Below are positions 1-64,000 of a stretch of DNA of 64,000 nt, piece by piece. The stretch is taken from assembly GCA_934140285.1 (NCBI GenBank), contig CAKPBI010000001.1, positions 211,515 through 275,514 on the forward strand, given 5' to 3'. A model generated the notes under the pieces. The model was not told where the DNA came from, ran no database searches, and saw nothing but the letters and a program-made list of their open reading frames with translations. Source of the stretch: an uncultured Bacilli bacterium (GTDB lineage: Bacteria; Bacillota_I; Bacilli_A; ML615J-28; CAG-313). Every line of letters begins with the position of its first letter. The first letter of the stretch is position 1. Both the position numbers and the translations under genes were made by a program.

Positions 1-3000
1 TTAGGCTGGTATTTAAATGATGTTCTTGTAACAACAATTAACAAAGAACAAAAAGGTGATGTTGAACTAGTCGCAAAATGGGAATATATTAAAAAATCAT
101 ATAATATTACCTACGTGCTTGATGGAGGAACAAATAGTGAGTTAAATCCATCTACATACTTAGAAGGTGAGACTGTAACTTTACATGAAGCCACAAAAGA
201 AGGATATGATTTTTTAGGTTGGTATTTAAATGATGTTCTTGTAACCACAATTGATAGTACACAGAAAGGTGATATTGAACTTACCGCAAAATTTAAGGAA
301 AAAGAAAATATCGAACTAACATATGAGTTAAATGGAGGAACATTTGAATGGACTGTTGGCGATGTAACTAATCCAAAAGGTGGAATAGCTGCAGTATCAA
401 ATCTTCCAGCAATCTTTATGCAAGATTTCTATTATTACTTAAAGACAAATAAACTACTTGAATCAGATAAAGTCGCTAAATCATTATCACAAAAAGGCTT
501 TTTATGGAGTGGTTTCAGTGCAGACTACACTGATCCTAAGGCATTATATAACTGGACATCTACAACTTATTATAGTGCTACAGATGGTTACTCTCAATTA
601 TTCTGGGATAGTCTTTCTAACAACTTACCTGTGGGAGGTTTCTTTGGTACATCTCCATATAAAGAAAAATATGCAACCCTTCATTCATTAGTATTAGCTT
701 TAACAACTATTAAATATAGTGATTTAGATATTACATCAGCCAATGGCAAGTCAGGATTTGCTTTTGTCTTAGATGGATATTTCTATGGAACCCAAGGTTT
801 AATGAGTAGTGGAAATAATAAAGATATATTTAATCAATTAAGAGGTTTAATCCCTACTATGGAAACTGGATATATTGATCCTACTAAATCATTAACAGAA
901 ATTAAAAAATATCAATATCAAGAAATAATTACTAGTGCTCCTTATGGAACAAAAATTAATTTAGTTCTTCCAACTCGTGAAGGATATGCATTTATGGGAT
1001 GGTATGATAATGCATTATTAACAGGAACTCCATTAACATCTGTATCTAATAATGCAACTGTTTATGCTAAATGGTTTGATTTAAATGCTCCGCTACCTAC
1101 TCATAACATTAGTTATGTTTTAGATGATGGTGCAGTAGAAGATGCTCCAACATCGTATATTGAAGGTATTGGAATTGAAACATTACCGACTCCAAGTAAA
1201 GCTGGGTATGATTTTTTAGGTTGGACAAAGGTAAAGGGTTCAACTGATTATGTCACTTCAATTTCTAAATATGATGATGAAGATATAACATTATATGCTA
1301 ATTTCAAAGAAGTATCCGATCTTGAAATTACATATATATATGAAGAAGGTGATACACCAACTCATAAAGCTACATCACTTGCAGAATTCGCAGAAACATT
1401 CTGGGAAGAATTCTATATTTGGAGTAAACAAACAACGGGAATTGAAGCATTTAAAACAACAGTTTTAAATTCTTGGAAATCCAATAAGGCGGGCTCATTT
1501 AAATTATATAAGGGTAATGCTAAAAATCAAATTGACAATGATTATTTTGTAAATACTAAAGGTAATGATTTATGGATGGCATGGTTCAATATCTTTGATT
1601 CTCAAGTTACATCAATAAACTCTGCACAATCAGCATGGGCATCAACTTGGGTTGGTTACATTCGTTTATATGAAGTATTCATGCAAACTAAGAGTTATTG
1701 GACTGAAGAAAGAACTAGAGCAGTTTATGAAGGTTATCCAATTCATGAAAAACTAGTAAAAAGATTTAAACCAGGTGATGAAATTACTTTAGTTGAACTT
1801 GTAGTTGAAGATGGTCGCACTTTCCTTGGTTGGTATGACAATGAAGGAAATAAGGTAGAAACAACTAAAGGACTTACAAAAAATATTACTTTAACTGCTC
1901 GTTGGAGTGCAAGTACTCCGGTTGAGAAATTTGAAGTTACTAATAAAATCAGCAAATTATTAAGACTTACTTCACATCAATTAACTTGGGAATTTACTCC
2001 AGAAAATGCAACAAATAAAAAAGTAAAATTTGTATCAAGTAATCCAGATGTAATTTCTATTGATGAAAATGGATTGATGTATGGTATAAAAGATGGAACT
2101 TCAACAATTACCGTTGAAGTATTAGATAATAGTGAATTCAATGTAAGTTTTGAAGTAACAGTATATGTAGATCCGTTTATTGATTCAACTTTCGAAGGCA
2201 ATACATGGATATCAGCTGGTGAAAAAACGCAAATTAAATCAGTAATTAGAAGTGGAAATGGAACAATAAAATATAAATCTCTTGATCCAGAGTATGCGAC
2301 TGTTGATGAATTTGGTAAAGTAACTGGCGTAAAGACAGGATATGCTCAAATCCTTGCTTATCTAGAAGAAGATGAATCAGTTAATTTGACTCTTGGTGTA
2401 ACAATTGTCGAAGCAGGAATGGAAAACATTTTTGATATTATTAGAAAAGCTCATAATACAGAAATTCATGTTATGAGAAATCTTAAAGTTGCTTATGCCT
2501 ATGATACAGATGTATACAACAGCGTATCTGATTTATTATTTAACTATGACTATAAAGTTGATGAATCATTAATAATTCCAACATCGCATGAAAATCGTCC
2601 AGGAACAAAAATCACTACAATGGAATTCATTACTGTTCATTATACCGCTGGTACTCCAGCATCATCAAATGCTAAGGCCACTGCAAATTACTTTAATAAT
2701 ACAACTGCTGCTTCAGCAAACTATTGTACTGGTAATGATGGTATATATATGTGTATTCCTGATGGTGAGGTTGCATGGCATGCTGGAGATGGAACATCAA
2801 CTAAGTTCTATTGGACAAATACAGGTGTAAAAGCAACTGCAAATGTAAAACCAGTATGGGGTGTTCAAACTAATAGTGCATCATCAACAGGTTATTACTT
2901 TACATTAAATGGACAAGCTACAACAATTGAAGTACCAACAACTGGTAAAACAAGTTCAGGTACAATTAAAACAATGACTGATCCTTCTAAATGTTTTACT

Positions 3001-3543
3001 TTTTATGGACCAGCATGGAAGGTTGTAAATGGTTATTATTACATGGGTAACACATGGGCTTGCTTTACTCAAACTCTAGCTGGTGCAATCTCAAGTAGAG
3101 GTGGAAACTTAAATAGTGTTGGTATTGAAACTGCATGTAACTATGGTAGTGACTTATGGTATACTTATCAAATAACAGCTCAACTTGTAGCAAGACTACT
3201 TGATAAATATAACCTAGATACAACAAGAGTAGTAGGACATAATATGTTCTCAGGAAAAGATTGTCCTCAAACATTACTTGCTAATGATGGTGAATTATGG
3301 TATCCATTTATGGAATGCGTAGAAGCCGAATATGCTTTATATGAATTAAAACTTGGCGATAAATATACAATTTCTTGTAAATCAAATACTCCAGAATTAG
3401 TTCAAGATAATGGCAGATTAATAAAAGTTCCTAATTATACACAAACTGCAAGTTATACGGTAACTGTAAAGAATAATGAAACAGGTGAAACAAAATCAGA
3501 AACTTACTCAACAATTATCCATGGAACATATACTGAAAAATAA
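1..3543 (+). CDS. Large secreted surface protein, 5'-partial (reading frame is open to nt 1; the track start at 115 is an internal GTG). Contains LB (Flg_new) repeats, two Big_2 Ig-like domains and a C-terminal N-acetylmuramoyl-L-alanine amidase (amidase_2/PGRP-like) domain
   Basis: Frame 1 upstream of 115 encodes a further LB repeat (LGWYLNDVLVTTINKEQKGDVELVAKW). Recurring GY-F-GW..LYA-W units are present. Big_2-like segment KFVSSNPDVISIDENG..GTSTITVEVL. Amidase_2 signature ITVHYTAG..AWHAGDG..VGIE..GHN..GKDCPQ. Confidence 0.8.
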   Translation, partial: LGWYLNDVLVTTINKEQKGDVELVAKWEYIKKSYNITYVLDGGTNSELNPSTYLEGETVTLHEATKEGYDFLGWYLNDVLVTTIDSTQKGDIELTAKFKEKENIELTYELNGGTFEWTVGDVTNPKGGIAAVSNLPAIFMQDFYYYLKTNKLLESDKVAKSLSQKGFLWSGFSADYTDPKALYNWTSTTYYSATDGYSQLFWDSLSNNLPVGGFFGTSPYKEKYATLHSLVLALTTIKYSDLDITSANGKSGFAFVLDGYFYGTQGLMSSGNNKDIFNQLRGLIPTMETGYIDPTKSLTEIKKYQYQEIITSAPYGTKINLVLPTREGYAFMGWYDNALLTGTPLTSVSNNATVYAKWFDLNAPLPTHNISYVLDDGAVEDAPTSYIEGIGIETLPTPSKAGYDFLGWTKVKGSTDYVTSISKYDDEDITLYANFKEVSDLEITYIYEEGDTPTHKATSLAEFAETFWEEFYIWSKQTTGIEAFKTTVLNSWKSNKAGSFKLYKGNAKNQIDNDYFVNTKGNDLWMAWFNIFDSQVTSINSAQSAWASTWVGYIRLYEVFMQTKSYWTEERTRAVYEGYPIHEKLVKRFKPGDEITLVELVVEDGRTFLGWYDNEGNKVETTKGLTKNITLTARWSASTPVEKFEVTNKISKLLRLTSHQLTWEFTPENATNKKVKFVSSNPDVISIDENGLMYGIKDGTSTITVEVLDNSEFNVSFEVTVYVDPFIDSTFEGNTWISAGEKTQIKSVIRSGNGTIKYKSLDPEYATVDEFGKVTGVKTGYAQILAYLEEDESVNLTLGVTIVEAGMENIFDIIRKAHNTEIHVMRNLKVAYAYDTDVYNSVSDLLFNYDYKVDESLIIPTSHENRPGTKITTMEFITVHYTAGTPASSNAKATANYFNNTTAASANYCTGNDGIYMCIPDGEVAWHAGDGTSTKFYWTNTGVKATANVKPVWGVQTNSASSTGYYFTLNGQATTIEVPTTGKTSSGTIKTMTDPSKCFTFYGPAWKVVNGYYYMGNTWACFTQTLAGAISSRGGNLNSVGIETACNYGSDLWYTYQITAQLVARLLDKYNLDTTRVVGHNMFSGKDCPQTLLANDGELWYPFMECVEAEYALYELKLGDKYTISCKSNTPELVQDNGRLIKVPNYTQTASYTVTVKNNETGETKSETYSTIIHGTYTEK
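2600..3290 (+). other. amidase_2 (MurNAc-L-Ala amidase) domain of the partial surface protein, with an inserted subdomain of about 100 aa between the AWHAGDG and GIE segments
   Basis: Motifs are visible in translation; the insertion is TKFYWTNTGVKATANVKPVWGV..GPAWKVVNGYYYMG. Confidence 0.65.
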
Positions 3544-3556
3544 TTAAATCAACAAA

Positions 3557-3593
3557 AGAATTAGCCATTAATTTTGGTTAATTCTTTTTTTTA
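3557..3593 (+). terminator. Rho-independent terminator after the surface-protein gene
   Basis: Hairpin AGAATTAGCCA-ttaattt-TGGTTAATTCT followed by T8. Confidence 0.75.
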
Positions 3594-3680
3594 TAATTAT
3601 AAATATATATTTTTGCAATTTTAATGAAAAAAACCCTAATTTATGCTATCATATATCTAATGTTATTAGGTAGGTAAAAT

Positions 3681-4022
3681 ATGAAATATTCAAGTGAAAT
3701 GTTAAGAGGAAATACAGAAACAATCATTCTAGCAATATTAATTAATAGTGATAGCTATGGATATGCAGTTTTAAAAAGAATAAATGAACGTGGTGGTGGT
3801 ATCTTTGATTTAAAAGATGCTACAATTTATACTACTATCAAAAGAATGGAAAACGATGGCTTAATTACTACATATTGGGGAGAAGAAAATACTGGTGCTC
3901 GCCGTAAATACTATCATATAACAGAACGTGGTAAAGAATATTACCAACAAAAAATAAAAGAATGGAAAGAAGTAAACCATATATTAAATAACTTAATTTT
4001 AGGTGGTGATGATAATGAGTGA
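3681..4022 (+). CDS. PadR-family transcriptional regulator
   Basis: Winged-helix PadR pattern (GYAVLKRI..TIYTTIKRMENDGLI..YYHITERG); good RBS (AGGTAGGT). Confidence 0.8.
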   Translation: MKYSSEMLRGNTETIILAILINSDSYGYAVLKRINERGGGIFDLKDATIYTTIKRMENDGLITTYWGEENTGARRKYYHITERGKEYYQQKIKEWKEVNHILNNLILGGDDNE

Positions 4023-4806
4023 TCCTCGCACAATAAATCGTATTAAAAGAGTAATTGAGAGAAAATTTTCATATTATCCTAAAACAAAAGAAGTGCTTGA
4101 CTTAAAGGAAGAATTACTATCAATAGTTTTAGATAAATATAATGATTTAGAAACAGGAACAGAAAATCAAAAATATAAAGAATGTATGGCTGTTATGATG
4201 TCATCATATAAACAAGTTCTTCATGATTTAGAAGTTGAGTCAAGTAAAAAAATCTTAAAAGATAAGTTGATGGGATTTAGTATTTTTGGAACTATATATT
4301 TTTTAATAATAATTCTTATATATATGATTGTTAGTAAATTTGTTGTAGGAAGCTTTAAGAAGACATATTTCATAGTTTTAGCTCCATCAATTATTTTCTT
4401 ATGGATTACAGCTTTATTTACCTTTACATATTGTAAGAAAATGAACTTCAAAATCCTAACAAGAGTATTTTTAGGACTATCATTTTTGACTTTTGCAGTT
4501 GCTTTATATACTGTACCTAGTCTTTATTGTTCAATATATAAGAACATAAAAATTTGGCATCCTGCTTGGTTAGTGATATTTGTTGTAGGAAGTTGCTATG
4601 TATTTGTTGACAGCTTTTTATATCCAAATAAAAAGCCATATACAAGATTAATTAGAAATTGTTTAAATCTACTTGCCTTATTTACAACTATCTATTTGAT
4701 TGTTTCAATTATTACTGGATATTGGTATGTAACTTGGTTAACCTTTGTCTTATGGTTAATTGGTTGTGAAATTAATGTGTTTTTATTTTTTAAACGTCAA
4801 ATCTAG
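4003..4806 (+). CDS. PadR-associated polytopic membrane protein (DUF1700-like)
   Basis: Overlaps the PadR stop. Soluble N-terminal part followed by 5-6 hydrophobic helices. The pairing with PadR is conserved in Firmicutes. Confidence 0.55.
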   Translation: MVMIMSDPRTINRIKRVIERKFSYYPKTKEVLDLKEELLSIVLDKYNDLETGTENQKYKECMAVMMSSYKQVLHDLEVESSKKILKDKLMGFSIFGTIYFLIIILIYMIVSKFVVGSFKKTYFIVLAPSIIFLWITALFTFTYCKKMNFKILTRVFLGLSFLTFAVALYTVPSLYCSIYKNIKIWHPAWLVIFVVGSCYVFVDSFLYPNKKPYTRLIRNCLNLLALFTTIYLIVSIITGYWYVTWLTFVLWLIGCEINVFLFFKRQI

Positions 4807-4813
4807 GTGAAAT

Positions 4814-5563
4814 ATGAAAATTATACAATCTATTCAAAATGAAACAATAAAACTAGTTGATAAATTACATGATAAAAAAGTAAGAACAAGTAAACAAAAA
4901 TTTATTGTTGAAGGTTATCATCTTGTAGAAGAAGCTTATAAACATAATCAACTAGATAGTATTTTTACAATAAATGAAGAAGACTTTAATAAATTTAAAA
5001 ATTGTGAACAATATTTAGTTACAGAACAAATCATAAAAAAACTATCAACAACTATTAATCCTCAAGGAATCATTGGAGTGGTAAAAATGCAAGAAAGTTT
5101 ACCCCTAGATTTAAATAAAGAAACAATTAAAATTGTTCTTTTAGATAATGTCAATGATCCAGGTAATTTAGGATCAATTGTACGTACAGCTGCTGCTCTT
5201 GGATATGATGCTATATATATGTCAAGTGATACAGTTGATATATATAATGAAAAAACCATAAGAGCTACCCAAGGTTCAATTTTTAAAATTCCTTTTTATT
5301 ATGGTAACTTGGAAACTTTAATTTCTAAATTAAAAAAGAATGGAATAATATGTTTTGGTACAACTCTTGAGAATTCAGTAAATCTAGAAAATGTTAAACA
5401 TTGTAAGAGATATGCTGTATGCTTTGGAAATGAAGCAAGAGGAATGAATGAGGATACAATCAAACTAATGGATAAAAATATTAAAATAGAAATGCAAAAT
5501 GATGTGGAATCACTTAATGTCTTAGCCGCATCTTCCATCGTTTTATATGAACTAAAAAAATAA
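4814..5563 (+). CDS. TrmH/SpoU-family RNA 2'-O-methyltransferase
   Basis: SpoU motifs LLDNVNDPGNLGSIVRTAAALG and ATQGSIFKIP. Confidence 0.8.
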   Translation: MKIIQSIQNETIKLVDKLHDKKVRTSKQKFIVEGYHLVEEAYKHNQLDSIFTINEEDFNKFKNCEQYLVTEQIIKKLSTTINPQGIIGVVKMQESLPLDLNKETIKIVLLDNVNDPGNLGSIVRTAAALGYDAIYMSSDTVDIYNEKTIRATQGSIFKIPFYYGNLETLISKLKKNGIICFGTTLENSVNLENVKHCKRYAVCFGNEARGMNEDTIKLMDKNIKIEMQNDVESLNVLAASSIVLYELKK

Positions 5564-5576
5564 AGGAGGGGAAAAA

Positions 5577-6848
5577 ATGAGTGAAAAATGGTATAAACTT
5601 GATAATGCTGCTAAAATCTTTCCAGCAATCTCCCATAATGATTCAAGTAATTATTTTAGATTATCTGCAGTATTAAAAGAAGAAGTTAAGCCAGAACTTT
5701 TAAAAGAGGCTGTCCATACTGCTTTAACTCGTTTTCCAATGTATTCAGTAAGATTAAAAAGGGGAATATTTTGGTATTACTTTGAGCATAATGATTTACA
5801 ACCATTAATAAGGGTAGAATCACCACAATTGTTTGATACTATTAATACAGATGAACACAATAAATTTATGTTTTGTATTGAATATAGTAAAAGAAGAATT
5901 TCACTTGAAATGTTTCACGCTTTAAGTGATGGTAATGGGGGAATTGAATTCTTTAAAACAATTATCTTCTATTATTTACAATTAGATAATAAAGAAGTAA
6001 TAAATGATGGTTCTATTATGACAACAGAATATGAACAATTATCTGATGAAGGTCAAGATAGTTTTGTCTATAATTACAATGCAAAAATAAAAACAATCAG
6101 TAAGGAAGTAAAAGCTTACAAAATTAAAGGAACTAAATATCAAGATAACTGGGTTGGTGTAATTCATGTTATGATGGATATCAAAAGTTTAAAAGAAATT
6201 GTGAATAAATTGCAAGTAACAGTAACAGAATATTTAGGAAGTGTGTTATTGTATGAAATATTACAAACTTATGATGATCCTAAAAAACGACCAATTACCC
6301 TTTTTACTCCCGTTAACGCAAGAAAATATTTTGGTAGTAAGAGTCTAAGAAACTTTATGCTATACATTAGAACATCACTCCAAATGAATCAAAACCAAGA
6401 TTATACCTTTGATGATGTTTTAAATATAACTAAAAAGAGTTTTGAAGAAAACCTAACAAAAGACCATTTAACTTCTAGACTTGTTTCTAATGTTAAGATA
6501 GAGAAAAACATTTTCATTAGAATACTACCTTTGTTTATAAAAAAGATAGCTTTAAATTTAAGTTATAAATCTTATGGAAGTGATTTAAATACAATCAGCT
6601 TTTCCAATCTTGGAATTATAAAAGTACCTAATGACTTTTATAAATATGTTGACAATATGTATTTTATGATTGGTGCAAATAGTGATGGACCAACTAATCT
6701 TTCAGCATCAACATATAATGATAAAATCACTTTAACATTTACTTCAAGAATATTTGAACGTACACTTCAAAAAAACTTTGTACGTCACTTAGTTAATGAT
6801 GGACTCCAAATAACAGTTCAATCAAATGATTTGGAGGTGGATTCATGA
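5577..6848 (+). CDS. Condensation/CAT-like CoA-dependent acyltransferase-superfamily protein (HxxxDG motif), function unknown
   Basis: Motif FHALSDGNGG at about residue 113; N-terminal WYKLDNAAKIF resembles the acceptor-binding start of C-domain/PapA5-like proteins; RBS AGGAGGGG. Confidence 0.5.
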   Translation: MSEKWYKLDNAAKIFPAISHNDSSNYFRLSAVLKEEVKPELLKEAVHTALTRFPMYSVRLKRGIFWYYFEHNDLQPLIRVESPQLFDTINTDEHNKFMFCIEYSKRRISLEMFHALSDGNGGIEFFKTIIFYYLQLDNKEVINDGSIMTTEYEQLSDEGQDSFVYNYNAKIKTISKEVKAYKIKGTKYQDNWVGVIHVMMDIKSLKEIVNKLQVTVTEYLGSVLLYEILQTYDDPKKRPITLFTPVNARKYFGSKSLRNFMLYIRTSLQMNQNQDYTFDDVLNITKKSFEENLTKDHLTSRLVSNVKIEKNIFIRILPLFIKKIALNLSYKSYGSDLNTISFSNLGIIKVPNDFYKYVDNMYFMIGANSDGPTNLSASTYNDKITLTFTSRIFERTLQKNFVRHLVNDGLQITVQSNDLEVDS

Positions 6849-7543
6849 AACATTGTAATAAATGTAACATAGATGTTGATACTACTAGAATGACATGTCC
6901 TTTATGTAGGGATGTGTTAGTGGAAAATAATAAACCTTCAACTGATTTTGAACCATATGAAGGATATAAACCAAAACCCGTAAAACTTCATATCGCAAGA
7001 AGAATTTTTATTTTCTTGTCTATTATGATATGTAGTGTTTGTGCGGTAATTAATGCTTTGACATATAAAGGAACAATATGGTCGCTTGTAGTTATTGGTG
7101 GTATCATCTATTTATGGGTATTAATTAAAGGAACAATTATTTCAAGACGTAACATTGCTTTAAAATTAGTTTTACAAGCCCTTGCGATAACAATATTACT
7201 ACTTCAAATTCAATTAATAACGCCAAATGTTCATTGGTTAACGCCCTATGCTTTACCATTTATAATGATTGGAACTATATTTTCCATTACATTGTTGATA
7301 TTTATTAAGACAATGCGTTACAAAGATTATATGTTATATTTAATCGCTGTTGCCTTGGTTGGTACTTTGCCGTTGATTCTATCATTCACTAAATCAGTTA
7401 AACCATTGTTTATTTTAAATGATAAATTAATACTATGGCCAAGTATTGCGAGTGCATTATATGCGGTATTGACAATTGTTGGAATGTTTATTTTTGGTGA
7501 TAGAGCTACCAAAGATGAATTTAAAAAAAGATTTCATATATAG
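6845..7543 (+). CDS. Zinc-ribbon (CxxC..CxxC) N-terminal domain fused to a six-helix membrane protein, function unknown
   Basis: CNKCN..CPLCRD at the N-terminus; ATGA overlap with the upstream acyltransferase indicates translational coupling. Confidence 0.5.
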   Translation: MKHCNKCNIDVDTTRMTCPLCRDVLVENNKPSTDFEPYEGYKPKPVKLHIARRIFIFLSIMICSVCAVINALTYKGTIWSLVVIGGIIYLWVLIKGTIISRRNIALKLVLQALAITILLLQIQLITPNVHWLTPYALPFIMIGTIFSITLLIFIKTMRYKDYMLYLIAVALVGTLPLILSFTKSVKPLFILNDKLILWPSIASALYAVLTIVGMFIFGDRATKDEFKKRFHI

Positions 7544-7555
7544 TGAGGTATTTGT

Positions 7556-8428
7556 ATGTATGATACAATAATTATTGGTTCAGGTCCTTCTGGAGTATCT
7601 GCTGCTGTGTATTTAAAAAGAAGTGGCTTTGATGTATTGGTTTTATCAACAAATGATAGTGCATTAAAAAAAGCAAAGATAATTGAAAATTATTATGGTT
7701 TTCCTGAAATAACAGGAAAAGAATTATATGATTTAGGAATAAAACAATTAGAACATTTGAATATTCCCTTTGATATAACAGAAGTATTAAATATTAAATC
7801 AGATTATCAAACTACACCTAAATTTACAATTGAAACTACATCAGATAGCTTTTTTGCAAAATCAATTATCCTTGCTACAGGAACCTCTAGATCTATTCCT
7901 ATGATTAGTAACATAAAAGACTATATTGATACAAATATTAGTTTTTGTGCTATTTGTGATGGCTTTTTCTACCGCAATCAAGATGTCTATGTTTTAGGCT
8001 ATGGTCCGTATGCTTTATCTGAGGCTCATGAACTTCAACATATTGCAAAAAGTGTAACCATCTTAACAAACGGAGAAACCCCAACTTTTACCCTATCTAA
8101 TGAAATAAAAGTTGAAACAAGAAAAATTAAAAAATTCTTAGGCGATAAAAAGCTTGAGGAAATAGAGTTTGAAGATGACACTAAAATTAAAGTGCCTGGA
8201 TTATTTGTCGCTTGGAAAACTCCTGGAGCATATGAGTTTTCACGTAAGGTCGGACTAGAATTTTCAGATAATCATCTTGTGGTAACTGATAAGATGGAAA
8301 CATCAGTAAAAGGAATTTTTGCTTGTGGTGATATCTTAGAACAACCATATCAAGTAAATAAAGCGGTATATGAAGGAATGATAGCCGCAACATCAATTAG
8401 TGAATATCTAAAAAGAAAACCGGATTAA
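7556..8428 (+). CDS. Thioredoxin-reductase-like flavoprotein (short form, lacks the HRRD NADPH motif)
   Basis: FAD GxGxxG motif (IIIGSGPSGVSAA), redox CAICDG, second GxGxxA motif (GYGPYA), but no HRRD following it. Confidence 0.7.
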   Translation: MYDTIIIGSGPSGVSAAVYLKRSGFDVLVLSTNDSALKKAKIIENYYGFPEITGKELYDLGIKQLEHLNIPFDITEVLNIKSDYQTTPKFTIETTSDSFFAKSIILATGTSRSIPMISNIKDYIDTNISFCAICDGFFYRNQDVYVLGYGPYALSEAHELQHIAKSVTILTNGETPTFTLSNEIKVETRKIKKFLGDKKLEEIEFEDDTKIKVPGLFVAWKTPGAYEFSRKVGLEFSDNHLVVTDKMETSVKGIFACGDILEQPYQVNKAVYEGMIAATSISEYLKRKPD

Positions 8429-8453
8429 CTTTTACGCTAATCCGGTTATTTTT
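8418..8453. terminator. Bidirectional terminator between trxB-like (+) and trxA (-)
   Basis: AACCGGATTA-N10-TAATCCGGTT followed by ATTTTT. Confidence 0.7.
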
Positions 8454-8769
8454 ACATATATTTTTTTAAAACATCAAGGACTTTTTCTTTTGATTGAAAT
8501 CCAACAAAATTATCAATCTTTTTACCATCTTTAAAGACAATAACATGAGGAATGCTGAAAATACCATATTCACGGCATAACTCTTGAGCATCATCAACAT
8601 TGACTTTTACAATCTTAATGTTTTGATGTTCTTCAGCAATTTCTTCAAGCACAGGTCCTAACATTTGGCATGGTCCACACCAATCTGCATAGAAATCAAC
8701 AACAACAGGTGTTGCACTGTTTAATACTTCTTGGTTAAATTCATCTTGTTTAATGTGTTGTAGTTTCAT
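8452..8769 (-). CDS. trxA: Thioredoxin
   Basis: WCGPCQ active site; 105 aa. Confidence 0.9.
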   Translation of the reverse strand: MKLQHIKQDEFNQEVLNSATPVVVDFYADWCGPCQMLGPVLEEIAEEHQNIKIVKVNVDDAQELCREYGIFSIPHVIVFKDGKKIDNFVGFQSKEKVLDVLKKYM

Positions 8770-8805
8770 ATTCCCTCCATTTATAATTATATTATATCCA
8801 TTTTA

Positions 8806-10464
8806 TCAAACTTTAAAACAACTTCCGCCAATAAATTCTCGTAATAAAGAATTACATGGAATTAAGTTTTCATCTTCAATTGGTCTAAAATACTTTAGAT
8901 ACTTAATTAGACGATTTGCGACTAAATATTCAGGATCAGTAGGTTTAATCTCTCTTAATGCAGGTAGAGCTTGAGTTCTAAGTACTGCAAGTTCATATGT
9001 TAATTCAGAGTTAAATACATAATTTGCTCCCTCTTGGTTAGGGTATATCCATTTAAATTCACCTTCACGTACTGATGACCACATGTTTATAGTTCCAGCA
9101 GCTGGACAATTTCTAAATTTCATATCACGAACTATACGTCTAATTAAACGTAAGTCTGTAGTAGAAAGAGGTGAATGGTTGTCAATATTAATTTGAGCCT
9201 GAGGAGCAATGTAAATTTTAAACTTTTGGTGTTTTGGAATAGAAGAAGTAAGTTTTTCATTTAAGGCATGAATTCCTTCAATAATAATTGGTGTATTATT
9301 ATCAATCTTAATTGTTTCACCAACCTCACGGATTCCTTTTGAGAAATTGAATATAGGAAGTGTTACTTCTTCACCATTAATTAAGTCAAATAGATTGCGA
9401 TTAAATAAGTCAATATCAAGAGTATTAATATGTTCTAGGTCAACCGCATCAGGAGTAGTGTTTTGAATTTTAGCAATTTCACTTCTAGTTAGATAGTAGT
9501 TATCCATAGATATCATAACAGGATTAATACCCTTTGACATTAGTTCAATTCTTAAACGATTACAAAAAGTAGTTTTGCCACTAGATGATGGTCCAGCTAT
9601 AGCTATTAATCTAATATTTTCAATATCTTTTGATATAATTTCTCCAAGTTCAGCTAACATATTGTTATGCTTTGATTCGCACATTTGAATGAAATCAACA
9701 ATATTTCCTTCTTCAATTTTTTTATTTATATCAACAATTGTTTGGCTATGAGTCATTTTACCCCATTTATAAGCTTGCCTAAGGGTTTTGCCGTATGTTG
9801 ATTCTTCAACAAAATGAGGAATCTTTGCACCTAACTCATATCTTGGGTATTGAATAATTAAGCCTGGGCTATAAGGCCTAATTACATATTCTTTTAAACA
9901 TCCAGTAGATGGAACTACATAAGCATTCATATAATTGTAATAATCTCCGACCTTATGTACATGGATGGTTTGATCAGGACGATATTTCAAAATATCAATT
10001 TTATCACAATGATTAAACTTATTATATAATTCAACTGCTTCTGGTTTAGTAATAGTAATTCTTTCAATTGGAAGATTTAATTTAATAATTCTCGCAACTT
10101 CCTTTTTAATTTCATCACATACATTTGTAATGTGAATGCCCTTTGAAAGTATTTCACACATAATAGAGCGTGAAACATTATAACTAAATCTAATATGAAG
10201 ATCAGGATATAAGTTATAAAAAGCCATCGCGATAACAAGTCTTAAACTTGCTTCATAGGCTTTTCCACCTTCCATAATCTCCAATCCTTTAAACTCAATA
10301 TGAGCTCCATTGTGTTTTTCTGTCAAACAAAATCTAAGCTCTTTTATTTGATTATTTATTTGACAAACTAAATAATTGGTTCTTTCAAAATCTGGTAGTA
10401 AGTCTAATACCATAGTTCCTTCCGGAACTTCTTTTTTAATTCCGTTAATAAAAATTTCTAGCAT
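8806..10464 (-). CDS. TGS-domain / uridine-kinase (P-loop NTP kinase) fusion protein
   Basis: N-terminal TGS-like MLEIFINGIKKEV; Walker A AIAGPSSSGKTTF in the central part. Confidence 0.65.
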   Translation of the reverse strand: MLEIFINGIKKEVPEGTMVLDLLPDFERTNYLVCQINNQIKELRFCLTEKHNGAHIEFKGLEIMEGGKAYEASLRLVIAMAFYNLYPDLHIRFSYNVSRSIMCEILSKGIHITNVCDEIKKEVARIIKLNLPIERITITKPEAVELYNKFNHCDKIDILKYRPDQTIHVHKVGDYYNYMNAYVVPSTGCLKEYVIRPYSPGLIIQYPRYELGAKIPHFVEESTYGKTLRQAYKWGKMTHSQTIVDINKKIEEGNIVDFIQMCESKHNNMLAELGEIISKDIENIRLIAIAGPSSSGKTTFCNRLRIELMSKGINPVMISMDNYYLTRSEIAKIQNTTPDAVDLEHINTLDIDLFNRNLFDLINGEEVTLPIFNFSKGIREVGETIKIDNNTPIIIEGIHALNEKLTSSIPKHQKFKIYIAPQAQINIDNHSPLSTTDLRLIRRIVRDMKFRNCPAAGTINMWSSVREGEFKWIYPNQEGANYVFNSELTYELAVLRTQALPALREIKPTDPEYLVANRLIKYLKYFRPIEDENLIPCNSLLREFIGGSCFKV

Positions 10465-10621
10465 AATCTCATTCCTTTTCTGTATATCAATATTATACGA
10501 TATTTTGATTTATTAATCAAGCAATTAACTATTGATAGGAAATTATTATTTAACAAAACACTAAACTACAAGTAATCTTTTTACGTTTTTTTTCTAAATG
10601 AAAAGAAAAAATAGGTTTTTG

Positions 10622-10650
10622 TTGACTTTTATTTTAAAATATGGTATCAT
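10622..10650 (+). promoter_or_regulatory. Sigma-A-type promoter for the rimP-nusA-infB operon
   Basis: TTGACT-17-TATCAT. Confidence 0.5.
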
Positions 10651-10726
10651 AATAATGTATGAGATATTAATTGTTGGTGAGCACGTTTAGTACTCACTTT
10701 TTAAATGTTTAGGAAAGGTGACAAAA

Positions 10727-11224
10727 ATGACTGTAAATTTAGAGGAAATGAAACGCCATACACTTAGTGTTTTGGAAAAACATCAAAAAGAATTAGTAAG
10801 TATAAAAAAAGTAAAAGAATATGGAATTGATAAAATAGTTATAATTATTGATGACCCAGAAACTTTTATTTTAGACATTGATGAAGTCGCGACTATCAAT
10901 GAAGAAATACTTGATTTAATTAATGACTTACTTCCAGATGGATACTATTTAGAGGTTTCAAGTTTAGGTGCTGAAAGAGAACTTGTAACAACCAAAGATT
11001 ATGAAAGAGCGTTAAATAAGTACATCTACATTTCAACATACCAAAAAATTAAAGAAGCAAGTAACTTAAAAGAGTTTTATGGATATTTACTAGCATATGA
11101 TGAAAGTACAGTTACAATAAATGCAGTTATTAAAACTAGAACAAAGGAAATAATAATAAATAAAGATAATATCGCAAAAATACGTTTAGCCGTAAATTTT
11201 AAGGAGAATGAAGAAAATGATTAG
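10727..11224 (+). CDS. rimP: Ribosome maturation factor RimP
   Basis: Conserved operon position; ATG at 10727 with RBS AGGAAAGGTGA (the track start at 10718 is GTG). Confidence 0.85.
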   Translation: MTVNLEEMKRHTLSVLEKHQKELVSIKKVKEYGIDKIVIIIDDPETFILDIDEVATINEEILDLINDLLPDGYYLEVSSLGAERELVTTKDYERALNKYIYISTYQKIKEASNLKEFYGYLLAYDESTVTINAVIKTRTKEIIINKDNIAKIRLAVNFKENEEND

Positions 11225-12299
11225 TAAGGGCTTTTATGAAGAATTAGTTAATATCGCAAATGAAAAACATTTAGAATTAGAAGATGTATTTAATGTTGTT
11301 ACGACAGCTATGATTAAAGCATGTAAACTTGAAGGTGCAAAAGGTGAAGTAACAGTTGAATTTAATGAAGAACAAAAGAAAATAAGAGTTTTCCAAACTT
11401 TTAGAGTTGTTGATGAAATTGATCCTGAAGGTCCTGAAGGTCAAATTCTATTAGATGAAGCTAAAGAAATGCGTGCAAGAGTTCGCTCAGGCTCAGAGTT
11501 TAGAACAGAAATTAGTATTAATTCAATCGGAAGAAAAGGGGCAACAAGATTTAAAGCTATCTTAATTCAAGGATTAAAAGAAGTTTGTGGTAAACGTGCA
11601 TTTGAATACTTTAGTTCAAAGGAAGGTGAAATTATTACCGCAACAATTGTTGGTGTAACTAACCGTGTTGTAATTGACCTAGGAATGGATACACATACCG
11701 TACTTCCAATTGAAGAGACTATCCCTGGTGAAAACTATGTAGTAGGTTCACAAATAAAGGTTTGTATTACAAAAGTAGAAGAAACTGGACGTGGACCAAA
11801 AGTATATGTATCAAGAACTCATCGTGATATAATTAAACGACTTCTTGAAACATATGTTCCTGAAGTTGCTAGTGGTGTAATTGAAGTAATTGGAATTGCT
11901 CGTGAACCTGGCAATCGTACAAAAATTGGAATTAAGAGTAATAACATAAATGTTGATGCTAAGGGTGCTTGTGTAGGTATTCAAGGTGCTCGTATTAAAC
12001 AAATCAACGAAGCATTAAATGGTGAAAGAATAGATATCTTTGAATGGAATGATGATCCAGTTAAATTAATTGCGGAATCACTTACGCCTGCTCGTGTAAT
12101 TAGTGTATTAATTAGTGATGGTGATGAAAAAAAATCAACAGTAATTGTACCTGATGATCAATTCTCACTAGCCATTGGACGTGGTGGACAAAATGCTCGT
12201 CTTGCTTCACAAGTTACAGGATGGAAAATTGATATTAGAAGTGAAAGCCAAGCCTACGAACAAGGTATTAAATTTAAACCAAATGTATATACAATTTAA
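11217..12299 (+). CDS. nusA: Transcription termination/antitermination factor NusA
   Basis: S1 plus two KH domains (GACVGIQGARIKQI); synteny. The start is probably the second ATG at 11217, 10 nt after AAGGAG. Confidence 0.9.
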   Translation: MISKGFYEELVNIANEKHLELEDVFNVVTTAMIKACKLEGAKGEVTVEFNEEQKKIRVFQTFRVVDEIDPEGPEGQILLDEAKEMRARVRSGSEFRTEISINSIGRKGATRFKAILIQGLKEVCGKRAFEYFSSKEGEIITATIVGVTNRVVIDLGMDTHTVLPIEETIPGENYVVGSQIKVCITKVEETGRGPKVYVSRTHRDIIKRLLETYVPEVASGVIEVIGIAREPGNRTKIGIKSNNINVDAKGACVGIQGARIKQINEALNGERIDIFEWNDDPVKLIAESLTPARVISVLISDGDEKKSTVIVPDDQFSLAIGRGGQNARLASQVTGWKIDIRSESQAYEQGIKFKPNVYTI

Positions 12300-12308
12300 G
12301 GTGATAAC

Positions 12309-12596
12309 GTGAAAGAACAACCAAAAGTTAAAAAGATTCCCCTTAGAAAATGTGTTGTAACAAACGAACAACACCCAAAGATGGAAATGTTCAGAGTGGT
12401 AAGAACTCCAGAAGGCAGTGTTGTTGTAGATATGACTGGTAAAGTTCGTGGACATGGAGCATATGTAACAAAAAATAAAGCGGTTATCTTAGCATCACAA
12501 AAGAAAAGAATTCTAGATAGACATCTAGAAACAATGGTTCCAGAAGAAATATATGCTCAAATGCTTGAAATTTTAGAGAAGGAAGGCAACAAATAA
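12309..12596 (+). CDS. ylxR: YlxR/RnpM (DUF448) RNA-binding protein
   Basis: IPLRKCVVT..MFRVVRTPEG motif; GTG start with RBS AAGGTGA. Confidence 0.85.
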   Translation: MKEQPKVKKIPLRKCVVTNEQHPKMEMFRVVRTPEGSVVVDMTGKVRGHGAYVTKNKAVILASQKKRILDRHLETMVPEEIYAQMLEILEKEGNK

Positions 12597-12597
12597 T

Positions 12598-12918
12598 TTG
12601 AACAAAGTATTTAATTATTTAGGTCTTGCTAAAAGAGCAGGAAAGTTAGTTCTTGGAACCGATGCAGTATTAAAAAATTTAAATCGAAATCATACACATC
12701 TAATTGTTTTAGCAAGTGATTCTTCACTAGGAACAATTGATAAAGTTGAAAAAAAGGCATTTTATTATAAAATACCAGTAATAAAAAAATATTCAACCGA
12801 TGAACTTGCCCAAGCTTTAGGAACATCAAATCCTAAGGTAATAGGAGTAAATGATTCTGGATTTACTAAAGCAATATTGGCTGAATTAGAAAGAGAAGGT
12901 AAAGCAAATGAAAGTTAA
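12598..12918 (+). CDS. ylxQ: L7Ae-family ribosomal-protein-like protein YlxQ
   Basis: [17 protein letters not shown] motif; synteny between ylxR and infB; TTG start. Confidence 0.8.
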
Positions 12919-15292
12919 AGAGTTAGCAGAAATATTTAAGGTATCCCCAGCGGAACTTTTAAAAATTCTACCTAATGTTGGTGTTGATGTATCATTAAAA
13001 GAAGAAACAATGATTGATAAGGATGTTGAAAAGAAACTAGCAAAAAGATACAATGTTCCTTATCCATTTAAGAAGGCAGCACCAAAACCAAAACCAGTTG
13101 AAGCACCTCATGTTGCACAAAAACCAACAGTCGAAGAAAAGCCAAAACCAAAATCAACTCCTAAAGCTGCAGAAACTAAAAATAAACCTGCACAAAAGCC
13201 AACACCAGACTCAAAACCAAAACCTCGTGTAACTCCTAAACCAGCAACAGAGATACCTAAAAAACCAGTGGAAACTCCTCATGTTGTTAAAAAACCAATT
13301 GTTGAAGAAATTATTCAACCACGAGTAGATGAAGAAACTCTTGAAAAATATCAAGAATTCTTAGAAGATGATGAGTATAATATTACTCGCGAAAACAAAG
13401 GACGTGGACGTAGACAAACTCAAGGTGAAGAAAATCAAACTCCACATTCTAAGAAGAAAAATAACAACAAAAATAAACAATCAAAAAATAAAGAAAGACG
13501 AACAAGTAATATTCCAACCAAAGAAGATAAAGAAGATAATGTTTTATACTATGAAAATGGAATGACGGTAATGGAAATTGCGGAAGCAATGCATTTAAGT
13601 GTTACAGAACTAGTAAAGAAATTATTCGTTTCAATGGGTATTCTAGCTAATGCTACACAAAGCTTAGACAGAGATACAGCAGAACTTGTTGCCATGGAAT
13701 ATAACTATGAATTAAAAGACAAACAAATAACTGACTTAACTAGATTCGATGAAATGACATTTGATGACGATGATGAAAAAGATTTAGTGTCACGTCCAGC
13801 AATCGTTACAATCATGGGCCATGTTGACCATGGTAAAACTACACTACTTGATACTATCCGTAGTAGTCATGTCGTAAGTGGGGAAGCGGGTGGTATTACT
13901 CAACACATTGGTGCTTACCAAGTTGAAAAAAATGGTAAATTAATTACCTTCATAGATACTCCAGGACATGCTGCATTTACTGAAATGCGTGCAAGAGGTG
14001 CTCAAATCACTGATATAGTAGTATTAGTTGTTGCGGCTGACGATGGTGTAATGCCACAAACCAAAGAAGCAATTGAACATGCTCAAGCTGCTAATGTACC
14101 AATTATTGTTGCTATCAACAAGATGGATAAACCTGGTGTTAACCCTGATCGTATTAAACAAGAATTAACTGAATATGGTCTTCTTGCTGAAGAATGGGGT
14201 GGAGATACAATCTTTGTTCCAATCTCTGCACTAACAGGTAAGGGTGTAGATGAACTTCTTGAAATGATAATCTTAGTTAGTGAAATGAAAGATTATAAAG
14301 CTAATCCAAATAGACTTGGTACAGGTACTGTTATTGAAGCAAAACTAGATAAAGGTAAAGGTCCAGTTGCAACTCTACTTGTACAAAATGGTACAATAAA
14401 AATTGGCGATATTGTAGTAGTAGGTAATACTTATGGTAAAATTCGTGCTATGCAAAATGAACTAGGTCAACCTATTAAATCTGCTGGTCCATCAAAACCA
14501 GTTGAAATCACAGGCATCATGGAAGTTCCTTTTGCTGGTGAAAAGTTTGTTGTAATCAACGATGAAAGAAAAGCAAAAACTATTGCTGAAACTCGTGCAT
14601 TCAATAAGTTTAGTCAAGAAAAGAATGGTGCAAAAGCCGCATCATTAACTGATATCTTCAAAGGTGAAGATGATGGTTCAATCAAAACACTAAACTTAAT
14701 AATTAAGTGTGATGTTCAAGGTTCCATAGAAGCAATTAAAGGGCTTTTAGACAAAATCAAAATTGAAGGAACTAGAATCAATATTGTAGGTGCCCGTGTT
14801 GGTGGTATTACTGATAATGATATTAGTCTTGCGATTGCATCAAATGCTATTATAATTGGTTTCAATATTCGTCCACTTGCTCAAATCACTGATCTCGCAA
14901 AAGAAAAGGGTGTTGAAATCAGATTATACAATATTATCTACAAACTTCAAGAAGATATCGAAAATGCTGTTAAAGGTATGTTAGATCCAGTTTATGAAGA
15001 AAAAGAATCTGGACAAGCCGAAGTTAGAGAAACATTTAAAGTTAGTAAAGTTGGTACTATTGCTGGATGTTATGTACTAAGCGGAAGTTTTGTAAGAAAT
15101 GGCGGTGTACGTGTAGTTCGTGATAGTATAGTTGTATACACTGGAAAAATCGGCTCACTAAAACGTTTTAAAGATGATGTTAAAGAAGTAAAAGCCGGCT
15201 ATGAATGTGGTATAACTATTGAAAACTTTAATGACATTAAAGTTGGCGATATACTTGAATGTTTTGTAATGGAAGAAAAAGAGAGGGAATAG
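12908..15292 (+). CDS. infB: Translation initiation factor IF-2
   Basis: G-domain [21 protein letters not shown]; Lys/Pro-rich N-terminal linker. Confidence 0.97.
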
Positions 15293-15293
15293 T

Positions 15294-15632
15294 ATGGGAT
15301 ACCGTATTGACAGAATTGAAAAAATGATTGAAAAAGAATTAGCTGTAATCTTAATGACAGAAGCTAAATCAGAATTATTAAAGTATGTATCAGTAACTAA
15401 AGTAACGGTAACAAAAGATTTATCATTAGCTACTATTTGGTATACTGTTCTTGGTAGTGAATCAGAGCAAGCCGCTACAACAAATCAATTAATCAATGCG
15501 ACAGGATTTTTAAGAAGTGAACTTGCTCATCGTCTTGATTTAAGAAAAACACCAGAACTAAGATTTAAATATGATGAGTCTTTAGCTTATGGTAATAAAA
15601 TTGATGCGATACTTGAAAGCTTAAAAAAATAA
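15294..15632 (+). CDS. rbfA: Ribosome-binding factor A
   Basis: Size and synteny after infB. Confidence 0.85.
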   Translation: MGYRIDRIEKMIEKELAVILMTEAKSELLKYVSVTKVTVTKDLSLATIWYTVLGSESEQAATTNQLINATGFLRSELAHRLDLRKTPELRFKYDESLAYGNKIDAILESLKK

Positions 15633-15656
15633 ATTAAATTAAATAGGAGAAATGAT

Positions 15657-17462
15657 ATGTTACAAAGTGAAGTAAAAGAACGTATTAAGTTAAAGCTATC
15701 ACTTGTTCCTAAAAAACCAGGTTGCTATCAAATGAAAGATGAATCTGGAACCATAATATATGTAGGAAAAGCTAAAATATTACAAAATAGATTAAAGAGC
15801 TATTTTACTGGTTCACATGATTCTAAAACGACCAAAATGGTTCAAAATGTATATGATTTTGAATATATCATTACAAGCTCAGAAAAAGAAGCCTTTCTCC
15901 TTGAACTAAACTTTATAAAGGAATATCGTCCAAAGTATAACATTATGCTAATGGATGATAAAACATATCCATATATTGTCTTAACAAATGAAACTAATCC
16001 TCGTTTATTATTAACACGAGAAGTAAAGTTAAAAGGAAAAATGCGTCCATTAAAAATATATGGACCTTTTCCTAATGTTAAGGCATGTAGAGAAACAGTT
16101 GAAGTTTTAAACAAAATATATCCTTTTAGAAAATGCAACCACATTCCTAAGAAAAGTTGTTTATACTATGATATGCATCAATGCCTTGCACCTTGTGTTA
16201 ACACGATTACTAAAAGTGATTATACAAAGTATATATCAAGTGTTCAAGAAGTTTTATCAGGAAGTAATCAAACCCTTCTAAAAGAACTTAATGAAAAAAT
16301 GAATTATTGTGCAGAAAACTTAATGTTTGAAGAAGCTATTGAATATCGTAATATCATAAATAGTATAAGTGAACTTCTAACACCACAAAAGATGACCATA
16401 ACTGATGGAAAAGATCGTGATGTCTTTGGTTATTATGTTCATGATGGACTTGTATGTGTTCAAATTCTTCATATGCGTTCTGGAAAAATCATTGAACGTA
16501 CGGGTGAGGTATTTGATATCATTGACAATTTAGATGATATTTTATGCGAGTATCTATATGAATTTTATGATGCTAGAAGAGAGTTAAAACCTAGTGAATT
16601 GTTGATACCATATATTGAAGGATATGAAATACTTAATGAACTATTAGAAATAAATATTGTTGTTCCGATAAAAGGAATAAAAAAGCAATTAGTTAAACTT
16701 GGTTGTGAAAATGCTCAAAACAATTTGGAAAACCTTCAAAAAATGCGTTTAATTAAAATCAGCAAAACAACCAAACCAATAGAAGAATTAGGAACTATAC
16801 TAAATATTCCATATCCAGAAGTAATAGAAATCTTTGATAACTCTAACATCTCTGGAGCAAGCCCTGTTTCTGCTATGGTTACATATATCAATGGTTCACC
16901 TTCACCAAAAGATTACCGAAAATATAAAGTAAAAACGGTTAATGGGGCAGATGATTTCCATACTATGCAAGAAGTAATCTTTAGAAGATATAGTAGATTA
17001 CAAAAAGAAAATGGAAGAATGCCTAACCTAATTATTGTTGATGGTGGTAAACCTCAAGTAAAAGCCGCAAAGGAAATGTTACAAAAATTAAATCTTGAAA
17101 TACCTCTAATTGGTCTTGCAAAAGATGATAATCACCGTACAGACTCAATAGTGATGAGTAATTTTGAAGAAATACATCTTGATAAAACAAGTAATTTATT
17201 CTTAATTCTTACAGCAATGCAAGATGAAGTTCACCGTTTTGCGATAACATTTTTCAAACAAACACATACCAAAAATGCTTTTACATCCATTTTTGATAAT
17301 ATTGAAGGAATCGGAAAATCAAGAAAATTATTACTAATGAAAGAATTTGAAAATTTAACTGAACTTGAAAATACAAGTGTTGAAAAACTAAAAGCTTTAG
17401 GTTTACCAGAAAAACTTGCATTAAAGATACTAGATGTTGTTAAGAATCGTGACAAATCATAA
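15657..17462 (+). CDS. uvrC: Excinuclease ABC subunit C
   Basis: GIY-YIG segment GCYQMKDESGTIIYVGKAKILQNRLKSYF; C-terminal HhH. Confidence 0.95.
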   Translation: MLQSEVKERIKLKLSLVPKKPGCYQMKDESGTIIYVGKAKILQNRLKSYFTGSHDSKTTKMVQNVYDFEYIITSSEKEAFLLELNFIKEYRPKYNIMLMDDKTYPYIVLTNETNPRLLLTREVKLKGKMRPLKIYGPFPNVKACRETVEVLNKIYPFRKCNHIPKKSCLYYDMHQCLAPCVNTITKSDYTKYISSVQEVLSGSNQTLLKELNEKMNYCAENLMFEEAIEYRNIINSISELLTPQKMTITDGKDRDVFGYYVHDGLVCVQILHMRSGKIIERTGEVFDIIDNLDDILCEYLYEFYDARRELKPSELLIPYIEGYEILNELLEINIVVPIKGIKKQLVKLGCENAQNNLENLQKMRLIKISKTTKPIEELGTILNIPYPEVIEIFDNSNISGASPVSAMVTYINGSPSPKDYRKYKVKTVNGADDFHTMQEVIFRRYSRLQKENGRMPNLIIVDGGKPQVKAAKEMLQKLNLEIPLIGLAKDDNHRTDSIVMSNFEEIHLDKTSNLFLILTAMQDEVHRFAITFFKQTHTKNAFTSIFDNIEGIGKSRKLLLMKEFENLTELENTSVEKLKALGLPEKLALKILDVVKNRDKS

Positions 17463-17502
17463 CTACCCTGCATAATATAAAAATGAAAGTGTGGGGAAGA
17501 AG

Positions 17503-17715
17503 ATGTCAAGAAAAAATTTTTTAACAACCCGAGAAAGAGAAATTTTTGAATTGCTTGTCCAAAACTATGATACAGAATTAATAGCTGATAAATTTCATAT
17601 TAGTAGTAAAACTGTTAGAAATCATATATCAAATGTGATTCAAAAACTTGGTGTAAAAGGAAGAAGCCAAGCAATTCTTGAATTAATAAAAATGAACGAA
17701 CTAAAAATAAAATAG
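17503..17715 (+). CDS. gerE: GerE (LuxR-type HTH) sporulation transcription factor
   Basis: Near-colinear with B. subtilis GerE: REREIFELLVQ..SKTVRNHISN..QKLGVKGRSQAILEL. ATG at 17503 (track start 17491 is GTG). Confidence 0.8.
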   Translation: MSRKNFLTTREREIFELLVQNYDTELIADKFHISSKTVRNHISNVIQKLGVKGRSQAILELIKMNELKIK

Positions 17716-17731
17716 AAAGTAGGCGATTAGC

Positions 17732-18595
17732 TTGCAAACAGTATGGGGGAAAATAAGATCAATTAATCTAGATGAACGTATATTTGAAGTAAAAGTTAAA
17801 AATCGCATTGAATTTTTCTATTTTGGAAGAAGCCAATATAAAAGATTTAAACCATATCTTCATGAAGGCCTTTATGTACATTTCATTTGTAAAAATGAAA
17901 AGGTAAAAAAAGATAAATGTATGGCAAGAGAAGTAGTAAGTTTTACGAAATTAATGCGTCCTACATCTAGAGGTTTCATTACGTATTTTGATATTGATAT
18001 GATAAAAAAAGGAGTAAACAAACTTCTATCAAAAGATGCATATCGAATGTTTCTTGACCTAGAGTTTACAATGCCAAGTTATTCATATGTTCATGGGGCT
18101 GGATTTAAGCCTGAAATAATTCAATATGGTATTTATCTAGAAGATAGTGAAGGAAATGTTGTATTAACTGAACATAGTAATGTTTTACCATTTAATAAGA
18201 ATGATATTACAGATAGAACCTATGACTTCCTTAATTTGACAAAAAAAGATTTTAAATATGCCCAAACATATAATCAATTTTATAAAACATTTCAAGATAT
18301 TTTAACCATGTATCAACCAATTGTTTATGTGTGGGGAAGAAATGATATATATGTAATTGATCTTTCATGTGAAATGCATCACAAGCCAAAAATACTAGAA
18401 AAAAAGCAAGTAATCAATTTAATGCAAATAATTAAAAATTATTATAGTATTAAATCAGATATTGGCCTATTTAATGCATATGGTTTATTTGGCAAGCAAG
18501 CTCCTATTGTACAAGATCATGATTCTTTAAATGATGCTGTTGCTACATCAGAAGTGTTTCATTTATTTTTAGGAGAAATCAAAAATAATAAATAA
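17732..18595 (+). CDS. KapD-like DEDDh 3'-5' exonuclease with an N-terminal extension of about 100 aa
   Basis: Exo I motif DLEFT and Exo III motif HDSLNDAVATSEVF; TTG start, start codon uncertain. Confidence 0.6.
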   Translation: MQTVWGKIRSINLDERIFEVKVKNRIEFFYFGRSQYKRFKPYLHEGLYVHFICKNEKVKKDKCMAREVVSFTKLMRPTSRGFITYFDIDMIKKGVNKLLSKDAYRMFLDLEFTMPSYSYVHGAGFKPEIIQYGIYLEDSEGNVVLTEHSNVLPFNKNDITDRTYDFLNLTKKDFKYAQTYNQFYKTFQDILTMYQPIVYVWGRNDIYVIDLSCEMHHKPKILEKKQVINLMQIIKNYYSIKSDIGLFNAYGLFGKQAPIVQDHDSLNDAVATSEVFHLFLGEIKNNK

Positions 18596-18596
18596 T

Positions 18597-18643
18597 AAAG
18601 GTATTTATGAAGAAATAATCTTATAAATACCTTTTCTTTTATT
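18597..18643 (+). terminator. Rho-independent terminator
   Basis: AAAGGTATTTAT-N14-ATAAATACCTTT followed by TCTTTTATT. Confidence 0.8.
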
Positions 18644-18712
18644 CATATTGTTGGTTTTTTTCTAATTATGTGTTAAAATAGATGTATCGAAATTGAAATG
18701 AGGTAAAATACA

Positions 18713-20062
18713 ATGGAGAAAAAACAACTAAAACTGAATTATAAAAGAACCTTTTATATGGGTTTTGCCTTCTTCGCAATCTTAATGTTATGGCAAATGT
18801 ATAATTATTATTGCCCATTATTCTTAGAAGATTTACTTGGAAAAGATAAGACTTATTTAATCGGTATAATAATGGCAGCAGATAATATGTTTGCTGTAGT
18901 CATGCTTCCTCTATTTGGAGCACTATCAGATAAAACAAAATCAAAATGGGGCCGTCGTATGCCTTATATGGTAATTGGTATGGTATTATCAGCAATTGCT
19001 TTTCCTTTTGTTGCGGTTGCATATAGCTATAGTTCATTAACAGCAGTAATAATAATGATGTTAGTAATACTATTGATAATGAATGCATATCGTAATCCTG
19101 CGGTTGCATTAATGCCAGATGTAACCCCTAAACCTCTACGTTCACAAGCTAATGGTATCATTAATTTAGTAGGTTATATCGGTGCAGTAATTGGTGGTTT
19201 AATTGCAATGATTATTAAAATCTTCTTTAAAGATTTATCATCACAAGGTATTGCTGGCTTTTTAATTGCATCATTCTTTATGATTCTTGCGGTTGTAATC
19301 TTAATTCTAAAAATTAATGAACCTAAATTAGTAAAAGAAATGGAAGAAGAAATGGAAGAAGGAGAAAAGCTAAGTGAAAGTTTTACAAAAGAAGATACTT
19401 CTTCAAATGAAAAACGTACACTTTCAAAACAAGATAAAATTAACACCCTAATATTACTTTTCTCAGTTTTATTCTGGTTTATAAGTTTTAATGCTGTTGA
19501 ATCATTCTATAGTGTTTTCTGTAAAAAAACTTTTGGCGAAGAATCATTTGTAGGTACAATTGTAATGGCTGGTCTTCCACTATCTTCAATCTTAACTTTC
19601 TTATTTACAATCAATCTACCTGCAAAAATAGGCCGTAAAAAAACGGTTCTTTTAGGACTAGGATCTCTAATACTAGGTTTCTTAATAATCATCTTAGAAG
19701 GAGTATTTAATTGGTACAATCCAATTGTCTTCATTATTGCGATAATCATTTGTGGTATTGGTTGGGCTTTAATTAATGCTAATAGTTATCCAATGTTAGT
19801 TGAAGTATCAAATAAAGATAATGTTGGAAAATACACAGGATTATACTATACATTCTCAATGGTAGCTCAAAGTATTACACCAATTGTTGTTGGTATTTTA
19901 ATTACCGTACAAGGACACTACAAAATACTATTTATCTACGCTCTTGTTACAATGATTATGGCGGCTGTCATTTTCTCATTATTTAAGGAAAATAAAAATG
20001 CTAAGATTAAAATTAAAAAGGGCATGGAAAAATTTGAAGATACTGACGATCTAGATGAATAA
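18713..20062 (+). CDS. MFS transporter
   Basis: 12 hydrophobic helices; central charged loop. Confidence 0.75.
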   Translation: MEKKQLKLNYKRTFYMGFAFFAILMLWQMYNYYCPLFLEDLLGKDKTYLIGIIMAADNMFAVVMLPLFGALSDKTKSKWGRRMPYMVIGMVLSAIAFPFVAVAYSYSSLTAVIIMMLVILLIMNAYRNPAVALMPDVTPKPLRSQANGIINLVGYIGAVIGGLIAMIIKIFFKDLSSQGIAGFLIASFFMILAVVILILKINEPKLVKEMEEEMEEGEKLSESFTKEDTSSNEKRTLSKQDKINTLILLFSVLFWFISFNAVESFYSVFCKKTFGEESFVGTIVMAGLPLSSILTFLFTINLPAKIGRKKTVLLGLGSLILGFLIIILEGVFNWYNPIVFIIAIIICGIGWALINANSYPMLVEVSNKDNVGKYTGLYYTFSMVAQSITPIVVGILITVQGHYKILFIYALVTMIMAAVIFSLFKENKNAKIKIKKGMEKFEDTDDLDE

Positions 20063-20063
20063 A

Positions 20064-20100
20064 AATAGAAGCAATGGTTTTTCATTGCTTCTATTTATTT
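20064..20100. terminator. Bidirectional terminator between the MFS gene (+) and rnj (-)
   Basis: AGAAGCAATG-gttttt-CATTGCTTCT followed by ATTTATTT. Confidence 0.8.
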
Positions 20101-21788
20101 ATAATATTAACAGTAGTTACAATTAATGGCTTTCTTTCAGTCTTATGATATATATCTTGACTTAAAGCAATACCAACTTGACGTTCAATATATTTAACAT
20201 TGATGTTTTTATATTGTCTTAAAGCATTTGCTAAAACTTCATTAGCTTTTTGCTTTAAGAATTCACAAAATTCTTGAGATAAATTAGGTACCATAAAACC
20301 TCTAGTTACAACTTGAGTTGGATAAATCATTTTCTTATCTTTATTTAAACTAAAGGTAATACTAACAAGACCTCCATCACTCATCTTAATTCTTTCTTTG
20401 ATAATATTACTATCAACATCACTTAAAGAAGAATCTAGGTAAACATCAGAAGCAACAATATCATTTTTAATAACTCTTGCTCCTTTACCATTAAAGCACA
20501 AAGAATCCCCTGGGTCTAATACAAAACAATTTTCTTTAGGCATTCCCATAGATATAGCTATATTAGCATGATGCTTAAGCATAGAGTATTCACCATGAGC
20601 AGGCATAAAATATCTTGGTTGCATAAATGAAAGCATTAAACGAATCTCGTTTTGGGAAGCATGTCCTGTAGTATGTGTATCAGTTAAAGGACTATTCTTA
20701 ATTACATGGGCACCAGCATGAACTAACATATTAATGTTACGATTTATAAATTGTTCATTTCCAGGGATTGGTTTACTTGAAAAAATAATGGTGTCATCAG
20801 GTAATAATTTAATTTGTTTATGAGTTCCTTTAGCAATCTTCGATAGTGCCGCAAGAGGTTCACCTTGTGATCCTGTACATAATATAGTAACTTTTTTAGA
20901 GTCAAGTTTACCTAAATCACGTCCAAAGTGAATTCTAGATTTTGGTATTGTAATATACTTTAATCTTGAAGCAACCTCAATTGTTTTTTCCATACTATGT
21001 CCAAATACAATAATATCACGATTAGAATTAATACTTGCTTGTAATATTTGTTGTACACGATAAACATTAGATGCGAAAGTTGCAACGATAATTCTTCCTT
21101 CAATTTGATTAAAAAGATTGTTTAAGTTTTCCCCAATCTTTCTTTCGCTTGCTGAAAATTGAGATATATCAGCATTTGTACTATCAGCTAGTAAACAAAG
21201 TACACCTTCTTTACCAAGTTTAGTCATCTTGTAGTAATCACATTTTTCACCAATTGGACTAAAATCAAATTTAAAGTCACCAGTATTAACGATATACCCA
21301 TAAGGAGTTTTACAAGCAATACCATAAGAATCAGGAATACTATGATTAGTTCTAAAGAAACTTACTTTTAAAGTTTTAAATGTAAATTCAGAGTTATCGT
21401 AAAATGGTTGAAGATTATAAGTTATATCAGGGAACTCTTGCATTTTGTTTTGGATAAGTCCAATCGCAATACCACTTGCATAAATGGCAGGGATATTTAC
21501 TTTCTTAAGTAAAAATGGTAATGCTCCAATATGATCTTCATGGCCATGGGTAATAAATAGGCCAACTATTTTGTTTTGGTTGTTGATTAAATGTGTGAAG
21601 TCAGGAATTACGTAATTAACACCTTTTTGTTCATCATCAGCGAAAAGAATACCAGCATCCATAATTAGTATTTCTGTATTACTTTCAATAACATACATAT
21701 TCATACCAACAACACCAAGGCCGCCTAGAGAATATACTTTATACTCTAGTCTATTTTGGTCTTTTCTTTTTTTGTTCTCTTTTTCCAT
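20091..21788 (-). CDS. rnj: Ribonuclease J
   Basis: Metallo-beta-lactamase motif HGHEDHIG, beta-CASP region, about 565 aa. Confidence 0.93.
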   Translation of the reverse strand: MEKENKKRKDQNRLEYKVYSLGGLGVVGMNMYVIESNTEILIMDAGILFADDEQKGVNYVIPDFTHLINNQNKIVGLFITHGHEDHIGALPFLLKKVNIPAIYASGIAIGLIQNKMQEFPDITYNLQPFYDNSEFTFKTLKVSFFRTNHSIPDSYGIACKTPYGYIVNTGDFKFDFSPIGEKCDYYKMTKLGKEGVLCLLADSTNADISQFSASERKIGENLNNLFNQIEGRIIVATFASNVYRVQQILQASINSNRDIIVFGHSMEKTIEVASRLKYITIPKSRIHFGRDLGKLDSKKVTILCTGSQGEPLAALSKIAKGTHKQIKLLPDDTIIFSSKPIPGNEQFINRNINMLVHAGAHVIKNSPLTDTHTTGHASQNEIRLMLSFMQPRYFMPAHGEYSMLKHHANIAISMGMPKENCFVLDPGDSLCFNGKGARVIKNDIVASDVYLDSSLSDVDSNIIKERIKMSDGGLVSITFSLNKDKKMIYPTQVVTRGFMVPNLSQEFCEFLKQKANEVLANALRQYKNINVKYIERQVGIALSQDIYHKTERKPLIVTTVNIINK

Positions 21789-21922
21789 TAGCTTCCTCCT
21801 TTCTTTTCTTTTTCAATCCATTATATTATATCAAAAAATTCAATATTTTCACAGTAAAAAACTTAAAAAATATATTGAAAACATTTTTATAAGTACATTA
21901 ATGTCGGAAATAGTAAAAATAA

Positions 21923-21930
21923 TGTATAAT
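21923..21930 (+). promoter_or_regulatory. Extended -10 element (TGTATAAT) upstream of the Cof hydrolase gene
   Basis: TGTATAAT lies 20 nt upstream of the ATG at 21950; no clear -35. Confidence 0.35.
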
Positions 21931-21949
21931 CGTTACAAGAGGTAAGGAT

Positions 21950-22753
21950 ATGTTAAATAATAAAAAAGCAATTTTTATAGATATTGATGGAACTCTATAT
22001 GATAGTTCCATTAAAGACTTTCGTCCAACTACTATTGAAATATTAAAAGAACTCGCCAATAATCCTGAATATGATTTATATATTGCGAGTGGTAGATCAC
22101 TTAGTACAATCGGAAGTGTAAAAAAATACTTTAATAACTTTAAAGGCTTTGTATTGACAAATGGAGAGGAAATCTACATTGATGATAAGAAGATATATCA
22201 AGGTAAGATAGCAACAAAGATACTTGAAAGATTTGTTAATTACTGTAATGAAAGAAGTTATCCAACTGTTCTCATATGTGAAGATCATTTGTTTTATAAT
22301 CAATTAAACCAAGAAATGAAAACCAACTTTGAGGAATACATTAAAGTAGAAATTGAGCCACTACAAAGTACAGAGATTCTTCCTACAATAAGTGTTTCTC
22401 AATTATGGCTTTTTGTTTCAAATGAGGAAAATGAAAAGATTCGTCAAGATTTTCCTGAACTTGAAATTATCAATTGGGGAAACTATGGAGCCGATGTTCT
22501 TGAAAAAAATCATACAAAAGGTGAAGGCGTAACAAGAGTAATTAAATTAATGAATTATAAATTAGAAAATACTTTCGCAATCGGTGATTCAGATAATGAT
22601 GTTGTAATGTTCACAAGAGTCGGTACTTCAATTTGTATGGGTAATGGCACAACCAAAGCAAAAAATGCTGCTAAAATTGTTGGATACGATATTAGTGATG
22701 AAGGCTTAATGAAAAATATTAAAGAATATATCTTAAAAGAAAAAATGAATTGA
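21950..22753 (+). CDS. Cof-type HAD-IIB phosphatase
   Basis: FIDIDGTLYD motif; GDSDND near the C-terminus. Confidence 0.85.
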   Translation: MLNNKKAIFIDIDGTLYDSSIKDFRPTTIEILKELANNPEYDLYIASGRSLSTIGSVKKYFNNFKGFVLTNGEEIYIDDKKIYQGKIATKILERFVNYCNERSYPTVLICEDHLFYNQLNQEMKTNFEEYIKVEIEPLQSTEILPTISVSQLWLFVSNEENEKIRQDFPELEIINWGNYGADVLEKNHTKGEGVTRVIKLMNYKLENTFAIGDSDNDVVMFTRVGTSICMGNGTTKAKNAAKIVGYDISDEGLMKNIKEYILKEKMN

Positions 22754-22768
22754 TAAACCAATTCATTT

Positions 22769-23344
22769 TTATTCTTCATTTTTAAAAACAATAGGACGTG
22801 AATTTTCAGGAACCTTAAATGGTTCTTTTTTATTAATTCTATCAACAAATAAGATACCATTTAAATGATCATATTCATGTTGAAATACTACCGCAGGATA
22901 ACCTTTAAGACGAAGTGATACTTTCTTTAATTCTCCATTATCGTAAAGATAGGTTTCTAAAGAAACACGACGAGGTCTATGAACATATCCATGAGTTTCA
23001 CGATTAACAGATAGGCATCCTTCTCCACAATCAAGATAAGTTAGTTCTTCAGAATAACTTATAATTCGGGGATTCACCATTGGATAATAATGCTCGTTGC
23101 CATATTCATCAGTACAATACATAACAAGCATCTTAATATTTTTACCAACTTGAGGAGCCGCAATTCCAACCGCAGGACGTAGTTTATATTTTTCAGCGAT
23201 TTCAGGGTTTATCGAATTAAATATATATTCAATCATTGATTTAAGGGTATTCTCATCTTCCTCACTTAAAGGAAGTACTACATCAACAGATTTAACTTTT
23301 AAAATTGGATTTCCTTCTTTTAGGATGTCTTTCATTGTGAGCAT
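22769..23344 (-). CDS. def: Peptide deformylase
   Basis: GIAAPQVG, EGCLS and HEYDHLNG motifs. Confidence 0.93.
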   Translation of the reverse strand: MLTMKDILKEGNPILKVKSVDVVLPLSEEDENTLKSMIEYIFNSINPEIAEKYKLRPAVGIAAPQVGKNIKMLVMYCTDEYGNEHYYPMVNPRIISYSEELTYLDCGEGCLSVNRETHGYVHRPRRVSLETYLYDNGELKKVSLRLKGYPAVVFQHEYDHLNGILFVDRINKKEPFKVPENSRPIVFKNEE

Positions 23345-23393
23345 TCTATCACCTCATTATATATATATTATACTAAAAAATACAATAATAATC

Positions 23394-23425
23394 AAGAAAA
23401 AAGAAAACTGCTGATAAACAGCAGT
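23394..23425 (-). terminator. Terminator downstream of yjcZ-like gene (minus strand)
   Basis: ACTGCTG-ataaa-CAGCAGT, with the U-tract on the minus strand (A-tract 23394-23406 on plus). Confidence 0.7.
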
Positions 23426-23436
23426 CTTTACCTTTT

Positions 23437-23583
23437 TTACCAACGAGCAGTACCAATGATAACAAGAAGAATGAATAATACAAGAATTAAAGCATATCCA
23501 TATCCTCCTGTGCCACAGCCAGTGTTACAACAGCCAGTATTAACTGGTTGACAACAATTAAATCCATAATTAGGTTGATACAT
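23437..23583 (-). CDS. YjcZ-family small sporulation membrane protein (48 aa)
   Basis: Cys/Gly-rich N-terminus followed by YALILVLFILLVIIG; strong RBS AGGAGGGGAG before the internal Met, so the longer track ORF is rejected. Confidence 0.7.
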   Translation of the reverse strand: MYQPNYGFNCCQPVNTGCCNTGCGTGGYGYALILVLFILLVIIGTARW

Positions 23584-23713
23584 AAACTCCCCTCCTTTAA
23601 TTACTATATAATATGTGCATTTTATTTTTTTGTCTATGCCTTTACCCAAAATTATAAATACAAATTAATTTATTAAATTAAATGAATATGGTAAAATGTA
23701 TTGGGTGATTAAT

Positions 23714-23983
23714 ATGAAGCAAAGACACGAAGCCGAAATGGCATTACAAATAGATTATGAGTTATTTACAACAGAAGAAATAGTTAAAATATTTAATTTC
23801 TATTCTTTAATGGAAAGAACAAAACATCAAAATATTAAAAAAGATGAATTATTAAATGCTTATAAGGAATACCGTAATATTATTAACAATATAGCTTTAC
23901 AAAAAAAATATGATAAGAATTTTGAAAAAGTATCTGGCATTTCAATTTATCAAATAATTACATCTTGTGGGGGAAAATACTAA
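23714..23983 (+). CDS. UPF0223 (YktA-like) protein
   Basis: LDYxxFTTEE..FN.Y...E...I..DE..NAYK.YR and C-terminal EKVSGISIYQI pattern typical of YktA. The start is probably the internal ATG (MKQRH). Confidence 0.7.
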   Translation: MKQRHEAEMALQIDYELFTTEEIVKIFNFYSLMERTKHQNIKKDELLNAYKEYRNIINNIALQKKYDKNFEKVSGISIYQIITSCGGKY

Positions 23984-24222
23984 TAAGTAGTATTATCATT
24001 TCCTCTTATACCTAAATAGTTTTCTAATCTACTTACACGCTTTAACATTTCATTGTTTAAGCGTTTTAATTCGTTAATCTCTGATTGTAAACGACTTAGA
24101 TCATAGTTGTTTGGGGCAACTTCTTGATAACCATACATATATCCAGGTACTCCATTATTCATAGGACCATAAGGATTTGGCATAGGGTTATTGTATCGTT
24201 CCTCTTTCTTTTTGAAAAACAT
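23980..24222 (-). CDS. Hypothetical small protein with a Tyr/Gly/Pro-rich N-terminus and a coiled-coil C-terminus
   Basis: ORF with RBS; composition reminiscent of small spore-associated proteins. Confidence 0.4.
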   Translation of the reverse strand: MFFKKKEERYNNPMPNPYGPMNNGVPGYMYGYQEVAPNNYDLSRLQSEINELKRLNNEMLKRVSRLENYLGIRGNDNTTY

Positions 24223-24314
24223 AGTAATCCTCCTTTCACCTTATATTATGAATTAATATAGTTTTTTGTCACCAAAATTAGATATTTGTAATAACTTATA
24301 GTAGGGGTGAAAGA

Positions 24315-24677
24315 ATGGCAAGTAGAATGGATGAATTTCGTGAGTTTGTATCAAAACATCCTCTTGTAAGAGATGAAGTAAAAAAAGGAACTGCGACGTG
24401 GCAACAAATTTATGAAAACTGGGTAATCCTAGGAGAAAATGATGACTCTTGGAAAAAATATGAAAAAGTAGAAACAACAGAACAACCTAAAAAACTTGAA
24501 GATTTATTAGGCCAAGCAAACTTAAAGAATATCTGGGGATATATAAAAAAGATTAATCCTGATTCAATAAGTAAGACGCTTAATACAGTACAAAAAGTTC
24601 TCCAAATAACTCAAAGTTTTGGTGGTAAAAACGTAAGTAGCCTCTATAATGCAAATTATAATAGTTGGTGGGATTAA
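24315..24677 (+). CDS. ylbD: YlbD-like putative spore-coat protein
   Basis: FREFVSKHPLVRDEVKKGTATWQQIYENWVILGENDDSW matches the conserved YlbD N-terminal pattern. Confidence 0.65.
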   Translation: MASRMDEFREFVSKHPLVRDEVKKGTATWQQIYENWVILGENDDSWKKYEKVETTEQPKKLEDLLGQANLKNIWGYIKKINPDSISKTLNTVQKVLQITQSFGGKNVSSLYNANYNSWWD

Positions 24678-24679
24678 TC

Positions 24680-24904
24680 ATGACACAAGAAATTTTAAGC
24701 AAACTTTATCAAAATGATTTATATTTAACATATTTAAGATACCATCCTAAATGGTATGTTATCTTAAACGATCATCCTAATGCATATGAGGATTTTGAAA
24801 AAGAAGTAAAAGTAAATTTAAAGTTAACAACTTACGATAAAATTGATAACTTAAGAAAACAAGTAGACTTCATAAACGGAATTATAAAATATTTAAATAG
24901 TTAG
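24680..24904 (+). CDS. ylbE: YlbE-like protein
   Basis: YLRYHPKWYVIL..HPNAYEDFEK pattern; conserved adjacency to ylbD; ATG at 24680 with RBS GGTGGG. Confidence 0.6.
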   Translation: MTQEILSKLYQNDLYLTYLRYHPKWYVILNDHPNAYEDFEKEVKVNLKLTTYDKIDNLRKQVDFINGIIKYLNS

Positions 24905-24920
24905 TGTCAAGGCAATATAC

Positions 24921-24949
24921 TTGACACCTATTTAATATTATGATATAAT
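24921..24949 (+). promoter_or_regulatory. Consensus sigma-A promoter of rpsP
   Basis: TTGACA-17-TATAAT, exact consensus, overlapping the 3' arm of a GTGTCAAG/CTTGACAC hairpin. Confidence 0.75.
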
Positions 24950-24983
24950 ACTTAAGAAATAATTACAAATAGGAGGAATTATT

Positions 24984-25259
24984 ATGTCTGTAAAATTAAG
25001 ATCTCAAAGATTTGGTTCTAAGAAAAGTCCTTTTTATCGTATCGTTGTAACTGATTCACGTAATCCTCGTGATGGTCGTTTCATCGAAATCGTAGGAACT
25101 TATAACCCTCTAACAAATCCTGCAACTGTTAAAATTGACGAAGAAAAAGTATTATCATGGTTAGAAAAAGGTGCAAAACCAACAGATACAGTTAAGTCAT
25201 TATTATCAAAACAAGGAATCATTGCAAAATTTACAAATAAAAACACTACTTCAAAATAG
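24984..25259 (+). CDS. rpsP: 30S ribosomal protein S16
   Basis: [22 protein letters not shown]; RBS AGGAGG. Confidence 0.97.
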
Positions 25260-25269
25260 GTGATAAACA

Positions 25270-25524
25270 ATGGCTGAAATTAATTATGAAAATTTAGTTA
25301 AAGAATTAGTTAAGCCACTTGTTAGTCGCCCAGAAAAAGTTATTGTTAAAGTGGAAACTATTAATGATAGAGAGATTTCTGTTGAAGTATTAGTTGATCC
25401 AATTGATCTTGGAAGAGTAATAGGAAAACATGGACGAGTAGCAAGTGCAATAAGAACTTTAGCTCATGCCGCTGCAACCCGCAATGATCAATCTGTAACA
25501 ATTGAATTTACAGGACTTGAATAG
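25270..25524 (+). CDS. ylqC: KH-domain RNA-binding protein (YlqC/UPF0109)
   Basis: GRVIGKHGRVASAIRTL motif; synteny after rpsP. Confidence 0.85.
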   Translation: MAEINYENLVKELVKPLVSRPEKVIVKVETINDREISVEVLVDPIDLGRVIGKHGRVASAIRTLAHAAATRNDQSVTIEFTGLE

Positions 25525-25565
25525 TTAGAATTTATAGGTCTACCCTATGCATTCTAACTTTTTTC
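25524..25565 (+). terminator. Terminator splitting the rpsP-KH genes from the downstream DNA
   Basis: GTTAGAAT-N19-ATTCTAAC followed by TTTTTTC. Confidence 0.75.
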
Positions 25566-25589
25566 ATCTAAAAAATTAGGAGGTTTAAT

Positions 25590-26444
25590 ATGAAGAAAAT
25601 AATTGATAAAACTTTTTCTAGTGAAAGAGCTTTATATAATGAATCAGATGTTAAATTAATTAATTGTCGTTTTGAAGGAGAAGAAGATGGCGAATCAGCA
25701 TTAAAGGAATCTACAAACGTTGATGTTGAATCTACTTACATGGATTTACGTTATCCATTTTGGCATGTTCATAATTTATATTTGAATGATGTTGAAATGA
25801 CTCCAAATTGTAGAGCAGCTTTATGGTATACGGTTAATACTACCATTGATAACTCAAAACTACATGGTATTAAAGCCATTCGTGAATGTCAAGATTTTAT
25901 CATTAATAATTGTGATATTGTTTCTCCTGAGTTTTCATGGCGTAGTAATAATATAAATTTAAATGATTCAAGTATTGTCAGTGAATATGCTTTCTTTGAA
26001 TCTCATAATGTAAGACTAAATAATTGTAAATTTTCAGGAAAATATTCGTTTCAATATGTTGAAAACTTAATAATTGATAATTCAATTCTTGATACTAAAG
26101 ATGCTTTTTGGCATGCTAAAAACACAACCGTAAAAAATTCAACAATAATTGGAGAATACCTTGGGTGGTATAGTGAAAACCTAACCTTAATTAATTGTAA
26201 GATTAAAGGAACACAACCTCTTTGTTATTGTAAGGGCCTAAAGTTAATTGATTGTTATATGGAAGATGCTGACTTAAGCTTTGAGTATAGTGAAGTTGAT
26301 GCTCACATATTAGGAAATATGATTTCTATCAAAAATCCACTATCAGGTCAAATTGTGGTAGATGGTGATTCTGAAATCATTCTTGTTGATAGTAAGTATG
26401 AAACAAAAGCTCAAGTTACTCTTCATAATAAAGAAAACAAATAA
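25590..26444 (+). CDS. DUF3737-family (parallel beta-helix) cytoplasmic protein
   Basis: Repetitive N..I.N..I beta-helix rungs; RBS AGGAGG. Confidence 0.55.
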   Translation: MKKIIDKTFSSERALYNESDVKLINCRFEGEEDGESALKESTNVDVESTYMDLRYPFWHVHNLYLNDVEMTPNCRAALWYTVNTTIDNSKLHGIKAIRECQDFIINNCDIVSPEFSWRSNNINLNDSSIVSEYAFFESHNVRLNNCKFSGKYSFQYVENLIIDNSILDTKDAFWHAKNTTVKNSTIIGEYLGWYSENLTLINCKIKGTQPLCYCKGLKLIDCYMEDADLSFEYSEVDAHILGNMISIKNPLSGQIVVDGDSEIILVDSKYETKAQVTLHNKENK

Positions 26445-26451
26445 AAATTTT

Positions 26452-26488
26452 AAACTGATATTATTTTATAGTAATATCAGTTTTTTAT
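26452..26488 (+). terminator. Rho-independent terminator
   Basis: AAACTGATATTA-N8-TAATATCAGTTT followed by TTTATT. Confidence 0.8.
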
Positions 26489-26545
26489 TATTATTTAATA
26501 AAATAAAAAGTATAGCCAATTTTGGCGTATTTAAAGTTCTTTCAA

Positions 26546-26574
26546 TTGCATTATAGTCTTAAATTTGGTATAAT
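26546..26574 (+). promoter_or_regulatory. Sigma-A promoter of the arsR-ATPase operon
   Basis: TTGCAT-17-TATAAT; followed by the imperfect inverted repeat ATATAA-N9-TTATAT (26583-26605), a candidate ArsR operator. Confidence 0.55.
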
Positions 26575-26627
26575 TATTTAGTATATATAAACATGTGCTT
26601 ATATGAGAATGAAAGAAAGGTGAAAGC

Positions 26628-26924
26628 ATGCAGATATTGAACTGTCAAAAAGTAGATCGATTAGCAAATACATTAGCAATTTTAGGGGATCCTGTTCGTT
26701 TATCAATAGTTGTATATTTAATAGAACATACGGCGAATGTTACAGAAATAACAGAATACTTGAAAATGAGTCAACCAGCAATTTCTCATCATTTACGCCT
26801 ACTGAAAACTTCAGGAATATTAAAAAGTGAAAAGAAAGGTAAACTTGTGTATTATAGTTTAGTAGATGAACATGTTAAAAACATCATTGAATCTGGTTTA
26901 GTACACATGTCAAATGGTGAATAA
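26628..26924 (+). CDS. ArsR/SmtB-family metalloregulator (alpha5-site type)
   Basis: HTH EITEYLKMSQPAISHHLRLL; C-terminal D-x-H..H ligand pattern; no alpha3 CxC. Confidence 0.8.
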   Translation: MQILNCQKVDRLANTLAILGDPVRLSIVVYLIEHTANVTEITEYLKMSQPAISHHLRLLKTSGILKSEKKGKLVYYSLVDEHVKNIIESGLVHMSNGE

Positions 26925-29442
26925 AATGCCTGAGATAATTAAGAATTTTCAACTTTCTAAGATTGAAAGTAACAATTATAAAAGAATACTTAATGAAATA
27001 AAAAAAATAAAGGGGATAAAATCGGCTACAATCAATAAAGAAAAGAATACTTTACGCATCGAAGTAAGTGTTGACCAAAATGAAAGAAAAGCTCAAGCAA
27101 GACTTGAGAAGGTAAAAGCACAAATAACAAATGCCATTTTAACATATGAGAAAAAAGCAACAATCGAAGAGATTATCGCAAAAGAAGTGTATCGTAGAGT
27201 CTTGTATTTGAATGGCCTTGATTGTGCACATTGTGCAACAAAAATAGAAACAATTGCTAAAAGAGAACTTGATTATGAAAAACTATTAGTTGATTATACA
27301 AGTTTTCGCTTTATTATTGAAAGTTCTAATAAAGAACAAATGAATAATATCATTGACCTTGTAACTAAAATAGCTCATAAGGTGGATGAAAGAATCGAAG
27401 TAACAGAAAAAGTAAAAAAAGTTGAAGAATTAAAAGAAGAAGAAAAACCAAAAAAATATTTTCGTGATTTAACAATTATATTTGGAGCCATATCATATAT
27501 CTTCTCATATTTATGTTTAATCGAATTTAGACCAGCAAATTGGCATAGAATATTTGAACATGAAGAAGCATTTAATACTGGTAGTCCATATTTAACGGCT
27601 CATATGATTCTGTTGATAATAACCTACCTACTTATTGGATATCCTATTATCATACGTTTCTTAAAGAATCTTCGTCATGGTCGATTCTTTGATGAAAATT
27701 CATTAATGACAATTGCGAGTATTGGTGCAATAGCAACTAACCATTTTTCAGAAGCAGTAATGGTCCTTGCGTTATTCCAACTTGGTGAGTACCTTCAACA
27801 TCGAGCAGTAAATAAATGCCGAAAATCTATTGAAGAATTACTTAAGATAGATATTAAAAATGCTAAAATCAAAAAAGAAGATGAAGTAATCGAAATTGAA
27901 GTAGAAAGTGTCTTACCAGATGATATTATCGTTGTTAACAAAGGTGAGATGATTCCTCTAGATGGTATTCTTTTAAATCATAAAGCAATGCTAGATACTA
28001 AAAATTTAACTGGAGAATCATTAGTTAGAGAAATCGACAAAGGCGAAGTAATAATGGCTGGTACAGTAAACATGGGTGATGTAATTGAAATTAAAGTAAT
28101 TCGCCCATATTCAGAATCAATGATAACTAAAATTCTTGATATGGTAGAAAACGCTTCTGCCTCAAAAGCAAAAGCTGAAAACTTTATAACTAAATTTTCA
28201 AGATATTATACTCCAATAATCTTAGTTCTAGCAATCATTATTGGTGTATGTGGTTATTTCATAGAAACTAACTATATAATGCCAAGTGTATCGGTTAATT
28301 ACTTGGAAAAAATTCAAGAGTGGGTTTATCGCTCAATGGTATTTTTAGTTATCTCTTGTCCTTGTGCCTTAGTTATATCAATTCCCCTATGTTTCTTTAT
28401 GGGAATAGGTATTGCTTCTAAAAGAGGTATTCTTGTGAAAGGAAGCAACTATCTTGAAACTTTAAATAAAGTAGAAAATATTGTTTTTGATAAAACTGGA
28501 ACTCTAACAAAAGGTGAATTTAAAATTCAAAAGATTGTTCCTGCATCATCAGATATCAAGGAAGACACAATTTTAAAAAATCTAATTTATGTTGAATTTT
28601 ACTCAAACCATCCTATTGGAATGTCAATTGTAGATGACTATGGAAGAGAAAATGTATTCTCAGAAATTATCAGTGATTTTACTACCTTATCAGGTGGTGC
28701 TAAAGCTTTAGTTAATGGTACTAAGTATACAGTTGGTAATCTAAAATTAATGAATGCTCTAAAATATGAAGTACCTACAGTTGAAGAAACAGGTTTAATT
28801 ATATATGTAGTAAAAGAGAAATCATATCTTGGATATGTAGTAATAGGTGATTCAATACGTGAAGAAGCAAAGGGAGCAATCCAAGAGTTACATAATCAAG
28901 GTGTTAAAAATACATATATTTTAACAGGTGATATGCGAGGAATTGCTGAAGAAACAGCTAGTCAAATTGGTGTTGATAAAGTATACTCTGAATTATTACC
29001 TGATGAAAAGGTGAAAAAACTAGAAGAAATCCGTGAATCTGCAACTATTGGTTGTACAGTATTTATCGGTGATGGAATCAATGATGCCCCTGCTATTGCC
29101 GCAAGCGATGTCGGAATTGCTATGGGTAAGGTTGGTAGTGATGCTACAATTGCTGTATCTGATGTTGTTATTATGAGTGATGATTTAAGTAAATTACCAG
29201 ATTTACTAAAGATAGCAAAGGTAACACGAAGAAAGGTAATTCAAAACATTGTTATTTCATTATCTATAAAAGTATTAGTAATGATTTCAGCAATTAATCC
29301 TGCTTTTCCACTTCCACTATGGCTTGCAATATTCTCAGATGTTGGTGTATCATTAATTGCCATCTTTAATTCTATATTTATTTTAGGTACATTTAAAAAC
29401 AAAAAAACAAACAAGAAGGAAGAAAAAACAAATGAAGAATAA
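26914..29442 (+). CDS. P1B-type heavy-metal (Zn/Cd/Co-type) translocating ATPase with an extended N-terminus
   Basis: HMA segment GLDCAHCATKIE, SCPCALV, DKTGTLT, GDGINDAPA. Confidence 0.9.
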   Translation: MVNKMPEIIKNFQLSKIESNNYKRILNEIKKIKGIKSATINKEKNTLRIEVSVDQNERKAQARLEKVKAQITNAILTYEKKATIEEIIAKEVYRRVLYLNGLDCAHCATKIETIAKRELDYEKLLVDYTSFRFIIESSNKEQMNNIIDLVTKIAHKVDERIEVTEKVKKVEELKEEEKPKKYFRDLTIIFGAISYIFSYLCLIEFRPANWHRIFEHEEAFNTGSPYLTAHMILLIITYLLIGYPIIIRFLKNLRHGRFFDENSLMTIASIGAIATNHFSEAVMVLALFQLGEYLQHRAVNKCRKSIEELLKIDIKNAKIKKEDEVIEIEVESVLPDDIIVVNKGEMIPLDGILLNHKAMLDTKNLTGESLVREIDKGEVIMAGTVNMGDVIEIKVIRPYSESMITKILDMVENASASKAKAENFITKFSRYYTPIILVLAIIIGVCGYFIETNYIMPSVSVNYLEKIQEWVYRSMVFLVISCPCALVISIPLCFFMGIGIASKRGILVKGSNYLETLNKVENIVFDKTGTLTKGEFKIQKIVPASSDIKEDTILKNLIYVEFYSNHPIGMSIVDDYGRENVFSEIISDFTTLSGGAKALVNGTKYTVGNLKLMNALKYEVPTVEETGLIIYVVKEKSYLGYVVIGDSIREEAKGAIQELHNQGVKNTYILTGDMRGIAEETASQIGVDKVYSELLPDEKVKKLEEIRESATIGCTVFIGDGINDAPAIAASDVGIAMGKVGSDATIAVSDVVIMSDDLSKLPDLLKIAKVTRRKVIQNIVISLSIKVLVMISAINPAFPLPLWLAIFSDVGVSLIAIFNSIFILGTFKNKKTNKKEEKTNEE

Positions 29443-29935
29443 TTTGATATTAATTGGTCATGTTGTTGGAACATTTGGTATTAAAGGTGAACTTAAAATA
29501 AATAGTGAAAGTGATTTTATAGAATATCGCTTTAGGGTAGGTGCAAAAATTTATTTCCAAGATTCAAAAGAATATGAAGTAACTTCTTTTAGAATTCATA
29601 AGGGTAATGTTTTAATAACAATTAATAATTTACTAAACATTAATGATGTATTAGATAAAGTAGGAATGGATGTATTTGCTTCAACAAATGATGTTCCACC
29701 AATGAAAGAAAATGAGTATTATGTTGATGATCTAGTAGGATTACAAGTATTAAATACAAATAATGAAATACTAGGAACTGTAACAGATGTAATAGATATT
29801 CCTAGTGGTTACTTACTAGAGATAACTGACAAGACAAACAATAATAGTTTTTTAGTTCCTTTTGTTGATGCTTTTGTAAAATCAATAGATGATGAGAAAA
29901 TTATAATTGAAGAAATTGAAGGTTTAAGATCATGA
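29432..29935 (+). CDS. rimM: 16S rRNA processing protein RimM
   Basis: IGHVVGTFGIKGELKI; overlaps the ATPase stop by 11 nt. Confidence 0.9.
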   Translation: MKNNLILIGHVVGTFGIKGELKINSESDFIEYRFRVGAKIYFQDSKEYEVTSFRIHKGNVLITINNLLNINDVLDKVGMDVFASTNDVPPMKENEYYVDDLVGLQVLNTNNEILGTVTDVIDIPSGYLLEITDKTNNNSFLVPFVDAFVKSIDDEKIIIEEIEGLRS

Positions 29936-30666
29936 AGTTTGATATTTTAACATTATTTCCCGAAATGTTTACTAATTATTTTAATAGTTCAATTTTAAAA
30001 AGAGCAATTAACAATAATATAATTGAATGCAATACCATTGATTTTCGTGAATACTCAGGTAATAAACATAATACTGTTGATGATTATTCATATAGTGGAG
30101 GAGCGGGAATGTTAATTCGTGTTGATCCCATTCATCGAGCTCTTACCCATATCAAAGATTATGAAAAAGCATATGTTATTTTAACATCACCTAGTGGTAC
30201 TCAATTTAATCAAAAGAAAGCCCTTGAACTTTCTAAAAAAGAACATTTAATAATTATATGTGGCCATTATGAAGGCGTTGATGCAAGAGTTCTTAACTAT
30301 GTTGATGAAGAAATATCTATTGGTGATTATGTCTTAACAGGTGGTGAAGTTCCTGCTCTTGTGATCGTCGATTCTGTGAGTCGCTTAATACCAGGTGTAA
30401 TCAGTGAGGACTCGATAAGTACAGAATCTTTCAATGATGATTTGTTAGAATATCCTCAATATACAAGACCACAGGAATATGATGGACATAGTGTCCCCGA
30501 AATCCTTTTATCAGGTCATCATGCGAAAATAAAAAAATGGCAACGATATGAAGCCCTTAAGAAAACCTTACTTGTAAGACCTGATTTATTAGAAAAAGCA
30601 ACGCTAACCCCTGAAGACTTAGCAATGATTGAGGAAATTAAAAATGAAATATGTAAAGAAGATTAG
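29932..30666 (+). CDS. trmD: tRNA (guanine37-N1)-methyltransferase
   Basis: FDILTLFPEMF motif; SPOUT fold motifs; synteny. Confidence 0.95.
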   Translation: MKFDILTLFPEMFTNYFNSSILKRAINNNIIECNTIDFREYSGNKHNTVDDYSYSGGAGMLIRVDPIHRALTHIKDYEKAYVILTSPSGTQFNQKKALELSKKEHLIIICGHYEGVDARVLNYVDEEISIGDYVLTGGEVPALVIVDSVSRLIPGVISEDSISTESFNDDLLEYPQYTRPQEYDGHSVPEILLSGHHAKIKKWQRYEALKKTLLVRPDLLEKATLTPEDLAMIEEIKNEICKED

Positions 30667-31144
30667 TTGTCTCCTTTTAGTAATAATATATATATTATCA
30701 ATTACTGGATGTAAGAAGACATATATATATCATAATGAAAAGGCAGTAGATTATTTGAATGCATATTATGAATATCTGAGTGATGAAAAACAAGATTTTA
30801 TTGGAATCGATTTAAGAGATTTAGAAACAGCATATGCTTCTGGTCACTTAAAAGGATTTATAAGTTATAACTATAACTTAAAAAGAAAAAGTACAGAAGA
30901 TGAAACTACATACTTACAAAGATGTAGTACAGCTTTTCAAAGTTGGATTCGTCAAAATGTTGATAAAAGAACAACAATCTTTTTGATTGATCAAAATGGA
31001 ACAAACGTTCTATCAGAAGCGGTAAAACTAAAATCTAGTGGATATAAAAATATTCATATTTACGCAGAAGGATATAAAACATTAAATGAATATAACCACA
31101 ACATAATCCCCATTATAACAGGAATTGAAGATTGTGGCTGTTAG
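30644..31144 (+). CDS. Lipoprotein with a rhodanese-like fold in which the active-site Cys is replaced (IDQNG)
   Basis: Lipobox ITGC; IDLRDLETAYASGHLKG pattern; start is ATG 30644 (track start 30629 is TTG). Confidence 0.5.
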   Translation: MKYVKKISCLLLVIIYILSITGCKKTYIYHNEKAVDYLNAYYEYLSDEKQDFIGIDLRDLETAYASGHLKGFISYNYNLKRKSTEDETTYLQRCSTAFQSWIRQNVDKRTTIFLIDQNGTNVLSEAVKLKSSGYKNIHIYAEGYKTLNEYNHNIIPIITGIEDCGC

Positions 31145-31155
31145 AAAGGAAAAAC

Positions 31156-34131
31156 ATGAAAAAAAGAATATTTAGTCTATTATTTTTAATATTATCTTTA
31201 GTATTAATTACCTCATGTCAATTAATAGGTACTACTACTAAATATAATATAACTTATTATGTAGATGGTGAAGTAATTGAACATACACCATCAAGTTATG
31301 AAGAAGGAAAAGTTACTAAACTTAACCCACTTGATAATGATAATTTTGAAGGATGGTATTTAAGTGAAACTTTTGAAGGAAACCCTATTGTTCAAATTGA
31401 AGTAGACCAAACTGGAGATATTAGTTTGTATGCGAAAATGAAAAATGATGTTCCAACTCCTTCAGTTAAAGAACTAGAAGATGCTCTTAATGATTTAGAA
31501 AGTTTTGCTTATAATGTTTCATACGTTATTGATGGACTTACTCGTGCTTCTTATAGTTATGAATTCTACAAAAATAGCTATAAAGCAATGTTTCAATATG
31601 AAGATTCATCAATCAATTATGAATATTTAGCATATGTTAATGATGTATACTATTATTATGGATTATATGAAGATGGCACATATTATAGTATTGATGAATC
31701 AAATCAATTCTTTAGTTCATATATTGCTTACTTGGATTTAATTGATTTATCAAGTATTGATACTTCTAAATTCATGTTCAAAAATGGTCAATACATTCTA
31801 AAAGATTCTAAACAAACATCAGAAGTTGCTAATGATATATTCTGCACTATGGATAAAGAATATACTAATTTAGCAATTGAATTATTTGAAGGTAAATTAT
31901 ATAAACTATTTGTAACTGTCGCATCATTAACTCAAAATATATCATATGAAGTAAGTTTCTCAAATCATAATAAAGTTGAATTTACTTTACCAAATGCTAC
32001 TCCACTTGAGACAGTAACAACTATCGCCAAAGCAAAAGAAGCAAGGGAAGGCGAAAGTGTAACTGTTACTGGTTCAGTATCTGGTATAGTAGGCAACAAT
32101 TTCTATATTCAAGATGAAACTGGCGGAATATATATATATTGTGGAAGCAGCAATGATGCTTTAAATGACCTTACTATAGGTACTGTTGTTACGGTAACAG
32201 GTGTTAAAGAAACATATAAAGGTCTTGTTGAAATTAAATCGATATTAAGTATTGAGATAATTGGAAATAGTGAACTTTCCACAAAAAATCTTGAAACTCT
32301 AAAAAAAGATGAATTAGACTTATATGTAGGTATGAATGTTAGTTTCCAAAACTTTTTGGTTACAGCAGTCCCTCAATCATTTAATTCTTCATCTGATAAT
32401 AGCTTTACTATTTCTGATGGTACAAACACGACAACATTATTTGTTTCTAAACATCTAAATAATGCTTTAGGTGATGAAACTTATAATTTACTTGCTTCCC
32501 TAAATGTTGGTGATGTTATCAATGTAAGTAGTGCAGTAATTAGTTATTTTAACAAACCACAAGTTGCGGTAACAGCGAATACTGTTATAACTCTTGGAAC
32601 TTTAGAAGCAACTCTTGTTGCTTCTCCTACAAGAATCCGTGTAAAAGAAAATACTTCATTTGAGGAAGCTATCAAATCTTTAGTAGTAACCTTTAATGAT
32701 GTTGATGGCACATCTAAAGTACTTTCTAGAGATGAATATACATTAAACTCTGTTGATTACAAAACAACTGAGGGAGAATACGAAATAGAAGTAACATATA
32801 ATGATTTAACTACAATCTTTGTAATTGTGGTAACAACTGGATCAACTAAACCTACAACAATCCCTAAAGATACTACACGTCTTGAAGATATCATTAGAGA
32901 TATGGGAAAAGACGAAACAACAGGTGAAGTTTATGGGGTTACTCGCGGACTTCCTTCAATTGGCAATCCTAAAGTATTAGTAATTCCTATTTCATTTACC
33001 GATTATCCTGCTCCAAGTGATATGGTAAATAATCTTGAAAGAGCCTTCTTTGGTGATTCATCTACAACAGGATGGGAAAGCTTAAGCAGTTATTATCAAA
33101 AGAGTTCATATGGAAAATTAAATATCGAAGGTACAGTATTACCAGTATTCCAAACAGGTAAAGAAGCTTCATATTATGATGCTAAAGACAAAGGTGACTA
33201 TGAAATTATTCAAGCTGCTCTAAAGTATTATGATAAAGACATTGATTATTCCGAATACGATAGTGATAAAGATGGATATATTGATTCAATATACCTTGTA
33301 TATACTTGTGAAATAAATAGAAATGATGATAATAGTATGTGGTGGGCATATACTTATGAATACTTTACAGATGATATTGAAAAATATGATAATGTTGAAG
33401 CAGACTTCTATTTACTTGCTGGTTATGACTTCTTAACAGAAATTCCAGCATCAGGTAAAACATTAAAGTATAATTTAGAAACATTCATTCATGAAACAGG
33501 TCATTTACTAGGTTTAGATGATTACTATGATACTGACACCTCAAAAGGCCCCGCAGGTGGTCTTGGTGGTGGTGACATGATGGACTATAATGTTGGTGAT
33601 CATAATCCGTTCTCTAAAGCAATCCTTGGATGGGTAGATCCACTTGTAATGGGAGATGATGATGCAACTATTACACTTAGATCATTTGGTTCTACTGGTG
33701 ATTGTTTGATTATTGCTAAAAACTTTAACAATTCATTATTTACAGAATACTTCATTATTGATTTCTATACTCCAGATGGATTAAATCAAATGGAAGCTGG
33801 TTATAGTGGTTTATTCTCAAAGAGTGGTATACGTATTTATCATATTGACGCAACCCCTAACGATCCAACAAAAGGTGTATCAATTTGGGATGTTTATAAA
33901 TATAACAATAGTAGTACTGACCATCGCCTAATCTCATTGGTAGAAGCTGATGGTAATAATGATATTGAAGGTGATGATATATATGGTGGTTCATCATCTA
34001 ATAGTGATTTATTCCAAGCAAAAGATGTTTGGTCAACTGCTAAATGGTATGATGGTAGTGATGCCGGTTTCGTTTTAGAGGTTGTATCAATCAATAATTC
34101 GGAAGCTGTAATTAATATTTCATTTAAATAA
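31156..34131 (+). CDS. Lipoprotein: LB repeat + OB-fold + M6 (immune-inhibitor-A)-like zinc metalloprotease
   Basis: Lipobox LITSC; HEXXH motif in FIHETGHLLGLDDYYD; OB-fold segment VTVTGSVSG..FYIQDETGGIYIY. Start is ATG 31156 with RBS AAAGGA. Confidence 0.7.
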   Translation: MKKRIFSLLFLILSLVLITSCQLIGTTTKYNITYYVDGEVIEHTPSSYEEGKVTKLNPLDNDNFEGWYLSETFEGNPIVQIEVDQTGDISLYAKMKNDVPTPSVKELEDALNDLESFAYNVSYVIDGLTRASYSYEFYKNSYKAMFQYEDSSINYEYLAYVNDVYYYYGLYEDGTYYSIDESNQFFSSYIAYLDLIDLSSIDTSKFMFKNGQYILKDSKQTSEVANDIFCTMDKEYTNLAIELFEGKLYKLFVTVASLTQNISYEVSFSNHNKVEFTLPNATPLETVTTIAKAKEAREGESVTVTGSVSGIVGNNFYIQDETGGIYIYCGSSNDALNDLTIGTVVTVTGVKETYKGLVEIKSILSIEIIGNSELSTKNLETLKKDELDLYVGMNVSFQNFLVTAVPQSFNSSSDNSFTISDGTNTTTLFVSKHLNNALGDETYNLLASLNVGDVINVSSAVISYFNKPQVAVTANTVITLGTLEATLVASPTRIRVKENTSFEEAIKSLVVTFNDVDGTSKVLSRDEYTLNSVDYKTTEGEYEIEVTYNDLTTIFVIVVTTGSTKPTTIPKDTTRLEDIIRDMGKDETTGEVYGVTRGLPSIGNPKVLVIPISFTDYPAPSDMVNNLERAFFGDSSTTGWESLSSYYQKSSYGKLNIEGTVLPVFQTGKEASYYDAKDKGDYEIIQAALKYYDKDIDYSEYDSDKDGYIDSIYLVYTCEINRNDDNSMWWAYTYEYFTDDIEKYDNVEADFYLLAGYDFLTEIPASGKTLKYNLETFIHETGHLLGLDDYYDTDTSKGPAGGLGGGDMMDYNVGDHNPFSKAILGWVDPLVMGDDDATITLRSFGSTGDCLIIAKNFNNSLFTEYFIIDFYTPDGLNQMEAGYSGLFSKSGIRIYHIDATPNDPTKGVSIWDVYKYNNSSTDHRLISLVEADGNNDIEGDDIYGGSSSNSDLFQAKDVWSTAKWYDGSDAGFVLEVVSINNSEAVINISFK

Positions 34132-34140
34132 AAAAGAAAA

Positions 34141-34175
34141 TAATGCCGGATAATTTATCCGACATTATTTTTCTA
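34141..34175. terminator. Bidirectional terminator between the protease gene (+) and cvfB (-)
   Basis: ATGCCGGATAA-tt-TATCCGACAT followed by TATTTTTCT. Confidence 0.7.
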
Positions 34176-35031
34176 TTAAAGTAATCTTGTAATCTTCAAT
34201 ACTAATTAAACGTTTTTTATAAAGAGCTCCAACTGCTCTTTTAAAAGCACTCTTACTCATTTTAAAAAACTTACTGATATCTTCAGGAGAAGAAGCATTA
34301 CCAAGAGGGACAATTCCTCCCATTTGTTTTAGATAGTTATATATAGTATCACTATCACTAAGTCTTGAATATTCTTTTCTTTCAATTGTTGATGCATAGT
34401 ATTCTCCATGCTCATTAATATGAATTACTTTACATGTAACTTCCTCACCCAAGTGATAGTTTTTACGAAGATAGTTTTTATGAATAAAAACAAATTGAAA
34501 CTCTCTTGTACAAACAGTAATTCCTGCTTGAGTAATCTTTGATACATTTCCACTGATTGTTTGGTCTACTTTAAGTTTTGGTGGTAAAACTTTAACATCA
34601 TTAGGAGTAATAATTCTTGCGACCAACTGATGTTGTTTTTCAATTAAAATACAAGGCACTTCCTCATCTATTTTTGGCCATGCCTTTATTGAGCTTGGTA
34701 GAAAGTCTTTGGATAATAATATGTCTTTTGCGATATTTATATTAACAAATGCTCCCGCATTTTCTAGTATATTTACCACCTTTACAAATCCATAATTAGA
34801 AGTTGTAATTAAAGGATCTTCCATAGTTGCACATAATCTTTTCTTTTGGTCATAGTAAAGAAAGGCTTTTATCTTTTCTCCTGGCTCAAGTTTTCTTGTT
34901 GCTTGATTAAAATGTAAAAAGACATAAGTAGTTAATTCATCATCATCAGGACTAAGTGTATAGCTAATGTCAGTTTCTCTTTTTACAATAAATCTATTTA
35001 CTTCTCCAATATGTAAAGGCATATATATCAC
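34165..35031 (-). CDS. cvfB: CvfB/YitL-family S1-domain RNA-binding protein
   Basis: Tandem S1-like beta-barrels plus a C-terminal winged helix (GIVPLGNASSPEDISKFFKMSKSAFKRAVGALYKKRLI). Confidence 0.75.
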   Translation of the reverse strand: MIYMPLHIGEVNRFIVKRETDISYTLSPDDDELTTYVFLHFNQATRKLEPGEKIKAFLYYDQKKRLCATMEDPLITTSNYGFVKVVNILENAGAFVNINIAKDILLSKDFLPSSIKAWPKIDEEVPCILIEKQHQLVARIITPNDVKVLPPKLKVDQTISGNVSKITQAGITVCTREFQFVFIHKNYLRKNYHLGEEVTCKVIHINEHGEYYASTIERKEYSRLSDSDTIYNYLKQMGGIVPLGNASSPEDISKFFKMSKSAFKRAVGALYKKRLISIEDYKITLIEK

Positions 35032-35187
35032 TCCTTTTTTCTTTAATATATCATATCATAAATACAAAAAAAATAAGTCATTTTTACATTTAAAGATAAA
35101 AGCCTCCAAGGTTATATTAAATAAAATAAATAATTTAAGGTTTAAAGAAAAAAATTAATCATTTAAAGGGATTAAAAAAAATAAGTA

Positions 35188-35196
35188 TGATATAAT
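35188..35196 (+). promoter_or_regulatory. Extended -10 promoter element (TGATATAAT) for the giant lipoprotein gene
   Basis: TGnTATAAT lies 50 nt upstream of the ATG; no strong -35. Confidence 0.45.
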
Positions 35197-35201
35197 CTAA
35201 A

Positions 35202-35221
35202 TTGTGAAAAGGCTTTCACAA
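35202..35221 (+). promoter_or_regulatory. cre-like perfect palindrome TTGTGAAA-aggc-TTTCACAA between the -10 and the RBS
   Basis: 8-bp perfect inverted repeat; the core TGAAAAGGCTTTCA is one mismatch from the cre consensus WTGNAANCGNWNNCW. Confidence 0.4.
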
Positions 35222-35246
35222 ATTTAAAAAGAGAAAGAGGTAAGTA

Positions 35247-38200
35247 ATGAAAAAAGGATTTTTATTATTGGTAGCATGTCTACTAACCCTTGGTATTATT
35301 GCCTGCCAAACTACATCGGCAGAGCTTAGTATCGAGAATAAAGATGTTTCTCTAGAAGTTGGAGAAACTCATAAGCTAGATGTAAAAGTCGTAAATGATG
35401 ATGATCCAATCTTTTCTTATAAGGTTGTTGACCCATCTATCGTACGTGTAGAAAAAGGCATCGTAACAGCTCTTAGAGAAGGTGAAACAGATGTTGAAAT
35501 TGGCGTAAAATATGTCAAGGGAAATAAAGTAACTGTTCACTTCACAGTAAAAGATAATCGTAAGATATCCCTAAGTGCTGATTCCGTTTATTTGAAAGCG
35601 GGAGAAACAACTAAGTTAGAGATACTTCCTAAAGATGTCTTCTTAGTAGACGATACTTGTGTTTGGTCATCAAGTGATCCAAGTGTTGCGACTGTAAAAG
35701 ATGGTATTGTTAAAGCAATAGGTGCTGGAACAGCAATCATCAGTGTTGAAGTTGATGGACTAAAAGCTGAAATTACAATTGCTGTTGAAAAAGAAGTTGA
35801 TGTAATTAAACCTGAGTTTATACTTGGTGAAGGCATTGCAGAGAAAAACTTCTTAAACTGGAATAAACCATTTAATCCACTTGATGGTATTCAAGCAATT
35901 GATAATGTTGATGGTGACATAACTTCTAAGATTGAAGTAGTAGGTGAAGTTGATAATCAAACATATGGTTTCTATGAATTAACTTATCGAGTTCAAGATG
36001 AAGCAGGTAATAAAGCTGAGTTTAAACGTACAATTGAAGTTGTATGGAACTATGATGTTACTTTCATTGGTCACGCTGGTAGTTACTACGGATTAATGAA
36101 TTCCGAAGAAGCATTCCTATATGCGGTACAAGTATTAAAATACCAAGCTTTAGAGTGTGATTTAAAACAAACATCCGATGGCGTTTTTGTAATGAGTCAT
36201 GATGAAACATTTGGTGGTTATACTATTTCAACAACTCCATGGAGTGTACTAAAAGATGTTGAAGTAACAAAGAGTAGAAAAGCTGGTTTCCCTGCACAAA
36301 ATGGAAGTGTAACCAAAGATACTTATACAACAAAACTTTGTACATTAGAGCGTTACCTAGAGATTTGTCGTCAATATAACGCAAAAGCAGTAATTGAGCT
36401 AAAATCATCAGCAGGTATTACAAACTCTGATCAATCAAGAATGCAAGCATTAATGGATGAAATTGAAAAAGCAGGAATGCGAGAAGATACTATTTTCTTA
36501 GGTTCACAATATAACTGTTTAATATGGACAAGAGAGAATGGCTATTCAGATGTTGAATGTCAATATCTAGTAAACTCATGTGAAAGCGATACAATTTTAG
36601 AAAGATGTAAAAAATATGATCTAGATGTAAGTATTAACGTTACTGCTAGCTATTCAAATAGTGAAGAATGGCTTGCTAAATACAAAGAAGCAGGATTAAA
36701 GATTTCTACATATACATTTACTCAATATGTTGATTATCCAACTGTTCAAGAATGGATCAATAAAGGTGCTGACTATGTAACATGTGATTGGCAATTAATG
36801 AGTAAACTAAATTTACCAGAATCTTCAAATGATCCTGATTCTAATATAACTCATAAAGTTATTTTTAAAGATTATGATGGAAAAGTATTAAAAGAAGCGG
36901 TAGTTAAAGATGGTCGTGCAGCCGCAGCGCCTAAAGATCCAACTCGTCTTGGATATAGATTCACTGGTTGGGATAAATCAATCGTAAATGTAAAACAAGA
37001 CCTTGAAGTAACTGCATTATATGAAATTTGTGAATACACAATTACATATGATAAAAACTTAACAACAATAATTAAATCAAAATGGAATAACAAGGATGAA
37101 TTTGTAAATGAACTTTATACTGATTTATATAATTGGTTTATAACAAATGCTGAATATATTTCAACATATGTTCAAGTTCAAAATGGTAAAGTTACAATAA
37201 CTAAGAATGGTCAAACTACTTCATTCAGTAATGTAGAAGAACTAAAAGCAATAGATATATATGTATTTGAAAAAACTGTATCTAATTTTATTTATCAACC
37301 TGTTAAACGTGATAGTGAAGGAAAAGCCGTAATAGAACATTCAGAAAGTTATTTCTTAAATAGTGATGCTTATCGTGAAAAATATCAAGCAATGGATCAA
37401 TATTTCTATAATGCTGTTAAGAATGGTTACCCAGCATATGATAATACGTATACACCAACATCAGCTGGTAAAATCCAAATTCTATTCCGTTTCCATCAAT
37501 GGGTAAAAGGAACAACAATTGCAGCATTTAATGAACTTCCTGCAAAATACATTGTAAAAGATAATAACGAAGTACAAGCAGAACTTCCAACAACTAATCT
37601 AAAATATACAGTTGAAGATGAATTTGATTTACCATCGGCAACTGCTAATGTTAATTTCTTAGGTTGGTTCTTAGATAGAGAATGTACTATAGCAATTACT
37701 AAGATAACAAAAGGTATGACTGGTAATTTAGTACTTTATGCAAAATGGGAATATACAATTCCAGTAGTAAATTCAAAAATTACATTTGAACTAGATGGTG
37801 GAGAATTTGAAGAAGGATATGTTGTTCCTACAACATATGAAGAAGGAAAAGAATTAGTCTTAGCAACTCCAGTTAAAGAAGGATATATATTCCTTGGCTG
37901 GACTCTTGAAAAAGATAGTACTGAATATATCACATCAATTTCTGCAGCTCAAACTGGTGATGTAACTGTTTATGCAGCATGGAAAGAAGAAGCAGTAGCT
38001 GTTGATGAAATTTTAGTTGGTCCTAATGAAGAGTACAAAACAATTAAAGATGCTCTTCTTGTTGCAACGACAAATACTAAGATATATGTTAAATCTGGTA
38101 CATATAGTGAAGATTTAGTTGTAGCTTATGACGGAATTCAATTAATTGGTCCAAACTCAGGAATGGATGGAACAAGTGATAAACGAGCAGTAGAAGCTAT

Positions 38201-41200
38201 AATTAGTGGAAAAATAACAATTTCTAAAAATGTGAAAGATGTTAAAATTTTAGGTTTCAACCTAACAAATACAACTTCAGTTTATGGTGAAGGTGACAAT
38301 GAAAATATTGTTGTTAAATATAATGTAATTGAAGGAACAGCTGCATCAGCTGGAACATCAGGTGCCGGAATTGGTCAAATCCATTTTGTTGGTGCCATCA
38401 TTAATTTAGTTGTTGAACACAATAAATTTACTTTAAAATCTAATGTTAATTATTATTCTTGTGTTTATAGCCAAGGCTTAATCACAGGTGCAGAAATTAA
38501 CCATAACTATGTTACAAATAATTGTTCAACATCACAAAATGTCTTTGCATTCTGGTTAAGAAATGCTGCAGGTGTTATTAATATGAATGAAAATATCGCA
38601 TATCGTTTTGCTGGAAACTACTGGACTTTCTGGGTTGGTCAAGATAAACTTGCTGAAAACACAAAGATAACAATGCGTGATAATAACTTTGATAGTGATA
38701 GTGCAGCAAATGCTGAATGTGGAATGGCTGTTCATCATGCTGAATACGAATCAATCGAAATTAATTATATTGGTAATACATTTAGTTATTGTAAGGATAC
38801 TGTATTTAGTGTACAAGGTAAATCAACTACTGATACTACATCTACTCCTCATATAACTATCATGTATAATAAAATCTTAAATACTTCTGCAAGAATGAGA
38901 TTCTGTGTTAATGCGAAAAACTTCTACTTTGGTAAGAACTATTCAGCACTTGCATACACTGATCAAGGTACACCAAATATTAAAGCAGCAGAAATTGCAA
39001 AAGATGATTTCAAATCAACAATGGAATTAGATGATGCATATGCTGAAACAAAAATGTGTGCAATTAATTATGAACTTGATGGTGGAACTCTTCCAGAAGG
39101 TGCTCCTACTAAATATCTACCAGGATATGCAACAAGATTAGTTGCTCCTACAAAAGATGGATATAAGTTCTTAGGTTGGTCACTAACAAAAGATGGTAAT
39201 GAATATATTACCCTTATTCCAGAAACTGCAACAGGAGATCTTACTCTATATGCAAAATTTAAAGAAATTAAACCATCACTAATGGTTGGTGAGGGACAAA
39301 CATACAAAACATTAGAAGAAGCCCTTGCTGCTGCAACTGATGGTGATACAATTGAATTTGTATCAGGAACTTACGCAGGTGGCACTATTGCTAAGAGCGT
39401 AACAATCATTGGTCCTAACAAGGACATTAATCCAAATAAGGATACAAGACAAAATGAAGCAATCTTTACTTCAGATCTAATTATTGAAGCAAATAATGTG
39501 GAAATCAATGGTATTACATTAACTGGTGAAGCTCGTATTGTTGGATCTGAATCAACTTCAATCGAAAACTTAACAATTAATTATATATTATTTGATAACT
39601 CTAAAGTTGCTGGTTCTAAAACTGCACCATTCTACTTTGTACCTGCTACTGGCGTATCATACAAGAATGTAGTAATTAAATATTCTCGTATAAACAAAGG
39701 TACTGGTCGTCAAATGATACTTTATGGATTAGAGTTTGAAAACTTAACAATTACAAACAATGAATTCTATGGTCCATATCAAACATATAATGATGGTATT
39801 AAAATTGATGATATCGGTGCATTTGGTACTAAAGGAGAAATAAATATTTCTGATAACGTATTTGATGGATATCAACAATATGTTATTTGGTTCTTAAGAT
39901 ATAGTTATGGTAACTATACAATTGAAAGTAATAAATACAATAACATTGGTCTTGCTGAATACCATGCAGGTGTAACATTCAAGACTTACTCAGGTTCTAA
40001 AGATGATGAACTAAAAATTAATTATCGTTTTAATAAAATTACAAATGGTTATATGCTATTTAGATTCGAAGAAGCAAAAGTTTTAAATGGCGACAATTGC
40101 ATGATTAATGTTAATTACAATATTCGTGAAAATTGTAGTGGCGATTTATTTGTTAAGAATGTAAACCCAGATGTAATAGTAAATGCTGACAAAAACTATT
40201 GGGGTACAACAACTCTATTAGAAAAGAATTTCTTAAATGTTACAACATATGCTGATGCATATCAAAATGCTCAAGATGTTCCATCAAAAGAAGAAGTTGA
40301 AGGTGGATCTAGTGAAACTAAGATTTACTCAAAAATCATCTATGTATTAGATGGTGGTGAAGTATCAGCATCAACTCGTTATTTAGAAGGAAAAGAATAT
40401 ATTCTTCCAATCCCAACAAAAGAGGATTATCGCTTTGTTGGATGGAGTTTAACTCCAGATGGAAGTCAAATTATTACAGCGATTTCTACAACAACAACAG
40501 GTGATGTTACTGTTTATGCGATTTGGGAAGCCATTGAATATTACAACATTACATATATATATAATGGAGGATATTCAAATGAAGGTCTATACCAAAATCG
40601 TGGTGAAAATCCAATTGCTATAACTATTAATAACTATAATAATAGTGATGGTTCATTCTGGAGTGGCAAATATGCAACTGACATTTTCATTACTGATTCA
40701 TCATGTGATCCAAAAGCCACTTTCTCTGACCGTATTTATATTGCTAAAAATAAAGAAAACGGATTATATGAAGTAGTAAGCTTCCTACAATCAGGTGCAT
40801 CATCATGGCCTGAAGGTGCAGAATATGTAATATCTATTTCTAATTCTTATAATGCCTATTATTTAAATATTAAGCCAATAACTAATAAAATTAAAGTTGG
40901 TCAATATGTAGTATTTGGTGGAAATATCGAATCAATTAATAATGCAAATCCTACAGAAGTATGTTTCTTTGATGAACTTCCTACATGTGATCAAGTCACA
41001 GTTAAAGTAGGAACTAACGATGAATTAATTAAACCAGGACTTCTTGGCTATAAATTCTTAGGTTGGTTTGAAAATGATAAACTCATCACATCAATCTCTG
41101 AACTAAAAGGTGATACAACACTAAGTGCTAAGTGGGAAGCTTTAAATCCTGCAACAGGCATTAAGATTGATGCTTTCAAAGACGAAATGCTTACAAATGA

Positions 41201-42797
41201 AGAATTCCAAATTATAGCTTCAATTGAACCAAGTGATGCATACTTTAAAACAGTATACTATGAATCAAGTAATACTGATATTCTTCAAGTTACATCAACA
41301 GGATTAGTAAAAGCAATCAATGTTGGTACTGCTAAGATAACTATGCGTGACTATATGAGCTTAGTTGTTGTTGAAAGAGAAATAACTGTATATTCACATG
41401 ATTCAATTGATGCAAGTTTTGAAGGTGTATACAATGGAACAATTAAGCCAGAAGATACACTCCAATTAAATGTTAAAGCATTTGGTAAAAATGCAGCCTC
41501 TGCAACATTTGTATTTGAATCATTAAATCCAGAAATTGTTTCTGTATCTGCAACTGGTTTAATTACAGCTATAAAAGATGGCTATGCAGAAATATTAATT
41601 AAGACAGTTGGTATGGAAGCTAACCTAACAATTGGTGTTACTGTTAAATCATTAGGAAATGAAACAAGTATTGATAAATTATTATCATTATTAGTAAATG
41701 GTCATTTCTCAACAGTACAAAGTGGCAACGTAAGCTTATATAATGATGGTACAACTAAAGTATTTGTTCCAACATATGGAAGTGTAAATAGATTCTTATT
41801 TGATGAATATGTTGTTAATGAAACATATTATGCAAAAACTGAAACGAACCCAAATAATCACAAAGATCGTCGTGACGTTGATACAATTGAATTCGTAACT
41901 ATTCATGATACAGCAACTCTTACTGGTACCGTTGAATCAATTGCTCAAGTAATGTCATCAGGCGAAACATCAATTCATTATACAGTTGGTAATGATGCGA
42001 TATTTGGTGTTGTACCAGAAAAATACATTGCATACCATGCTGGTGATGGAACTAAGAATACATTTGTTTGGACTAAGACAAATGCAAAAGCAACACAAAA
42101 TGTAAAACCTGAATATGATGTAGTCAATGTTGACGGAAAATACTACTTAAGTGTAAATAATGAAGTAACGACAATTACTATTCCAAGTACGGGAACAAAA
42201 GAACCAACAAAAGATTTATTCACTCATTTAGGTCCTGTATGGAAAGTTATTGATGGCTATTATTACATTGGCGGACCATTATGGTATTCTGATTATGGAA
42301 GAATTTCATCATTTGGTGGAAACTGTAATTCAATTGGTATTGAAATGTGTGTTAATACATCAGGTGATATATATGATACATGGCAAAGAACCGCAATGCT
42401 TGTTGCAGATATCTTAATTAGAAATAATCTTGATCCAACCAGAGTTAAGCAACACAATACATGGTCAGGTAAGAACTGTCCTCAATCTGTAATTGAAGGA
42501 AGCTTCTGGCAATGCATGATGGAAATGATCGAACTACAATATGAAGTAAGAACTAAATATAAAGATGCAAAAATTTCGATTGTATCTCATAATCCTGAAA
42601 TTGTTGATAACACTGGTAGAGTAATTAGTGCTCCTGAAAAAACAACAACAGTAGCTTATACATTAAAAGTTGAACTAAATGGTGAAACAAGAGAAATCAA
42701 ACTATATAGTGTTATTCCTGGTACAACTACTTGGGAACAATGGAATGGAAGCTATCCTGCAAGTAGAATTTGGAACAATAAGGTATATGCACGTTAA
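35247..42797 (+). CDS. Giant (2516 aa) surface lipoprotein. Domain order is Big_2 x2, GDPD-like phosphodiesterase, LB repeats, two right-handed beta-helix modules, Big_2 x2, and a C-terminal MurNAc-L-Ala amidase (amidase_2)
   Basis: Lipobox GIIAC; RBS AGAGGTAAG; domain motifs are listed in the sub-features. Confidence 0.9.
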   Translation: MKKGFLLLVACLLTLGIIACQTTSAELSIENKDVSLEVGETHKLDVKVVNDDDPIFSYKVVDPSIVRVEKGIVTALREGETDVEIGVKYVKGNKVTVHFTVKDNRKISLSADSVYLKAGETTKLEILPKDVFLVDDTCVWSSSDPSVATVKDGIVKAIGAGTAIISVEVDGLKAEITIAVEKEVDVIKPEFILGEGIAEKNFLNWNKPFNPLDGIQAIDNVDGDITSKIEVVGEVDNQTYGFYELTYRVQDEAGNKAEFKRTIEVVWNYDVTFIGHAGSYYGLMNSEEAFLYAVQVLKYQALECDLKQTSDGVFVMSHDETFGGYTISTTPWSVLKDVEVTKSRKAGFPAQNGSVTKDTYTTKLCTLERYLEICRQYNAKAVIELKSSAGITNSDQSRMQALMDEIEKAGMREDTIFLGSQYNCLIWTRENGYSDVECQYLVNSCESDTILERCKKYDLDVSINVTASYSNSEEWLAKYKEAGLKISTYTFTQYVDYPTVQEWINKGADYVTCDWQLMSKLNLPESSNDPDSNITHKVIFKDYDGKVLKEAVVKDGRAAAAPKDPTRLGYRFTGWDKSIVNVKQDLEVTALYEICEYTITYDKNLTTIIKSKWNNKDEFVNELYTDLYNWFITNAEYISTYVQVQNGKVTITKNGQTTSFSNVEELKAIDIYVFEKTVSNFIYQPVKRDSEGKAVIEHSESYFLNSDAYREKYQAMDQYFYNAVKNGYPAYDNTYTPTSAGKIQILFRFHQWVKGTTIAAFNELPAKYIVKDNNEVQAELPTTNLKYTVEDEFDLPSATANVNFLGWFLDRECTIAITKITKGMTGNLVLYAKWEYTIPVVNSKITFELDGGEFEEGYVVPTTYEEGKELVLATPVKEGYIFLGWTLEKDSTEYITSISAAQTGDVTVYAAWKEEAVAVDEILVGPNEEYKTIKDALLVATTNTKIYVKSGTYSEDLVVAYDGIQLIGPNSGMDGTSDKRAVEAIISGKITISKNVKDVKILGFNLTNTTSVYGEGDNENIVVKYNVIEGTAASAGTSGAGIGQIHFVGAIINLVVEHNKFTLKSNVNYYSCVYSQGLITGAEINHNYVTNNCSTSQNVFAFWLRNAAGVINMNENIAYRFAGNYWTFWVGQDKLAENTKITMRDNNFDSDSAANAECGMAVHHAEYESIEINYIGNTFSYCKDTVFSVQGKSTTDTTSTPHITIMYNKILNTSARMRFCVNAKNFYFGKNYSALAYTDQGTPNIKAAEIAKDDFKSTMELDDAYAETKMCAINYELDGGTLPEGAPTKYLPGYATRLVAPTKDGYKFLGWSLTKDGNEYITLIPETATGDLTLYAKFKEIKPSLMVGEGQTYKTLEEALAAATDGDTIEFVSGTYAGGTIAKSVTIIGPNKDINPNKDTRQNEAIFTSDLIIEANNVEINGITLTGEARIVGSESTSIENLTINYILFDNSKVAGSKTAPFYFVPATGVSYKNVVIKYSRINKGTGRQMILYGLEFENLTITNNEFYGPYQTYNDGIKIDDIGAFGTKGEINISDNVFDGYQQYVIWFLRYSYGNYTIESNKYNNIGLAEYHAGVTFKTYSGSKDDELKINYRFNKITNGYMLFRFEEAKVLNGDNCMINVNYNIRENCSGDLFVKNVNPDVIVNADKNYWGTTTLLEKNFLNVTTYADAYQNAQDVPSKEEVEGGSSETKIYSKIIYVLDGGEVSASTRYLEGKEYILPIPTKEDYRFVGWSLTPDGSQIITAISTTTTGDVTVYAIWEAIEYYNITYIYNGGYSNEGLYQNRGENPIAITINNYNNSDGSFWSGKYATDIFITDSSCDPKATFSDRIYIAKNKENGLYEVVSFLQSGASSWPEGAEYVISISNSYNAYYLNIKPITNKIKVGQYVVFGGNIESINNANPTEVCFFDELPTCDQVTVKVGTNDELIKPGLLGYKFLGWFENDKLITSISELKGDTTLSAKWEALNPATGIKIDAFKDEMLTNEEFQIIASIEPSDAYFKTVYYESSNTDILQVTSTGLVKAINVGTAKITMRDYMSLVVVEREITVYSHDSIDASFEGVYNGTIKPEDTLQLNVKAFGKNAASATFVFESLNPEIVSVSATGLITAIKDGYAEILIKTVGMEANLTIGVTVKSLGNETSIDKLLSLLVNGHFSTVQSGNVSLYNDGTTKVFVPTYGSVNRFLFDEYVVNETYYAKTETNPNNHKDRRDVDTIEFVTIHDTATLTGTVESIAQVMSSGETSIHYTVGNDAIFGVVPEKYIAYHAGDGTKNTFVWTKTNAKATQNVKPEYDVVNVDGKYYLSVNNEVTTITIPSTGTKEPTKDLFTHLGPVWKVIDGYYYIGGPLWYSDYGRISSFGGNCNSIGIEMCVNTSGDIYDTWQRTAMLVADILIRNNLDPTRVKQHNTWSGKNCPQSVIEGSFWQCMMEMIELQYEVRTKYKDAKISIVSHNPEIVDNTGRVISAPEKTTTVAYTLKVELNGETREIKLYSVIPGTTTWEQWNGSYPASRIWNNKVYAR
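36046..36795 (+). other. GDPD-like (glycerophosphodiester phosphodiesterase / PI-PLC-X-like) domain with H-A-G in place of the usual H-R-G
   Basis: FIGHAGSYYG followed by ECDLKQTSDGVFVMSHDETF, which corresponds to the E.D..T.DG..V..HD motif. Confidence 0.55.
37995..39010 (+). other. Right-handed parallel beta-helix module 1 (pectate-lyase-like)
   Basis: Opening segment VGPNEEYKTIKDALLVATTNTKIYVKSGTYSE, then repetitive rungs with N/G at turns. Confidence 0.55.
39290..40250 (+). other. Right-handed parallel beta-helix module 2
   Basis: MVGEGQTYKTLEEALAAATDGDTIEFVSGTYAG opening parallels module 1; NxxI rungs. Confidence 0.55.
41870..42520 (+). other. C-terminal amidase_2 (MurNAc-L-Ala amidase) domain carrying the same inserted subdomain as the 1-3543 protein
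   Basis: IEFVTIHDTA..AYHAGDG..IGIE..KQHN..GKNCPQ. Confidence 0.7.
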
Positions 42798-42799
42798 TA

Positions 42800-42838
42800 A
42801 AAAAGGTGTCTCATTAATTTGAGACACCTTCTCTTCAT
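42800..42838 (+). terminator. Terminator after the giant gene
   Basis: AAGGTGTCTCA-ttaattt-GAGACACCTT; weak U-tract. Confidence 0.6.
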
Positions 42839-42973
42839 AAAAATAAAAAGATATATTTCTTGCAAAAAATAAGAAGATATGATATAATAATAAAGCAATA
42901 CATGGTATTCCGCTGATATAAACCAAGTTGATATGGAATATGAATGAATACCAGAAGATAAAGGAGAGATAAT

Positions 42974-43324
42974 ATGAGTCAACAATTAATTAAAGCAGTA
43001 ACTCAATCTTACATGAGAAATGATGTTCCTGAATTCCGTCCAGGTGACACTGTAAAAGTACATGTTAAGATTAAAGAAGGTGACCGCGAAAGAATCCAAA
43101 TTTTTGAAGGATTAGTAATTGGCCGTCATGGTGGTGGCATTAGTGAAACTTACACAGTTCGTAAGATTTCATCTGGTGTTGGAGTTGAAAGAATTTTCCC
43201 TGTTCATTCACCAATGGTTGCTAAAATTGAAGTTGTACGTCTTGGTCGTGTACGTCGTGCTAAACTTAACTACATCCGTGGTTTATCAGCTAAATCTGCA
43301 AGAATCAAAGAACGTCGTAACTAA
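42974..43324 (+). CDS. rplS: 50S ribosomal protein L19
   Basis: Canonical L19 sequence ([23 protein letters not shown]). Confidence 0.97.
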
Positions 43325-43347
43325 TTTAAAACAAAAAAACGAAAAGT

Positions 43348-43382
43348 TAAAAGTGCTAGAAATAGCACTTTTTCTTTTTTTA
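43348..43382 (+). terminator. Rho-independent terminator after rplS
   Basis: AAAGTGCTA-gaaa-TAGCACTTT followed by TTCTTTTTTT. Confidence 0.85.
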
Positions 43383-43484
43383 AAAATTACATGTAATATA
43401 TATTCCTAATTTACTTGAAAATGATTAAGAAAAATGATATAATATGTAAAAGAAGTGTCTTTTATTAAAGTCTAGGAGGTCCCT

Positions 43485-45299
43485 ATGGAAGAAAGTAAAA
43501 ATAAAATGATTGTAAAAACAATAATAGGTACAGTATTATTTGTTTTAGCAATTGCTGTAATTATTGTAAGCACAATGATTAAACGTCCAGTTGTTAAATT
43601 TGTTAATGACGATGGAAGTGTAATAGCAGAGGTAAAAACTGCTATCGGTAAAGCTGCTACACAACCTGCTGTTAAGAATTTAACATCTAGTAAAACTCCT
43701 GAAAAAGGATATAGATATGTATTTGCTGGATGGGAACCAAGTATAGAAAATATTCAAAAGGATACCACTGTGACAGCAAAATATAATAAGGTTGCAGTAT
43801 TTTATACAATTACTTTTGAATTAAATGGTGGAAGTTTTAGTGCAAGTACAACTATACCAACAAATTATACAGTTGAAAAAGAAGTTAATTTACCAACTCC
43901 TACAAGAGAAGGTTGTACTTTCTTAGGTTGGAAGGATGCATCTGGAACTGCAGTTACTAAAATTGAACAAGGTGAAATTGGAAATAAAGTTTTCACAGCA
44001 TCTTGGAATGCTCCAACTCATAAGATTACCTATGAACTAAATGGTGGAACTTGTGATAACCTAGTTACTTCATTTACAATTCTAGATAGCTTTAAACTAC
44101 CAACACCAACAAAAGAAAATATGGTATTTACTGGTTGGTATACTTCACCTGATTTTAATGAAGATTCATTAATTACAGAAATTAAATTAGGCACTGATGA
44201 AGACATTACTCTTTATGCAGAATGGTCATATAATGTTACTTATGAACTAGATGGTGGTTTTAACGAAAGATTAACAGCTACTACATATAATAGTTCAAAA
44301 GGATTGAAACTTTCTGTTCCAACTAAATATGGTTATCGTTTTGATGGTTGGTATAGTGAACCTGAATTTATAAATAAAATAGAATCAATCGCCAAAGGAA
44401 CTAATGAAGATATTACTTTATATGCTAAATTCCTACCAGCTGAAGATGGCGTTGTCTTCGTTGAAAATGGCAAAAAATATGTATTCTTCGGAAGTTATGT
44501 TCAAAGTGTTGTTACAGATGCTGAAACTATCAATGCATTAAAAGCTCTTTCAACAGATGCTAAATCTGAAGAAATTGTATATAATGGTAAAAAGTATGTA
44601 AAAGTAGAACCTACCCCTGCTAATTCAATTTATCAATTTGATAGACTTACTTATTATAGAAATACTCCAACTATGACAATTGGAACAAGTAAAGAAGTTA
44701 ACTATTATTACTTCAATGTTGATCCAATTAAATGGAGAGTAATTAGTGAAGATAATGACACAATGACTTTATTTAGTGAATATGTTTTAGATGTTTATAA
44801 GTTTAATGAAACTGCAAATAACGACTACGAAAAATCACAAATTAAATCATGGTTAAATGAAGTGTTCTACAAAAATGCTTTTAGTGAAGCTCAACAACAA
44901 AGAATAGTAAAAACTAAAGTTGACAACTCTGCTTCAACAACATATGCATCAAGTAATCCAATGGCATCTAATGACACAGAAGATTTTGTTTTCTTACTAT
45001 CTTATGCTGATGTAACAAACGCAAAATATGGCTTTAGTTCTTCATTTGATGTTAATGATATTAATAGAAAAGGAATTGCAACAGAATACTTACGTGCTAA
45101 AGGAATTAAAATATCTCCACTATATGCTAACTATGCTAACTGTGACTGGATGTTAAGATCACCATTCTCAAAAGAAGATGGCATAAGTATTGTTAGAGGA
45201 ATGACAGAAAACTTCCAACTTACACCTAATACTGTTGAAAGATATTCAAATGTAACAAAAGAATATGGTGTAAGACCAGCAATTACAATTACAAAATAA
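43485..45299 (+). CDS. N-terminally membrane-anchored surface protein: 4 LB repeats plus a C-terminal DUF6273-like domain
   Basis: Signal-anchor IIGTVLFVLAIAVIIV; GY-F-GW..LYA-W repeats; C-terminal CDWMLRSP..GVRPAITI. Confidence 0.7.
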   Translation: MEESKNKMIVKTIIGTVLFVLAIAVIIVSTMIKRPVVKFVNDDGSVIAEVKTAIGKAATQPAVKNLTSSKTPEKGYRYVFAGWEPSIENIQKDTTVTAKYNKVAVFYTITFELNGGSFSASTTIPTNYTVEKEVNLPTPTREGCTFLGWKDASGTAVTKIEQGEIGNKVFTASWNAPTHKITYELNGGTCDNLVTSFTILDSFKLPTPTKENMVFTGWYTSPDFNEDSLITEIKLGTDEDITLYAEWSYNVTYELDGGFNERLTATTYNSSKGLKLSVPTKYGYRFDGWYSEPEFINKIESIAKGTNEDITLYAKFLPAEDGVVFVENGKKYVFFGSYVQSVVTDAETINALKALSTDAKSEEIVYNGKKYVKVEPTPANSIYQFDRLTYYRNTPTMTIGTSKEVNYYYFNVDPIKWRVISEDNDTMTLFSEYVLDVYKFNETANNDYEKSQIKSWLNEVFYKNAFSEAQQQRIVKTKVDNSASTTYASSNPMASNDTEDFVFLLSYADVTNAKYGFSSSFDVNDINRKGIATEYLRAKGIKISPLYANYANCDWMLRSPFSKEDGISIVRGMTENFQLTPNTVERYSNVTKEYGVRPAITITK

Positions 45300-45302
45300 C
45301 AT

Positions 45303-45330
45303 TAAAAAGCACTTAGGTGCTTTTTATTTA
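45303..45330 (+). terminator. Rho-independent terminator
   Basis: AAAAGCAC-ttag-GTGCTTTT followed by TATTT. Confidence 0.8.
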
Positions 45331-45345
45331 ATTTGGAGGAATAAA

Positions 45346-45810
45346 ATGATTAGAAAAGCAAACAAAGAAGATATTAATGCTTTGAACGAACTTTTGTATC
45401 AAGTTCATAAAGTGCATTCTGATGTAAGACCTGATTTATTTAAATCAGGTGAAAAGAAATACAATGATGAAGAATTATTAGTAATATTAAACGATGATAC
45501 TAAGCCAATCTTTGTATATGAAGAAAATAATATAATTTTAGGATATGCATTCTGTGCCATCATAGATCATAAAAATGATCATTCATTAGTAAGTTATAAA
45601 AGTCTATATATAGATGATTTATGTGTAAATAGTTCAACACGTGGTAAAGGAATAGTAAAACAACTATATGAATATGTTTTGGATTTTGCAAAATCAATAG
45701 GTTGTTATAATGTTACTTTAAATGTATGGGGCTGTAATGATAGTGCTTTAAAGTTTTATGAGAAAATAGGAATGCATATTCAAAAAATAGGAATGGAAAA
45801 AATACTATAA
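45346..45810 (+). CDS. GNAT-family N-acetyltransferase
   Basis: RGKGIVKQLYEY acetyl-CoA binding-like motif; size consistent. Confidence 0.7.
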   Translation: MIRKANKEDINALNELLYQVHKVHSDVRPDLFKSGEKKYNDEELLVILNDDTKPIFVYEENNIILGYAFCAIIDHKNDHSLVSYKSLYIDDLCVNSSTRGKGIVKQLYEYVLDFAKSIGCYNVTLNVWGCNDSALKFYEKIGMHIQKIGMEKIL

Positions 45811-45862
45811 GAAGATATCACCAAATATAGGTAAATAACATAAACTATATTAGGTGATAAAA

Positions 45863-47122
45863 ATGAATTATTTCTTAGTGGGAATTAAAGGAACTGGCAT
45901 GAGTGCTCTCGCAATGCTTCTAAAAGATTTAGGAAATAACGTAGTGGGTAGTGATGAAAATAAAGAATATTTTACAGATCCATTACTTAAAGAAAAAAGC
46001 ATTAAATGGTATCCATTTGGTTCAAAATTAAATAATGATTATATATATATTATTAGTAATGCTTATGATCAAACAAACGTCGATGTAAAAAGTATTATAG
46101 ATAATAAATTTGAATATTACTATTATCATAATTTCATTGGGAAAAAACTAAAAAAAGATATAATTGCAATTTCAGGTACTCATGGAAAAACTACTACTTC
46201 AACTTTCCTCAAAGAAATGTTAAATAATAAAACATCATTTATTATTGGTGATGGTAGTGGTGGTGGAACCAACAAATCTAATTTATTAGTTCTTGAAGCA
46301 TGTGAATATCGTGATCACTTTTTAAGTTACAAACCTAATATATTAGTAATAAATAATATTGAAATGGATCACCCTGATTACTTTAAAGATATTAATCAAA
46401 TGCTTAATTCATATCAAAGATTAGTTAATCAATCCGATTTAGTAGTAGTAAATTATGATGATTCTAATGTAAAAAAATTAAAATTTAAAGCAGTACTAAA
46501 AGTAGGTACTCAAAAAGATGCAGATGTAAAATATCATATTCTAGATGAAACAAAAGATAAAACAAAAGTTCAAATTATCATTGGTAAAACATCATATGAA
46601 ATATCAGTTCCCTTTGTTGGTAAACACTTAGTTTATGATTACGTAATGGCATATATCATATGTATCCTTCTTGGAGAAAAACCAAATGTAACAAATATTA
46701 ATCTTCCTCACCGAAGAATAGAAGAATACCAATATGGAAATACTATCTTAGTAGATGATTATGCCCATCACCCAACGGAAATTAAATCGTTAATTGAAAC
46801 GCTAAAAAAGAAATATCCTGATTATAAAATTAATGCGGTATTTCAACCACATACATATTCAAGAACATTAGCTTTAAAGAAAGAATTTAAAGAAGCTTTT
46901 GATTTGTTTGATTCAATTTATCTCGCAAAAGTATTTACTTCAAAAAGAGAAAGTGAAAATGTATATCAACAATTAAAAATAAATAAAATATTTAAAAATT
47001 ATCGTTCATTTACTCCTAAAATATTAGATTTAATTGACAAAAAGAAATTTGAATTATGGATATTCTTAGGTGCAGGAACAATAAGTAAATATATAAAAGA
47101 ATTAATAAAAAATGAAAATTAA
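45863..47122 (+). CDS. Mur-ligase-family protein (MurC-like UDP-N-acetylmuramate--L-alanine ligase)
   Basis: N-terminal FLVGIKGTGMSALA..GSDE (MurC Rossmann) and ISGTHGKTTTS P-loop. ATG at 45863 after AGGTGA (track start 45854 is GTG). Confidence 0.7.
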   Translation: MNYFLVGIKGTGMSALAMLLKDLGNNVVGSDENKEYFTDPLLKEKSIKWYPFGSKLNNDYIYIISNAYDQTNVDVKSIIDNKFEYYYYHNFIGKKLKKDIIAISGTHGKTTTSTFLKEMLNNKTSFIIGDGSGGGTNKSNLLVLEACEYRDHFLSYKPNILVINNIEMDHPDYFKDINQMLNSYQRLVNQSDLVVVNYDDSNVKKLKFKAVLKVGTQKDADVKYHILDETKDKTKVQIIIGKTSYEISVPFVGKHLVYDYVMAYIICILLGEKPNVTNINLPHRRIEEYQYGNTILVDDYAHHPTEIKSLIETLKKKYPDYKINAVFQPHTYSRTLALKKEFKEAFDLFDSIYLAKVFTSKRESENVYQQLKINKIFKNYRSFTPKILDLIDKKKFELWIFLGAGTISKYIKELIKNEN

Positions 47123-47235
47123 TATTCATAACAATTGTAATTAAATAATTCTTATGCTAAAATAATAGTGTGGTAAGTTAAATATACCCTTGATAGTTTT
47201 AAAAATTACCTAAGGGAAATAAATGCTAATATATG

Positions 47236-47270
47236 AACTCTCTTTAGGTTGAAACTAAAGAGAGTTTTAC
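47236..47270 (+). terminator. Terminator-like hairpin after the Mur-ligase gene
   Basis: AACTCTCTTTAG-N7-CTAAAGAGAGTT followed by TTAC; short U-tract. Confidence 0.5.
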
Positions 47271-47294
47271 GCATATATAAAGGGAGGTATAAAT

Positions 47295-47858
47295 ATGATA
47301 CGCAAGATCGTTAAATTGTTTCTAGTATTGGGCGTGATTCTTTTCAGCATGCTAATAACTTCTTGTTATAAAGAAGAAAAGTTTACATTTAGTGAAGAAA
47401 AATATGAATACGTAGGTGAACAATTTACATTTTATAATGATGTAGAAATTAAATATATTAGTTTGAATTTTACAAGTACAGATGATTCCAATGATAAAAC
47501 TAATATTTTAGTAAATAGAAAAAATAAAACTCCTTATTATGTTGACTTTTATTTTGAAGATGTAAATCAAAAAGGGGTGTTCTGCAATTTTCAATCTTTA
47601 GAAAAAGTTGGTGATCAAACTGACAAATATTATATAGAATTGGATATTTCAAAATTAATTAATGTTGAGAATGCCATAGCAGTAATGGTTTTAACTATTA
47701 CTAATCCTAACTATGAAAATAATGAAATAGCTACTGATGTTGCAACTAGAATAATATTGGAACTAAAAAAATTTACAATTGATAAAACTAATGTCGATGT
47801 GACAGAATATTCATTTCCTTCCAAATTGATATTACAACTAAAAAATGAAAATGAATAA
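47295..47858 (+). CDS. Hypothetical lipoprotein
   Basis: Lipobox LITSC; RBS AAGGGAGG. Confidence 0.6.
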   Translation: MIRKIVKLFLVLGVILFSMLITSCYKEEKFTFSEEKYEYVGEQFTFYNDVEIKYISLNFTSTDDSNDKTNILVNRKNKTPYYVDFYFEDVNQKGVFCNFQSLEKVGDQTDKYYIELDISKLINVENAIAVMVLTITNPNYENNEIATDVATRIILELKKFTIDKTNVDVTEYSFPSKLILQLKNENE

Positions 47859-47876
47859 AAAATTTTCATTTTTTTA
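47844..47876 (+). terminator. Terminator overlapping the lipoprotein stop codon
   Basis: AATGAAAAT-N8-ATTTTCATT followed by TTTTT. Confidence 0.6.
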
Positions 47877-47905
47877 TTGCAATAAAAATCGAAATATGGT
47901 ATAAT
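47877..47905 (+). promoter_or_regulatory. Sigma-A promoter of the LacI-family gene
   Basis: TTGCAA-17-TATAAT. Confidence 0.6.
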
Positions 47906-47936
47906 GTTATTGAAAAATAATTAAATGAGGTGCTTT

Positions 47937-48968
47937 ATGAAAGGAGATAACAAATACAGTTCACAAATTAAAATTTATGATGTAGCTGGTGCTGCAGGTG
48001 TATCGCTTGCGACTGTTTCACGTGTTCTTAATCACCCAGAAAAAGTTAAACCAGGAACAAGAGAACGCATAAACAAGATTATACGTGAATTAGGCTACAA
48101 ACCTAATCTAAATGCTAAAGGTCTTGCAAGCTCAAAATCTACGACGGTAGCAGTAGTAGTACCTGAACTAACTAGAAGTAGTATTGCTGGTATGGTAGAT
48201 GGTATTGCTGACTGTGCAATTAAACGTGGTTATTTACTAAGACTTTTTGTTAATAGACCTACACAAAATGTTGATCAAGTAAAAGACAGCGAAAAAGAAC
48301 TTTGGAGCATCGTTATGAGCTCAAGTGTTGATGGTGTTTTATATATCAATGATGAAATAACTGAAGAACACCTAGAAATCATGCGTGATTTAAATACAAG
48401 TTTAGTTTTAACAAATACAGTATGTAGTGATAAAGAAATCCCTTCTGTATCAATTGATTATTTTAAAGCGGCTTATGATATCACCAAAGAAATGATATCA
48501 CGTGGAAATAAAAAAATTTGGATTGTTACAACATTGCGTAAGTATGTTGTTAATGACTTAAAAGTAGAAGGATACTTAAAGGCAATGGAAGAAGCGGGAC
48601 TAGAACCTTATGTATTAAAAGTTCCAGGAAAAACCGAATTGAACCAACCTGAATATCGTGAACATTTAGAGAAAGATCATCCTGATGTCGCAATAGTAGT
48701 ACGTGACTCAATGGCAGTATCTTTAATCAATGTTGCAAGAATACTTCATATTGAAATCCCACAACAAATGCAAGTAATTGGTTTCCAAAATACTAAATAT
48801 GCAGAATTATCAAGACCAACACTTACATGTATCAATACTCCAATTTATGAACTTGGAGAAGCTGCAATGGATTTATTAACAGAATTAATGGAAGATCGTT
48901 TACCAGAAGGAAAATCAATTAATCAATTGATTGACTTTGATATAATTTGGCGTGATTCAACAAAATAG
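47937..48968 (+). CDS. LacI-family transcriptional regulator
   Basis: HTH IYDVAGAAGVSLATVSRVLN; periplasmic-binding-protein-like C-terminal domain. Start is probably ATG 47937 (track start 47925). Confidence 0.85.
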   Translation: MKGDNKYSSQIKIYDVAGAAGVSLATVSRVLNHPEKVKPGTRERINKIIRELGYKPNLNAKGLASSKSTTVAVVVPELTRSSIAGMVDGIADCAIKRGYLLRLFVNRPTQNVDQVKDSEKELWSIVMSSSVDGVLYINDEITEEHLEIMRDLNTSLVLTNTVCSDKEIPSVSIDYFKAAYDITKEMISRGNKKIWIVTTLRKYVVNDLKVEGYLKAMEEAGLEPYVLKVPGKTELNQPEYREHLEKDHPDVAIVVRDSMAVSLINVARILHIEIPQQMQVIGFQNTKYAELSRPTLTCINTPIYELGEAAMDLLTELMEDRLPEGKSINQLIDFDIIWRDSTK

Positions 48969-48970
48969 TA

Positions 48971-49172
48971 GTAAAATAAATGGCACATAGAGAACTACTT
49001 GGACGGTGGAAAAGTAGACAAGTTTATTTTATGAATTACATACATTCCCTATCAACAAAGTGCAAGATATATTCTTGAATGAAGGTGGTACCGCGGGAAT
49101 AATGCAATATGCATTGTTATCGTCCTTTAAAGATTGCTTTTTTAAGCATTTCTTTAGGGGACTTTTATTTTA
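48971..49172 (+). ncRNA. T-box riboswitch leader (tRNA-Tyr responsive) of tyrS
   Basis: Conserved T-box sequence AATGAAGGTGGTACCGCGGG (about 49076-49097). Candidate Stem I GTAAAATAAA...TTTATTTTAT encloses AGAGA and a UAC (Tyr) specifier at 48996-48998. Terminator GTCCTTTAAAG..CTTTAGGGGAC (49122-49162) plus a U-tract lies immediately upstream of the tyrS RBS. Confidence 0.7.
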
Positions 49173-49198
49173 TTATAAAAAGGAAAGAGGAAAACAAA

Positions 49199-50431
49199 AT
49201 GAATTTATTTGAAGAATTACAATGGCGTGGATTAATCCATAATGTTACAGATGAAAAAATTATTGATAAAATTAATAAAGGTGAAGTTACTTTCTATTTA
49301 GGTACTGACCCAACTGGCGATAGTCTACATGTTGGACATATGCTTGTCTTTCTTTTCGCAAAGCGTCTAGAAAGTGTTGGAAATAAACCAATTTTTCTAA
49401 TTGGTGGAGCAACTGGATTTATCGGTGATCCAAAGCCTAGTAGTGAAAGACAATTATTATCTCATGAAATAATTGAACATAATGCAAAGTGTTTATACAA
49501 ACAAGTTTCAAATTTATTTAAATGTGAAATGGTAAACAACTATGATTGGACACATGATATTGATATATTAACATTCCTAAGAAAATATGGTAAATTCTTT
49601 AATGTTAGTTATATGATTAACAAAGAAACAGTAAAAGCAAGACTTGATAGCGGTATTTCATACACTGAATTCTCATATCAAATTTTACAAGCATTAGATT
49701 TTGAACATCTATTAGATACTAAAAATTGTATTCTTCAAATTGGTGGACAAGACCAATGGGGTAATATTACAGGTGGACTTGAATTAATAAGAAAAATCCA
49801 TGGTGCAGATACTGAAGCATATGGTATTACAATCCCTCTTTTCACAAAGAGTGATGGTACTAAATTTGGAAAGAGTGAAGGTGGAGCAATCTGGCTTGAT
49901 CCTGAAAAAACTTCTCCTTACGCATTCTATCAATTTTGGATTAACACCCCAGATAGTGATGTTATAAGAGAATTAAAACAATTCACATTCTTAACAAAAG
50001 AACAAATAGAAGAATTAGAAAAGAGTTTTATGGAAGAACCTCATAAACGTGCTGCTCAAAAAGCTCTTGCTAAAGAAATGACAACAATGGTACATGGTGA
50101 AGAAGCCTACAACCAAGCTGTAAAATTATCAGAAGCTTTATTTAGTGGTGATATTTCTAAATTAACAAAAGCTGAAATTGAAACATTATTTAATGGTGTT
50201 CCATCTATTACAGTAGAAGAAGACCTTAATTTAATTGATGCTTTAGTTGCTGTAAAAGCCGCATCAAGTAAACGTGAAGCTCGTGACTTTATTAACAATG
50301 GTGCAACCTTAGTTAATGGTGTTCAAAATAAAGATTTGAACTTTGTCATTACCAAAGCAAATGCCATCGGTGAAACATACACAGTAATTAGAAGAGGAAA
50401 GAAAAATTACTATTTAATTATTCATAAATAA
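49199..50431 (+). CDS. tyrS: Tyrosine--tRNA ligase
   Basis: HIGH-type motif LHVGHML, KMSKS-type motif KFGKS, C-terminal S4 domain. Start is ATG 49199 after AGGAAAGAGGA. Confidence 0.95.
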   Translation: MNLFEELQWRGLIHNVTDEKIIDKINKGEVTFYLGTDPTGDSLHVGHMLVFLFAKRLESVGNKPIFLIGGATGFIGDPKPSSERQLLSHEIIEHNAKCLYKQVSNLFKCEMVNNYDWTHDIDILTFLRKYGKFFNVSYMINKETVKARLDSGISYTEFSYQILQALDFEHLLDTKNCILQIGGQDQWGNITGGLELIRKIHGADTEAYGITIPLFTKSDGTKFGKSEGGAIWLDPEKTSPYAFYQFWINTPDSDVIRELKQFTFLTKEQIEELEKSFMEEPHKRAAQKALAKEMTTMVHGEEAYNQAVKLSEALFSGDISKLTKAEIETLFNGVPSITVEEDLNLIDALVAVKAASSKREARDFINNGATLVNGVQNKDLNFVITKANAIGETYTVIRRGKKNYYLIIHK

Positions 50432-50443
50432 AAGGAGTATAAA

Positions 50444-51520
50444 ATGTCAAAAATCCAAGAATTTAACAATCTATTACAAGATGCAATTAATGAAGGAGCA
50501 TTTCCAGGTGCAAACTATGCAATAGTTTTTAAAGATAAAGTATTATTTGGTTCCTTTGGAAAGAAAAGTTTAATTCCAAATGTTGAAGAAAATGATATTG
50601 ATACAATCTATGATATGGCATCACTAACAAAAATTGTAAGCACTACAACCGCTGCCTTAAGATTAATTGAAAAAGGAAAACTTCGTTTATATGCACCAGT
50701 AAAAAAATATCTTCCTGAATTCAAATTTGATAATATTTCAATATGGAATTTAATGACACATACCTCAGGATTACCTGAAGGATTGCCTCATGCAAACACT
50801 CTAAGTGATCCAACTGAAGTATGGAATAAAATATTAAATATGGAATTAAAATATGAAACAGGAACTAAAATTCATTATTCAGATTTAGGTTATATTATCC
50901 TTGGAAAAGTTATAGAAAGTATTGTAAAGAAACCTTTAAATGAATTTGTTAAAGAGGAAATTTTTGATAAACTAAATATGAAAGATACAGGCTATCTTCC
51001 AGATTCTTTATTAAGATGTGCCCCAACTGAATATCGTGATGATGCAGTCTTTAAAGGAATTGTTCGTGGAAAAGTTCATGATGAAACATCATATGCTTTA
51101 GGTGGAGTAGCAGGTCATGCTGGTTTATTTTCAACAGTAAAAGATATGGCTAATTATTTACAAATGCTTTTAAATGATGGAATGTTTAATAATGAACACT
51201 TCTTATCAAAGGCAACAATTGATTTATTGTATACCCCACAAGTAGAAGAAAGAAATGGTGTATCATTAGTACTTGAAAGAAGATCAATCGGTTTTGTTAA
51301 TAAAGGTCCAGCCTCATCTGCTGGAGAATTAACAAGTAGTGAAACTATTCTTCATACAGGTTTTACCGGAACTAACATCTGGGTTGATCGAAAGAATGAA
51401 GTAGCTTTCGTACTACTTTCAAACCGTGTTCATCCAACTCGTAAGAATATCTTACATATGGATGCAAGAGCAAGACTTGCTAACTTTATAATCGCAAATC
51501 TTGATGAACTAAAAAAATAA
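50444..51520 (+). CDS. Class-C beta-lactamase-related serine hydrolase
   Basis: S-x-x-K motif (MASLTKIV), YxN-like and HxG elements; RBS AAGGAG; 12 nt after the tyrS stop. Confidence 0.8.
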   Translation: MSKIQEFNNLLQDAINEGAFPGANYAIVFKDKVLFGSFGKKSLIPNVEENDIDTIYDMASLTKIVSTTTAALRLIEKGKLRLYAPVKKYLPEFKFDNISIWNLMTHTSGLPEGLPHANTLSDPTEVWNKILNMELKYETGTKIHYSDLGYIILGKVIESIVKKPLNEFVKEEIFDKLNMKDTGYLPDSLLRCAPTEYRDDAVFKGIVRGKVHDETSYALGGVAGHAGLFSTVKDMANYLQMLLNDGMFNNEHFLSKATIDLLYTPQVEERNGVSLVLERRSIGFVNKGPASSAGELTSSETILHTGFTGTNIWVDRKNEVAFVLLSNRVHPTRKNILHMDARARLANFIIANLDELKK

Positions 51521-51536
51521 AGAAAGGAAAAATACA

Positions 51537-52220
51537 ATGAAAACTATTTTAGCAATCGGTGGTCACATTGGTGACATGGAACTTACCGCTGGTGGCATAA
51601 TGGCTACAAATGCAGTAAGAGGTGGAAAAAACATAATAATGGCACTAACTGCTGGTGAAAGAGGAAACCCTCCTCATATGACAATTCAAGAATACCGTAA
51701 ACAAAAGATTGAAGAAGCAAATAAGTTTGCGGAAATGGTAAATGGTGAAGCAATAGTTTTGAAATATGCTGATGGTGAGCTTCCTAATAATGATGAAGTA
51801 ATTAATGAAGTTGTTGATGTAATTGTAAAATATAAACCAAATGTAATCGTAACACATTGGCAAAGTACAATGCATCGTGACCATAACAACACCCATTTGA
51901 TTGTTCAAGAAGCCCAATTTAGAGCAGGTGTTGTAGGAAATAAAAATGGTGAAAGATTTTATGCGCCCCTTTATTTTTGTGAAAACTGGGAAGACTCAGA
52001 TAACTTTACACCATATGTTTATGTAGATATTACTGAAGGATTTGAATTATGGAAAAAAGCAATTCAAACGCATTGGTTTATTATGAATAGTAGTGACTTT
52101 AAATACTTTGATTACTATACATCACTTGCTCGCTGTCGTGGTGCTTTAATGAAAAAAGGCTATGCTGAATGCTTTGCTGTGCTCGACAGACAAAAGAAAA
52201 TATTTAAGGATGAACTATAA
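51537..52220 (+). CDS. PIG-L/LmbE-family N-acetylglucosaminyl deacetylase
   Basis: N-terminal LAIGGHIGDMELTAGG (variant of the AHPDDE segment); HxxH-type elements; 227 aa. Confidence 0.6.
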   Translation: MKTILAIGGHIGDMELTAGGIMATNAVRGGKNIIMALTAGERGNPPHMTIQEYRKQKIEEANKFAEMVNGEAIVLKYADGELPNNDEVINEVVDVIVKYKPNVIVTHWQSTMHRDHNNTHLIVQEAQFRAGVVGNKNGERFYAPLYFCENWEDSDNFTPYVYVDITEGFELWKKAIQTHWFIMNSSDFKYFDYYTSLARCRGALMKKGYAECFAVLDRQKKIFKDEL

Positions 52221-55159
52221 TGAAGAAAATATTAAGTATATTTTTAAGTCTATTTCTTCTTACAACTTTATCATTTTCTAATATTGTAAATAGTAAAAGT
52301 GATGATGAAGATTTCTTATTTTCGAATAAAAGTGGACCTCTATCAAAAATATATCATTATGGTACAGGTGAACCAGTAACTCTTCCTAAGAAATTTACTG
52401 TCTATGAATCAGAAATGCGTGGAGTATGGGTTGCTACTGTTTACAACATTGCGATTGGTAAACAAAATGGATTGGATAGTGAAGCCATCAATAGTTATAA
52501 AAAAGAATTTCTAACCATTCTTGATCGAATGGAAGAATTTGGAATGAACACATTATTCTTTCAAATAAGACCAAGTAATGATGCTTTTTATAAATCGGAA
52601 TTAAACCCATGGAGTGAATTCCTAGTTAGTGCTGGTGTTGACCCAGGATGGGATCCTCTTGAATGGATGATTGAAGAAACTCACAAACGTGGTTTTGATT
52701 TTCAATGTTGGATGAATGCTTATCGTGTAACAACATATAGTGTTTTAGATGATACAAGCAAAAAAGCAAGTACATACAGCAATGCTGACCTTTTAAAATT
52801 TAAAGAAAAAGCTATTGAAAAACTTGCTCCAAATAATTTTGCAAGGTTACATCCTGAATATGTTGTAATGGGAGAACATGATACAAGATTAATCTTAAAT
52901 CCAAGTGAAATTGCAGTTCAAGATTTTATTGTCGCAACCTTGAAAGAAATCATTGAAAATTATGATATTGACGGTATGCATTTTGATGACTACTTCTATC
53001 TAAATGGTTCTGTATCAAGTGATAAAGTTAATACTAACTTTGCTGGTGGAGAAAAATATGATAGTTCCTTATCAGGAAAAAATACCCTAAATGATTTAGG
53101 AAACTACCAAGAATACTTAAATAATGATCCTAAGTATGCTCATATGGAAAGAGGATATTCACTAGGTGATTTTAGAAGAGAAAACATCAATGTTATGATG
53201 CGTAGAATTCGTGCTATGGTTGATGAATACAATGAAACTAATAATAAAATAGTTGAATTTGGTTCCAAACCTGCTGCAGTATGGCGTAGTAATTCTGAAT
53301 ATTGTACAGAAAGTGTTGACCGTTGTTCACCAGATGGTTCTAATACCGTATCAGGTGCTTACTCATCATACTCAGATCTTTTTGCTGACACATGGAAATG
53401 GGTAGAAGAAGGATTAGTTGACTATGTAGCTCCACAAGTATATTATGCCTTTGAAGACAATGTTGCTGCCTATGCTGATATCGTTGATTGGTGGGCAAAG
53501 AAGGTAACGGAATTAAATAAAGTACGCACTAGTGAAGGGAAAAAAGAAATCAAATTGTATGTTGCTCATGGAATATATAAATATCGTGATGCTCCATCAC
53601 AATTTTATAATCCATCAGAGATTAGAAACCAAATTGTTTATAATAAAAAATATCCGGTTATTAAAGGTTCGGCTTTATATTCATATGAAAATCTTTATGT
53701 TTTCTCTAGTGAAACTCATGAAAAAGGAATATCATTCTTGAAAAACAATTGGGTTAATAATCCAGTTTATCCAATCCAACGTGGTAATGATGATTCGGAA
53801 GGTTTAGTTGTGAAAGACTATAAATTATCTATGGATACACTAGACAATAGTGTAAATATTACCTTTGATAAAATGCCTTCTTCAAGAGTGTATGGTATAT
53901 ATAAAGTTTTAAAAGGAACAGAATTTACAGCGAGTGTAGATTCACGAATTAATGTAACTTATGATCCATATGTTGCAGGTGAAAAAGCAACACTTAGAAT
54001 TTATGATTATGATGAAAACTATGATTACTATGTAAAAGTAGTATCAACAAATGGTTATGTTTCATCACTTTCAACAAAACTAGATTTTACTAATATGGAA
54101 GAATACGAATCAATTAAAATTAACTATCTATCACAACTTCCAACCGAAATTAAATGTAATGAAACAATAAATTTAAGATTTAACATCTCAAATTTAACAA
54201 ATCATAATCTAGAATATACAGTAAATTATTTTGAAAATGATGTTGACAAAAAAAGAGTAATTGCGAGTGGAAGTATTACTTCAAATACATTTGAAATTCC
54301 ATATAAAGCATACCCATATACAACATCAAATTCACAACTAAAAATAACCATTACTGATGGTACTGCTTCAATTAGTGTTCTTACAAATAAGTTTAATACG
54401 GTAAATGAATATACACAATTAAATGTCAAAGATTTTACCAAAATTCAAACAAGATTTAGTTATAAAACTCCTGTTTCAATTGATGTAAGTATAAATAGTA
54501 CAAATGATTTAGAGTATAATTATGTACTATTAGCGGTTAATGAAGCAAACTATACTACAGAAGAAGTAAAAAAAGGAACATTGAAAGGAAGTACAACCCT
54601 AACTCTTGATGATATTAAGTTAAGTGAGGGAACATACCATTTTGTTCTAAAACTTACTCAAAACGATTATTCAACAACATATACATCTAATACATTTAAA
54701 GTAATTAGAACCAACTATCTAGATAATACTAGTATAAAGATTACTGACTATAATCCAGTTGTAGGGAAAAATATAATTATTAATATTTCAACTTATGGAA
54801 TAAACGGCTATAATTATAAACTACTACTTCTTGATAATGATAATAATATAATCAAAGTTTTGGATGAAGGTATCGTTGAAGGTAATTATATAGGTACAAT
54901 GTATAAAATTAATGAAAGCGACACATCATTTAAGATAAGAGTAATAATTGACAACAAAGGCATTACTGAATATTTAGATAGCGATTTAGTTGTTGTAAAA
55001 AAAGAAGTAGAACCTGATGATCCTACCCCTACTCCAGTTCCAGATGATCCTGTAGTGGATGATAAAAAAGGATGTAATTGTAAAAAATCAATATTGGAAG
55101 TTACTACTTTAATAATTACTTTAACATGTTTTATGTTTATAGTAAGAAAAAGAAAATAG
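52220..55159 (+). CDS. GHL10 (YngK-like, 'family 10 glycosylhydrolase'-like) paralog 1: secreted, Ig/FN3-like C-terminal repeats, KGCNCKK-TM-RKRK C-terminal anchor
   Basis: Signal peptide; GHL10 motifs MRGVWVATV..N, LFFQIRPSNDAFYKSELNPWSE, DPGWDPLEWMIEE and DGMHFDDYFY. Confidence 0.75.
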   Translation: MKKILSIFLSLFLLTTLSFSNIVNSKSDDEDFLFSNKSGPLSKIYHYGTGEPVTLPKKFTVYESEMRGVWVATVYNIAIGKQNGLDSEAINSYKKEFLTILDRMEEFGMNTLFFQIRPSNDAFYKSELNPWSEFLVSAGVDPGWDPLEWMIEETHKRGFDFQCWMNAYRVTTYSVLDDTSKKASTYSNADLLKFKEKAIEKLAPNNFARLHPEYVVMGEHDTRLILNPSEIAVQDFIVATLKEIIENYDIDGMHFDDYFYLNGSVSSDKVNTNFAGGEKYDSSLSGKNTLNDLGNYQEYLNNDPKYAHMERGYSLGDFRRENINVMMRRIRAMVDEYNETNNKIVEFGSKPAAVWRSNSEYCTESVDRCSPDGSNTVSGAYSSYSDLFADTWKWVEEGLVDYVAPQVYYAFEDNVAAYADIVDWWAKKVTELNKVRTSEGKKEIKLYVAHGIYKYRDAPSQFYNPSEIRNQIVYNKKYPVIKGSALYSYENLYVFSSETHEKGISFLKNNWVNNPVYPIQRGNDDSEGLVVKDYKLSMDTLDNSVNITFDKMPSSRVYGIYKVLKGTEFTASVDSRINVTYDPYVAGEKATLRIYDYDENYDYYVKVVSTNGYVSSLSTKLDFTNMEEYESIKINYLSQLPTEIKCNETINLRFNISNLTNHNLEYTVNYFENDVDKKRVIASGSITSNTFEIPYKAYPYTTSNSQLKITITDGTASISVLTNKFNTVNEYTQLNVKDFTKIQTRFSYKTPVSIDVSINSTNDLEYNYVLLAVNEANYTTEEVKKGTLKGSTTLTLDDIKLSEGTYHFVLKLTQNDYSTTYTSNTFKVIRTNYLDNTSIKITDYNPVVGKNIIINISTYGINGYNYKLLLLDNDNNIIKVLDEGIVEGNYIGTMYKINESDTSFKIRVIIDNKGITEYLDSDLVVVKKEVEPDDPTPTPVPDDPVVDDKKGCNCKKSILEVTTLIITLTCFMFIVRKRK
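55004..55159 (+). other. C-terminal tripartite anchor of paralog 1: Pro/Asp-rich linker, KGCNCKK motif (55070), one TM helix, RKRK tail
   Basis: VEPDDPTPTPVPDDPVVDDKKGCNCKKSILEVTTLIITLTCFMFIVRKRK. Confidence 0.7.
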
Positions 55160-55164
55160 TATTT

Positions 55165-55196
55165 AGAGGGCTAAGAAATCTTAGCCCTTTTATTTC
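55165..55196 (+). terminator. Rho-independent terminator
   Basis: AGGGCTAAGA-aat-TCTTAGCCCT followed by TTTATTTCT. Confidence 0.85.
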
Positions 55197-55274
55197 TAAA
55201 ATATTTGCTATTTTAAAGAAAATATTATATAATAAAGTTACTAAAAACAAAAAATAAAAAAAGGGAGAATGACA

Positions 55275-56174
55275 ATGAAAATATATGATACACATAGTGA
55301 TGTTTTTTCAAATTTATACGAAAGAACTTTAGAAGGTATTAAAGATCCTTTTCGAAAATATCATTTAGAAGCCATGAAACAAGGGGAAATACATGGAGGA
55401 ATTTGGGTAGTTTATAGTGAGTATGATTTTAATGTACTAGAAGCCTATAAAATAGCATATGAAGCCTTTAAGCCATATAAAGATAATTATGATGTATTAC
55501 TTGGATTAGAAGGCCTTCGTAATGTTCATACATTAGATGATTTAAATGAAATGTATAATTTTGGTGTAAGACATGCTACGCTTACATGGAATGAAGAAAA
55601 TCATCTAGCAACAGGGGTTGCGGGAGACAAAGATCGTGGATTAACAAACCTTGGAAAAGAATTTTTGGATTATATGTATAAACATCATATGGTCATTGAT
55701 GTATCACACTTAAATATAAAAAGTTTTTATGATGTTTTAGAATATATGCCTCATAATATTATCGCAAGTCATTCTAATGCATATACTTTAAGTGATCATC
55801 GCCGAAACTTAAATGATGATCAACTTAGATTAATGAGAGAAGTAGGAGGATATGTAGGAGCCGTTAGTGCGAGAAACTTTGTTTCGAAAGATCCAAGCCT
55901 ACAAAACACGATCGGTCTTGCCGATCAAATCATTTATCTTGGCGAAAAAATAGGAATTGATCATGTTATGCTTGGCCTTGACATTATGGATTTCTTAAAG
56001 AGCTACGATGATCATAATGCCAACTTAGATGATTTAAGAGGCCATATGGATGCTCAAAATTTAATTAAAGAATTAACGAAGAGAAATCTAACCAAAGAAG
56101 AAATCGAAGGAATAGCTTATAATAATTTTTTAAGATATAAGAAAGGAATAAAAGTTAATGAAGAAATTATTTAA
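55275..56174 (+). CDS. Membrane-dipeptidase (peptidase M19, renal-dipeptidase-like) family protein
   Basis: N-terminal IYDTHSDVF (parallels IDGHNDL) and HSNAYTLSDHRRNLNDDQL; start ATG 55275 after AAGGGAG. Confidence 0.7.
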   Translation: MKIYDTHSDVFSNLYERTLEGIKDPFRKYHLEAMKQGEIHGGIWVVYSEYDFNVLEAYKIAYEAFKPYKDNYDVLLGLEGLRNVHTLDDLNEMYNFGVRHATLTWNEENHLATGVAGDKDRGLTNLGKEFLDYMYKHHMVIDVSHLNIKSFYDVLEYMPHNIIASHSNAYTLSDHRRNLNDDQLRLMREVGGYVGAVSARNFVSKDPSLQNTIGLADQIIYLGEKIGIDHVMLGLDIMDFLKSYDDHNANLDDLRGHMDAQNLIKELTKRNLTKEEIEGIAYNNFLRYKKGIKVNEEII

Positions 56175-58665
56175 AAAAGTAGCCCTTATGGGAATTTGTT
56201 TGTTGGCCTTCTTCATGCTAATTTGTACAACTATATCAAAAGCAGCATGGGATGGAAAATTTGTTCCATATACTCAAGTATCTACAGATATGCGAGCTGT
56301 GTGGGTTGCGACTGTCGGTAATCTTAATATTGACCGTCAACTAGGTACAGATGAAGCTGCCATTTCATCATGGAAGAATGAATATATCAAAATATTAGAT
56401 AATGCTGAAGCAAATCATTTTAATACAATCGTATTCCAAGTAAGACCTGCAAATGATGCATTTTATCCATCTAAGTATAATCCATGGAGTGAGTATTTAG
56501 CAGGATATGGTGTTGATCCTGGCTGGGATCCTCTTGAATGGATGATTGAGGTGACCCATAATAGAGGCCTTGAATATCATGCATGGCTAAATCCTTATCG
56601 TGCATCAACTGGTTCCACTACTTCTATGATGGTAAAAGATCCAGCGACAGGTATTGAAAAAATTAAAGATATTGATGTTACTGAATTAAATAACTTTAAA
56701 GACACATACTTTGGAAGAAAGAAAGAACAAGCAGAAGGCATTGATAATCCAGTTTTTGAAACTGGTAATGAACTTCATCATAATGTTGTGCTTGGAGCAG
56801 AAGATTTGTTTGTTTTAAATCCTGCATCAGAAAAAGTAAGAAATCATGTTACAAATACCATAATGGAAATTGTAGAAAACTATGACATTGATGGAATTCA
56901 TTTTGATGACTATTTTTATCCAAATGATGCATCTTATATAGGAAGTAATGCAGCTTATAAGGGTTATACCTTCTCAACAGAACCATGGGTTGATATGGCT
57001 GATTATGAACAATATGTAAGTGAAACTACGACTCCTCTTAATATATATGATTGGCGCCGTGAAAATGTAAATAAACTAATTAAACAAATTAGTGATGCAG
57101 TTAGAGAAAAGAATAATACTAAAGAAGTAAAATGTGCATTTGGCATAAGCCCCGCATCACGTTGGGCACCTACTGTTGAGGCTTGTTCAAGTGAACCTCA
57201 AAGAGGAGCAGAAGGCGGAATGCTTGGTAGTTGTAATAACTATTATTCATATTCAGACTTATTTGCTGATACCTTAAAATGGGCTAAAGAAGAATGGATA
57301 GATTATATTACTCCTCAAAATTATACTCACCTAAAAGGTGATTATGATGTTATTGCTAAATGGTGGAGTAACGCTTTAAAGGATAGCAAAACTAAACTAT
57401 ATATGGGTACTGCCCTATATCAAGTAAAGGAATCTTGGGGATATGGTTTAACAGAAATGTACTACCAAGTAACTTACAATTCTGCTCATCTTGAAAAAGT
57501 AGAAGGATATTTCATATTTAGTTATTCAAGCTTACTTACTCGTGATGGTGGCCTTGCTATGTCAACTGTCGCAAAATATGCTTGGAAATATAATGCTTTA
57601 ACTCCACTTTATGGAGCATATACATATGATAAAAAGGTAGCACAAAAGGCTACTCCTAAAAATATTAATATTGAAGAAAACCAAGTATCAATTAAAGTTA
57701 ATAAGGTTGACAAAGCTAAGGGTTATGGAATATATGAATTTGATGAACAAACTTCAAACCTTGGTGATTTTGTCCCTTCAAACCTTAGAGCCTTAGAAAT
57801 TAATCCTAATAAAGAACTAACATTTACAAAAAATGAAAACAAGGTATATGCTCTTGTAACTTTTGATCAAGATAACTCAATCTATGAAGATGTTGAATGG
57901 TTAGTACTAGAAAATAATCGCCCAACCGTAGATTTAAAAGTAAACAAAAATCAATTTTTATATGATGAAGAAATAAATGTAGATGTAACAATTGAAGATG
58001 ATGATAGTGATTATTATTATTTAACAATTATATATTCTTCAAATGGTTCATCAATTGGTACGGAAATTGTCAAGGATGAAAAAATAACATCTAAAGAATA
58101 TCATACTACATTTAAAGCACCACATTTTTCTACTAACAATGGAAAGATAATTGTAATAGTAAAAGACATAATTGATACTGTTCAAGTGGATGCACCAATT
58201 TCTATCAAGAGTGCACCACCAGTAGTCACGCTTCCAAAGATTGATGATTTTCATATAAAAACAGTTCAAAACTTTAAAGTAACGATTACAGATGATGAAC
58301 AAACAAACTTAAATTATAAACTATATATCTCTGTAGAAGATGGAGAATATGAACTAATAGATGAAGGAAAAATTAAACCTGGAGAATTAACATTTAATTA
58401 TTCAACAATTATTCCTCATATAAATTGTAAATTCAAACTCGTAGTAAGTGATAATGATAATCAAGTTGAAGTTACATCTAATACATTTAATATTACAAAA
58501 CTAGTAGAACCTGATGATCCAGGTGATAATGATCCAGATACAGAACCTGAACCAGAAGTTCCAACCAAACCAAAGGGTTGTAATTGTAAGAAAAATATTG
58601 AGCTAGTGCTTGCTGGTATAACAATTATTACTTGTGCTTTATTTATTATAAGAAAGAGAGACTAA
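56158..58665 (+). CDS. GHL10 paralog 2: secreted, Ig-like C-terminal repeats, KGCNCKK-TM-RKRD C-terminal anchor
   Basis: Signal peptide; MRAVWVATVGN, TIVFQVRPANDAFYPSKYNPWSE, DPGWDPLEWMIE and DGIHFDDYFY. Confidence 0.75.
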   Translation: MKKLFKKVALMGICLLAFFMLICTTISKAAWDGKFVPYTQVSTDMRAVWVATVGNLNIDRQLGTDEAAISSWKNEYIKILDNAEANHFNTIVFQVRPANDAFYPSKYNPWSEYLAGYGVDPGWDPLEWMIEVTHNRGLEYHAWLNPYRASTGSTTSMMVKDPATGIEKIKDIDVTELNNFKDTYFGRKKEQAEGIDNPVFETGNELHHNVVLGAEDLFVLNPASEKVRNHVTNTIMEIVENYDIDGIHFDDYFYPNDASYIGSNAAYKGYTFSTEPWVDMADYEQYVSETTTPLNIYDWRRENVNKLIKQISDAVREKNNTKEVKCAFGISPASRWAPTVEACSSEPQRGAEGGMLGSCNNYYSYSDLFADTLKWAKEEWIDYITPQNYTHLKGDYDVIAKWWSNALKDSKTKLYMGTALYQVKESWGYGLTEMYYQVTYNSAHLEKVEGYFIFSYSSLLTRDGGLAMSTVAKYAWKYNALTPLYGAYTYDKKVAQKATPKNINIEENQVSIKVNKVDKAKGYGIYEFDEQTSNLGDFVPSNLRALEINPNKELTFTKNENKVYALVTFDQDNSIYEDVEWLVLENNRPTVDLKVNKNQFLYDEEINVDVTIEDDDSDYYYLTIIYSSNGSSIGTEIVKDEKITSKEYHTTFKAPHFSTNNGKIIVIVKDIIDTVQVDAPISIKSAPPVVTLPKIDDFHIKTVQNFKVTITDDEQTNLNYKLYISVEDGEYELIDEGKIKPGELTFNYSTIIPHINCKFKLVVSDNDNQVEVTSNTFNITKLVEPDDPGDNDPDTEPEPEVPTKPKGCNCKKNIELVLAGITIITCALFIIRKRD
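58504..58665 (+). other. C-terminal tripartite anchor of paralog 2: acidic/Pro linker, KGCNCKK motif (58576), TM helix, RKRD tail
   Basis: VEPDDPGDNDPDTEPEPEVPTKPKGCNCKKNIELVLAGITIITCALFIIRKRD. Confidence 0.7.
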
Positions 58666-58667
58666 AT

Positions 58668-59918
58668 ATGAAACTAAATAAATATCGTAGTGATGAATAT
58701 GTACATTATTGGAATTCTGATGAAGTCGTAGAAATTCCTGAATATCATTTTGACAAGCAAAGTGTAAGAGGCGTATGGGTATCTACCGTAGCTAATATTG
58801 ATGTTCCTAAAGGCCTACCTGAAAATGAATATAAAGAATACTTAACAAAGATGATTGAAAATATTGCAAATTATAACATTAACACAATAATTTTCCAAGT
58901 TCGTCCTAACAATGATGCTTTCTATCCATCAAAACTAAATCCATGGTCTAGATATATAACGGGAGAAGAAGGTAAAGATCCTGGTTTTGATGTTTTAAAA
59001 TATGTCATTGAGGAAGCTAAAAAACATGATATTAAAGTACATGCTTGGATGAATCCATATAGAGTATCACAAGCATCATTAGATCAACTAAACATGACAA
59101 AAGAGGAATATTTAGCGACTCTTGCACCAAACAATTTTGCAAGACTTCATCCTGAACACACTATCTTAGATGGTGCTAATAAAATAATTCTTTCTCCAAG
59201 TCATCCCGAAGTAATTGATTTTGTTACTAAAACTATAATGGAAGTTGTTGACAACTACGATGTGGAAGGTGTTCACATAGATGATTACTTCTATCCATAT
59301 GCAAAAATCCCAGAAGAAAGAGAACAAGAAGATTATTTAAAATATCGTTTAGATGAAACACAATGCCTTGATGATTTTAGAAGAATGAATGTAAATAAAA
59401 TGATTAAGAACATTCATGATGCATTGAAAAATTCGTTTAGCAAAAATAATAAAAAAGTTTTATTTGGAATTAGTCCTTTCGCAATCTATCGTACAAATTC
59501 TGCTATTCTTGAAGGTGGTTGGGAAAAAGGATCATACAATGCTGCTGGTGCATTACAATGCTATAGTGAACTTTATTCCGATGTTTACCTTTGGATGAAG
59601 GAAAATTGGATTGATTATGTAGTACCTCAAGTATACTTCCCATTTGAAAGAAAAGATGTTACATACCATGATCTAACAAAATGGTGGAGTGATATTTGTA
59701 ATGAAACACATACGATTCTTTACATCGGTATGGGATTATATCAAATGGGTTCTAATGAAGTATGGCAAAATCCAAATGAAATTGAAAATCAATTAAGATT
59801 TAATTGTAATTTTAATAACGTTGCGGGGACAATCTTTTTCACATATCATGATCTTGTAAAAGGTCAAAATGAAATAAAAGATGAAGCATTAGATACGATT
59901 AAAAAATTATGGAAATAA
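58668..59918 (+). CDS. GHL10 paralog 3: catalytic domain only, with no signal peptide and no C-terminal anchor
   Basis: VRGVWVSTVAN, TIIFQVRPNNDAFYPSKLNPWS, DPGFDVLKYVIEE and EGVHIDDYFY; ATG 2 nt after the upstream stop. Confidence 0.7.
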   Translation: MKLNKYRSDEYVHYWNSDEVVEIPEYHFDKQSVRGVWVSTVANIDVPKGLPENEYKEYLTKMIENIANYNINTIIFQVRPNNDAFYPSKLNPWSRYITGEEGKDPGFDVLKYVIEEAKKHDIKVHAWMNPYRVSQASLDQLNMTKEEYLATLAPNNFARLHPEHTILDGANKIILSPSHPEVIDFVTKTIMEVVDNYDVEGVHIDDYFYPYAKIPEEREQEDYLKYRLDETQCLDDFRRMNVNKMIKNIHDALKNSFSKNNKKVLFGISPFAIYRTNSAILEGGWEKGSYNAAGALQCYSELYSDVYLWMKENWIDYVVPQVYFPFERKDVTYHDLTKWWSDICNETHTILYIGMGLYQMGSNEVWQNPNEIENQLRFNCNFNNVAGTIFFTYHDLVKGQNEIKDEALDTIKKLWK

Positions 59919-59922
59919 ACAA

Positions 59923-59952
59923 AGAGCATCCTAAATTGGATGCTTTTTTCTG
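59923..59952 (+). terminator. Rho-independent terminator
   Basis: AGCATCC-taaatt-GGATGCT followed by TTTTTTC. Confidence 0.85.
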
Positions 59953-59999
59953 CTTTTAGTGACAATTTTTGCTAATTTCATTTTTTTTAAGTTTATCAC

Positions 60000-60028
60000 T
60001 TGAATAAAAACGCTTACTTTGATATAAT
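60000..60028 (+). promoter_or_regulatory. Sigma-A promoter (TTGAAT-17-TATAAT with extended TG) of the GH20-like/SBP genes
   Basis: TTGAATaaaaacgcttactttgaTATAAT. Confidence 0.6.
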
Positions 60029-60078
60029 AAGTTAAGTAAATTGGGAAAAAAGCGCAAACCTTAAGGAGATGGCAAAAT

Positions 60079-61893
60079 ATGTATATAGTTCCTACCCCCA
60101 AGTCTTTCCAAACAACCTCTGGAAAATTCAATTTAAATCGTGAATTAACAATTAAAAACAATGAATTTTCTGAGAATTTAATTGAGATATTAAAGAAAGA
60201 TTTAAAGCTTAAAGACATAAAATTAAATAACGAGACATCATGTATAGATATAGAATTTATATACAGTAAAAAGTTAAAAAAAGAAGAATACTTAATAGTA
60301 GTTAATCCTAACAAAATTGAGATAACAGCATCAACTGAAGCTGGAATCTTTTATGGGATAAAAACATTAAAACAATGTGTTGAAAACAAAAACATTGAGT
60401 GTTTTGAGATAAAAGATTACCCTGATCTTGAAATCAGAGGGGCAATGATTGATATAAGTCGTTCAAAAGTTCCAACATTAAAAACTTTAAAAGAAATAGT
60501 TCAAATTTTATCAGATTTAAAATACAATCATTTAGAACTTTATGTTGAAGGCTTTTCATATGAGTATCAAAGTTTTAAAGATGTGTTAGTTGAAAAAAAT
60601 TATATAACGCTTAATGATTACCTTGAATTGGAAACGTTTACGGAAAAGAACTACATCGATCTTGTTCCAAATCAAAATGGCTTTGGTCATATGAATGCTT
60701 GGCTTATGAAAAAAGAATATCATGAACTAGCTGAATGCCCTGATGGATTTACTATATGGGGATCTCATCGCTCTTCAAGTACTTTAGATCCAACCAATCC
60801 TAAGAGTTTTAAACTTGTGAAAAAGATGTATGATGATATGCTACCACATTTCAAATCAAAATATTTTAATATGAATTTTGATGAACCTTATGAATTAGGT
60901 CACGGAAAAAGCAAAGAAGCATGTGAAAAAACATCAGTTGCGGATGTATACATTGATTTTTTACTACCACTTTATAAGGTAGTTAAAAAATATAAAAAGA
61001 CGCCACTTATGTGGGGTGATGTATTAATTCATCATCCTGAGGCTTTAAATCGTTTACCAAAAGATTTAATCTTTGTAGATTGGGGTTATAACTTAAATTA
61101 TGACTTTGAATCACATGGGAAAATGCTTAGGGAACACGATGTAAAATTTATGATGGCTCCAGGAACTTCAACATGGAGTACCATCACTTCTAGATACTAT
61201 GATATGGTTGGTTCAATAAAAAATAGTTCAGAAGCAACCAAAAAGTATCAAGGACTTGGTCTTTTAGTTACTGATTGGGGTGACATTGGTCATTTACAAT
61301 ATTTGCCATTTAGTTATCCAGGATTTATCTATGGATCTGAATGTGCATGGTCAAAGCCAAATGAAGAAATAATTAAACCATATCTTGATAAATTAGTTGG
61401 TCCTATTTCTTCAAATGCAATTTTAAAACTTGCTACATACACTACTCTTGAAGGTGAGTATCGTGACTATGGTAGCAGATTGTTCAGCGCAATTTTATGG
61501 GCTGAACACTCACAAAATCAAGGAGATCAAATTAAATACTTCTTGGAAAAAATGAAATCAAATCTAATTGAAGATAAAAACCTAAAACAATTAGAAACGA
61601 TGTTTAATGATGTAATAAGAGATATTCGTTTAGAAGACACTTTAGTTAAAGGAGAAATTGAAAACAGCATAAATTTACTTTTAACTTTAGTTGATATTCA
61701 ACGCAATCTAAAAAAAGTGCTTTTCAATGATGAACACAACGTATTTGAAAAAGACATCTTAATTCTTAATGCTTTTATTAAAAAACATCATGAATTATGG
61801 TCAATCAGAAACGTTGAAGCTGGGTTTATTCCTAGCAGTAATCGTATTAAATGGCTAATTAATATTTTGACAGCTATAGATGGAAGGAGATAA
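60079..61893 (+). CDS. GH20-like beta-N-acetylhexosaminidase-family protein (cytoplasmic) with divergent catalytic motifs
   Basis: RGAMIDISRSKVP..LKYNHLELYVEG parallels RGxMLDxxR..N.LHLHLTDD of GH20; NMNFDEPYE lies at the H-x-GGDE position; RBS TAAGGAG. Confidence 0.5.
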   Translation: MYIVPTPKSFQTTSGKFNLNRELTIKNNEFSENLIEILKKDLKLKDIKLNNETSCIDIEFIYSKKLKKEEYLIVVNPNKIEITASTEAGIFYGIKTLKQCVENKNIECFEIKDYPDLEIRGAMIDISRSKVPTLKTLKEIVQILSDLKYNHLELYVEGFSYEYQSFKDVLVEKNYITLNDYLELETFTEKNYIDLVPNQNGFGHMNAWLMKKEYHELAECPDGFTIWGSHRSSSTLDPTNPKSFKLVKKMYDDMLPHFKSKYFNMNFDEPYELGHGKSKEACEKTSVADVYIDFLLPLYKVVKKYKKTPLMWGDVLIHHPEALNRLPKDLIFVDWGYNLNYDFESHGKMLREHDVKFMMAPGTSTWSTITSRYYDMVGSIKNSSEATKKYQGLGLLVTDWGDIGHLQYLPFSYPGFIYGSECAWSKPNEEIIKPYLDKLVGPISSNAILKLATYTTLEGEYRDYGSRLFSAILWAEHSQNQGDQIKYFLEKMKSNLIEDKNLKQLETMFNDVIRDIRLEDTLVKGEIENSINLLLTLVDIQRNLKKVLFNDEHNVFEKDILILNAFIKKHHELWSIRNVEAGFIPSSNRIKWLINILTAIDGRR

Positions 61894-61896
61894 AAT

Positions 61897-64000
61897 ATGA
61901 AGAGAATTAGAAAAGTATTTATTTTTACCTTAATATTTCTTTGTGCATCTTACTTTCTTTTAAATGCTAGTGGCGTTGTAAAAAGTCATGTATATGCTGA
62001 TGATAATACAACAACAACAACTGGTACTACCTCAAGTTCTACCTCGAGTAATGGAGCTTACAGCAAATATTTAGAAGAAAAGAAAGCACACCACTTAGAA
62101 ACATATGGTAATGAGGATTATTATCCTCAAGGAGTAGAAATAATAGCTAATGCTGATAACTATGATGCTGAACATAGTGATACTGATAAATCAGGCGTTA
62201 GACCATATGACTATGAAGTAACTGAAGGAACTGATAAAGGTTCAAGACCTTATGTGGTTGATAATGCTAGTGATGAACTTAAAAATTCTAAACTAATTTA
62301 TCAAGAAGATTCAGGAAGTGTTTCACTTGCGTTTAACGTTCAAAAAGCTGGTTTCTATTCAATTTATCTAGATTATTTTACAGTTAAGGGATATAGTTCA
62401 TCAATTGAAAGAGGCATTAAAATTAATGGTGAAACACCTTTTGAAGGTACTGAAGCCTTAACCTTCTCACGTGTTTGGAAAGATTCTGAAGAATCTTTTG
62501 AAGATGGAAATTTCAAATCTGATACAAGAGGTAACCACTTAAAACCAAAACAAGTTGAAGAACATACATATACAGGAACATACATAAGAGACTATATGTA
62601 TTATGAAACAACCCCATATCAATTTTACTTTGAAGAAGGTTTAAATTATATTACATTTGATGCAGTAAAAGAACCACTTGTAATATATAAGTTAACTGTT
62701 GAAACAGCTGTTGAACAAAAAGTTTATAAGGATTATCTAAATGATTTATTAAAAACTTATCCAAATAATAATTTAACTAATTCATCATATAGATTTGAAG
62801 CAGAAAGAAGTTTATACAAATCTTCTCCTACTCTATATCCAACAACTGACCGTTCAAGTTCTTTAACAGAACCTTTCTCTTATACTAAGACTTACCTAAA
62901 CGCAATCGGTGGTACTAGTTGGAAAGTATTAGGTGATTGGATTGAATGGGAGTTCACAGTTCCTGAAGATGGTTATTATAATATTTCAATGCGTGCTAAA
63001 CAAAATATGGTAAGAGGAATGTACTCAAGCCGTATGGTTTATATTGATGATGAAATATTATTCGATGAACTAAATGACGTTCAATTCGCTTATAGTGGAA
63101 AATGGCAAAATGTAACATTAGGAAATGAAGATGGAGACTTCCTATTCTACTTTAAAGCAAAAGATGAAAGCGGAAATGCAATCAAACATACAATTCGCAT
63201 GGAAGTAACATTAGGTGAATATGCATCATTAATTAGTCGTATTCAAGATGTTGTAACAAAATTAAATAACTTATATCGTTCAATTATTAGTTATACAACT
63301 GTTACTCCAGATGCTAATCGTGACTATCAATTACATGTTCGTTTCCCTGAATATGCAGGCGAAGATGGATTAATCGCTCAATATCGTAATGAACTTCAAG
63401 ATATTTCTGATAATATTACTAGAATCTCTGGAACAAAGAGTGATAAAACTGGTGTTATCGATAGCGTAGTTGTTCAATTGACTGACTTCTTAAAAGATAA
63501 CCTTCGTTCAATTCCTAATCGTTTAAGTACATTCTCCAATAACATTTCATCTCTTGGTACCATTCTTAATGATTTAAGAGAATTACCATTAATGATTGAT
63601 TATATTGAAGTACATACTCCAGATGTAAAAATCCAAAAACCAAATGAAAGTTTCTTCCGTGGCATGTGGGATGGCGTTGTTTCATTCTTCCTATCATTCT
63701 TTATTGATTATTCATCAATTAGTAAAACTGTTGAAGGCGGAAATACTCAACGTACAATTGAAGTTTGGATGACTCAAGGTCGAGACCAAGCTAATGTTAT
63801 AAGAAACTTAATTGATACTGACTTTACTCCAAAAACCAACATTAACGTTGAATTAAAACTAACGGCAGCCGATGTATTGTTAAAAGCAACACTTGCGGGA
63901 ATCGGTCCAGATGTTGCTTTAAACGTTGATTCAAGTTTACCTGTTAACTATGCCTTAAGAAATGCCGTACTTGACCTATCATCATTCATTTATGAACTTG
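61897..64000 (+). CDS. Large secreted protein, 3'-partial: signal peptide, Thr-rich linker, N-terminal region of about 560 aa of unknown fold, then a domain with an ABC-type solute-binding-protein signature
   Basis: ORF open to the window end (not in the track); RBS GGAAGGAG; N-terminal MKRIRKVFIFTLIFLCASYFL; late segment IEVWMTQGRDQANVIRNLIDTDFTPKTNINVEL resembles family-1 SBPs. Confidence 0.55.
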   Translation, partial: MKRIRKVFIFTLIFLCASYFLLNASGVVKSHVYADDNTTTTTGTTSSSTSSNGAYSKYLEEKKAHHLETYGNEDYYPQGVEIIANADNYDAEHSDTDKSGVRPYDYEVTEGTDKGSRPYVVDNASDELKNSKLIYQEDSGSVSLAFNVQKAGFYSIYLDYFTVKGYSSSIERGIKINGETPFEGTEALTFSRVWKDSEESFEDGNFKSDTRGNHLKPKQVEEHTYTGTYIRDYMYYETTPYQFYFEEGLNYITFDAVKEPLVIYKLTVETAVEQKVYKDYLNDLLKTYPNNNLTNSSYRFEAERSLYKSSPTLYPTTDRSSSLTEPFSYTKTYLNAIGGTSWKVLGDWIEWEFTVPEDGYYNISMRAKQNMVRGMYSSRMVYIDDEILFDELNDVQFAYSGKWQNVTLGNEDGDFLFYFKAKDESGNAIKHTIRMEVTLGEYASLISRIQDVVTKLNNLYRSIISYTTVTPDANRDYQLHVRFPEYAGEDGLIAQYRNELQDISDNITRISGTKSDKTGVIDSVVVQLTDFLKDNLRSIPNRLSTFSNNISSLGTILNDLRELPLMIDYIEVHTPDVKIQKPNESFFRGMWDGVVSFFLSFFIDYSSISKTVEGGNTQRTIEVWMTQGRDQANVIRNLIDTDFTPKTNINVELKLTAADVLLKATLAGIGPDVALNVDSSLPVNYALRNAVLDLSSFIYEL

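Follow-up and report, generated by a model that had tools for sequence, protein, structure and literature searches.

Wall hydrolases with several domains form a well-known class, and none of the findings below contradicts current understanding. The staphylococcal autolysin Atl/AtlE is bifunctional, with an amidase and a glucosaminidase on one polypeptide; Atl has wall-targeting repeats, is cleaved to give separate enzymes and lacks a lipid anchor. The roles of the His, His and Cys (or Asp) zinc ligands and of the catalytic Glu in the Amidase_2 family are known from PlyL and XlyA, and solved GDPD structures have given the roles of two catalytic His residues and a Glu/Asp/Glu metal site. The GDPD domains of GlpQ (B. 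subtilis, S. aureus) and WhyD (S. pneumoniae) are able to hydrolyse wall teichoic acid (PMC7086022, PMC9208761). WhyD is membrane-anchored, tailors the wall teichoic acid of its own cell and controls an amidase, LytA (PMC9208761). The title of a study cited in the same paper states that S. aureus scavenges the wall teichoic acid of other staphylococci. DigH is specific for the denuded glycans generated by amidases, and DigH-like enzymes act in self cell separation too (PMC12288456).

The 2516-aa protein described here is a new domain combination of this known kind, a multidomain cell-wall hydrolase. Like Atl/AtlE, it is one large secreted protein encoding several wall-cleaving activities (here predicted), including an Amidase_2 domain. 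Unlike Atl, it has no recognisable glycosidase and it carries in addition a GDPD domain and beta-helix modules. An earlier note on this DNA called it a complete toolkit for dismantling a Gram-positive wall; this goes too far, as neither a glycan-strand-cleaving nor an endopeptidase domain can be recognised in the protein.

The window is the whole 64,000 nt stretch of DNA that was analysed and positions are counted from its first letter. The ORF at 35247..42797 (+) begins with ATG, has GAGG approximately 7 nt 5' of the start codon and was judged to be real. Forty members of its 75-member 90% cluster were read; the protein is intact in most of them and 2516-2517 aa long in 14 of the 15 listed. 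All of those read are metagenome- or MAG-derived and labelled 'Bacilli bacterium', and the NCBI product name is only 'InlB B-repeat-containing protein'. The features of the protein are given in Table 1.

Table 1. Features of the 2516-aa protein and of its paralog, with positions in the window
Feature	Residues (aa)	Position	Strand	Basis
Signal peptide with lipobox MKKGFLLLVACLLTLGIIA-C20, Cys20 predicted lipidated		35247..35306	+	Sequence; pattern in relatives
Two Big_2 Ig-like domains	21-183	35307..35795	+	Pfam Big_2, HL_N-beta; mapping onto homologs
Bact_surface_Ig-like	184-268	35796..36050	+	PF16403
GDPD-type phosphodiesterase domain	269-525	36051..36821	+	Pfam, PDB matches, invariant columns
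Flg_new (Listeria-Bacteroides) repeat 1	533-595	36843..37031	+	Pfam, homolog mapping
Module 'unk1'	596-780	37032..37586	+	Conserved 37-70% in P0002-7
Flg_new repeats 2-3	781-915	37587..37991	+	Pfam, homolog mapping
Beta-helix module 1	916-1268	37992..39050	+	Paralogy with module 2; profile A1
Flg_new repeat 4	1269-1335	39051..39251	+	Pfam, homolog mapping
Beta-helix module 2	1336-1700	39252..40346	+	AF2 model, Foldseek, conservation
Flg_new repeat 5	1701-1766	40347..40544	+	Pfam, homolog mapping
Module 'unk2', predicted alpha/beta	1767-1900	40545..40946	+	Model pLDDT ~85-92
Flg_new repeat 6	1901-1962	40947..41132	+	Pfam, homolog mapping
Two Big_2/Big-like domains	1963-2137	41133..41657	+	Pfam; fold matches to tandem Ig proteins
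Amidase_2 domain with N-terminal extension	2138-2425	41658..42521	+	Pfam, XlyA/PlyL/PlyG alignment
~86-aa beta-strand subdomain inside amidase	~2271-2356	42057..42314	+	Alignment gap vs XlyA
C-terminal beta domain	2426-2492	42522..42722	+	Model pLDDT ~95
Aromatic tail TTTWEQWNGSYPASRIWNNKVYAR, with stop codon	2493-2516	42723..42797	+	Conservation
Paralog, C-terminal 1180 aa of 1485-aa lipoprotein		1..3543	+	31% identity over 867 aa

The lipobox, G16-I-I-A-C20, is preceded by MKK and a hydrophobic stretch and fits the PROSITE-type pattern [LIVMFWSTAG]2-[LIVMFYSTAGCQ]-[AGS]-C after a positive n-region and a hydrophobic h-region. Of 25 relatives checked, 22 have the pattern, and so does the 1485-aa paralog, in agreement with the earlier proposal that the protein is a lipoprotein. 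An NCBIfam match ('BLB8/JUQZ-1', aa 1-99) was discarded; it is sub-threshold (24.6 vs 40 bits) and reflects the signal peptide and Big_2. The bulk of the protein's length consists of Ig-like or Flg_new repeats. Six stretches of Flg_new (E 1e-53) and four of Big_2 (E 1e-20) are above the Pfam gathering score, so both of these assignments, made earlier from the sequence, are confirmed. Bact_surface_Ig-like (PF16403) is also above its gathering score (aa 207-265, E 2e-14) and always lies directly N-terminal to GDPD, both in relatives P0002-8 and in stand-alone lipoproteins of approximately 445 aa. There is no known wall-binding module among the Pfam families matched by the protein.

Amidase_2 (PF01510; cut-off 26 bits) matches aa 2213-2413, scoring 55.3 bits when the whole protein is scanned and 61 bits when the segment is scanned alone. 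H2220, E2366, H2403 and C2411, presumed to serve in zinc binding and catalysis, fall on the corresponding residues of XlyA and do not vary among 20 relatives (29-70% identity). H2264-A-G-D2267 and K2409 are likewise invariant. The amidase_2 claim of the earlier note is therefore well founded. The nearest solved amidases are XlyA (3hmb), PlyL (1yb0) and PlyG (2l47), with E values from 3e-11 (XlyA) to 2e-6, and the His, Glu, His and Cys positions align in all of them. In contrast with these lysins, the protein has a beta subdomain of approximately 86 aa after HAGDG, an N-terminal extension of approximately 80 aa and a C-terminal beta domain of its own. The subdomain sits between HAGDGT and GGNCNSIGIE and has six predicted strands (pLDDT ~70-88). 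Consistent with this, the Pfam match covers 200 aa for a 131-position profile, so that this is not the compact domain of ~130-160 residues. Additionally, whereas XlyA, PlyL and PlyG are lysins of ~300 aa, the amidase here ends a 2516-aa lipoprotein that has no cell-wall-binding repeat among its Pfam matches. In this family the C-terminal beta domain always comes after the amidase. The tail behind it is modelled as disordered (pLDDT <50) and is conserved in P0002, P0003, P0170, P0188, P0183, P0187 and P0211. A fold search of the PDB and BFVD with a 750-aa C-terminal model was dominated by tandem Ig (Big_2) matches; a multidomain model was the wrong query, and the search was uninformative for the amidase and its insertion, for unk2 and for the C-terminal domain.

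GDPD (PF03009) matches aa 279-503 with 34.2 bits in the whole protein and 41.1 bits for the segment alone (cut-off 23.6), and there are remote matches to the solved structures 3no3, 3i10 and 2oog (best E 3e-7). The domain has H276, E303, D305, K307, H318, E384 and K386. In 9 sequences the columns of H276, H318, E303, D305, E384 and K386 do not vary, and these residues line up with 3i10 and 2oog. The Arg of the HRG motif, however, is replaced by A277: the motif reads H-A-G in this protein and H-[AGMT]-G in the subfamily as a whole, and ENT reads N-S-E, whereas both motifs are retained in the nearest canonical relatives (27-30% identity). The GDPD-like domain of the earlier note thus stands as far as the Pfam scores, both His residues and the E/D/E metal set are concerned, but the HRG arginine and the ENT motif are gone. 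Like GlpQ and WhyD, the domain belongs to the GDPD fold family, keeps the catalytic His and acidic metal residues and is predicted to be extracytoplasmic; it differs from both in having Ala for the HRG arginine and N-S-E for ENT. WhyD resembles the protein further in being membrane-anchored and coupled to an Amidase_2 autolysin (PMC9208761, PMC7086022). Because the HRG arginine and ENT are missing, the substrate may differ from that of GlpQ, and the domain could be inactive or use a different substrate. Teichoic acid would be a target by precedent only (PMC7086022, PMC9208761).

The two beta-helix modules are paralogous (24% identity, E 7e-10). Module 2 was modelled with AF2 (pLDDT 96.1, pTM 0.94) and its top Foldseek matches in the PDB were all right-handed beta-helix proteins. 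This supports the fold proposed earlier, for module 1 by paralogy only. The matches are weak (E ~1e-3, TM 0.3-0.46, ~12% identity) with no close solved relative, and the enzymes among them (CE8, PL6, tailspikes) score about equally with PfbA, a non-enzymatic adhesin. The predicted fold and the Asn ladder are shared with CE8 pectin methylesterases, PL6 lyases, tailspike depolymerases and PfbA. The N-terminal cap motif is shared with CE8 enzymes; the cap matches pectinesterase 5c1e (E 8e-5) and is the only part that aligns to CE8. Unlike all of these, module 2 forms a family of its own without a Pfam model and no known catalytic signature was recognised in it. At an E-value limit of 10 (HMMER filters drop most matches above ~0.1) no Pfam family matches either module, including PF13229, for which a scan had been suggested, and ten family members gave one Chondroitinase_B match, sub-threshold.

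Residues R1401, E1404, R1488, N1515-D1516, K1519, Q1544-Y1545, W1548 and R1606 of module 2 and its Asn ladder (Asn1537, 1562, 1596, 1625 and 1650) are conserved (36 of 37 sequences). R1488, D1516 and Q1544 are spaced 28 residues apart, about one coil. The conserved R/D/K/Q/Y/W/R set could not be assigned to a CAZy-family signature (CE8, PL6, GH28 and others). In module 1 the residues invariant across 9 relatives are the Asn ladder and Tyr only, with no conserved charged residues and no catalytic signature. Catalysis by the beta-helix modules is putative, judging from these sequences.

An exhaustive profile search found 5193 representatives of the beta-helix family at E<=1e-3, typically sitting between Flg_new repeats; a word-index search with module 2 gave two fragments only. 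The same amidase block is present in 48 of 149 representative beta-helix relatives. Modules are shuffled among the relatives, indicating that they are independent functional units. The paralog (full gene, L006 4273-8730) carries Flg_new, two Big_2 domains, an insertion-bearing Amidase_2 and the same C-terminal domain, and a Na/Pi cotransporter-PhoU gene adjoins it. A literature search for proteins with Flg_new and an amidase returned nothing relevant.

The gene lies between trmD (stop, 30666) and rplS (start, 42974), a distance of 12.3 kb that also holds genes for a rhodanese-like lipoprotein, a 999-aa M6-protease-like lipoprotein and, on the minus strand, cvfB. The protease-like lipoprotein shares repeats with the 2516-aa protein. 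The earlier note had described a 12-kb insertion between trmD and rplS. The length is correct, but the GC content is normal and the gene arrangement is the same around a 65%-identical homolog. With no GC or skew anomaly and with conserved synteny, a recent horizontal insertion was rejected, and the arrangement is a stable, lineage-specific gene order. A 64%-identical homolog is located elsewhere, between polC and an AI-2E transporter gene. There are housekeeping and surface-protein genes in the flanks, and no phage genes.

The window also encodes three GHL10 proteins, one of which is 33% identical to E. coli DigH. The GHL10 cluster includes PBP4B/AmpH-like, M19, PIG-L and GH20 genes and an ABC binding protein. 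As in the E. coli pathway from septal amidase to DigH, amidases and GHL10 proteins are encoded together in the window. In contrast with that pathway, the genes lie 8-17 kb from each other, and the GHL10 genes are among catabolic-looking genes and the ABC binding protein. We infer a functional link between the amidase and the DigH-like genes. However, the downstream GHL10/GH20 cluster, 8-19 kb from the 2516-aa gene, has regulation of its own (LacI) and could be meant for glycans from the host or the diet.

Taken together, the data lead us to favour, with moderate confidence, a very long, lipid-anchored surface enzyme built of modules, with Gram-positive cell-wall polymers as its targets, more likely in material outside the producer's own sacculus. 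Lipidated Cys20 would anchor the protein to the outside of the membrane, and the Ig-like and Flg_new spacers would carry the catalytic modules away from it, the amidase reaching farthest. This amidase would cleave the MurNAc-L-Ala bond to give free stem peptides and denuded glycan. The GDPD domain would cut a phosphodiester, plausibly in a polyol-phosphate wall polymer, with free glycerophosphodiesters as the alternative. The conserved cationic and aromatic stripe of module 2 may bind or cleave an anionic wall glycopolymer, and module 1 probably has a structural or binding role. The favoured targets would be wall debris or neighbouring cells. In what is the weakest step, the fragments released would be processed further by the proteins of the downstream DigH-like, GH20, PBP4B-like and M19 genes. 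An outward or foraging role is favoured by the distance of the amidase from the anchor, the lack of a known wall-binding module among the Pfam matches, the paralog in the same 64 kb, the M6-like protease lipoprotein and the nearby GHL10, PBP4B/AmpH-like, M19, PIG-L, GH20 and ABC genes.

Because the protein is tethered to its producer, which makes peptidoglycan and spores, a self-directed role is equally natural. The protein would then trim the wall of its own cell in separation, turnover or mother-cell lysis, and the GDPD domain would license or restrict the amidase as WhyD does LytA. The membrane tether, the WhyD precedent of an anchored GDPD controlling an amidase (PMC9208761) and the part played by DigH-like enzymes in self cell separation (PMC12288456) agree with this, as do the closest solved relatives (Amidase_2 autolysins and prophage lysins), the stable housekeeping neighbourhood with its conserved synteny and lack of compositional anomaly, and the murC-like gene and spore gene (SASP) of the organism. 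However, no known wall-targeting module is among the matched Pfam families, the amidase is ~2100 residues from the anchor and the 64% homolog occupies a different locus. At least two paralogs in 64 kb and extensive module shuffling are also unusual for a housekeeping autolysin. We regard self-directed remodelling as possible, though on the unlikely side; the earlier note had offered both roles, autolysin and foraging enzyme.

The GDPD domain may have a purpose apart from the wall. It could harvest small glycerophosphodiesters of host or dietary origin, glycerophosphocholine for example, as a source of glycerol-3-phosphate or phosphate, with the amidase functionally unrelated and the fusion as a scaffold for a number of separate enzymes for nutrient acquisition; surface GlpQ lipoproteins of Mollicutes offer a comparison. 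The subfamily also occurs as the stand-alone ~445-aa lipoproteins (Big_2, surface Ig and GDPD) and as GDPD-only proteins of ~254 aa. GDPD is present in just 1 of the 149 beta-helix representatives, suggesting that it is a loosely coupled add-on, and the Na/Pi cotransporter-PhoU gene next to the paralog also speaks for nutrient harvest. Against this, the canonical glycerol-3-phosphate-binding residues (HRG, ENT) are changed, and GDPD and amidase are fused in four independent clusters (the 2516-aa protein, P0002, P0003 and P0005). We consider nutrient harvest of this type improbable.

Wall cleavage outside the producer may also be part of something larger, namely an expanded family of lipid-anchored 'reach-out' wall strippers that make up a gut system dedicated to foraging on peptidoglycan. 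On contact, uncultured spore-forming Bacilli of the gut would dismantle the walls of neighbours, or debris. Stem peptides and anionic polymers would be stripped off by the insertion-bearing amidase together with the cationic beta-helix, phosphate-linked polymers would be freed by the variant GDPD, and the DigH-like/GH20/PBP4B-like/M19 cluster and an ABC importer would consume the denuded glycans and peptides. This extended proposal is speculative and we think it unlikely as a whole.

The protein could instead be mainly an adhesin or surface coat, in which a PGRP-like amidase binds peptidoglycan, the GDPD is inactive and the beta-helices are adhesins like PfbA. Its length is mostly Ig-like or Flg_new repeats, one of the beta-helix matches is PfbA, no charged residue is conserved in module 1, the HRG arginine is lost and the NCBI name refers to InlB B-repeats only. 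On the other hand, 20 divergent relatives all share H2220, E2366, H2403 and C2411, and in the GDPD domain both His residues and the E/D/E/K set are invariant in the 9 sequences compared. Such conservation of catalytic residues is unexpected in binding-only domains, and we therefore regard this explanation as quite improbable. Finally, capture by the chromosome of a prophage lysin or depolymerase, with a tailspike-like beta-helix and an endolysin-type Amidase_2, would account for the nearest solved amidases (XlyA, PlyL and PlyG, prophage or phage lysins) and the tailspike matches, but it was rejected as extremely improbable given the flanks free of phage genes, the lipoprotein signal, the conserved chromosomal synteny with uniform GC and the large, cellular family with its paralogs.

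If the modules are active as proposed, the protein gives entry to a large uncharacterised family, found almost only in uncultured gut Bacilli, in which lipoprotein anchoring and a beta-helix are combined with an insertion-bearing Amidase_2. Such proteins may contribute to peptidoglycan turnover in the gut, either by remodelling the cell's own wall or by harvesting the peptidoglycan and phosphate-rich polymers of other bacteria. The targets for biochemistry are the GDPD subfamily without the HRG arginine, the Pfam-less beta-helix with its cationic stripe and the Amidase_2 with its subdomain.

Several features were absent from the earlier note: the ~86-aa amidase insertion, the loss of the HRG arginine from GDPD, the C-terminal module (2426-2516), unk1 (596-780) and unk2 (1767-1900). 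The segment scanned for unk1 has no Pfam match except a Flg_new repeat at its end, and jackhmmer with unk1 found nothing past close homologs. To the eye, unk1 resembled a helical module that recurs in relatives, but hhalign gave a probability of 3.5% and the idea was dropped. There is no Pfam match to unk2, and comparison of both segments with PDB sequences gave chance-level matches only. Among relatives P0002-8, unk1 comes after GDPD in six of the seven, P0008 being without it, and unk2 is present in 11 of the 149 beta-helix-family representatives.

The open reading frame proposed for the giant lipoprotein in the earlier note was borne out: it runs from 35247 to 42797 on the plus strand and has 2516 codons beginning with ATG. 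A GAGG lies approximately 7 nt 5' of the ATG, within a 216-nt AT-rich intergenic stretch, and rplS, 3' of the gene, has its own good promoter-like site (42860-42888) and is followed by a terminator-like hairpin. NCBI MAGs labelled 'Bacilli bacterium' contain an identical protein, annotated as nothing more than 'InlB B-repeat-containing protein'. The 90% cluster of the protein has 75 members, of which 40 were read; among the 15 of these that are listed, 14 are 2516-2517 aa in length. This near-constant length argues that the gene is intact and that selection maintains it in an uncultured lineage of the gut. Among GTDB species representatives, a Hadza gut MAG is the only one with a relative (64% identity).

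Pfam models for Flg_new (six stretches, E 1e-53), Big_2 (four stretches), Bact_surface_Ig-like, GDPD and Amidase_2 were all matched above the gathering score, and the module order in the table was obtained by mapping segments of the protein onto its homologs. The predicted lipobox also stands: it fits a PROSITE-type pattern and is found in 22 of the 25 relatives checked as well as in a 1485-aa paralog.

Table. Modules of the giant lipoprotein (aa) and genes near it (window positions)
Feature	Position	Strand	Remark
Signal peptide and lipobox	aa 1-20		Cys20
Big_2 x2	aa 21-183		
Surface Ig	aa 184-268		
GDPD	aa 269-525		
Flg_new	aa 533-595		
unk1	aa 596-780		module without known function
Flg_new x2	aa 781-915		
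Beta-helix module 1	aa 916-1268		
Flg_new	aa 1269-1335		
Beta-helix module 2	aa 1336-1700		
Flg_new	aa 1701-1766		
unk2	aa 1767-1900		module without known function
Flg_new	aa 1901-1962		
Big_2 x2	aa 1963-2137		
Amidase_2	aa 2138-2425		
C-terminal beta domain	aa 2426-2492		
Aromatic tail	aa 2493-2516		
999-aa lipoprotein	31132..34131	+	one Flg_new, OB fold, M6-type metalloprotease domain
LacI regulator	from 47925		possible wall-fragment cluster (47925-64000), downstream of giant gene
tyrS	49109-50431		between LacI regulator and serine hydrolase gene
PBP4B/AmpH-like serine hydrolase	from 50444		
PIG-L deacetylase	from 51537		
GHL10 protein	from 52220		signal peptide
M19 dipeptidase	from 55269		
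GHL10 protein	from 56158		signal peptide
GHL10 protein	from 58632		428 aa, 33% identical to E. coli DigH (E 8e-71)
GH20 hexosaminidase	from 60079		
Large ABC solute-binding protein	from ~61897		runs past window end

A profile built from nine GDPD sequences picks up 3no3, 3i10 and 2oog, all solved GDPDs, and across these nine H276, H318, the pair E303-x-D305 and the pair E384-x-K386 are invariant. In the giant lipoprotein Ala stands in for the Arg of the HRG motif, which reads H-[AGMT]-G throughout its GDPD subfamily, and the ENT motif reads N-S-E; relatives at 27-30% identity have both motifs in the canonical form. Because the histidine and metal residues are kept but HRG and ENT are altered, the chemistry has probably been retained and the substrate contacts changed. 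The subfamily also includes free-standing lipoproteins of ~445 aa, made up of Big_2, surface Ig and GDPD, as well as GDPD-only proteins, which shows that it is a self-sufficient unit.

The nearest solved sequences to the amidase are XlyA (E 3e-11) and then PlyL and PlyG. H2220, E2366, H2403 and C2411 align with the zinc ligands and catalytic Glu of PlyL and XlyA, and these residues, like H2264-A-G-D2267 and K2409, do not vary among 20 relatives of 29-70% identity. The predicted catalytic set is complete. In comparison with canonical Amidase_2, however, there are ~86 extra residues (aa ~2271-2356) between HAGDGT and GGNCNSIGIE, which AlphaFold models as six beta strands (pLDDT ~70-88). The beta domain C-terminal to the amidase is predicted confidently (pLDDT ~95) and is followed by a conserved aromatic C-terminal tail, TTTWEQWNGSYPASRIWNNKVYAR (window 42723..42794), which is predicted as disordered (pLDDT below 50); the last 17 residues are modelled in this way despite their conservation. 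The tail is kept in the relatives P0002, P0003, P0170, P0183, P0187, P0188 and P0211 and missing from amidase-block proteins at greater distance; it may serve as a docking peptide or an autoinhibitory one.

The two beta-helix modules are paralogs of each other (24% identity, E 7e-10). No Pfam model matched either of them, nor was the module matched in the beta-helix-family proteins scanned with Pfam. A seven-sequence profile searched against the PDB matches only pectin methylesterases, at the N-terminal cap (E 8e-5), and a phage tailspike, and an exhaustive search with the same profile gave 5193 representatives at E<=1e-3, 162 of which reach E<=1e-30; its matches are all modules within large multidomain proteins. 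The model of module 2 (37-sequence alignment, pLDDT 96.1, pTM 0.94) has short stacked strands, and its top Foldseek PDB matches, weak at TM 0.3-0.46 and ~12% identity, are all right-handed beta-helices (CE8, PL6, tailspikes, RbmB, Pel9A and the adhesin PfbA). The fold suggested previously is confirmed; its family and catalytic status are not. Among module-2-type sequences conservation reaches 86% or more at R1401, E1404, R1488, N1515-D1516, K1519, Q1544-Y1545, W1548 and R1606, and an Asn ladder is conserved too. R1488, D1516 and Q1544 lie at 28-residue intervals, approximately one coil, suggesting that they stack on one face of the module and would form a cationic/aromatic cleft into which an anionic polymer could fit. 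In module-1-type sequences only the Asn ladder and tyrosines are conserved, a pattern more in keeping with structure or binding than with catalysis.

The whole architecture is common to only three 90% clusters (the giant lipoprotein and its relatives P0002 and P0003), and other relatives carry the same modules in reshuffled combinations. Every one of the relatives P0002-8 combines surface Ig, GDPD and Flg_new, and in each but P0008 unk1 comes next. The same Big_2-Big_2-amidase(insertion)-C-terminal block is found in 48 of the 149 top beta-helix representatives, whereas GDPD is found in one (unk2 is in 11). What recurs is thus a lipoprotein with beta-helix and amidase, to which GDPD is a rare addition. 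Where named, the source of family members is 'Bacilli bacterium' MAGs. Multidomain wall hydrolases are already known as a class. What is new is the rare combination of GDPD, two beta-helices and amidase, the insertion-bearing Amidase_2, the Arg-less GDPD subfamily and a beta-helix family that no Pfam model covers, all four in an uncultured lineage.

The trmD-rplS gap is 12.3 kb and holds four genes, encoding a rhodanese-like lipoprotein, the 999-aa lipoprotein, CvfB (minus strand) and the giant lipoprotein. The M6-family domain of the 999-aa lipoprotein (HETGHLLGLDD) scores 107.7 bits with TIGR03296, just below the 110.8 cut-off, and its OB-fold domain resembles the N-terminus of ExeM/NucH nucleases; its gene is conserved beside the giant gene in a second locus, L001. 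Gene order is identical around a 65% homolog of the giant lipoprotein, and a 64% homolog elsewhere has polC on one side and an AI-2E transporter gene on the other. The gap had been described as an insertion, and it is indeed a lineage-specific break in the rimM-trmD-rplS cluster, but the kept synteny and the uniform GC content and skew across the region argue against recent acquisition. The usually compact rpsP-KH-rimM-trmD-rplS cluster is broken twice in this lineage (window 24315..43324; L001). The KH-rimM gap contains genes for a DUF3737 protein (E 2e-103; 25590..26444, plus strand) with repetitive N/D-rich sequence, an ArsR-type regulator and a P-type ATPase. Directly 3' of rplS is a gene (43485..45299, plus strand) for a membrane-anchored protein of 604 aa that has three Flg_new and a C-terminal DUF6273; it is conserved in L001 and adds to the set of Flg_new surface proteins.

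The region from 47925 to 64000 may be a cluster for the use of peptidoglycan or amino-sugar fragments. E. coli DigH was confirmed as a GHL10 protein (453 bits), and denuded glycans left by amidases are its specific substrate (PMC12288456).

The lipid anchor would hold the giant lipoprotein at the membrane with its modules projected outward and the amidase most distal. The amidase would strip stem peptides, the GDPD would cut a phosphodiester bond, either of a wall polymer or of a small diester, and module 2 may bind or cleave an anionic glycopolymer. Precedent comes from GlpQ and WhyD, according to which a GDPD domain can hydrolyse wall teichoic acid and the hydrolysis can be linked to an Amidase_2 autolysin (PMC7086022, PMC9208761). 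To call the protein a complete toolkit for dismantling a Gram-positive wall, as the earlier note did, is an overstatement: the amidase has its full predicted catalytic set and the GDPD its His/metal set, but nothing in the protein can be recognised as a glycan-cleaving or endopeptidase domain, and the beta-helix modules are at most candidate catalysts. We lean toward a foreign wall or debris as the target because the amidase would be distal, no matched Pfam family is a known wall-binding module, the paralogs are diversified and catabolic-looking genes lie nearby. Action on the producer's own wall would account for the protein almost as well, given the lipid tether, the stable housekeeping locus and, by analogy, the WhyD/LytA and amidase/DigH precedents.

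The window begins inside the gene for the 1485-aa paralog, a lipoprotein with lipobox VLVSC (window 1..3543, plus strand; full gene at 4273-8730 of locus L006). It contains Flg_new repeats, helical modules, two Big_2 and, as in the giant lipoprotein, the insertion-bearing Amidase_2 followed by the C-terminal domain, and lacks the GDPD and beta-helix modules. Its identity is 31% to the giant lipoprotein over 867 aa and 48% to the relative P0005. Just upstream of it (L006 1959..4003) are a SASP gene and a gene for a Na/Pi cotransporter-PhoU fusion. Taken with a murC-like gene in the organism and Spo0A near the giant-lipoprotein homolog in locus L002, the SASP gene points to a walled lineage that appears to form spores.

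What the first reader, a model, noticed from the sequence alone, without database searches (positions are those of the whole stretch)
50444..64000. Candidate cell-wall / amino-sugar foraging locus built around three tandem GHL10 paralogs
Downstream of tyrS lie, in order, a class-C-type serine hydrolase (DD-peptidase-like), a PIG-L deacetylase, GHL10 paralog 1, an M19 dipeptidase, GHL10 paralogs 2 and 3, a GH20-like hexosaminidase and a large solute-binding protein. GHL10/YngK-like proteins have no established substrate. The genes with assignable roles match the bond types of peptidoglycan or other GlcNAc-containing polymers: peptidases for stem peptides including D-amino-acid dipeptides, a hexosaminidase, a deacetylase, and an uptake SBP. 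The same window also encodes two giant surface proteins ending in MurNAc-L-Ala amidase domains. Of the three GHL10 paralogs, two are surface-anchored and one is cytoplasmic, which suggests staged extracellular then intracellular processing. The combination suggests a dedicated system for scavenging or remodelling cell-wall glycans, with the GHL10 enzymes as the unknown glycosidase step.
Basis: partly seen in the sequence, partly recalled or inferred. Interest (0 to 1): 0.72.

Follow-up and report, generated by a model that had tools for sequence, protein, structure and literature searches.

The report
Peptidoglycan-scavenging gene cluster in gut bacterium
This gene cluster, from a gut relative of the mycoplasmas, most likely cuts up bacterial cell-wall material (peptidoglycan) outside the cell, imports the pieces and dismantles them inside; related clusters occur in relatives that have no cell wall of their own, so the material probably comes from other bacteria.

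Summary
All seven domain calls pass Pfam thresholds, in the stated order and at the stated coordinates. Two GHL10 proteins have a signal peptide and a C-terminal membrane anchor; the third has neither.

The core interpretation is supported, but one premise is outdated. GHL10 already has peptidoglycan (PG)-cleaving members: C. difficile Cwp19, a lytic transglycosylase, and E. coli DigH, a denuded-glycan hydrolase. The three paralogs are 37-40% identical to Cwp19 and keep its proposed active-site residues. GHL10c is 33% identical to DigH.

The locus runs about 10.7 kb past the window: the rest of the 1127-aa binding protein, two ABC permeases, an NHL/TPR protein, Yip1 and DUF5696. It is syntenic in about 19 species-level MAGs.

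More distant versions add unambiguous PG genes:
- LD-carboxypeptidase and a DAP-type decarboxylase, once fused to the M19 dipeptidase.
- AnmK, a MurR-like regulator and Amidase_2 in the Izemoplasma/Acholeplasma group.
- GH73, SpoIID and NamZ in wall-less Haloplasma contractile.

Best reading: a PG acquisition and breakdown system. It is a new variant of known PG-recycling systems. The cytoplasmic GHL10, an oligosaccharide-type ABC importer and an atypical PIG-L protein are the unexplored parts. All evidence is computational.

The parts
50444..51520 (+). Cytoplasmic PF00144 serine hydrolase, PBP4B-like (358 aa). Probably processes D-amino-acid stem peptides or MurNAc-peptides.
   Evidence: Pfam PF00144 at 186.6 bits. 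The best NCBIfam match is PBP4B at 162 bits, below its 385-bit cutoff. It is 28% identical to E. coli YfeW/PBP4B (E=4e-41), whose gene sits in murQ-murP-yfeW. Motifs S60-L-T-K, Y145-S-D and H304-T-G are present. No hydrophobic segment. It is the partner of GHL10 found across all the locus types examined.
51537..52220 (+). Cytoplasmic PIG-L-fold protein (227 aa) with an atypical catalytic motif; reaction uncertain.
   Evidence: Pfam PIG-L at 71 bits. The motif is G-H-I-G-D rather than A-H-x-D-D, and this is conserved in 7 orthologs. The best PDB hit is GalB 4-oxalmesaconate hydratase, followed by BshB1, BC1534 and diacetylchitobiose deacetylase.
52220..55159 (+). GHL10a: membrane-anchored, outward-facing GHL10 glycan-cleaving enzyme (979 aa). 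Catalytic domain at about residues 57-503, then about 450 aa with no recognised domain, then a C-terminal Cys motif, transmembrane helix and basic tail.
   Evidence: Pfam GHL10 at 163.5 bits. It is 40% identical to Cwp19 and keeps W, Q, W, R, DDY, Q and Y of the proposed active site, with three substitutions: S250K, G328A and F367Y. Hydropathy.
55165..55190 (+). Terminator-like hairpin after GHL10a, followed by a promoter-like site at 55205-55233.
   Evidence: sequence. These are consensus matches only.
55269..56174 (+). Cytoplasmic M19 dipeptidase (301 aa; gene callers start it at 55275).
   Evidence: Pfam M19 at 198.3 bits. An N-terminal H9-S-D motif is present. The nearest structures are Listeria renal-dipeptidase-family proteins 3neh and 3lu2. 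In L025 the ortholog is fused to an Orn/DAP decarboxylase.
56158..58665 (+). GHL10b: second membrane-anchored surface GHL10 enzyme (835 aa).
   Evidence: Pfam GHL10 at 189.6 bits. It is 38% identical to Cwp19, with all 13 proposed active-site positions conserved. Signal plus C-terminal transmembrane helix.
58668..59918 (+). GHL10c: cytoplasmic GHL10 enzyme (416 aa), the best-conserved gene of the locus.
   Evidence: Pfam GHL10 at 219.9 bits. Cwp19 (5oq2) E=6.6e-73. 33% identical to E. coli DigH, E=5e-71. No signal peptide in any ortholog. The orthologs group together in an unbootstrapped NJ tree spanning gut, Izemoplasma and Acholeplasma lineages.
59921..59948 (+). Terminator-like hairpin after GHL10c, followed by a promoter-like site at 60000-60028.
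   Evidence: sequence. These are consensus matches only.
60079..61893 (+). Cytoplasmic, divergent GH20 beta-N-acetylhexosaminidase (604 aa).
   Evidence: PF02838 at 73 bits and PF00728 at 56.9 bits. The D268-E269 catalytic pair is present. The nearest solved relatives are lacto-N-biosidases, E about 1e-13.
61897..64000 (+). First 701 of 1127 residues of a giant binding protein: signal/anchor, two beta-sandwich (CBM-like) modules, a helical bundle, then the start of a family-1 oligosaccharide-binding domain. The gene continues past the window end.
   Evidence: AlphaFold model with pLDDT 81.4 and pTM 0.77. Foldseek best hits are oligosaccharide-binding proteins, TM 0.63-0.73 normalised by target. 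Some homologs carry PF16990 CBM_35.
35247..42797 (+). Giant surface protein (2516 aa) with GDPD phosphodiesterase and Amidase_2 domains. Probable upstream partner that strips stem peptides, and possibly teichoic acid.
   Evidence: The equivalent giant Amidase_2 protein is syntenic in L093/L094. An Amidase_2 lipoprotein is directly adjacent in 7 of the 10 Izemoplasma/Acholeplasma-type loci.
115..3543 (+). Second large surface protein with an Amidase_2 domain (at least 1142 aa; may begin before the window).
47925..48968 (+). LacI-family (CcpA-like) regulator, syntenic with the locus. Candidate regulator, not shown to act on it.
   Evidence: LacI-TyrS-PF00144 synteny occurs in L010, L016, L017 and L023 and with two inserted genes in L093.
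45854..47122 (+). Divergent MurC-like Mur ligase, syntenic with the locus. Its role (own wall synthesis or Mpl-like salvage) is undetermined.
   Evidence: MurC model 276 bits against a 335-bit cutoff; Mpl model 124 bits. Synteny.
48959..50431 (+). Degenerate T-box leader (48959-49130) and tyrS (49199-50431). tyrS ends 12 nt before the PF00144 gene.
   Evidence: RF00230 at 48.2 bits, E=9.2e-10, below the 93-bit gathering score. Pfam on tyrS. Tight spacing is conserved in five other species.

Best explanation
The segment is the first 13.5 kb of a peptidoglycan (PG) acquisition and breakdown locus of about 24 kb, probably three transcription units. It belongs to a low-GC gut bacterium related to Anaeroplasma and Acholeplasma.

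Proposed mechanism. Homology and context are shown; the enzyme activities and substrates are inferred.

1. Outside the cell, giant surface proteins with Amidase_2 domains strip stem peptides from PG. The membrane-anchored GHL10a and GHL10b, homologs of Cwp19 and DigH, cut the glycan strands.
2. A 1127-aa surface binding protein, with two CBM-like modules fused to an oligosaccharide-type binding domain, captures the fragments. It hands them to a two-permease ABC importer. That importer is encoded with an NHL/TPR protein, a Yip1 membrane protein and a membrane-anchored DUF5696 protein that is probably a glycosidase.
3. In the cytoplasm, GHL10c and the GH20 hexosaminidase depolymerise the imported glycan.
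4. The PBP4B-like PF00144 hydrolase and the M19 dipeptidase take apart stem peptides that contain D-amino acids.
5. The PIG-L-fold protein modifies an amino sugar by a reaction that is not yet clear.

Related loci occur in lineages without a wall, so the main substrate is most likely PG shed by or taken from other bacteria, used chiefly as nutrient.
For: Family level:
- All three paralogs are 37-40% identical to Cwp19 over the whole catalytic domain and keep its proposed active-site residues.
- GHL10c is 33% identical to DigH.
- Cwp19 cleaves PG as a lytic transglycosylase (PMC6016235). DigH degrades denuded PG glycans (PMC12288456).

Topology:
- Two GHL10 proteins are surface-anchored. GHL10c and all the peptidases are cytoplasmic.

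Transport:
- The binding protein is followed by two permeases, and its fold matches oligosaccharide binders.

Conserved context:
- 13 loci at 65-76% GHL10c identity share the order M19-GHL10b-GHL10c-GH20-binding protein-permeases where the contig reaches.
- 6 loci at 45-53% place PF00144 and M19 beside GHL10c. Four of them add LD-carboxypeptidase S66. Four add an Orn/DAP decarboxylase next to M19, fused to it in L025.
- 10 Izemoplasma/Acholeplasma-type loci at 40-43% have GHL10c followed by a 1300-1400-aa protein with two GHL10 domains (cut by the contig end in L028). PF00144 follows in 9 of them. All 10 have AnmK (320 bits in L029). Most also have a MurR-like regulator, a BadF/G kinase and GH4, and 7 have an Amidase_2 lipoprotein.
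- Haloplasma contractile has GHL10, PF00144, GH73, SpoIID, a binding protein, the large binding protein, two permeases, an unknown protein, Yip1, DUF5696, two more permeases, DUF624 and NamZ.

Wall-less relatives:
- Izemoplasma is wall-less by TEM (PMC8397711).
- Haloplasma was described as wall-less (title cited in PMC8397711).

Other links:
- E. coli PBP4B, the nearest curated relative of the PF00144 protein, is encoded in murQ-murP-yfeW.
Against: - No biochemical or expression data exist for any gene of this locus.
- No MurQ, AnmK, MurK, NagA or NagB gene lies in the window or within the roughly 10 kb seen downstream, so the fate of MurNAc in this organism is unknown.
- The window encodes a MurC-like ligase, so this organism may have a wall. 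Own-wall turnover cannot be excluded for it.
- The GH20 is nearest to lacto-N-biosidases, which act on host glycans.
- The PIG-L protein lacks the canonical catalytic Asp.
- One GHL10 member, DogH, was reported to hydrolyse starch (PMC9967864).
- Topology rests on hydropathy alone.
- The taxonomic labels of the MAGs are the submitters' own.
Confidence: 0.6

Rival explanations
1. Own-wall maintenance. The GHL10 enzymes are autolysins or division hydrolases acting on the cell's own thin wall, and the importer and cytoplasmic enzymes recycle the turnover products, as in B. subtilis or E. coli recycling.
For: - Both characterised GHL10 enzymes act on the producer's own wall: Cwp19 in autolysis (PMC6016235) and DigH in cell separation (PMC12288456).
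- The window has a MurC-like ligase syntenic with the locus.
- 40-60% of Anaeroplasmataceae genomes carry mur genes (PMC10868615).
Against: - Homologous loci are conserved in Izemoplasma-labelled MAGs and in Haloplasma contractile, lineages without a wall (PMC8397711).
- Giant surface proteins with many adhesin-type repeats plus amidase and GDPD domains, and a binding protein with CBM-like modules, suggest capture of external polymer.
Confidence: 0.15
2. Anabolic salvage. The organism cannot make PG precursors de novo and uses the locus to obtain muropeptides or MurNAc for building its own wall, as Tannerella forsythia does. The neighbouring MurC-like ligase would then act as an Mpl-like peptide ligase.
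For: - PMC10868615 predicts that RF39, RFN20 and ML615J-28-type lineages lack precursor steps and would need scavenged muropeptides.
- The divergent MurC-like ligase scores below the MurC cutoff and is syntenic with the locus.
- T. forsythia depends on exogenous MurNAc (abstract of bioRxiv 10.1101/2021.12.02.470905).
Against: - The dipeptidase, LD-carboxypeptidase and the DAP-type decarboxylase fused to M19 point to destruction of stem peptides rather than reuse.
- The wall-less lineages keep the system.
- The ligase scores far higher on the MurC model than on Mpl: 276 against 124 bits.
Confidence: 0.1
3. A different GlcNAc-containing substrate. The locus degrades chitin oligomers, host mucin, N-glycans, HMO-type glycans or PNAG, and the GHL10 enzymes have a specificity other than PG.
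For: - GH20 is nearest to lacto-N-biosidases.
- The PIG-L fold is shared with diacetylchitobiose deacetylases.
- The binding protein resembles generic oligosaccharide binders.
- The closest structural neighbour of Cwp19 is the PNAG-processing PgaB (PMC5765458).
- DogH was reported active on starch (PMC9967864).
Against: - Three peptidase families specific for D-amino-acid or PG peptides travel with the GHL10 genes: PF00144, M19 and S66.
- AnmK, Amidase_2, NamZ, SpoIID and GH73 are PG-specific partners in homologous loci.
- No GH18, GH19, GH2, GH29, GH33 or similar genes were seen in any annotated neighbour.
Confidence: 0.1
4. Coincidental neighbours. These are unrelated genes that happen to lie downstream of tyrS, with no functional unit.
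For: - tyrS, a housekeeping gene, sits 12 nt upstream of the first gene.
- In L093 cysK- and cysE-like genes are inserted.
Against: - The order is conserved across about 19 species at 45-76% GHL10c identity, and the core across about 10 more.
- There is a gene fusion, LysA-type decarboxylase with M19.
- Intergenic gaps are short or overlapping.
Confidence: 0.03

Closest known systems
Cwp19 of Clostridioides difficile (GHL10; PDB 5oq2/5oq3)
   Same: Same Pfam family. 37-40% identity over the whole TIM-barrel catalytic domain. The proposed active-site residues are conserved. Like GHL10a and GHL10b, it is displayed on the cell surface.
   Different: Cwp19 is held by CWB2 wall-binding repeats and acts as an autolysin on its own wall. 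Here the anchor is a C-terminal membrane helix, one paralog is cytoplasmic, and the genes sit with an importer and peptidases.
DigH (YddW) of E. coli, the denuded-glycan hydrolase
   Same: 33% identity, E=5e-71, to GHL10c over 403 residues. A preference for peptide-free glycans would fit action after the surface amidases.
   Different: DigH is a periplasmic lipoprotein of the divisome, encoded as a lone gene between dosC and gadC. It has no linked transporter or peptidases.
B. subtilis murQ-murR-murP-amiE-nagZ-namZ PG-recycling and MurNAc-catabolic operon (PMC8054146)
   Same: The logic is the same: secreted enzymes free sugars and peptides from PG, the products are taken up, and they are catabolised in the cytoplasm. 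From my own knowledge, AmiE belongs to the same PF00144 fold family; I did not test this here.
   Different: The window locus has no MurQ, MurP (PTS), GH3 NagZ or NamZ. It uses GHL10 and GH20 enzymes and an ABC importer of oligosaccharide type, and some depolymerisation appears to occur in the cytoplasm. NamZ does appear in the Haloplasma version.
E. coli murQ-murP-yfeW (PBP4B)
   Same: The PF00144 protein is most similar to PBP4B among curated families. PBP4B is likewise encoded beside MurNAc catabolic genes.
   Different: 28% identity only, and below the equivalog cutoff. The window protein lacks a signal sequence.
Tannerella forsythia MurNAc/PG scavenging (NamZ1 and NamZ2; bioRxiv 10.1101/2021.12.02.470905)
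   Same: A bacterium that lives on PG fragments released by neighbours.
   Different: A Gram-negative organism with different enzyme families and transporters. There the purpose is anabolic, because the organism is auxotrophic for MurNAc.

Membership tests
GHL10 (PF02638), the Cwp19/DigH group of PG glycan-cleaving enzymes | Pfam GHL10 model above the gathering score | tested here: met
   163.5, 189.6 and 219.9 bits against a 27.9-bit cutoff.
GHL10 (PF02638), the Cwp19/DigH group of PG glycan-cleaving enzymes | Full-length similarity to the characterised members | tested here: met
   Cwp19 E=6.6e-73. 37-40% identity for all three paralogs. DigH 33% identity, E=5e-71, for GHL10c.
GHL10 (PF02638), the Cwp19/DigH group of PG glycan-cleaving enzymes | Conservation of the proposed Cwp19 active-site residues (W36, Q77, W127, R132, D195, D196, Y197, S250, Q295, Y297, G328, F367, S368; PMC5765458) | tested here: met
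   13 of 13 in GHL10b. 12 of 13 in GHL10c (S368T). 10 of 13 in GHL10a (S250K, G328A, F367Y).
GHL10 (PF02638), the Cwp19/DigH group of PG glycan-cleaving enzymes | Cleavage of the PG glycan backbone (lytic transglycosylase or hydrolase) | not testable with these tools
   Needs an enzyme assay. The context of AnmK, NamZ and amidases in homologous loci is consistent with it.
PF00144 / MEROPS S12, PBP4B-like | Pfam model, and the SxxK, Y-x-N/D and H/K-T-G motifs | tested here: met
   186.6 bits. S60-L-T-K, Y145-S-D and H304-T-G align with the same motifs of E. coli PBP4B.
PF00144 / MEROPS S12, PBP4B-like | NCBIfam PBP4B equivalog cutoff | tested here: not met
   162.4 bits against a 385-bit cutoff. 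It is a relative, not an equivalog.
PIG-L / LmbE de-N-acetylases | Pfam PIG-L model above the gathering score | tested here: met
   71 bits against a 28.2-bit cutoff.
PIG-L / LmbE de-N-acetylases | A-H-x-D-D motif with the general-base Asp | tested here: not met
   The motif is G-H-I-G-D; the first Asp is Gly. This is conserved in 7 orthologs. GalB hydratase has H-S-A-D at the same place. The His and second Asp, and the later H-R-D-H, are kept.
Peptidase M19 (renal-type dipeptidase) | Pfam model; N-terminal H-x-D metal motif | tested here: met
   198.3 bits, though the profile matched only from position 102. H9-S-D11 is present.
GH20 beta-N-acetylhexosaminidase | GH20b and GH20 catalytic-domain models; adjacent Asp-Glu catalytic pair | tested here: met
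   73 and 56.9 bits, both above cutoff. D268-E269 lie in N-F-D-E-P. The protein is divergent: the best PDB E-value is about 1e-13.
Family-1 (CUT1-type) carbohydrate ABC binding protein | Binding-protein HMM hit in the protein itself | tested here: not met
   No Pfam or NCBIfam hit for the window fragment, and no Pfam hit for the full-length protein.
Family-1 (CUT1-type) carbohydrate ABC binding protein | Profile-level, fold-level and context evidence | tested here: met
   Profile against the PDB: 5ysb 7e-8 and 5ci5 1.7e-7. Homologs carry PF13416/PF01547. Foldseek TM 0.63-0.73 by target. Two BPD_transp_1 permeases are adjacent.
Canonical MurNAc recycling operon (MurQ pathway) | MurQ etherase, a MurNAc transporter (MurP) or AnmK in the locus | tested here: not met
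   None occurs in the window or in the roughly 10 kb seen downstream. The more distant Izemoplasma/Acholeplasma-type loci do carry AnmK and a MurR-like regulator. Whether the genes exist elsewhere in this genome could not be checked.

The most novel reading that the evidence does not exclude
Wall-less and wall-reduced relatives of the mycoplasmas (Anaeroplasma-like gut bacteria, Izemoplasma, Acholeplasma, Haloplasma) share an ancient, dedicated 'peptidoglycan utilization locus' and feed on the walls of other bacteria.

Its distinctive parts would be:
- the first cytoplasmic GHL10 enzyme, which would cleave imported PG oligosaccharides. That implies uptake of PG glycan oligomers rather than monosaccharides or anhydro-disaccharide peptides;
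- a new ABC importer for those oligomers, with a binding protein fused to CBM-like modules and with Yip1, NHL/TPR and DUF5696 accessory proteins;
- a PIG-L-fold enzyme with non-deacetylase chemistry.

From my own recollection, Anaeroplasma bactoclasticum was named for lysing other bacteria; the literature search here did not retrieve a source for this. Such a system could be the genetic basis of that activity.
Probability: 0.35. Interest if true: 0.75.

Novelty: new variant of a known kind. Interest (0 to 1): 0.6.

Why it matters
PG is one of the most abundant bacterial polymers in the gut, and its fragments are potent immune signals. Very few dedicated systems for consuming exogenous PG are known.

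If this locus works as proposed, it would matter in three ways:
- It would give a genetic marker for PG consumers among the uncultured, genome-reduced gut Bacilli.
- It would explain why lineages that have lost their own wall keep a full set of wall-degrading genes.
- It would offer concrete candidates for unknown steps: a cytoplasmic GHL10 enzyme, an oligosaccharide-type importer for PG glycans, and roles for DUF5696 and bacterial Yip1 proteins.

It also bears on the published prediction that these lineages must scavenge muropeptides (PMC10868615).

Tried and rejected
- Rfam at gathering thresholds over the whole window found nothing. A T-box leader before tyrS appears only below threshold.
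- A cre/LacI-type operator scan (TGNAANCGNTNNCA, one mismatch) gave 9 hits against 10.5 expected, so there is no enrichment and no site in the putative promoters.
- Pfam on the full-length binding protein at E<=1 gave nothing useful.
- NCBIfam gave no family for the three GHL10 proteins, M19 or the binding protein.
- The C-terminal tails of the surface GHL10 proteins matched no known CTERM sorting-domain model convincingly. The best was the LPXTG_anchor model at 16 bits, on the TM plus basic part of one Izemoplasma-type tail, which has no LPXTG motif.
- The non-catalytic C-terminal regions of GHL10a and GHL10b show no detectable similarity to each other, to the giant surface proteins or to the N-terminal half of the binding protein.
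- Literature searches for DUF5696, for peptidoglycan utilization or foraging loci and for further GHL10/COG1649 characterisations found no description of such a locus.
- The Izimaplasma genome paper PMC5113845 is not held.
- I considered that the three GHL10 genes were recent tandem duplicates and rejected it. They are only 36-37% identical to each other and fall in separate groups of an unbootstrapped NJ tree.
- The second structure-prediction job was not used. No remaining question could be settled by a fold.

Full report
OBSERVATION

All ORFs are on the + strand, with short or overlapping gaps. Pfam gives the following, each above its gathering score:
- tyrS, 49199-50431.
- PF00144, 50444-51520, 186.6 bits.
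- PIG-L, 51537-52220, 71 bits.
- GHL10a, 52220-55159, 979 aa, 163.5 bits.
- M19, 55269-56174, 198.3 bits.
- GHL10b, 56158-58665, 835 aa, 189.6 bits.
- GHL10c, 58668-59918, 416 aa, 219.9 bits.
- GH20b plus GH20, 60079-61893, 73 and 56.9 bits.
- An ORF from 61897 that is cut by the window end.

Hydropathy shows an N-terminal signal and a C-terminal helix with a basic tail in GHL10a and GHL10b. GHL10c, PF00144, PIG-L, M19 and GH20 have no hydrophobic segment. The two upstream giant proteins with Amidase_2 domains exist.

THE LAST GENE AND WHAT LIES BEYOND THE WINDOW

The same DNA occurs in at least 23 metagenome contigs. On longer contigs the cut ORF is an 1127-aa protein. It is followed by two BPD_transp_1 permeases (617 and 339 aa), a 645-aa NHL/TPR protein with a signal and a C-terminal helix, a Yip1 membrane protein and a 1256-aa membrane-anchored DUF5696 protein.

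The 1127-aa protein has no Pfam hit of its own. Four results nevertheless identify it as a binding protein:
- A profile of 11 orthologs hits family-1 sugar-binding proteins in the PDB.
- Homologs carry PF13416/PF01547, and sometimes CBM_35.
- An AlphaFold model (pLDDT 81.4, pTM 0.77) shows an anchor helix, two beta-sandwiches, a helical bundle and a binding-protein domain.
- That domain best matches binders of oligosaccharides: sophoro-, cello-, malto- and cyclo-oligosaccharides.

Terminator-like hairpins, each followed by a promoter-like site, lie after GHL10a and after GHL10c. This suggests three transcription units, at consensus level only.

WHAT GHL10 IS

The statement that GHL10 has no established substrate is outdated.
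- C. difficile Cwp19, a GHL10 protein, degrades PG with lytic transglycosylase activity (PMC6016235). Its structure is solved (PMC5765458).
- E. coli DigH (YddW) degrades denuded PG glycans at the septum (PMC12288456).

GHL10c hits Cwp19 at E=6.6e-73 and is 33% identical to DigH. All three paralogs are 37-40% identical to Cwp19 and keep its proposed active-site residues, with three substitutions in GHL10a. They are only 36-37% identical to each other and fall in separate groups of an unbootstrapped NJ tree, so they are old paralogs.

One counter-example exists. DogH of Deinococcus was reported to release maltose from starch (PMC9967864), but DogH is only 21% similar to Cwp19.

COMPARATIVE GENOMICS

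I scanned one genome per species with a GHL10c profile and mapped all locus proteins onto the retrieved loci.

(a) Thirteen loci at 65-76% GHL10c identity are labelled Bacilli, Acholeplasmatales, Anaeroplasma or Mollicutes. They repeat M19-GHL10b-GHL10c-GH20-binding protein-permeases-NHL/TPR-Yip1 where the contig reaches. LacI-TyrS-PF00144-(PIG-L) lies upstream in several of them. A further species keeps even the giant Amidase_2 protein and the Mur ligase in place.

(b) Six loci at 45-53% identity place PF00144 and M19 beside GHL10c.
- Four add an LD-carboxypeptidase (S66).
- Four add an Orn/DAP-type decarboxylase next to M19, fused to it in L025.

(c) Ten loci at 40-43% identity come from MAGs labelled Izemoplasma, Mariniplasma, Acholeplasma or Tenericutes.
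- GHL10c is followed by a 1300-1400-aa surface protein with two GHL10 domains (cut by the contig end in L028). PF00144 follows in nine of the ten.
- All ten carry AnmK (320 bits in L029). Most also carry a MurR-like RpiR/SIS regulator, a BadF/G-type sugar kinase and GH4.
- Seven have a Big_2 plus Amidase_2 lipoprotein.
- L029 also has EtfAB with an FAD-linked oxidase. That could handle the D-lactate released from MurNAc; this is my inference.

(d) The cultured Haloplasma contractile has a homolog of the large binding protein at 44% identity. Its locus reads GHL10, PF00144, GH73 glucosaminidase, an unknown protein, SpoIID, a binding protein, the large binding protein, two permeases, an unknown protein, Yip1, DUF5696, two permeases, DUF624 and NamZ.

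AnmK, LD-carboxypeptidase, Amidase_2, GH73, SpoIID and NamZ are all PG-specific. A few Bacteroidota GHL10 genes also sit beside AnmK or NamZ.

WALL-LESS CARRIERS

Izemoplasma lacks a wall by electron microscopy (PMC8397711), and Haloplasma was described as wall-less. A PG-degrading and importing locus in such organisms cannot serve their own wall, which favours foraging.

For the window organism the question is open.
- It carries a divergent MurC-like ligase: 276 bits against a 335-bit cutoff, and 124 bits on the Mpl model.
- PMC10868615 reports mur genes in 40-60% of Anaeroplasmataceae genomes.
- The same paper predicts that related orders need scavenged muropeptides.

MECHANISM

Homology and context are shown; activities are inferred.
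1. Surface amidases free the glycan.
2. GHL10a and GHL10b cut it.
3. The binding protein, with its CBM-like modules, and the ABC permeases import oligomers.
4. GHL10c and GH20 finish depolymerisation in the cytoplasm.
5. PF00144 and M19 process stem peptides.

Supporting details:
- PF00144 is PBP4B-like: 28% identity, the same SxxK, YSD and HTG motifs, and E. coli PBP4B is encoded in murQ-murP-yfeW.
- M19 has its H-x-D motif, and its nearest structures are Listeria renal-dipeptidase-family proteins.
- In relatives, LD-carboxypeptidase and the decarboxylase complete the route to lysine.

A cytoplasmic GHL10 is unlike both characterised members, which act outside the cytoplasm.

UNEXPLAINED POINTS

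- The PIG-L homolog has G-H-I-G-D where deacetylases have A-H-x-D-D. The change is conserved in 7 orthologs. Its best PDB hit is the hydratase GalB. Its reaction is therefore uncertain.
- The GH20 is nearest to lacto-N-biosidases, so a disaccharide-releasing activity is possible.
- tyrS, with a degenerate T-box leader, ends 12 nt before PF00144. This tight spacing recurs in five other species, but L093 has cys genes inserted there.
- No MurQ or AnmK gene lies near the locus in the gut clade.

COMPARISON AND NOVELTY

The logic matches known PG recycling and scavenging systems: the B. subtilis murQRP-amiE-nagZ-namZ operon (PMC8054146), E. coli murQP-yfeW, and T. forsythia. The parts differ:
- GHL10 and GH20 replace GH3 NagZ and NamZ.
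- An oligosaccharide-type ABC importer with accessory proteins replaces PTS-type uptake (MurP) in the B. subtilis and E. coli operons.
- One glycan-cleaving enzyme is cytoplasmic.
- The system is kept in lineages without a wall.

I found no description of such a locus in the literature searched. I rate it a new variant of a known kind, of moderate to good interest. All evidence is computational.

Noticed in passing
window 55040-55156 and 58540-58662; orthologs in L009-L038 (for example L010:7821-9998 and L026:11218-15204): The surface GHL10 proteins end in a Pro/Asp/Glu-rich linker, a short Cys motif (K-G-C-N-C-K-K here; GC, KGC, CxxC or TGC in most complete orthologs, while three Izemoplasma/Acholeplasma-type proteins show none next to the helix), a helix of about 20 hydrophobic residues and a basic tail. 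This tripartite layout resembles C-terminal sorting signals such as MYXO-CTERM. No known model matches it, and there is no LPXTG motif.
   Followed up: partly
window 51537-52220: The PIG-L-family protein has G-H-I-G-D instead of the A-H-x-D-D catalytic motif: the general-base Asp is replaced by Gly. This is conserved in 7 orthologs. The best solved relative is the hydratase GalB, not a deacetylase.
   Followed up: partly
window 35247-42797: A 2516-aa surface protein combines a GDPD glycerophosphodiester phosphodiesterase domain (residues 279-503), Listeria-Bacteroides repeats, Big_2 domains and an Amidase_2 domain (2213-2413). It may attack both teichoic acid and PG. It has no C-terminal anchor.
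   Followed up: partly
window 48959-49130: The tyrS leader is a shortened T-box. It scores 48.2 bits against a 93-bit gathering score (E=9e-10). The GGUGGUACCGCG box is intact, and a UAC triplet lies in a segment of the stem I region left largely unaligned by the model. It was missed at Rfam's curated threshold.
   Followed up: yes
window 50431-50444; L010, L016, L017, L023, L038: tyrS stops 12 nt before the PF00144 gene with no terminator between them. This tight spacing is conserved in five other species, which suggests co-transcription of a tRNA synthetase with the first genes of the locus. One species (L093) has cysK- and cysE-like genes inserted there.
   Followed up: partly
window 45854-47122: A divergent MurC-like ligase scores below the MurC equivalog cutoff. 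Its orthologs are only 44-46% identical, while neighbouring genes are about 70% identical. It is syntenic with LacI, tyrS and the locus in several species. It could be a fast-evolving MurC or a salvage ligase.
   Followed up: partly
L090:16886-19456 (Haloplasma); L006:20806 onward and L089:15726-18485 (window species): DUF5696 is encoded after Yip1 in both the gut and the Haloplasma loci. It has an N-terminal membrane helix. It shows weak but significant similarity (E about 1e-6) to a GH129-type 3,6-anhydro-D-galactosidase, so it is probably an uncharacterised surface glycosidase.
   Followed up: partly
L025:5072-7291: A natural fusion of an Orn/DAP-type PLP decarboxylase with the M19 dipeptidase (739 aa). 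It links dipeptide cleavage to decarboxylation of the released amino acid, presumably meso-DAP to lysine.
   Followed up: partly
L054, L061 (Flavobacterium) and L063 (Marinifilum): Outside the Mollicutes-related clade, some Bacteroidota GHL10 genes also lie within about 2 kb of AnmK, or directly beside NamZ.
   Followed up: no
window 47295-47858: A 187-aa predicted lipoprotein (signal ending L-I-T-S-C) has no family match. It lies between the Mur ligase and the LacI regulator. It is absent from one otherwise identical contig (L002).
   Followed up: no

Follow-up and report, generated by a model that had tools for sequence, protein, structure and literature searches.

The window, as we call the whole 64-kb stretch of DNA analyzed here, carries three GHL10 genes together with the neighboring genes listed in Table 1. 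A Pfam profile search assigned the GHL10 domain of paralog 1 to PF02638 (E=8.6e-48). Translation of the plus strand at 55004-55159 gave EVEPDDPTPTPVPDDPVVDDKKGCNCKKSILEVTTLIITLTCFMFIVRKRK followed by a stop codon, which forms the C-terminus of the 979-aa ORF at 52220-55159. The translation bore out the description in an earlier note on this DNA, which had listed an acidic/Pro linker, KGCNCKK, a TM helix, and RKRK at the end of a protein that begins with a signal peptide. At least five lipobox lipoproteins were found in the window and its contig extensions, and the lipoprotein (Lgt/Lsp) pathway is clearly in use for the giant surface proteins of this organism. No LPXTG-type C-terminus was found in the window or the extensions. 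A MurC-like ligase is also encoded in the window.

Table 1. Features of the GHL10 locus, in positions of the window.
Feature	Position	Strand	Remarks
PBP4B/AmpH-like beta-lactamase-fold protein and PIG-L-family deacetylase	50444..52220	+	Partners conserved upstream of tailed GHL10 genes
GHL10 paralog 1, 979 aa	52220..55159	+	Signal peptide, then the GHL10 catalytic domain at aa 65-432, C-terminal domains rich in beta structure, a linker, and the Cys tail
Predicted Sec-type signal peptide of paralog 1, about aa 1-25	52220..52294	+	Begins MKKILSIFLSLFLLTTLSFSNIVNS; read from the sequence, cleavage site approximate
Acidic/Pro-rich linker, aa 929-948	55004..55063	+	EVEPDDPTPTPVPDDPVVDD; from the translation
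Signature motif K-K-G-C-N-C-K-K, aa 949-956	55064..55087	+	From translation and tail comparison
Cys952, the Cys after Gly	55073..55075	+	Matches the sole invariant column of 85 diverse tails
Cys954, the second Cys	55079..55081	+	Not conserved outside the closest clade
Hydrophobic helix, aa 957-975, 19 residues	55088..55144	+	SILEVTTLIITLTCFMFIV; Ser/Thr-rich, one Glu near the outer end
Predicted cytoplasmic basic cluster RKRK, aa 976-979, and stop codon	55145..55159	+	From the translation
M19 membrane-dipeptidase-family gene	55275..56174	+	Between the two tailed paralogs; syntenic in the related locus L145
GHL10 paralog 2, 835 aa	56158..58665	+	Signal peptide and same kind of tail; ends KPKGCNCKKNIELVLAGITIITCALFIIRKRD
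Signature K-G-C-N-C-K-K of paralog 2, aa 806-812	58573..58593	+	Cys808 at 58579-58581
Hydrophobic helix, basic cluster RKRD, and stop of paralog 2	58594..58665	+	Helix NIELVLAGITIITCALFII; from the translation
GHL10 paralog 3, 416 aa	58668..59918	+	No signal peptide, no tail
GH20 beta-N-acetylhexosaminidase-family gene	60079..61893	+	Followed by a 1127-aa protein and ABC permeases, mostly beyond the window

Both tailed paralogs showed the same order of an acidic/Pro linker, K-G-C-N-C-K-K, a 19-residue helix, and a basic cluster (RKRK in paralog 1 and RKRD in paralog 2), and a six-frame search of the 64-kb window revealed C-x-C-[KR] tails of this kind only in these two proteins. Identity between the two paralogs was 34% over the catalytic domain and 28% over the C-terminal region. 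Their tail-coding DNA was approximately 58% identical, with synonymous differences within the motif (AAA/AAG, GGA/GGT), and gene conversion between the adjacent genes was rejected by this comparison. This divergence, the synonymous differences, and the wide conservation described below support the earlier claim that recurrence of the motif in paralog 2 is not due to chance. As paralog 3 lacks both the signal peptide and the tail, it serves as an internal control, indicating that the tail accompanies export. The same contig encodes an ordinary C-terminal anchor, which has no Cys and a long cytoplasmic tail.

Conservation of the tail was analyzed in 120 GHL10 homologs that were picked by their catalytic domain, so that the set was unbiased as to the tail. 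A TM helix followed by a basic cluster was present in 114 of the 120 homologs. A Cys stood ahead of the basic cluster, at a distance of 19-27 residues, in 106 of these 114 tails; the Cys frequency of the proteins themselves would predict 7.9, and the binomial P is indicative only, since the sequences are phylogenetically related. The 106 Cys-bearing tails comprised 12 with CxC (approximately 11%), 21 with CxxC, and 73 with a single Cys. Alignment revealed one Cys as the sole invariant column in 85 diverse tails, and one Cys was likewise invariant in an alignment of 43 full-length carriers from different families; its predicted position is the outer face of the membrane. In alignment, G-C-N-C-K-K was rendered as G-C-K-K with an inserted C-x, and the form C-x-C-[KR]-K was kept by both window paralogs and their four closest orthologs (P0002-P0005). 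The invariant C-N-C pair proposed earlier must accordingly be narrowed to one invariant Cys, usually after Gly. TM-plus-basic tails contained a Cys in 12 of 12 cases in related loci versus 0 of 4 in 825 kb of unrelated genomes. The earlier note had named two observations that would count against it, confinement of the motif to the two paralogs and lack of a conserved Cys in orthologs; on the contrary, many further instances were found, and the Cys was conserved in orthologs.

Among 187 unique tails, Gly preceded the Cys in 82%, position -3 was Lys in 56%, position -2 was Lys or Ser, and the two residues after the Cys were mostly Lys-Lys. Only one Cys was present in 78% of these tails. The distance from the last Cys to the basic cluster was 21-22 aa in 74%, and the cytoplasmic tail consisted of 3-6 mostly basic residues in 96%. 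Linkers rich in Pro, Asp, Glu, and Thr, like that of paralog 1, stood before most related tails. The shared layout is thus a flexible acidic/Pro linker, K-[KS]-G-C-(x-C)-K-K, a Ser/Thr-rich helix, and 3-6 mostly basic residues.

A profile search of 1.84 billion proteins with the tail returned 77 cluster representatives at E<=1e-3, and 74 of the 77 matches ended within 2 residues of the C-terminus. The carriers, whose sampling is biased by the GCKK pattern and the profile used, had N-terminal signal peptides and included GHL10, NAGPA, Pur_ac_phosph_N+Metallophos, and Flg_new/Big_2/fn3 proteins and a Pfam-less 817-aa protein. The repertoire amounted to a few hydrolase families, not dozens. A DNA-pattern scan of species-representative genomes, which is a sample and not a survey, gave at least 6 genuine tails, all in 'Bacilli bacterium' MAGs among the matches listed (75 out of frame, 39 in frame but not hydrophobic, and 6 real). 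With a tighter pattern, 14 stretches of metagenome contigs were retrieved, 6 of which contained 7 genuine tails. All carriers came from uncultured organisms, and an RNase J search placed the organism of the window as 'Bacilli bacterium', with Erysipelotrichaceae at 66%, a placement above the level of order. The tripartite layout, likened to a sorting signal from the start, was found again at the very end of secreted enzymes that are unrelated to one another. These comparisons support the view that the tail is a conserved, sorting-signal-like module that is independent of its host protein.

The related locus L145 contains orthologs of all three window paralogs. Paralogs 1 and 3 (W_par1 and W_par3) paired with L145_A and L145_C, respectively, at 543 bits each, and paralog 2 (W_par2) paired with L145_B at 342 bits and by synteny. 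Both tailed paralogs of the window have KGCNCKK, whereas both tailed paralogs of L145 have GGxxCxMG..P.., and in L142 the form x-T-G-C-[FG]-S-[AS] is common to a GHL10 protein and an unrelated protein. The signature thus tracks the genome and not gene orthology, without gene conversion, which suggests that it co-evolves with a shared trans-acting factor. A modifying enzyme that does not cleave would fit this concerted change of signature as well.

No NCBIfam CTERM model reached its cutoff on the window tails, where, apart from two weak partial matches (E=0.06-0.08), none matched at E<=10, and no NCBIfam model claimed the class as a whole in 85 related tails. The earlier view that the motif is neither LPXTG nor a named CTERM class therefore stands. 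Judged by sequence, the tail appears most like the recently described Cys-dependent sorting signals, while matching none of the named classes. As in Cys-CTERM signals, a signature, a helix, and a basic cluster follow one another at the extreme C-terminus, the signature contains an invariant Cys, and the carriers within the lineage are unrelated secreted proteins. In the four described Cys-CTERM classes the signature abuts the helix, whereas in the subclass of the window K-K, often with S/D/E, lies between the Cys and the hydrophobic core; a signature abutting the helix without a spacer was found only in subclasses ii and iii.

The MYXO-CTERM signal of the myxosortase MrtX (TIGR03901, Myxococcota) has the same order of signature, helix, and basic cluster at its very C-terminus, a Gly-preceded invariant Cys, a frequent second, non-adjacent Cys (GCGC, compared with GCNC in the window), many unrelated secreted carriers, and a signature that diverges lineage by lineage. 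However, it belongs to diderm Myxococcota and needs a type II secretion system, no charged residues follow its Cys, and its helix region is free of charged residues and Pro, whereas the window lineage is Bacilli and the Cys is followed by K-K in the window tails and often by D/E in related ones. TIGR03901 did not match the window tails and matched 1 of 85 related tails (E=1.3e-4). The Synerg-CTERM signal of MrtS (TIGR04564, Synergistales) consists of a cluster rich in Ser and Gly that closes with one invariant Cys, and of a Leu-rich helix with an invariant Pro. The subclass-ii tails (GGGSSCQMG..LVPML..), which are carried by the orthologous GHL10 pair in L145, are closely similar. The window tails, from a different phylum, have neither the Pro nor the Gly/Ser cluster and did not match the model, whose best score of 15.0 bits, on a subclass-ii tail, was below the 22.5-bit cutoff. 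JDVT-CTERM (NF033191, cutoff 27 bits) matched 3 of 85 tails (best E=1.6e-4, one at 12.9 bits); it has a single Cys and a near-invariant Asp-Pro before a Leu-rich helix, and no DP motif was present in the 187 tails. CGP-CTERM of MrtA (TIGR04288) is a Cys-containing tripartite signal with a low-complexity linker ahead of it, and its occurrence in Thermococcales, which are single-membrane organisms, indicates that Cys signals are not confined to diderms. It differs in being archaeal and in having a Cys-Gly-Pro signature of approximately 20 residues instead of Gly-Cys-Lys-Lys; in the 187 tails Gly-Pro did not, as a rule, follow the Cys, and TIGR04288 was not among the models listed as matching the 85 related tails.

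Two systems resemble the tail more distantly. The lipobox (Lgt/Lsp) also places a Cys at the outer interface after a small residue (Gly/Ser), beside a helix that can be removed after lipidation. Its order is mirrored, however, since [LVI][ASTVI][GAS]C ends an N-terminal signal helix and the tail Cys stands before a C-terminal helix; positions -3/-2 are Lys/Lys-Ser in the tails versus Leu/Ala-Ser in the lipobox, and only the small residue at -1 agrees. PGF-CTERM, the signal of archaeosortase A, couples helix removal to lipid attachment in a single-membrane cell and likewise has a low-complexity linker ahead, but its signature lacks Cys, its enzyme family is unrelated, and it is archaeal.

Genes for a processing enzyme were searched for around the tails. 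The 64-kb window contained no PF02517, rhomboid, or sortase gene, nor did the ±10 kb around the tailed genes in L124, L125, L141, L142, and L145, and no sortase gene was found in the window together with its contig extensions. None of 21 multi-pass membrane ORFs in approximately 300 kb of related loci had CPBP motifs (EExxxR, FxxxH, HxxxN/D) or rhomboid signatures, and no myxosortase homolog was identified at the loci searched. A conserved 6-7-TM protein encoded upstream of tailed NAGPA genes was considered as a specific partner and rejected, as it is DUF624/YesL, which is routine in sugar-ABC operons.

Since no processing enzyme was found near the tailed genes in these loci, an unprocessed type-I stop-transfer anchor with a functional Cys stays a serious, if rather unlikely, rival. 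The helix would then be kept in the mature protein, and the Cys would serve reversible S-acylation, a dimerizing intermolecular disulfide, or contact with a lipid or partner. The Lys-Lys, often with Glu/Asp, that follows the Cys would set it slightly outside the hydrophobic core, a single-membrane cell can show an enzyme by the helix alone, so that exchange of the helix for a lipid is not strictly needed, and the narrow range of carriers fits this reading as well. In a plain anchor, however, there would be no need for the Cys to be invariant and fixed in its distance, for Gly to precede it almost without exception, or for the cytoplasmic tail to be uniformly as short as 3-6 residues, and the ordinary C-terminal anchors of the same contig and of unrelated genomes lack the Cys. 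The genome-wise change of signature, in concert in old paralogs and unrelated proteins, also suggests that a common trans-acting factor recognizes them. It is very improbable that the C-x-C pair is the functional unit, as a metal-binding or disulfide site on an otherwise ordinary anchor. Its retention in the window paralogs and their closest orthologs speaks for such a site, but the unbiased homolog set and the 187 tails mostly have a single Cys, and the second one aligns as an insertion. Because the second Cys is a clade-specific extra, the metal or disulfide site considered in the earlier note is unlikely as a conserved function.

The tail may instead be a diverged LPXTG-type cell-wall sorting signal (TIGR01167), with a sortase still cutting it and linking the protein to peptidoglycan, a reading we consider improbable. 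The tripartite geometry is the same, as is the role of displaying enzymes on a Gram-positive-type surface, and the MurC-like ligase suggests that some wall material may exist. In the Acholeplasmataceae-type subclass, P-K-T-G or P-E-T-G stands directly before the Cys, forming an LPXTG-like pentapeptide; one such tail exceeded the NCBIfam LPXTG_anchor cutoff (19.2 versus 15.9 bits), weak LPXTG_anchor matches occurred in 13 of 85 tails, and Pro was present at G-3 in 34 of 187. The window tails, however, have no P-x-T-G (DDKKGC, KPKGC) and did not match LPXTG_anchor even at E<=10. P-x-T-G directly preceded the Cys in just 7 of 187 tails, an LPXTG-like pentapeptide being confined to a few tails of the Acholeplasmataceae type, and the invariant residue is Cys, not Pro or Thr. 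Neither a sortase gene nor an LPXTG substrate was found in the window and contig extensions, and sortases are reported to have been lost in RFN20, ML615J-28, and neighboring orders and to be absent at nodes ancestral to the Acholeplasmatales group (PMC10868615). The P-x-T-G-C forms are better explained as vestiges of descent from LPXTG signals. Chance likeness or a recent tandem duplication of no wider meaning is scarcely credible: the 64-kb window holds just two instances, in neighboring paralogous genes, but these are diverged in protein and tail DNA, hundreds of C-terminal instances occur on unrelated proteins, and the Cys is strongly enriched both over expectation and over unrelated genomes.

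[quoted passage not shown] It would keep secreted enzymes that degrade glycans and peptidoglycan at the cell surface beside ABC importers, probably by lipidation of the Cys and subsequent removal of the helix. Known Cys-containing CTERM signals have an invariant Cys, frequently with a second one near but not adjacent, and are presumed to be lipidated and then cleaved by a CPBP protease; cleavage has been experimentally demonstrated for MrtX/TraA (PMC11980579). Purely by analogy with MYXO-CTERM/myxosortase and related Cys-CTERM systems, we infer that the same two steps may take place in these tails. The helix would act as a stop-transfer anchor, the juxtamembrane Cys would be covalently modified, most likely lipidated, and an intramembrane endopeptidase, possibly of the CPBP/Rce1 type, would cleave beyond the Cys and release the helix and basic tail, so that the enzyme would stay anchored by a C-terminal lipid. 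The second Cys of C-N-C could serve as an additional, optional acceptor, like that in MYXO-CTERM signals of the GCGC form. A bolder version, which we offer tentatively, is that, once lineages of the Acholeplasma/RFN20/ML615J-28 type had lost sortase, a previously undescribed, Bacillota-specific Cys-dependent sorting system took the place of sortase anchoring. The series P-[KE]-T-G-C, K-T-G-C-K-K, and K-[KS]-G-C-K-K would record its derivation from LPXTG, and the processing enzyme might be other than a CPBP protease.

The Cys-containing C-terminal sorting signals described to date are those of Myxococcota, some Proteobacteria, Synergistales, and Thermococcales, and a form of them in gut Bacilli, which are monoderm and in part wall-less, would carry the Cys-signal principle into Bacillota. 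The P-x-T-G-C intermediates provide a concrete hypothesis of the steps by which a sorting signal may turn into one of another kind, and the tail of approximately 30 residues is a compact substrate for finding the Cys-modifying enzyme, which is still to be named even for MYXO-CTERM. Since carriers are now annotated merely as 'family 10 glycosylhydrolase', an HMM of the tail would improve their annotation. The tail flags surface-exposed depolymerases of glycan- and peptidoglycan-scavenging loci in abundant uncultured gut bacteria, and it would suggest how lineages reported to lack sortase still display large hydrolytic enzymes on their surface.

Translation of the 3' end of GHL10 paralog 1 confirmed the tripartite layout of motif, hydrophobic helix and basic tail described in the earlier note. 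The motif of paralog 2 was identical (G-C-N-C-K-K, 6 of 6 residues), and a six-frame scan indicated that these two tails are the only ones in the window. The two proteins share 34% identity in the catalytic domain and 28% in the C-terminal domains. The DNA coding for their tails is approximately 58% identical, and within the motif the two genes use different synonymous codons for Lys and Gly. These synonymous differences rule out gene conversion between the paralogs and, together with the diverged tail DNA, indicate that the motif was retained by selection. Chance and recent duplication were ruled out by the catalytic-domain identity, the diverged tail DNA and the Cys enrichment in homologues. 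Paralog 3 is presumably located in the cytoplasm; since it has neither signal peptide nor tail, the tail accompanies export. Paralog 3 is much better conserved (63% to its counterpart L145_C in the related locus L145) than the secreted paralogs (31–42%), and its ORF can be extended to a TTG at 58632, giving an overlap with the paralog 2 tail (ORF listing).

Tailed GHL10 genes and other features of the window
Feature	Position	Strand	Remarks
Giant surface lipoprotein, 1485 aa (C-terminal part in window)	115-3543	+	Lipobox N-terminus
Giant surface lipoprotein, 991 aa	31156-34131	+	Lipobox N-terminus
Giant surface lipoprotein, 2516 aa	35247-42797	+	Lipobox N-terminus
MurC-like ligase	45854-47122	+	276 bits, under the 335-bit equivalog cutoff; adjoins GHL10 locus, also in locus L124
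GHL10 paralog 1 ORF, 979 aa	52220-55159	+	Sec-type signal peptide; GHL10 PF02638, E=8.6e-48
C-terminal tail of paralog 1	55004-55159	+	EVEPDDPTPTPVPDDPVVDDKKGCNCKKSILEVTTLIITLTCFMFIVRKRK, then stop
GHL10 paralog 2, 835 aa	56158-58665		GHL10, E=9.7e-56; C-terminus KPKGCNCKKNIELVLAGITIITCALFIIRKRD, then stop
GHL10 paralog 3	58668-59918	+	Public gene start 58668

Among 120 homologues picked by catalytic domain (identity down to approximately 35%), 114 ended in a hydrophobic segment and basic cluster. A Cys was present 19–27 residues ahead of the basic cluster in 106 of these 114 tails, compared with 7.9 expected from the Cys content of the same proteins; R/T-G-C lay slightly further out in 4 more, and only 4 were without Cys. 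The possibility that orthologs lack a conserved Cys was therefore not borne out. Alignment of 85 diverse tails revealed the Cys after Gly as the sole invariant column, and across 43 full-length carriers of different families the Cys was invariant, with Gly and one Lys conserved in at least 90%. In 187 unique tails, Gly occupied position -1 relative to the Cys in 82%, Lys/Ser/Thr position -2 in 88%, Lys position -3 in 56%, and Lys positions +1 and +2 in approximately 60%. The cytoplasmic tail comprised 3–6 residues in 96% of them, the last Cys was 21–22 residues from the basic cluster in 74%, and the Ser+Thr content of the helix core was approximately 19%. One juxtamembrane Cys was found in 78% and two in 21%. 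C-x-C occurred in 12 of the 106 Cys tails, restricted to the closest orthologues, and in the MAFFT alignment G-C-N-C-K-K corresponded to G-C-K-K plus a C-x insertion. The C-N-C pair had been described as invariant; because one Cys alone is invariant and most tails are single-Cys, the pair is a clade-specific elaboration.

One genome per species was scanned at the DNA level for G-C-K-K, 17–23 codons, [RK]3-K and a stop, with filters for frame, hydrophobicity and ORF length. Among the matches listed, at least six tails were genuine, every one in gut 'Bacilli bacterium' MAGs. Four belonged to NAGPA phosphodiester glycosidases and one to a purple-acid-phosphatase/metallophosphatase with Flg_new repeats; the sixth (L007) lay in a gene ending at the contig edge, its carrier family not classifiable, and no GHL10 was identified among them. 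A tighter pattern applied to metagenomes yielded 7 further tails of the same kinds. An exhaustive search of 1.84 billion cluster representatives with a 42-position tail profile matched 77 proteins at E<=1e-3 and 5 at E<=1e-10, and the match stopped at most 2 residues from the C-terminus in 74 of the 77. Pfam classification of 43 carriers with a length of about 220 aa or more gave NAGPA (21), metallophosphatase/purple acid phosphatase (4) and GHL10 (3), as well as Flg_new, Big_2, fn3 or HL_N-beta proteins. The search for further instances thus succeeded, mainly in non-GHL10 carriers among those classified, and the tail is not confined to two recently duplicated paralogs. These comparisons support the tail as a domain in its own right, independent of the carrier domain. 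With a simple tail detector, TM+basic tails were found in 12 of 70 long ORFs of related loci, all 12 with Cys, and in 4 of 755 ORFs in 825 kb of unrelated genomes (control), none of the four with Cys. A secreted protein of 645 aa that contains NHL/TPR-like repeats is encoded on the window's own contig, approximately 6 kb further on (L141 18105-20042); its C-terminal helix lacks a juxtamembrane Cys and is followed by a cytoplasmic tail of approximately 21 residues. This anchor is of the ordinary kind and contrasts with the Cys tails of the same genome.

Immediately upstream of the tail, several carriers (P0041, P0205, P0227/P0229, L007 4664-4795(-) and L014 1394-3901) have a small conserved motif, K-T-C-x-x-C-G-x-T-x-G-E, that resembles a mini zinc-ribbon or knuckle. 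The profile match P0159 is short (233 aa) with a cytoplasmic-looking N-terminus. It may be the source of the single Radical_SAM match among the classified carriers, a match not traced to one protein. Rather than a true carrier, P0159 probably reflects a gene that was mis-called or is chimeric in a fragmentary assembly.

Another assembly, L145, shows synteny with the GHL10 locus of the window (PIG-L, tailed GHL10, M19, tailed GHL10, cytoplasmic GHL10, GH20 and an ABC system). Paralogs 1 and 3 are reciprocal best matches of L145_A and L145_C (approximately 530–543 bits), and paralog 2 best matches L145_B (342 bits); because L145_B scores slightly higher to its neighbour L145_A (377 bits), this last orthology leans on synteny too. 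Both tailed window paralogs have K-G-C-N-C-K-K, whereas both L145 paralogs have G-G-x-x-C-x-M-G...P.... In L142, a locus of the Acholeplasmataceae-type group, the tailed GHL10 has K-T-G-C-F-S-A and an unrelated 817-aa protein has P-E-T-G-C-G-S-S. Judging from these sequences, the signature goes with the genome rather than the gene. Concerted motif change in old paralogs and unrelated proteins would be expected if one trans-acting factor read all tails of a genome, as Haft argued for lineage-specific MYXO-CTERM forms (10.1101/2023.06.07.544157).

No model in NCBIfam release 20 claims the tails, in agreement with the earlier note, which had placed them outside LPXTG and the named CTERM classes; full proteins and isolated window tails gave only partial matches (E=0.06-0.08). 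When 85 tails were scanned singly, sub-threshold CTERM matches were to Loki (14), LPXTG (13), Heimdall (11), JDVT (3) and MYXO (1), scattered over many unrelated models, as would be expected from a helix and basic cluster common to all. Described Cys-containing tripartite signals are MYXO-, JDVT-, Synerg- and CGP-CTERM, and their presumed route is Cys lipidation followed by cutting by CPBP/Rce1-type myxosortases (10.1101/2023.06.07.544157). Cleavage of TraA by MrtX was shown experimentally and is Cys-dependent (PMC11980579). The tails here differ from all four classes, fitting the definition of none. Firmicutes, Bacillota and Mollicutes are absent from 10.1101/2023.06.07.544157, and full-text literature searches brought up no account of a signal of this kind in these lineages.

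Architecture, conservation, carrier-domain independence and genome-wise co-variation support a sorting signal, as had been proposed. Our analysis leans towards a variant, in Bacilli, of the tripartite sorting signals that contain Cys; the Cys would be modified and the helix removed. The main rival, which seems less likely to us but is a serious one, is an anchor that stays unprocessed and whose Cys has a function. No CPBP, rhomboid, sortase, Lgt or Lsp gene was found in the whole window or within 10 kb on either side of tailed genes in five other contigs (Pfam lists), and none of 21 multi-pass ORFs gave a hit in a motif scan. Processing by an LPXTG-type sortase is a further rival: the Acholeplasmataceae-type tails read P-[KE]-T-G-C, and one of them exceeds the LPXTG_anchor cutoff. 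However, P-x-T-G precedes the Cys in just 7 of the 187 tails and in neither window tail, and the window and contig extensions have no LPXTG-type C-termini and at least five lipobox lipoproteins. Moreover, PMC10868615 reports that RFN20 and ML615J-28 lack srtA/B and that these genes were lost at nodes ancestral to the Acholeplasmatales group. Forms such as N-K-T-G-C-K-K are intermediate between P-[KE]-T-G-C and the window K-K-G-C-K-K type, and the Cys tail may derive from sortase signals, recorded in the P-x-T-G-C forms. We take these forms as a lead on origin and not as evidence for processing of the window tails by sortase. P-[KE]-T-G-C and bridging forms were seen in L142 18417-20870, P0101, P0108, P0109, P0112, P0118, L122 4357-6315(-) and P0004. 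The organism's large surface proteins appear to be anchored mostly via an N-terminal Cys and none via LPXTG. Two of the three giant lipoproteins have a C-terminal Amidase_2 (N-acetylmuramoyl-L-alanine amidase) domain and Flg_new/Big_2 repeats.

In independent genomes, a DUF624/YesL gene (225–264 aa, 6–7 TM; L014 706-1410, L037 2499-3293, L122 6324-7001(-)) lies directly between ABC permeases and tandem arrays of 2–3 tailed NAGPA genes, followed by GH3. It was set aside as tail-processing enzyme, being a usual sugar-ABC operon member, and probably serves as an accessory to the transporter. Within the window, unassigned multi-pass membrane proteins occur only in an uncharacterised cluster beside a PadR regulator (4003-4806, 5577-6848 and 6845-7543, +). 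The cluster encodes two proteins without a Pfam match, one with 6 TM and one of 423 aa, and a 6-TM DUF6320 protein whose N-terminus has a Cys4 motif (CNKC...CPLC) resembling a zinc ribbon; no link to the tail was seen.

GC content is 30%. Named relatives comprise 'Bacilli bacterium', 'Mollicutes bacterium', 'Acholeplasmataceae bacterium' and Anaeroplasma bactoclasticum, and the RNase J is 83% identical to that of a 'Bacilli bacterium' and 66% to that of an 'Erysipelotrichaceae bacterium'. Genes for tailed enzymes are found in uptake loci, together with those for ABC permeases and for enzymes of GH3 or GH20. The GHL10 locus (window 50444-61893 and beyond, L141 to approximately 141.9 kb) is syntenic in L124, L125, L145 and L142. 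Its order is a PBP4B/AmpH-like beta-lactamase-fold protein, PIG-L deacetylase, GHL10, M19 dipeptidase, GHL10, cytoplasmic GHL10, GH20, a 1127-aa protein (positional counterpart of a 1119-aa SBP_bac_1 protein in L145) and ABC permeases; the Acholeplasmataceae-type version, as in L142, further includes AnmK, GH4, an Amidase_2 surface protein and a regulator of the MurR type. By gene content, the locus looks like one for peptidoglycan/muropeptide scavenging, which has been predicted for these lineages (PMC10868615). The MurC-like ligase conserved beside it suggests that the organism still makes or recycles some peptidoglycan precursor and is therefore not necessarily wall-less.
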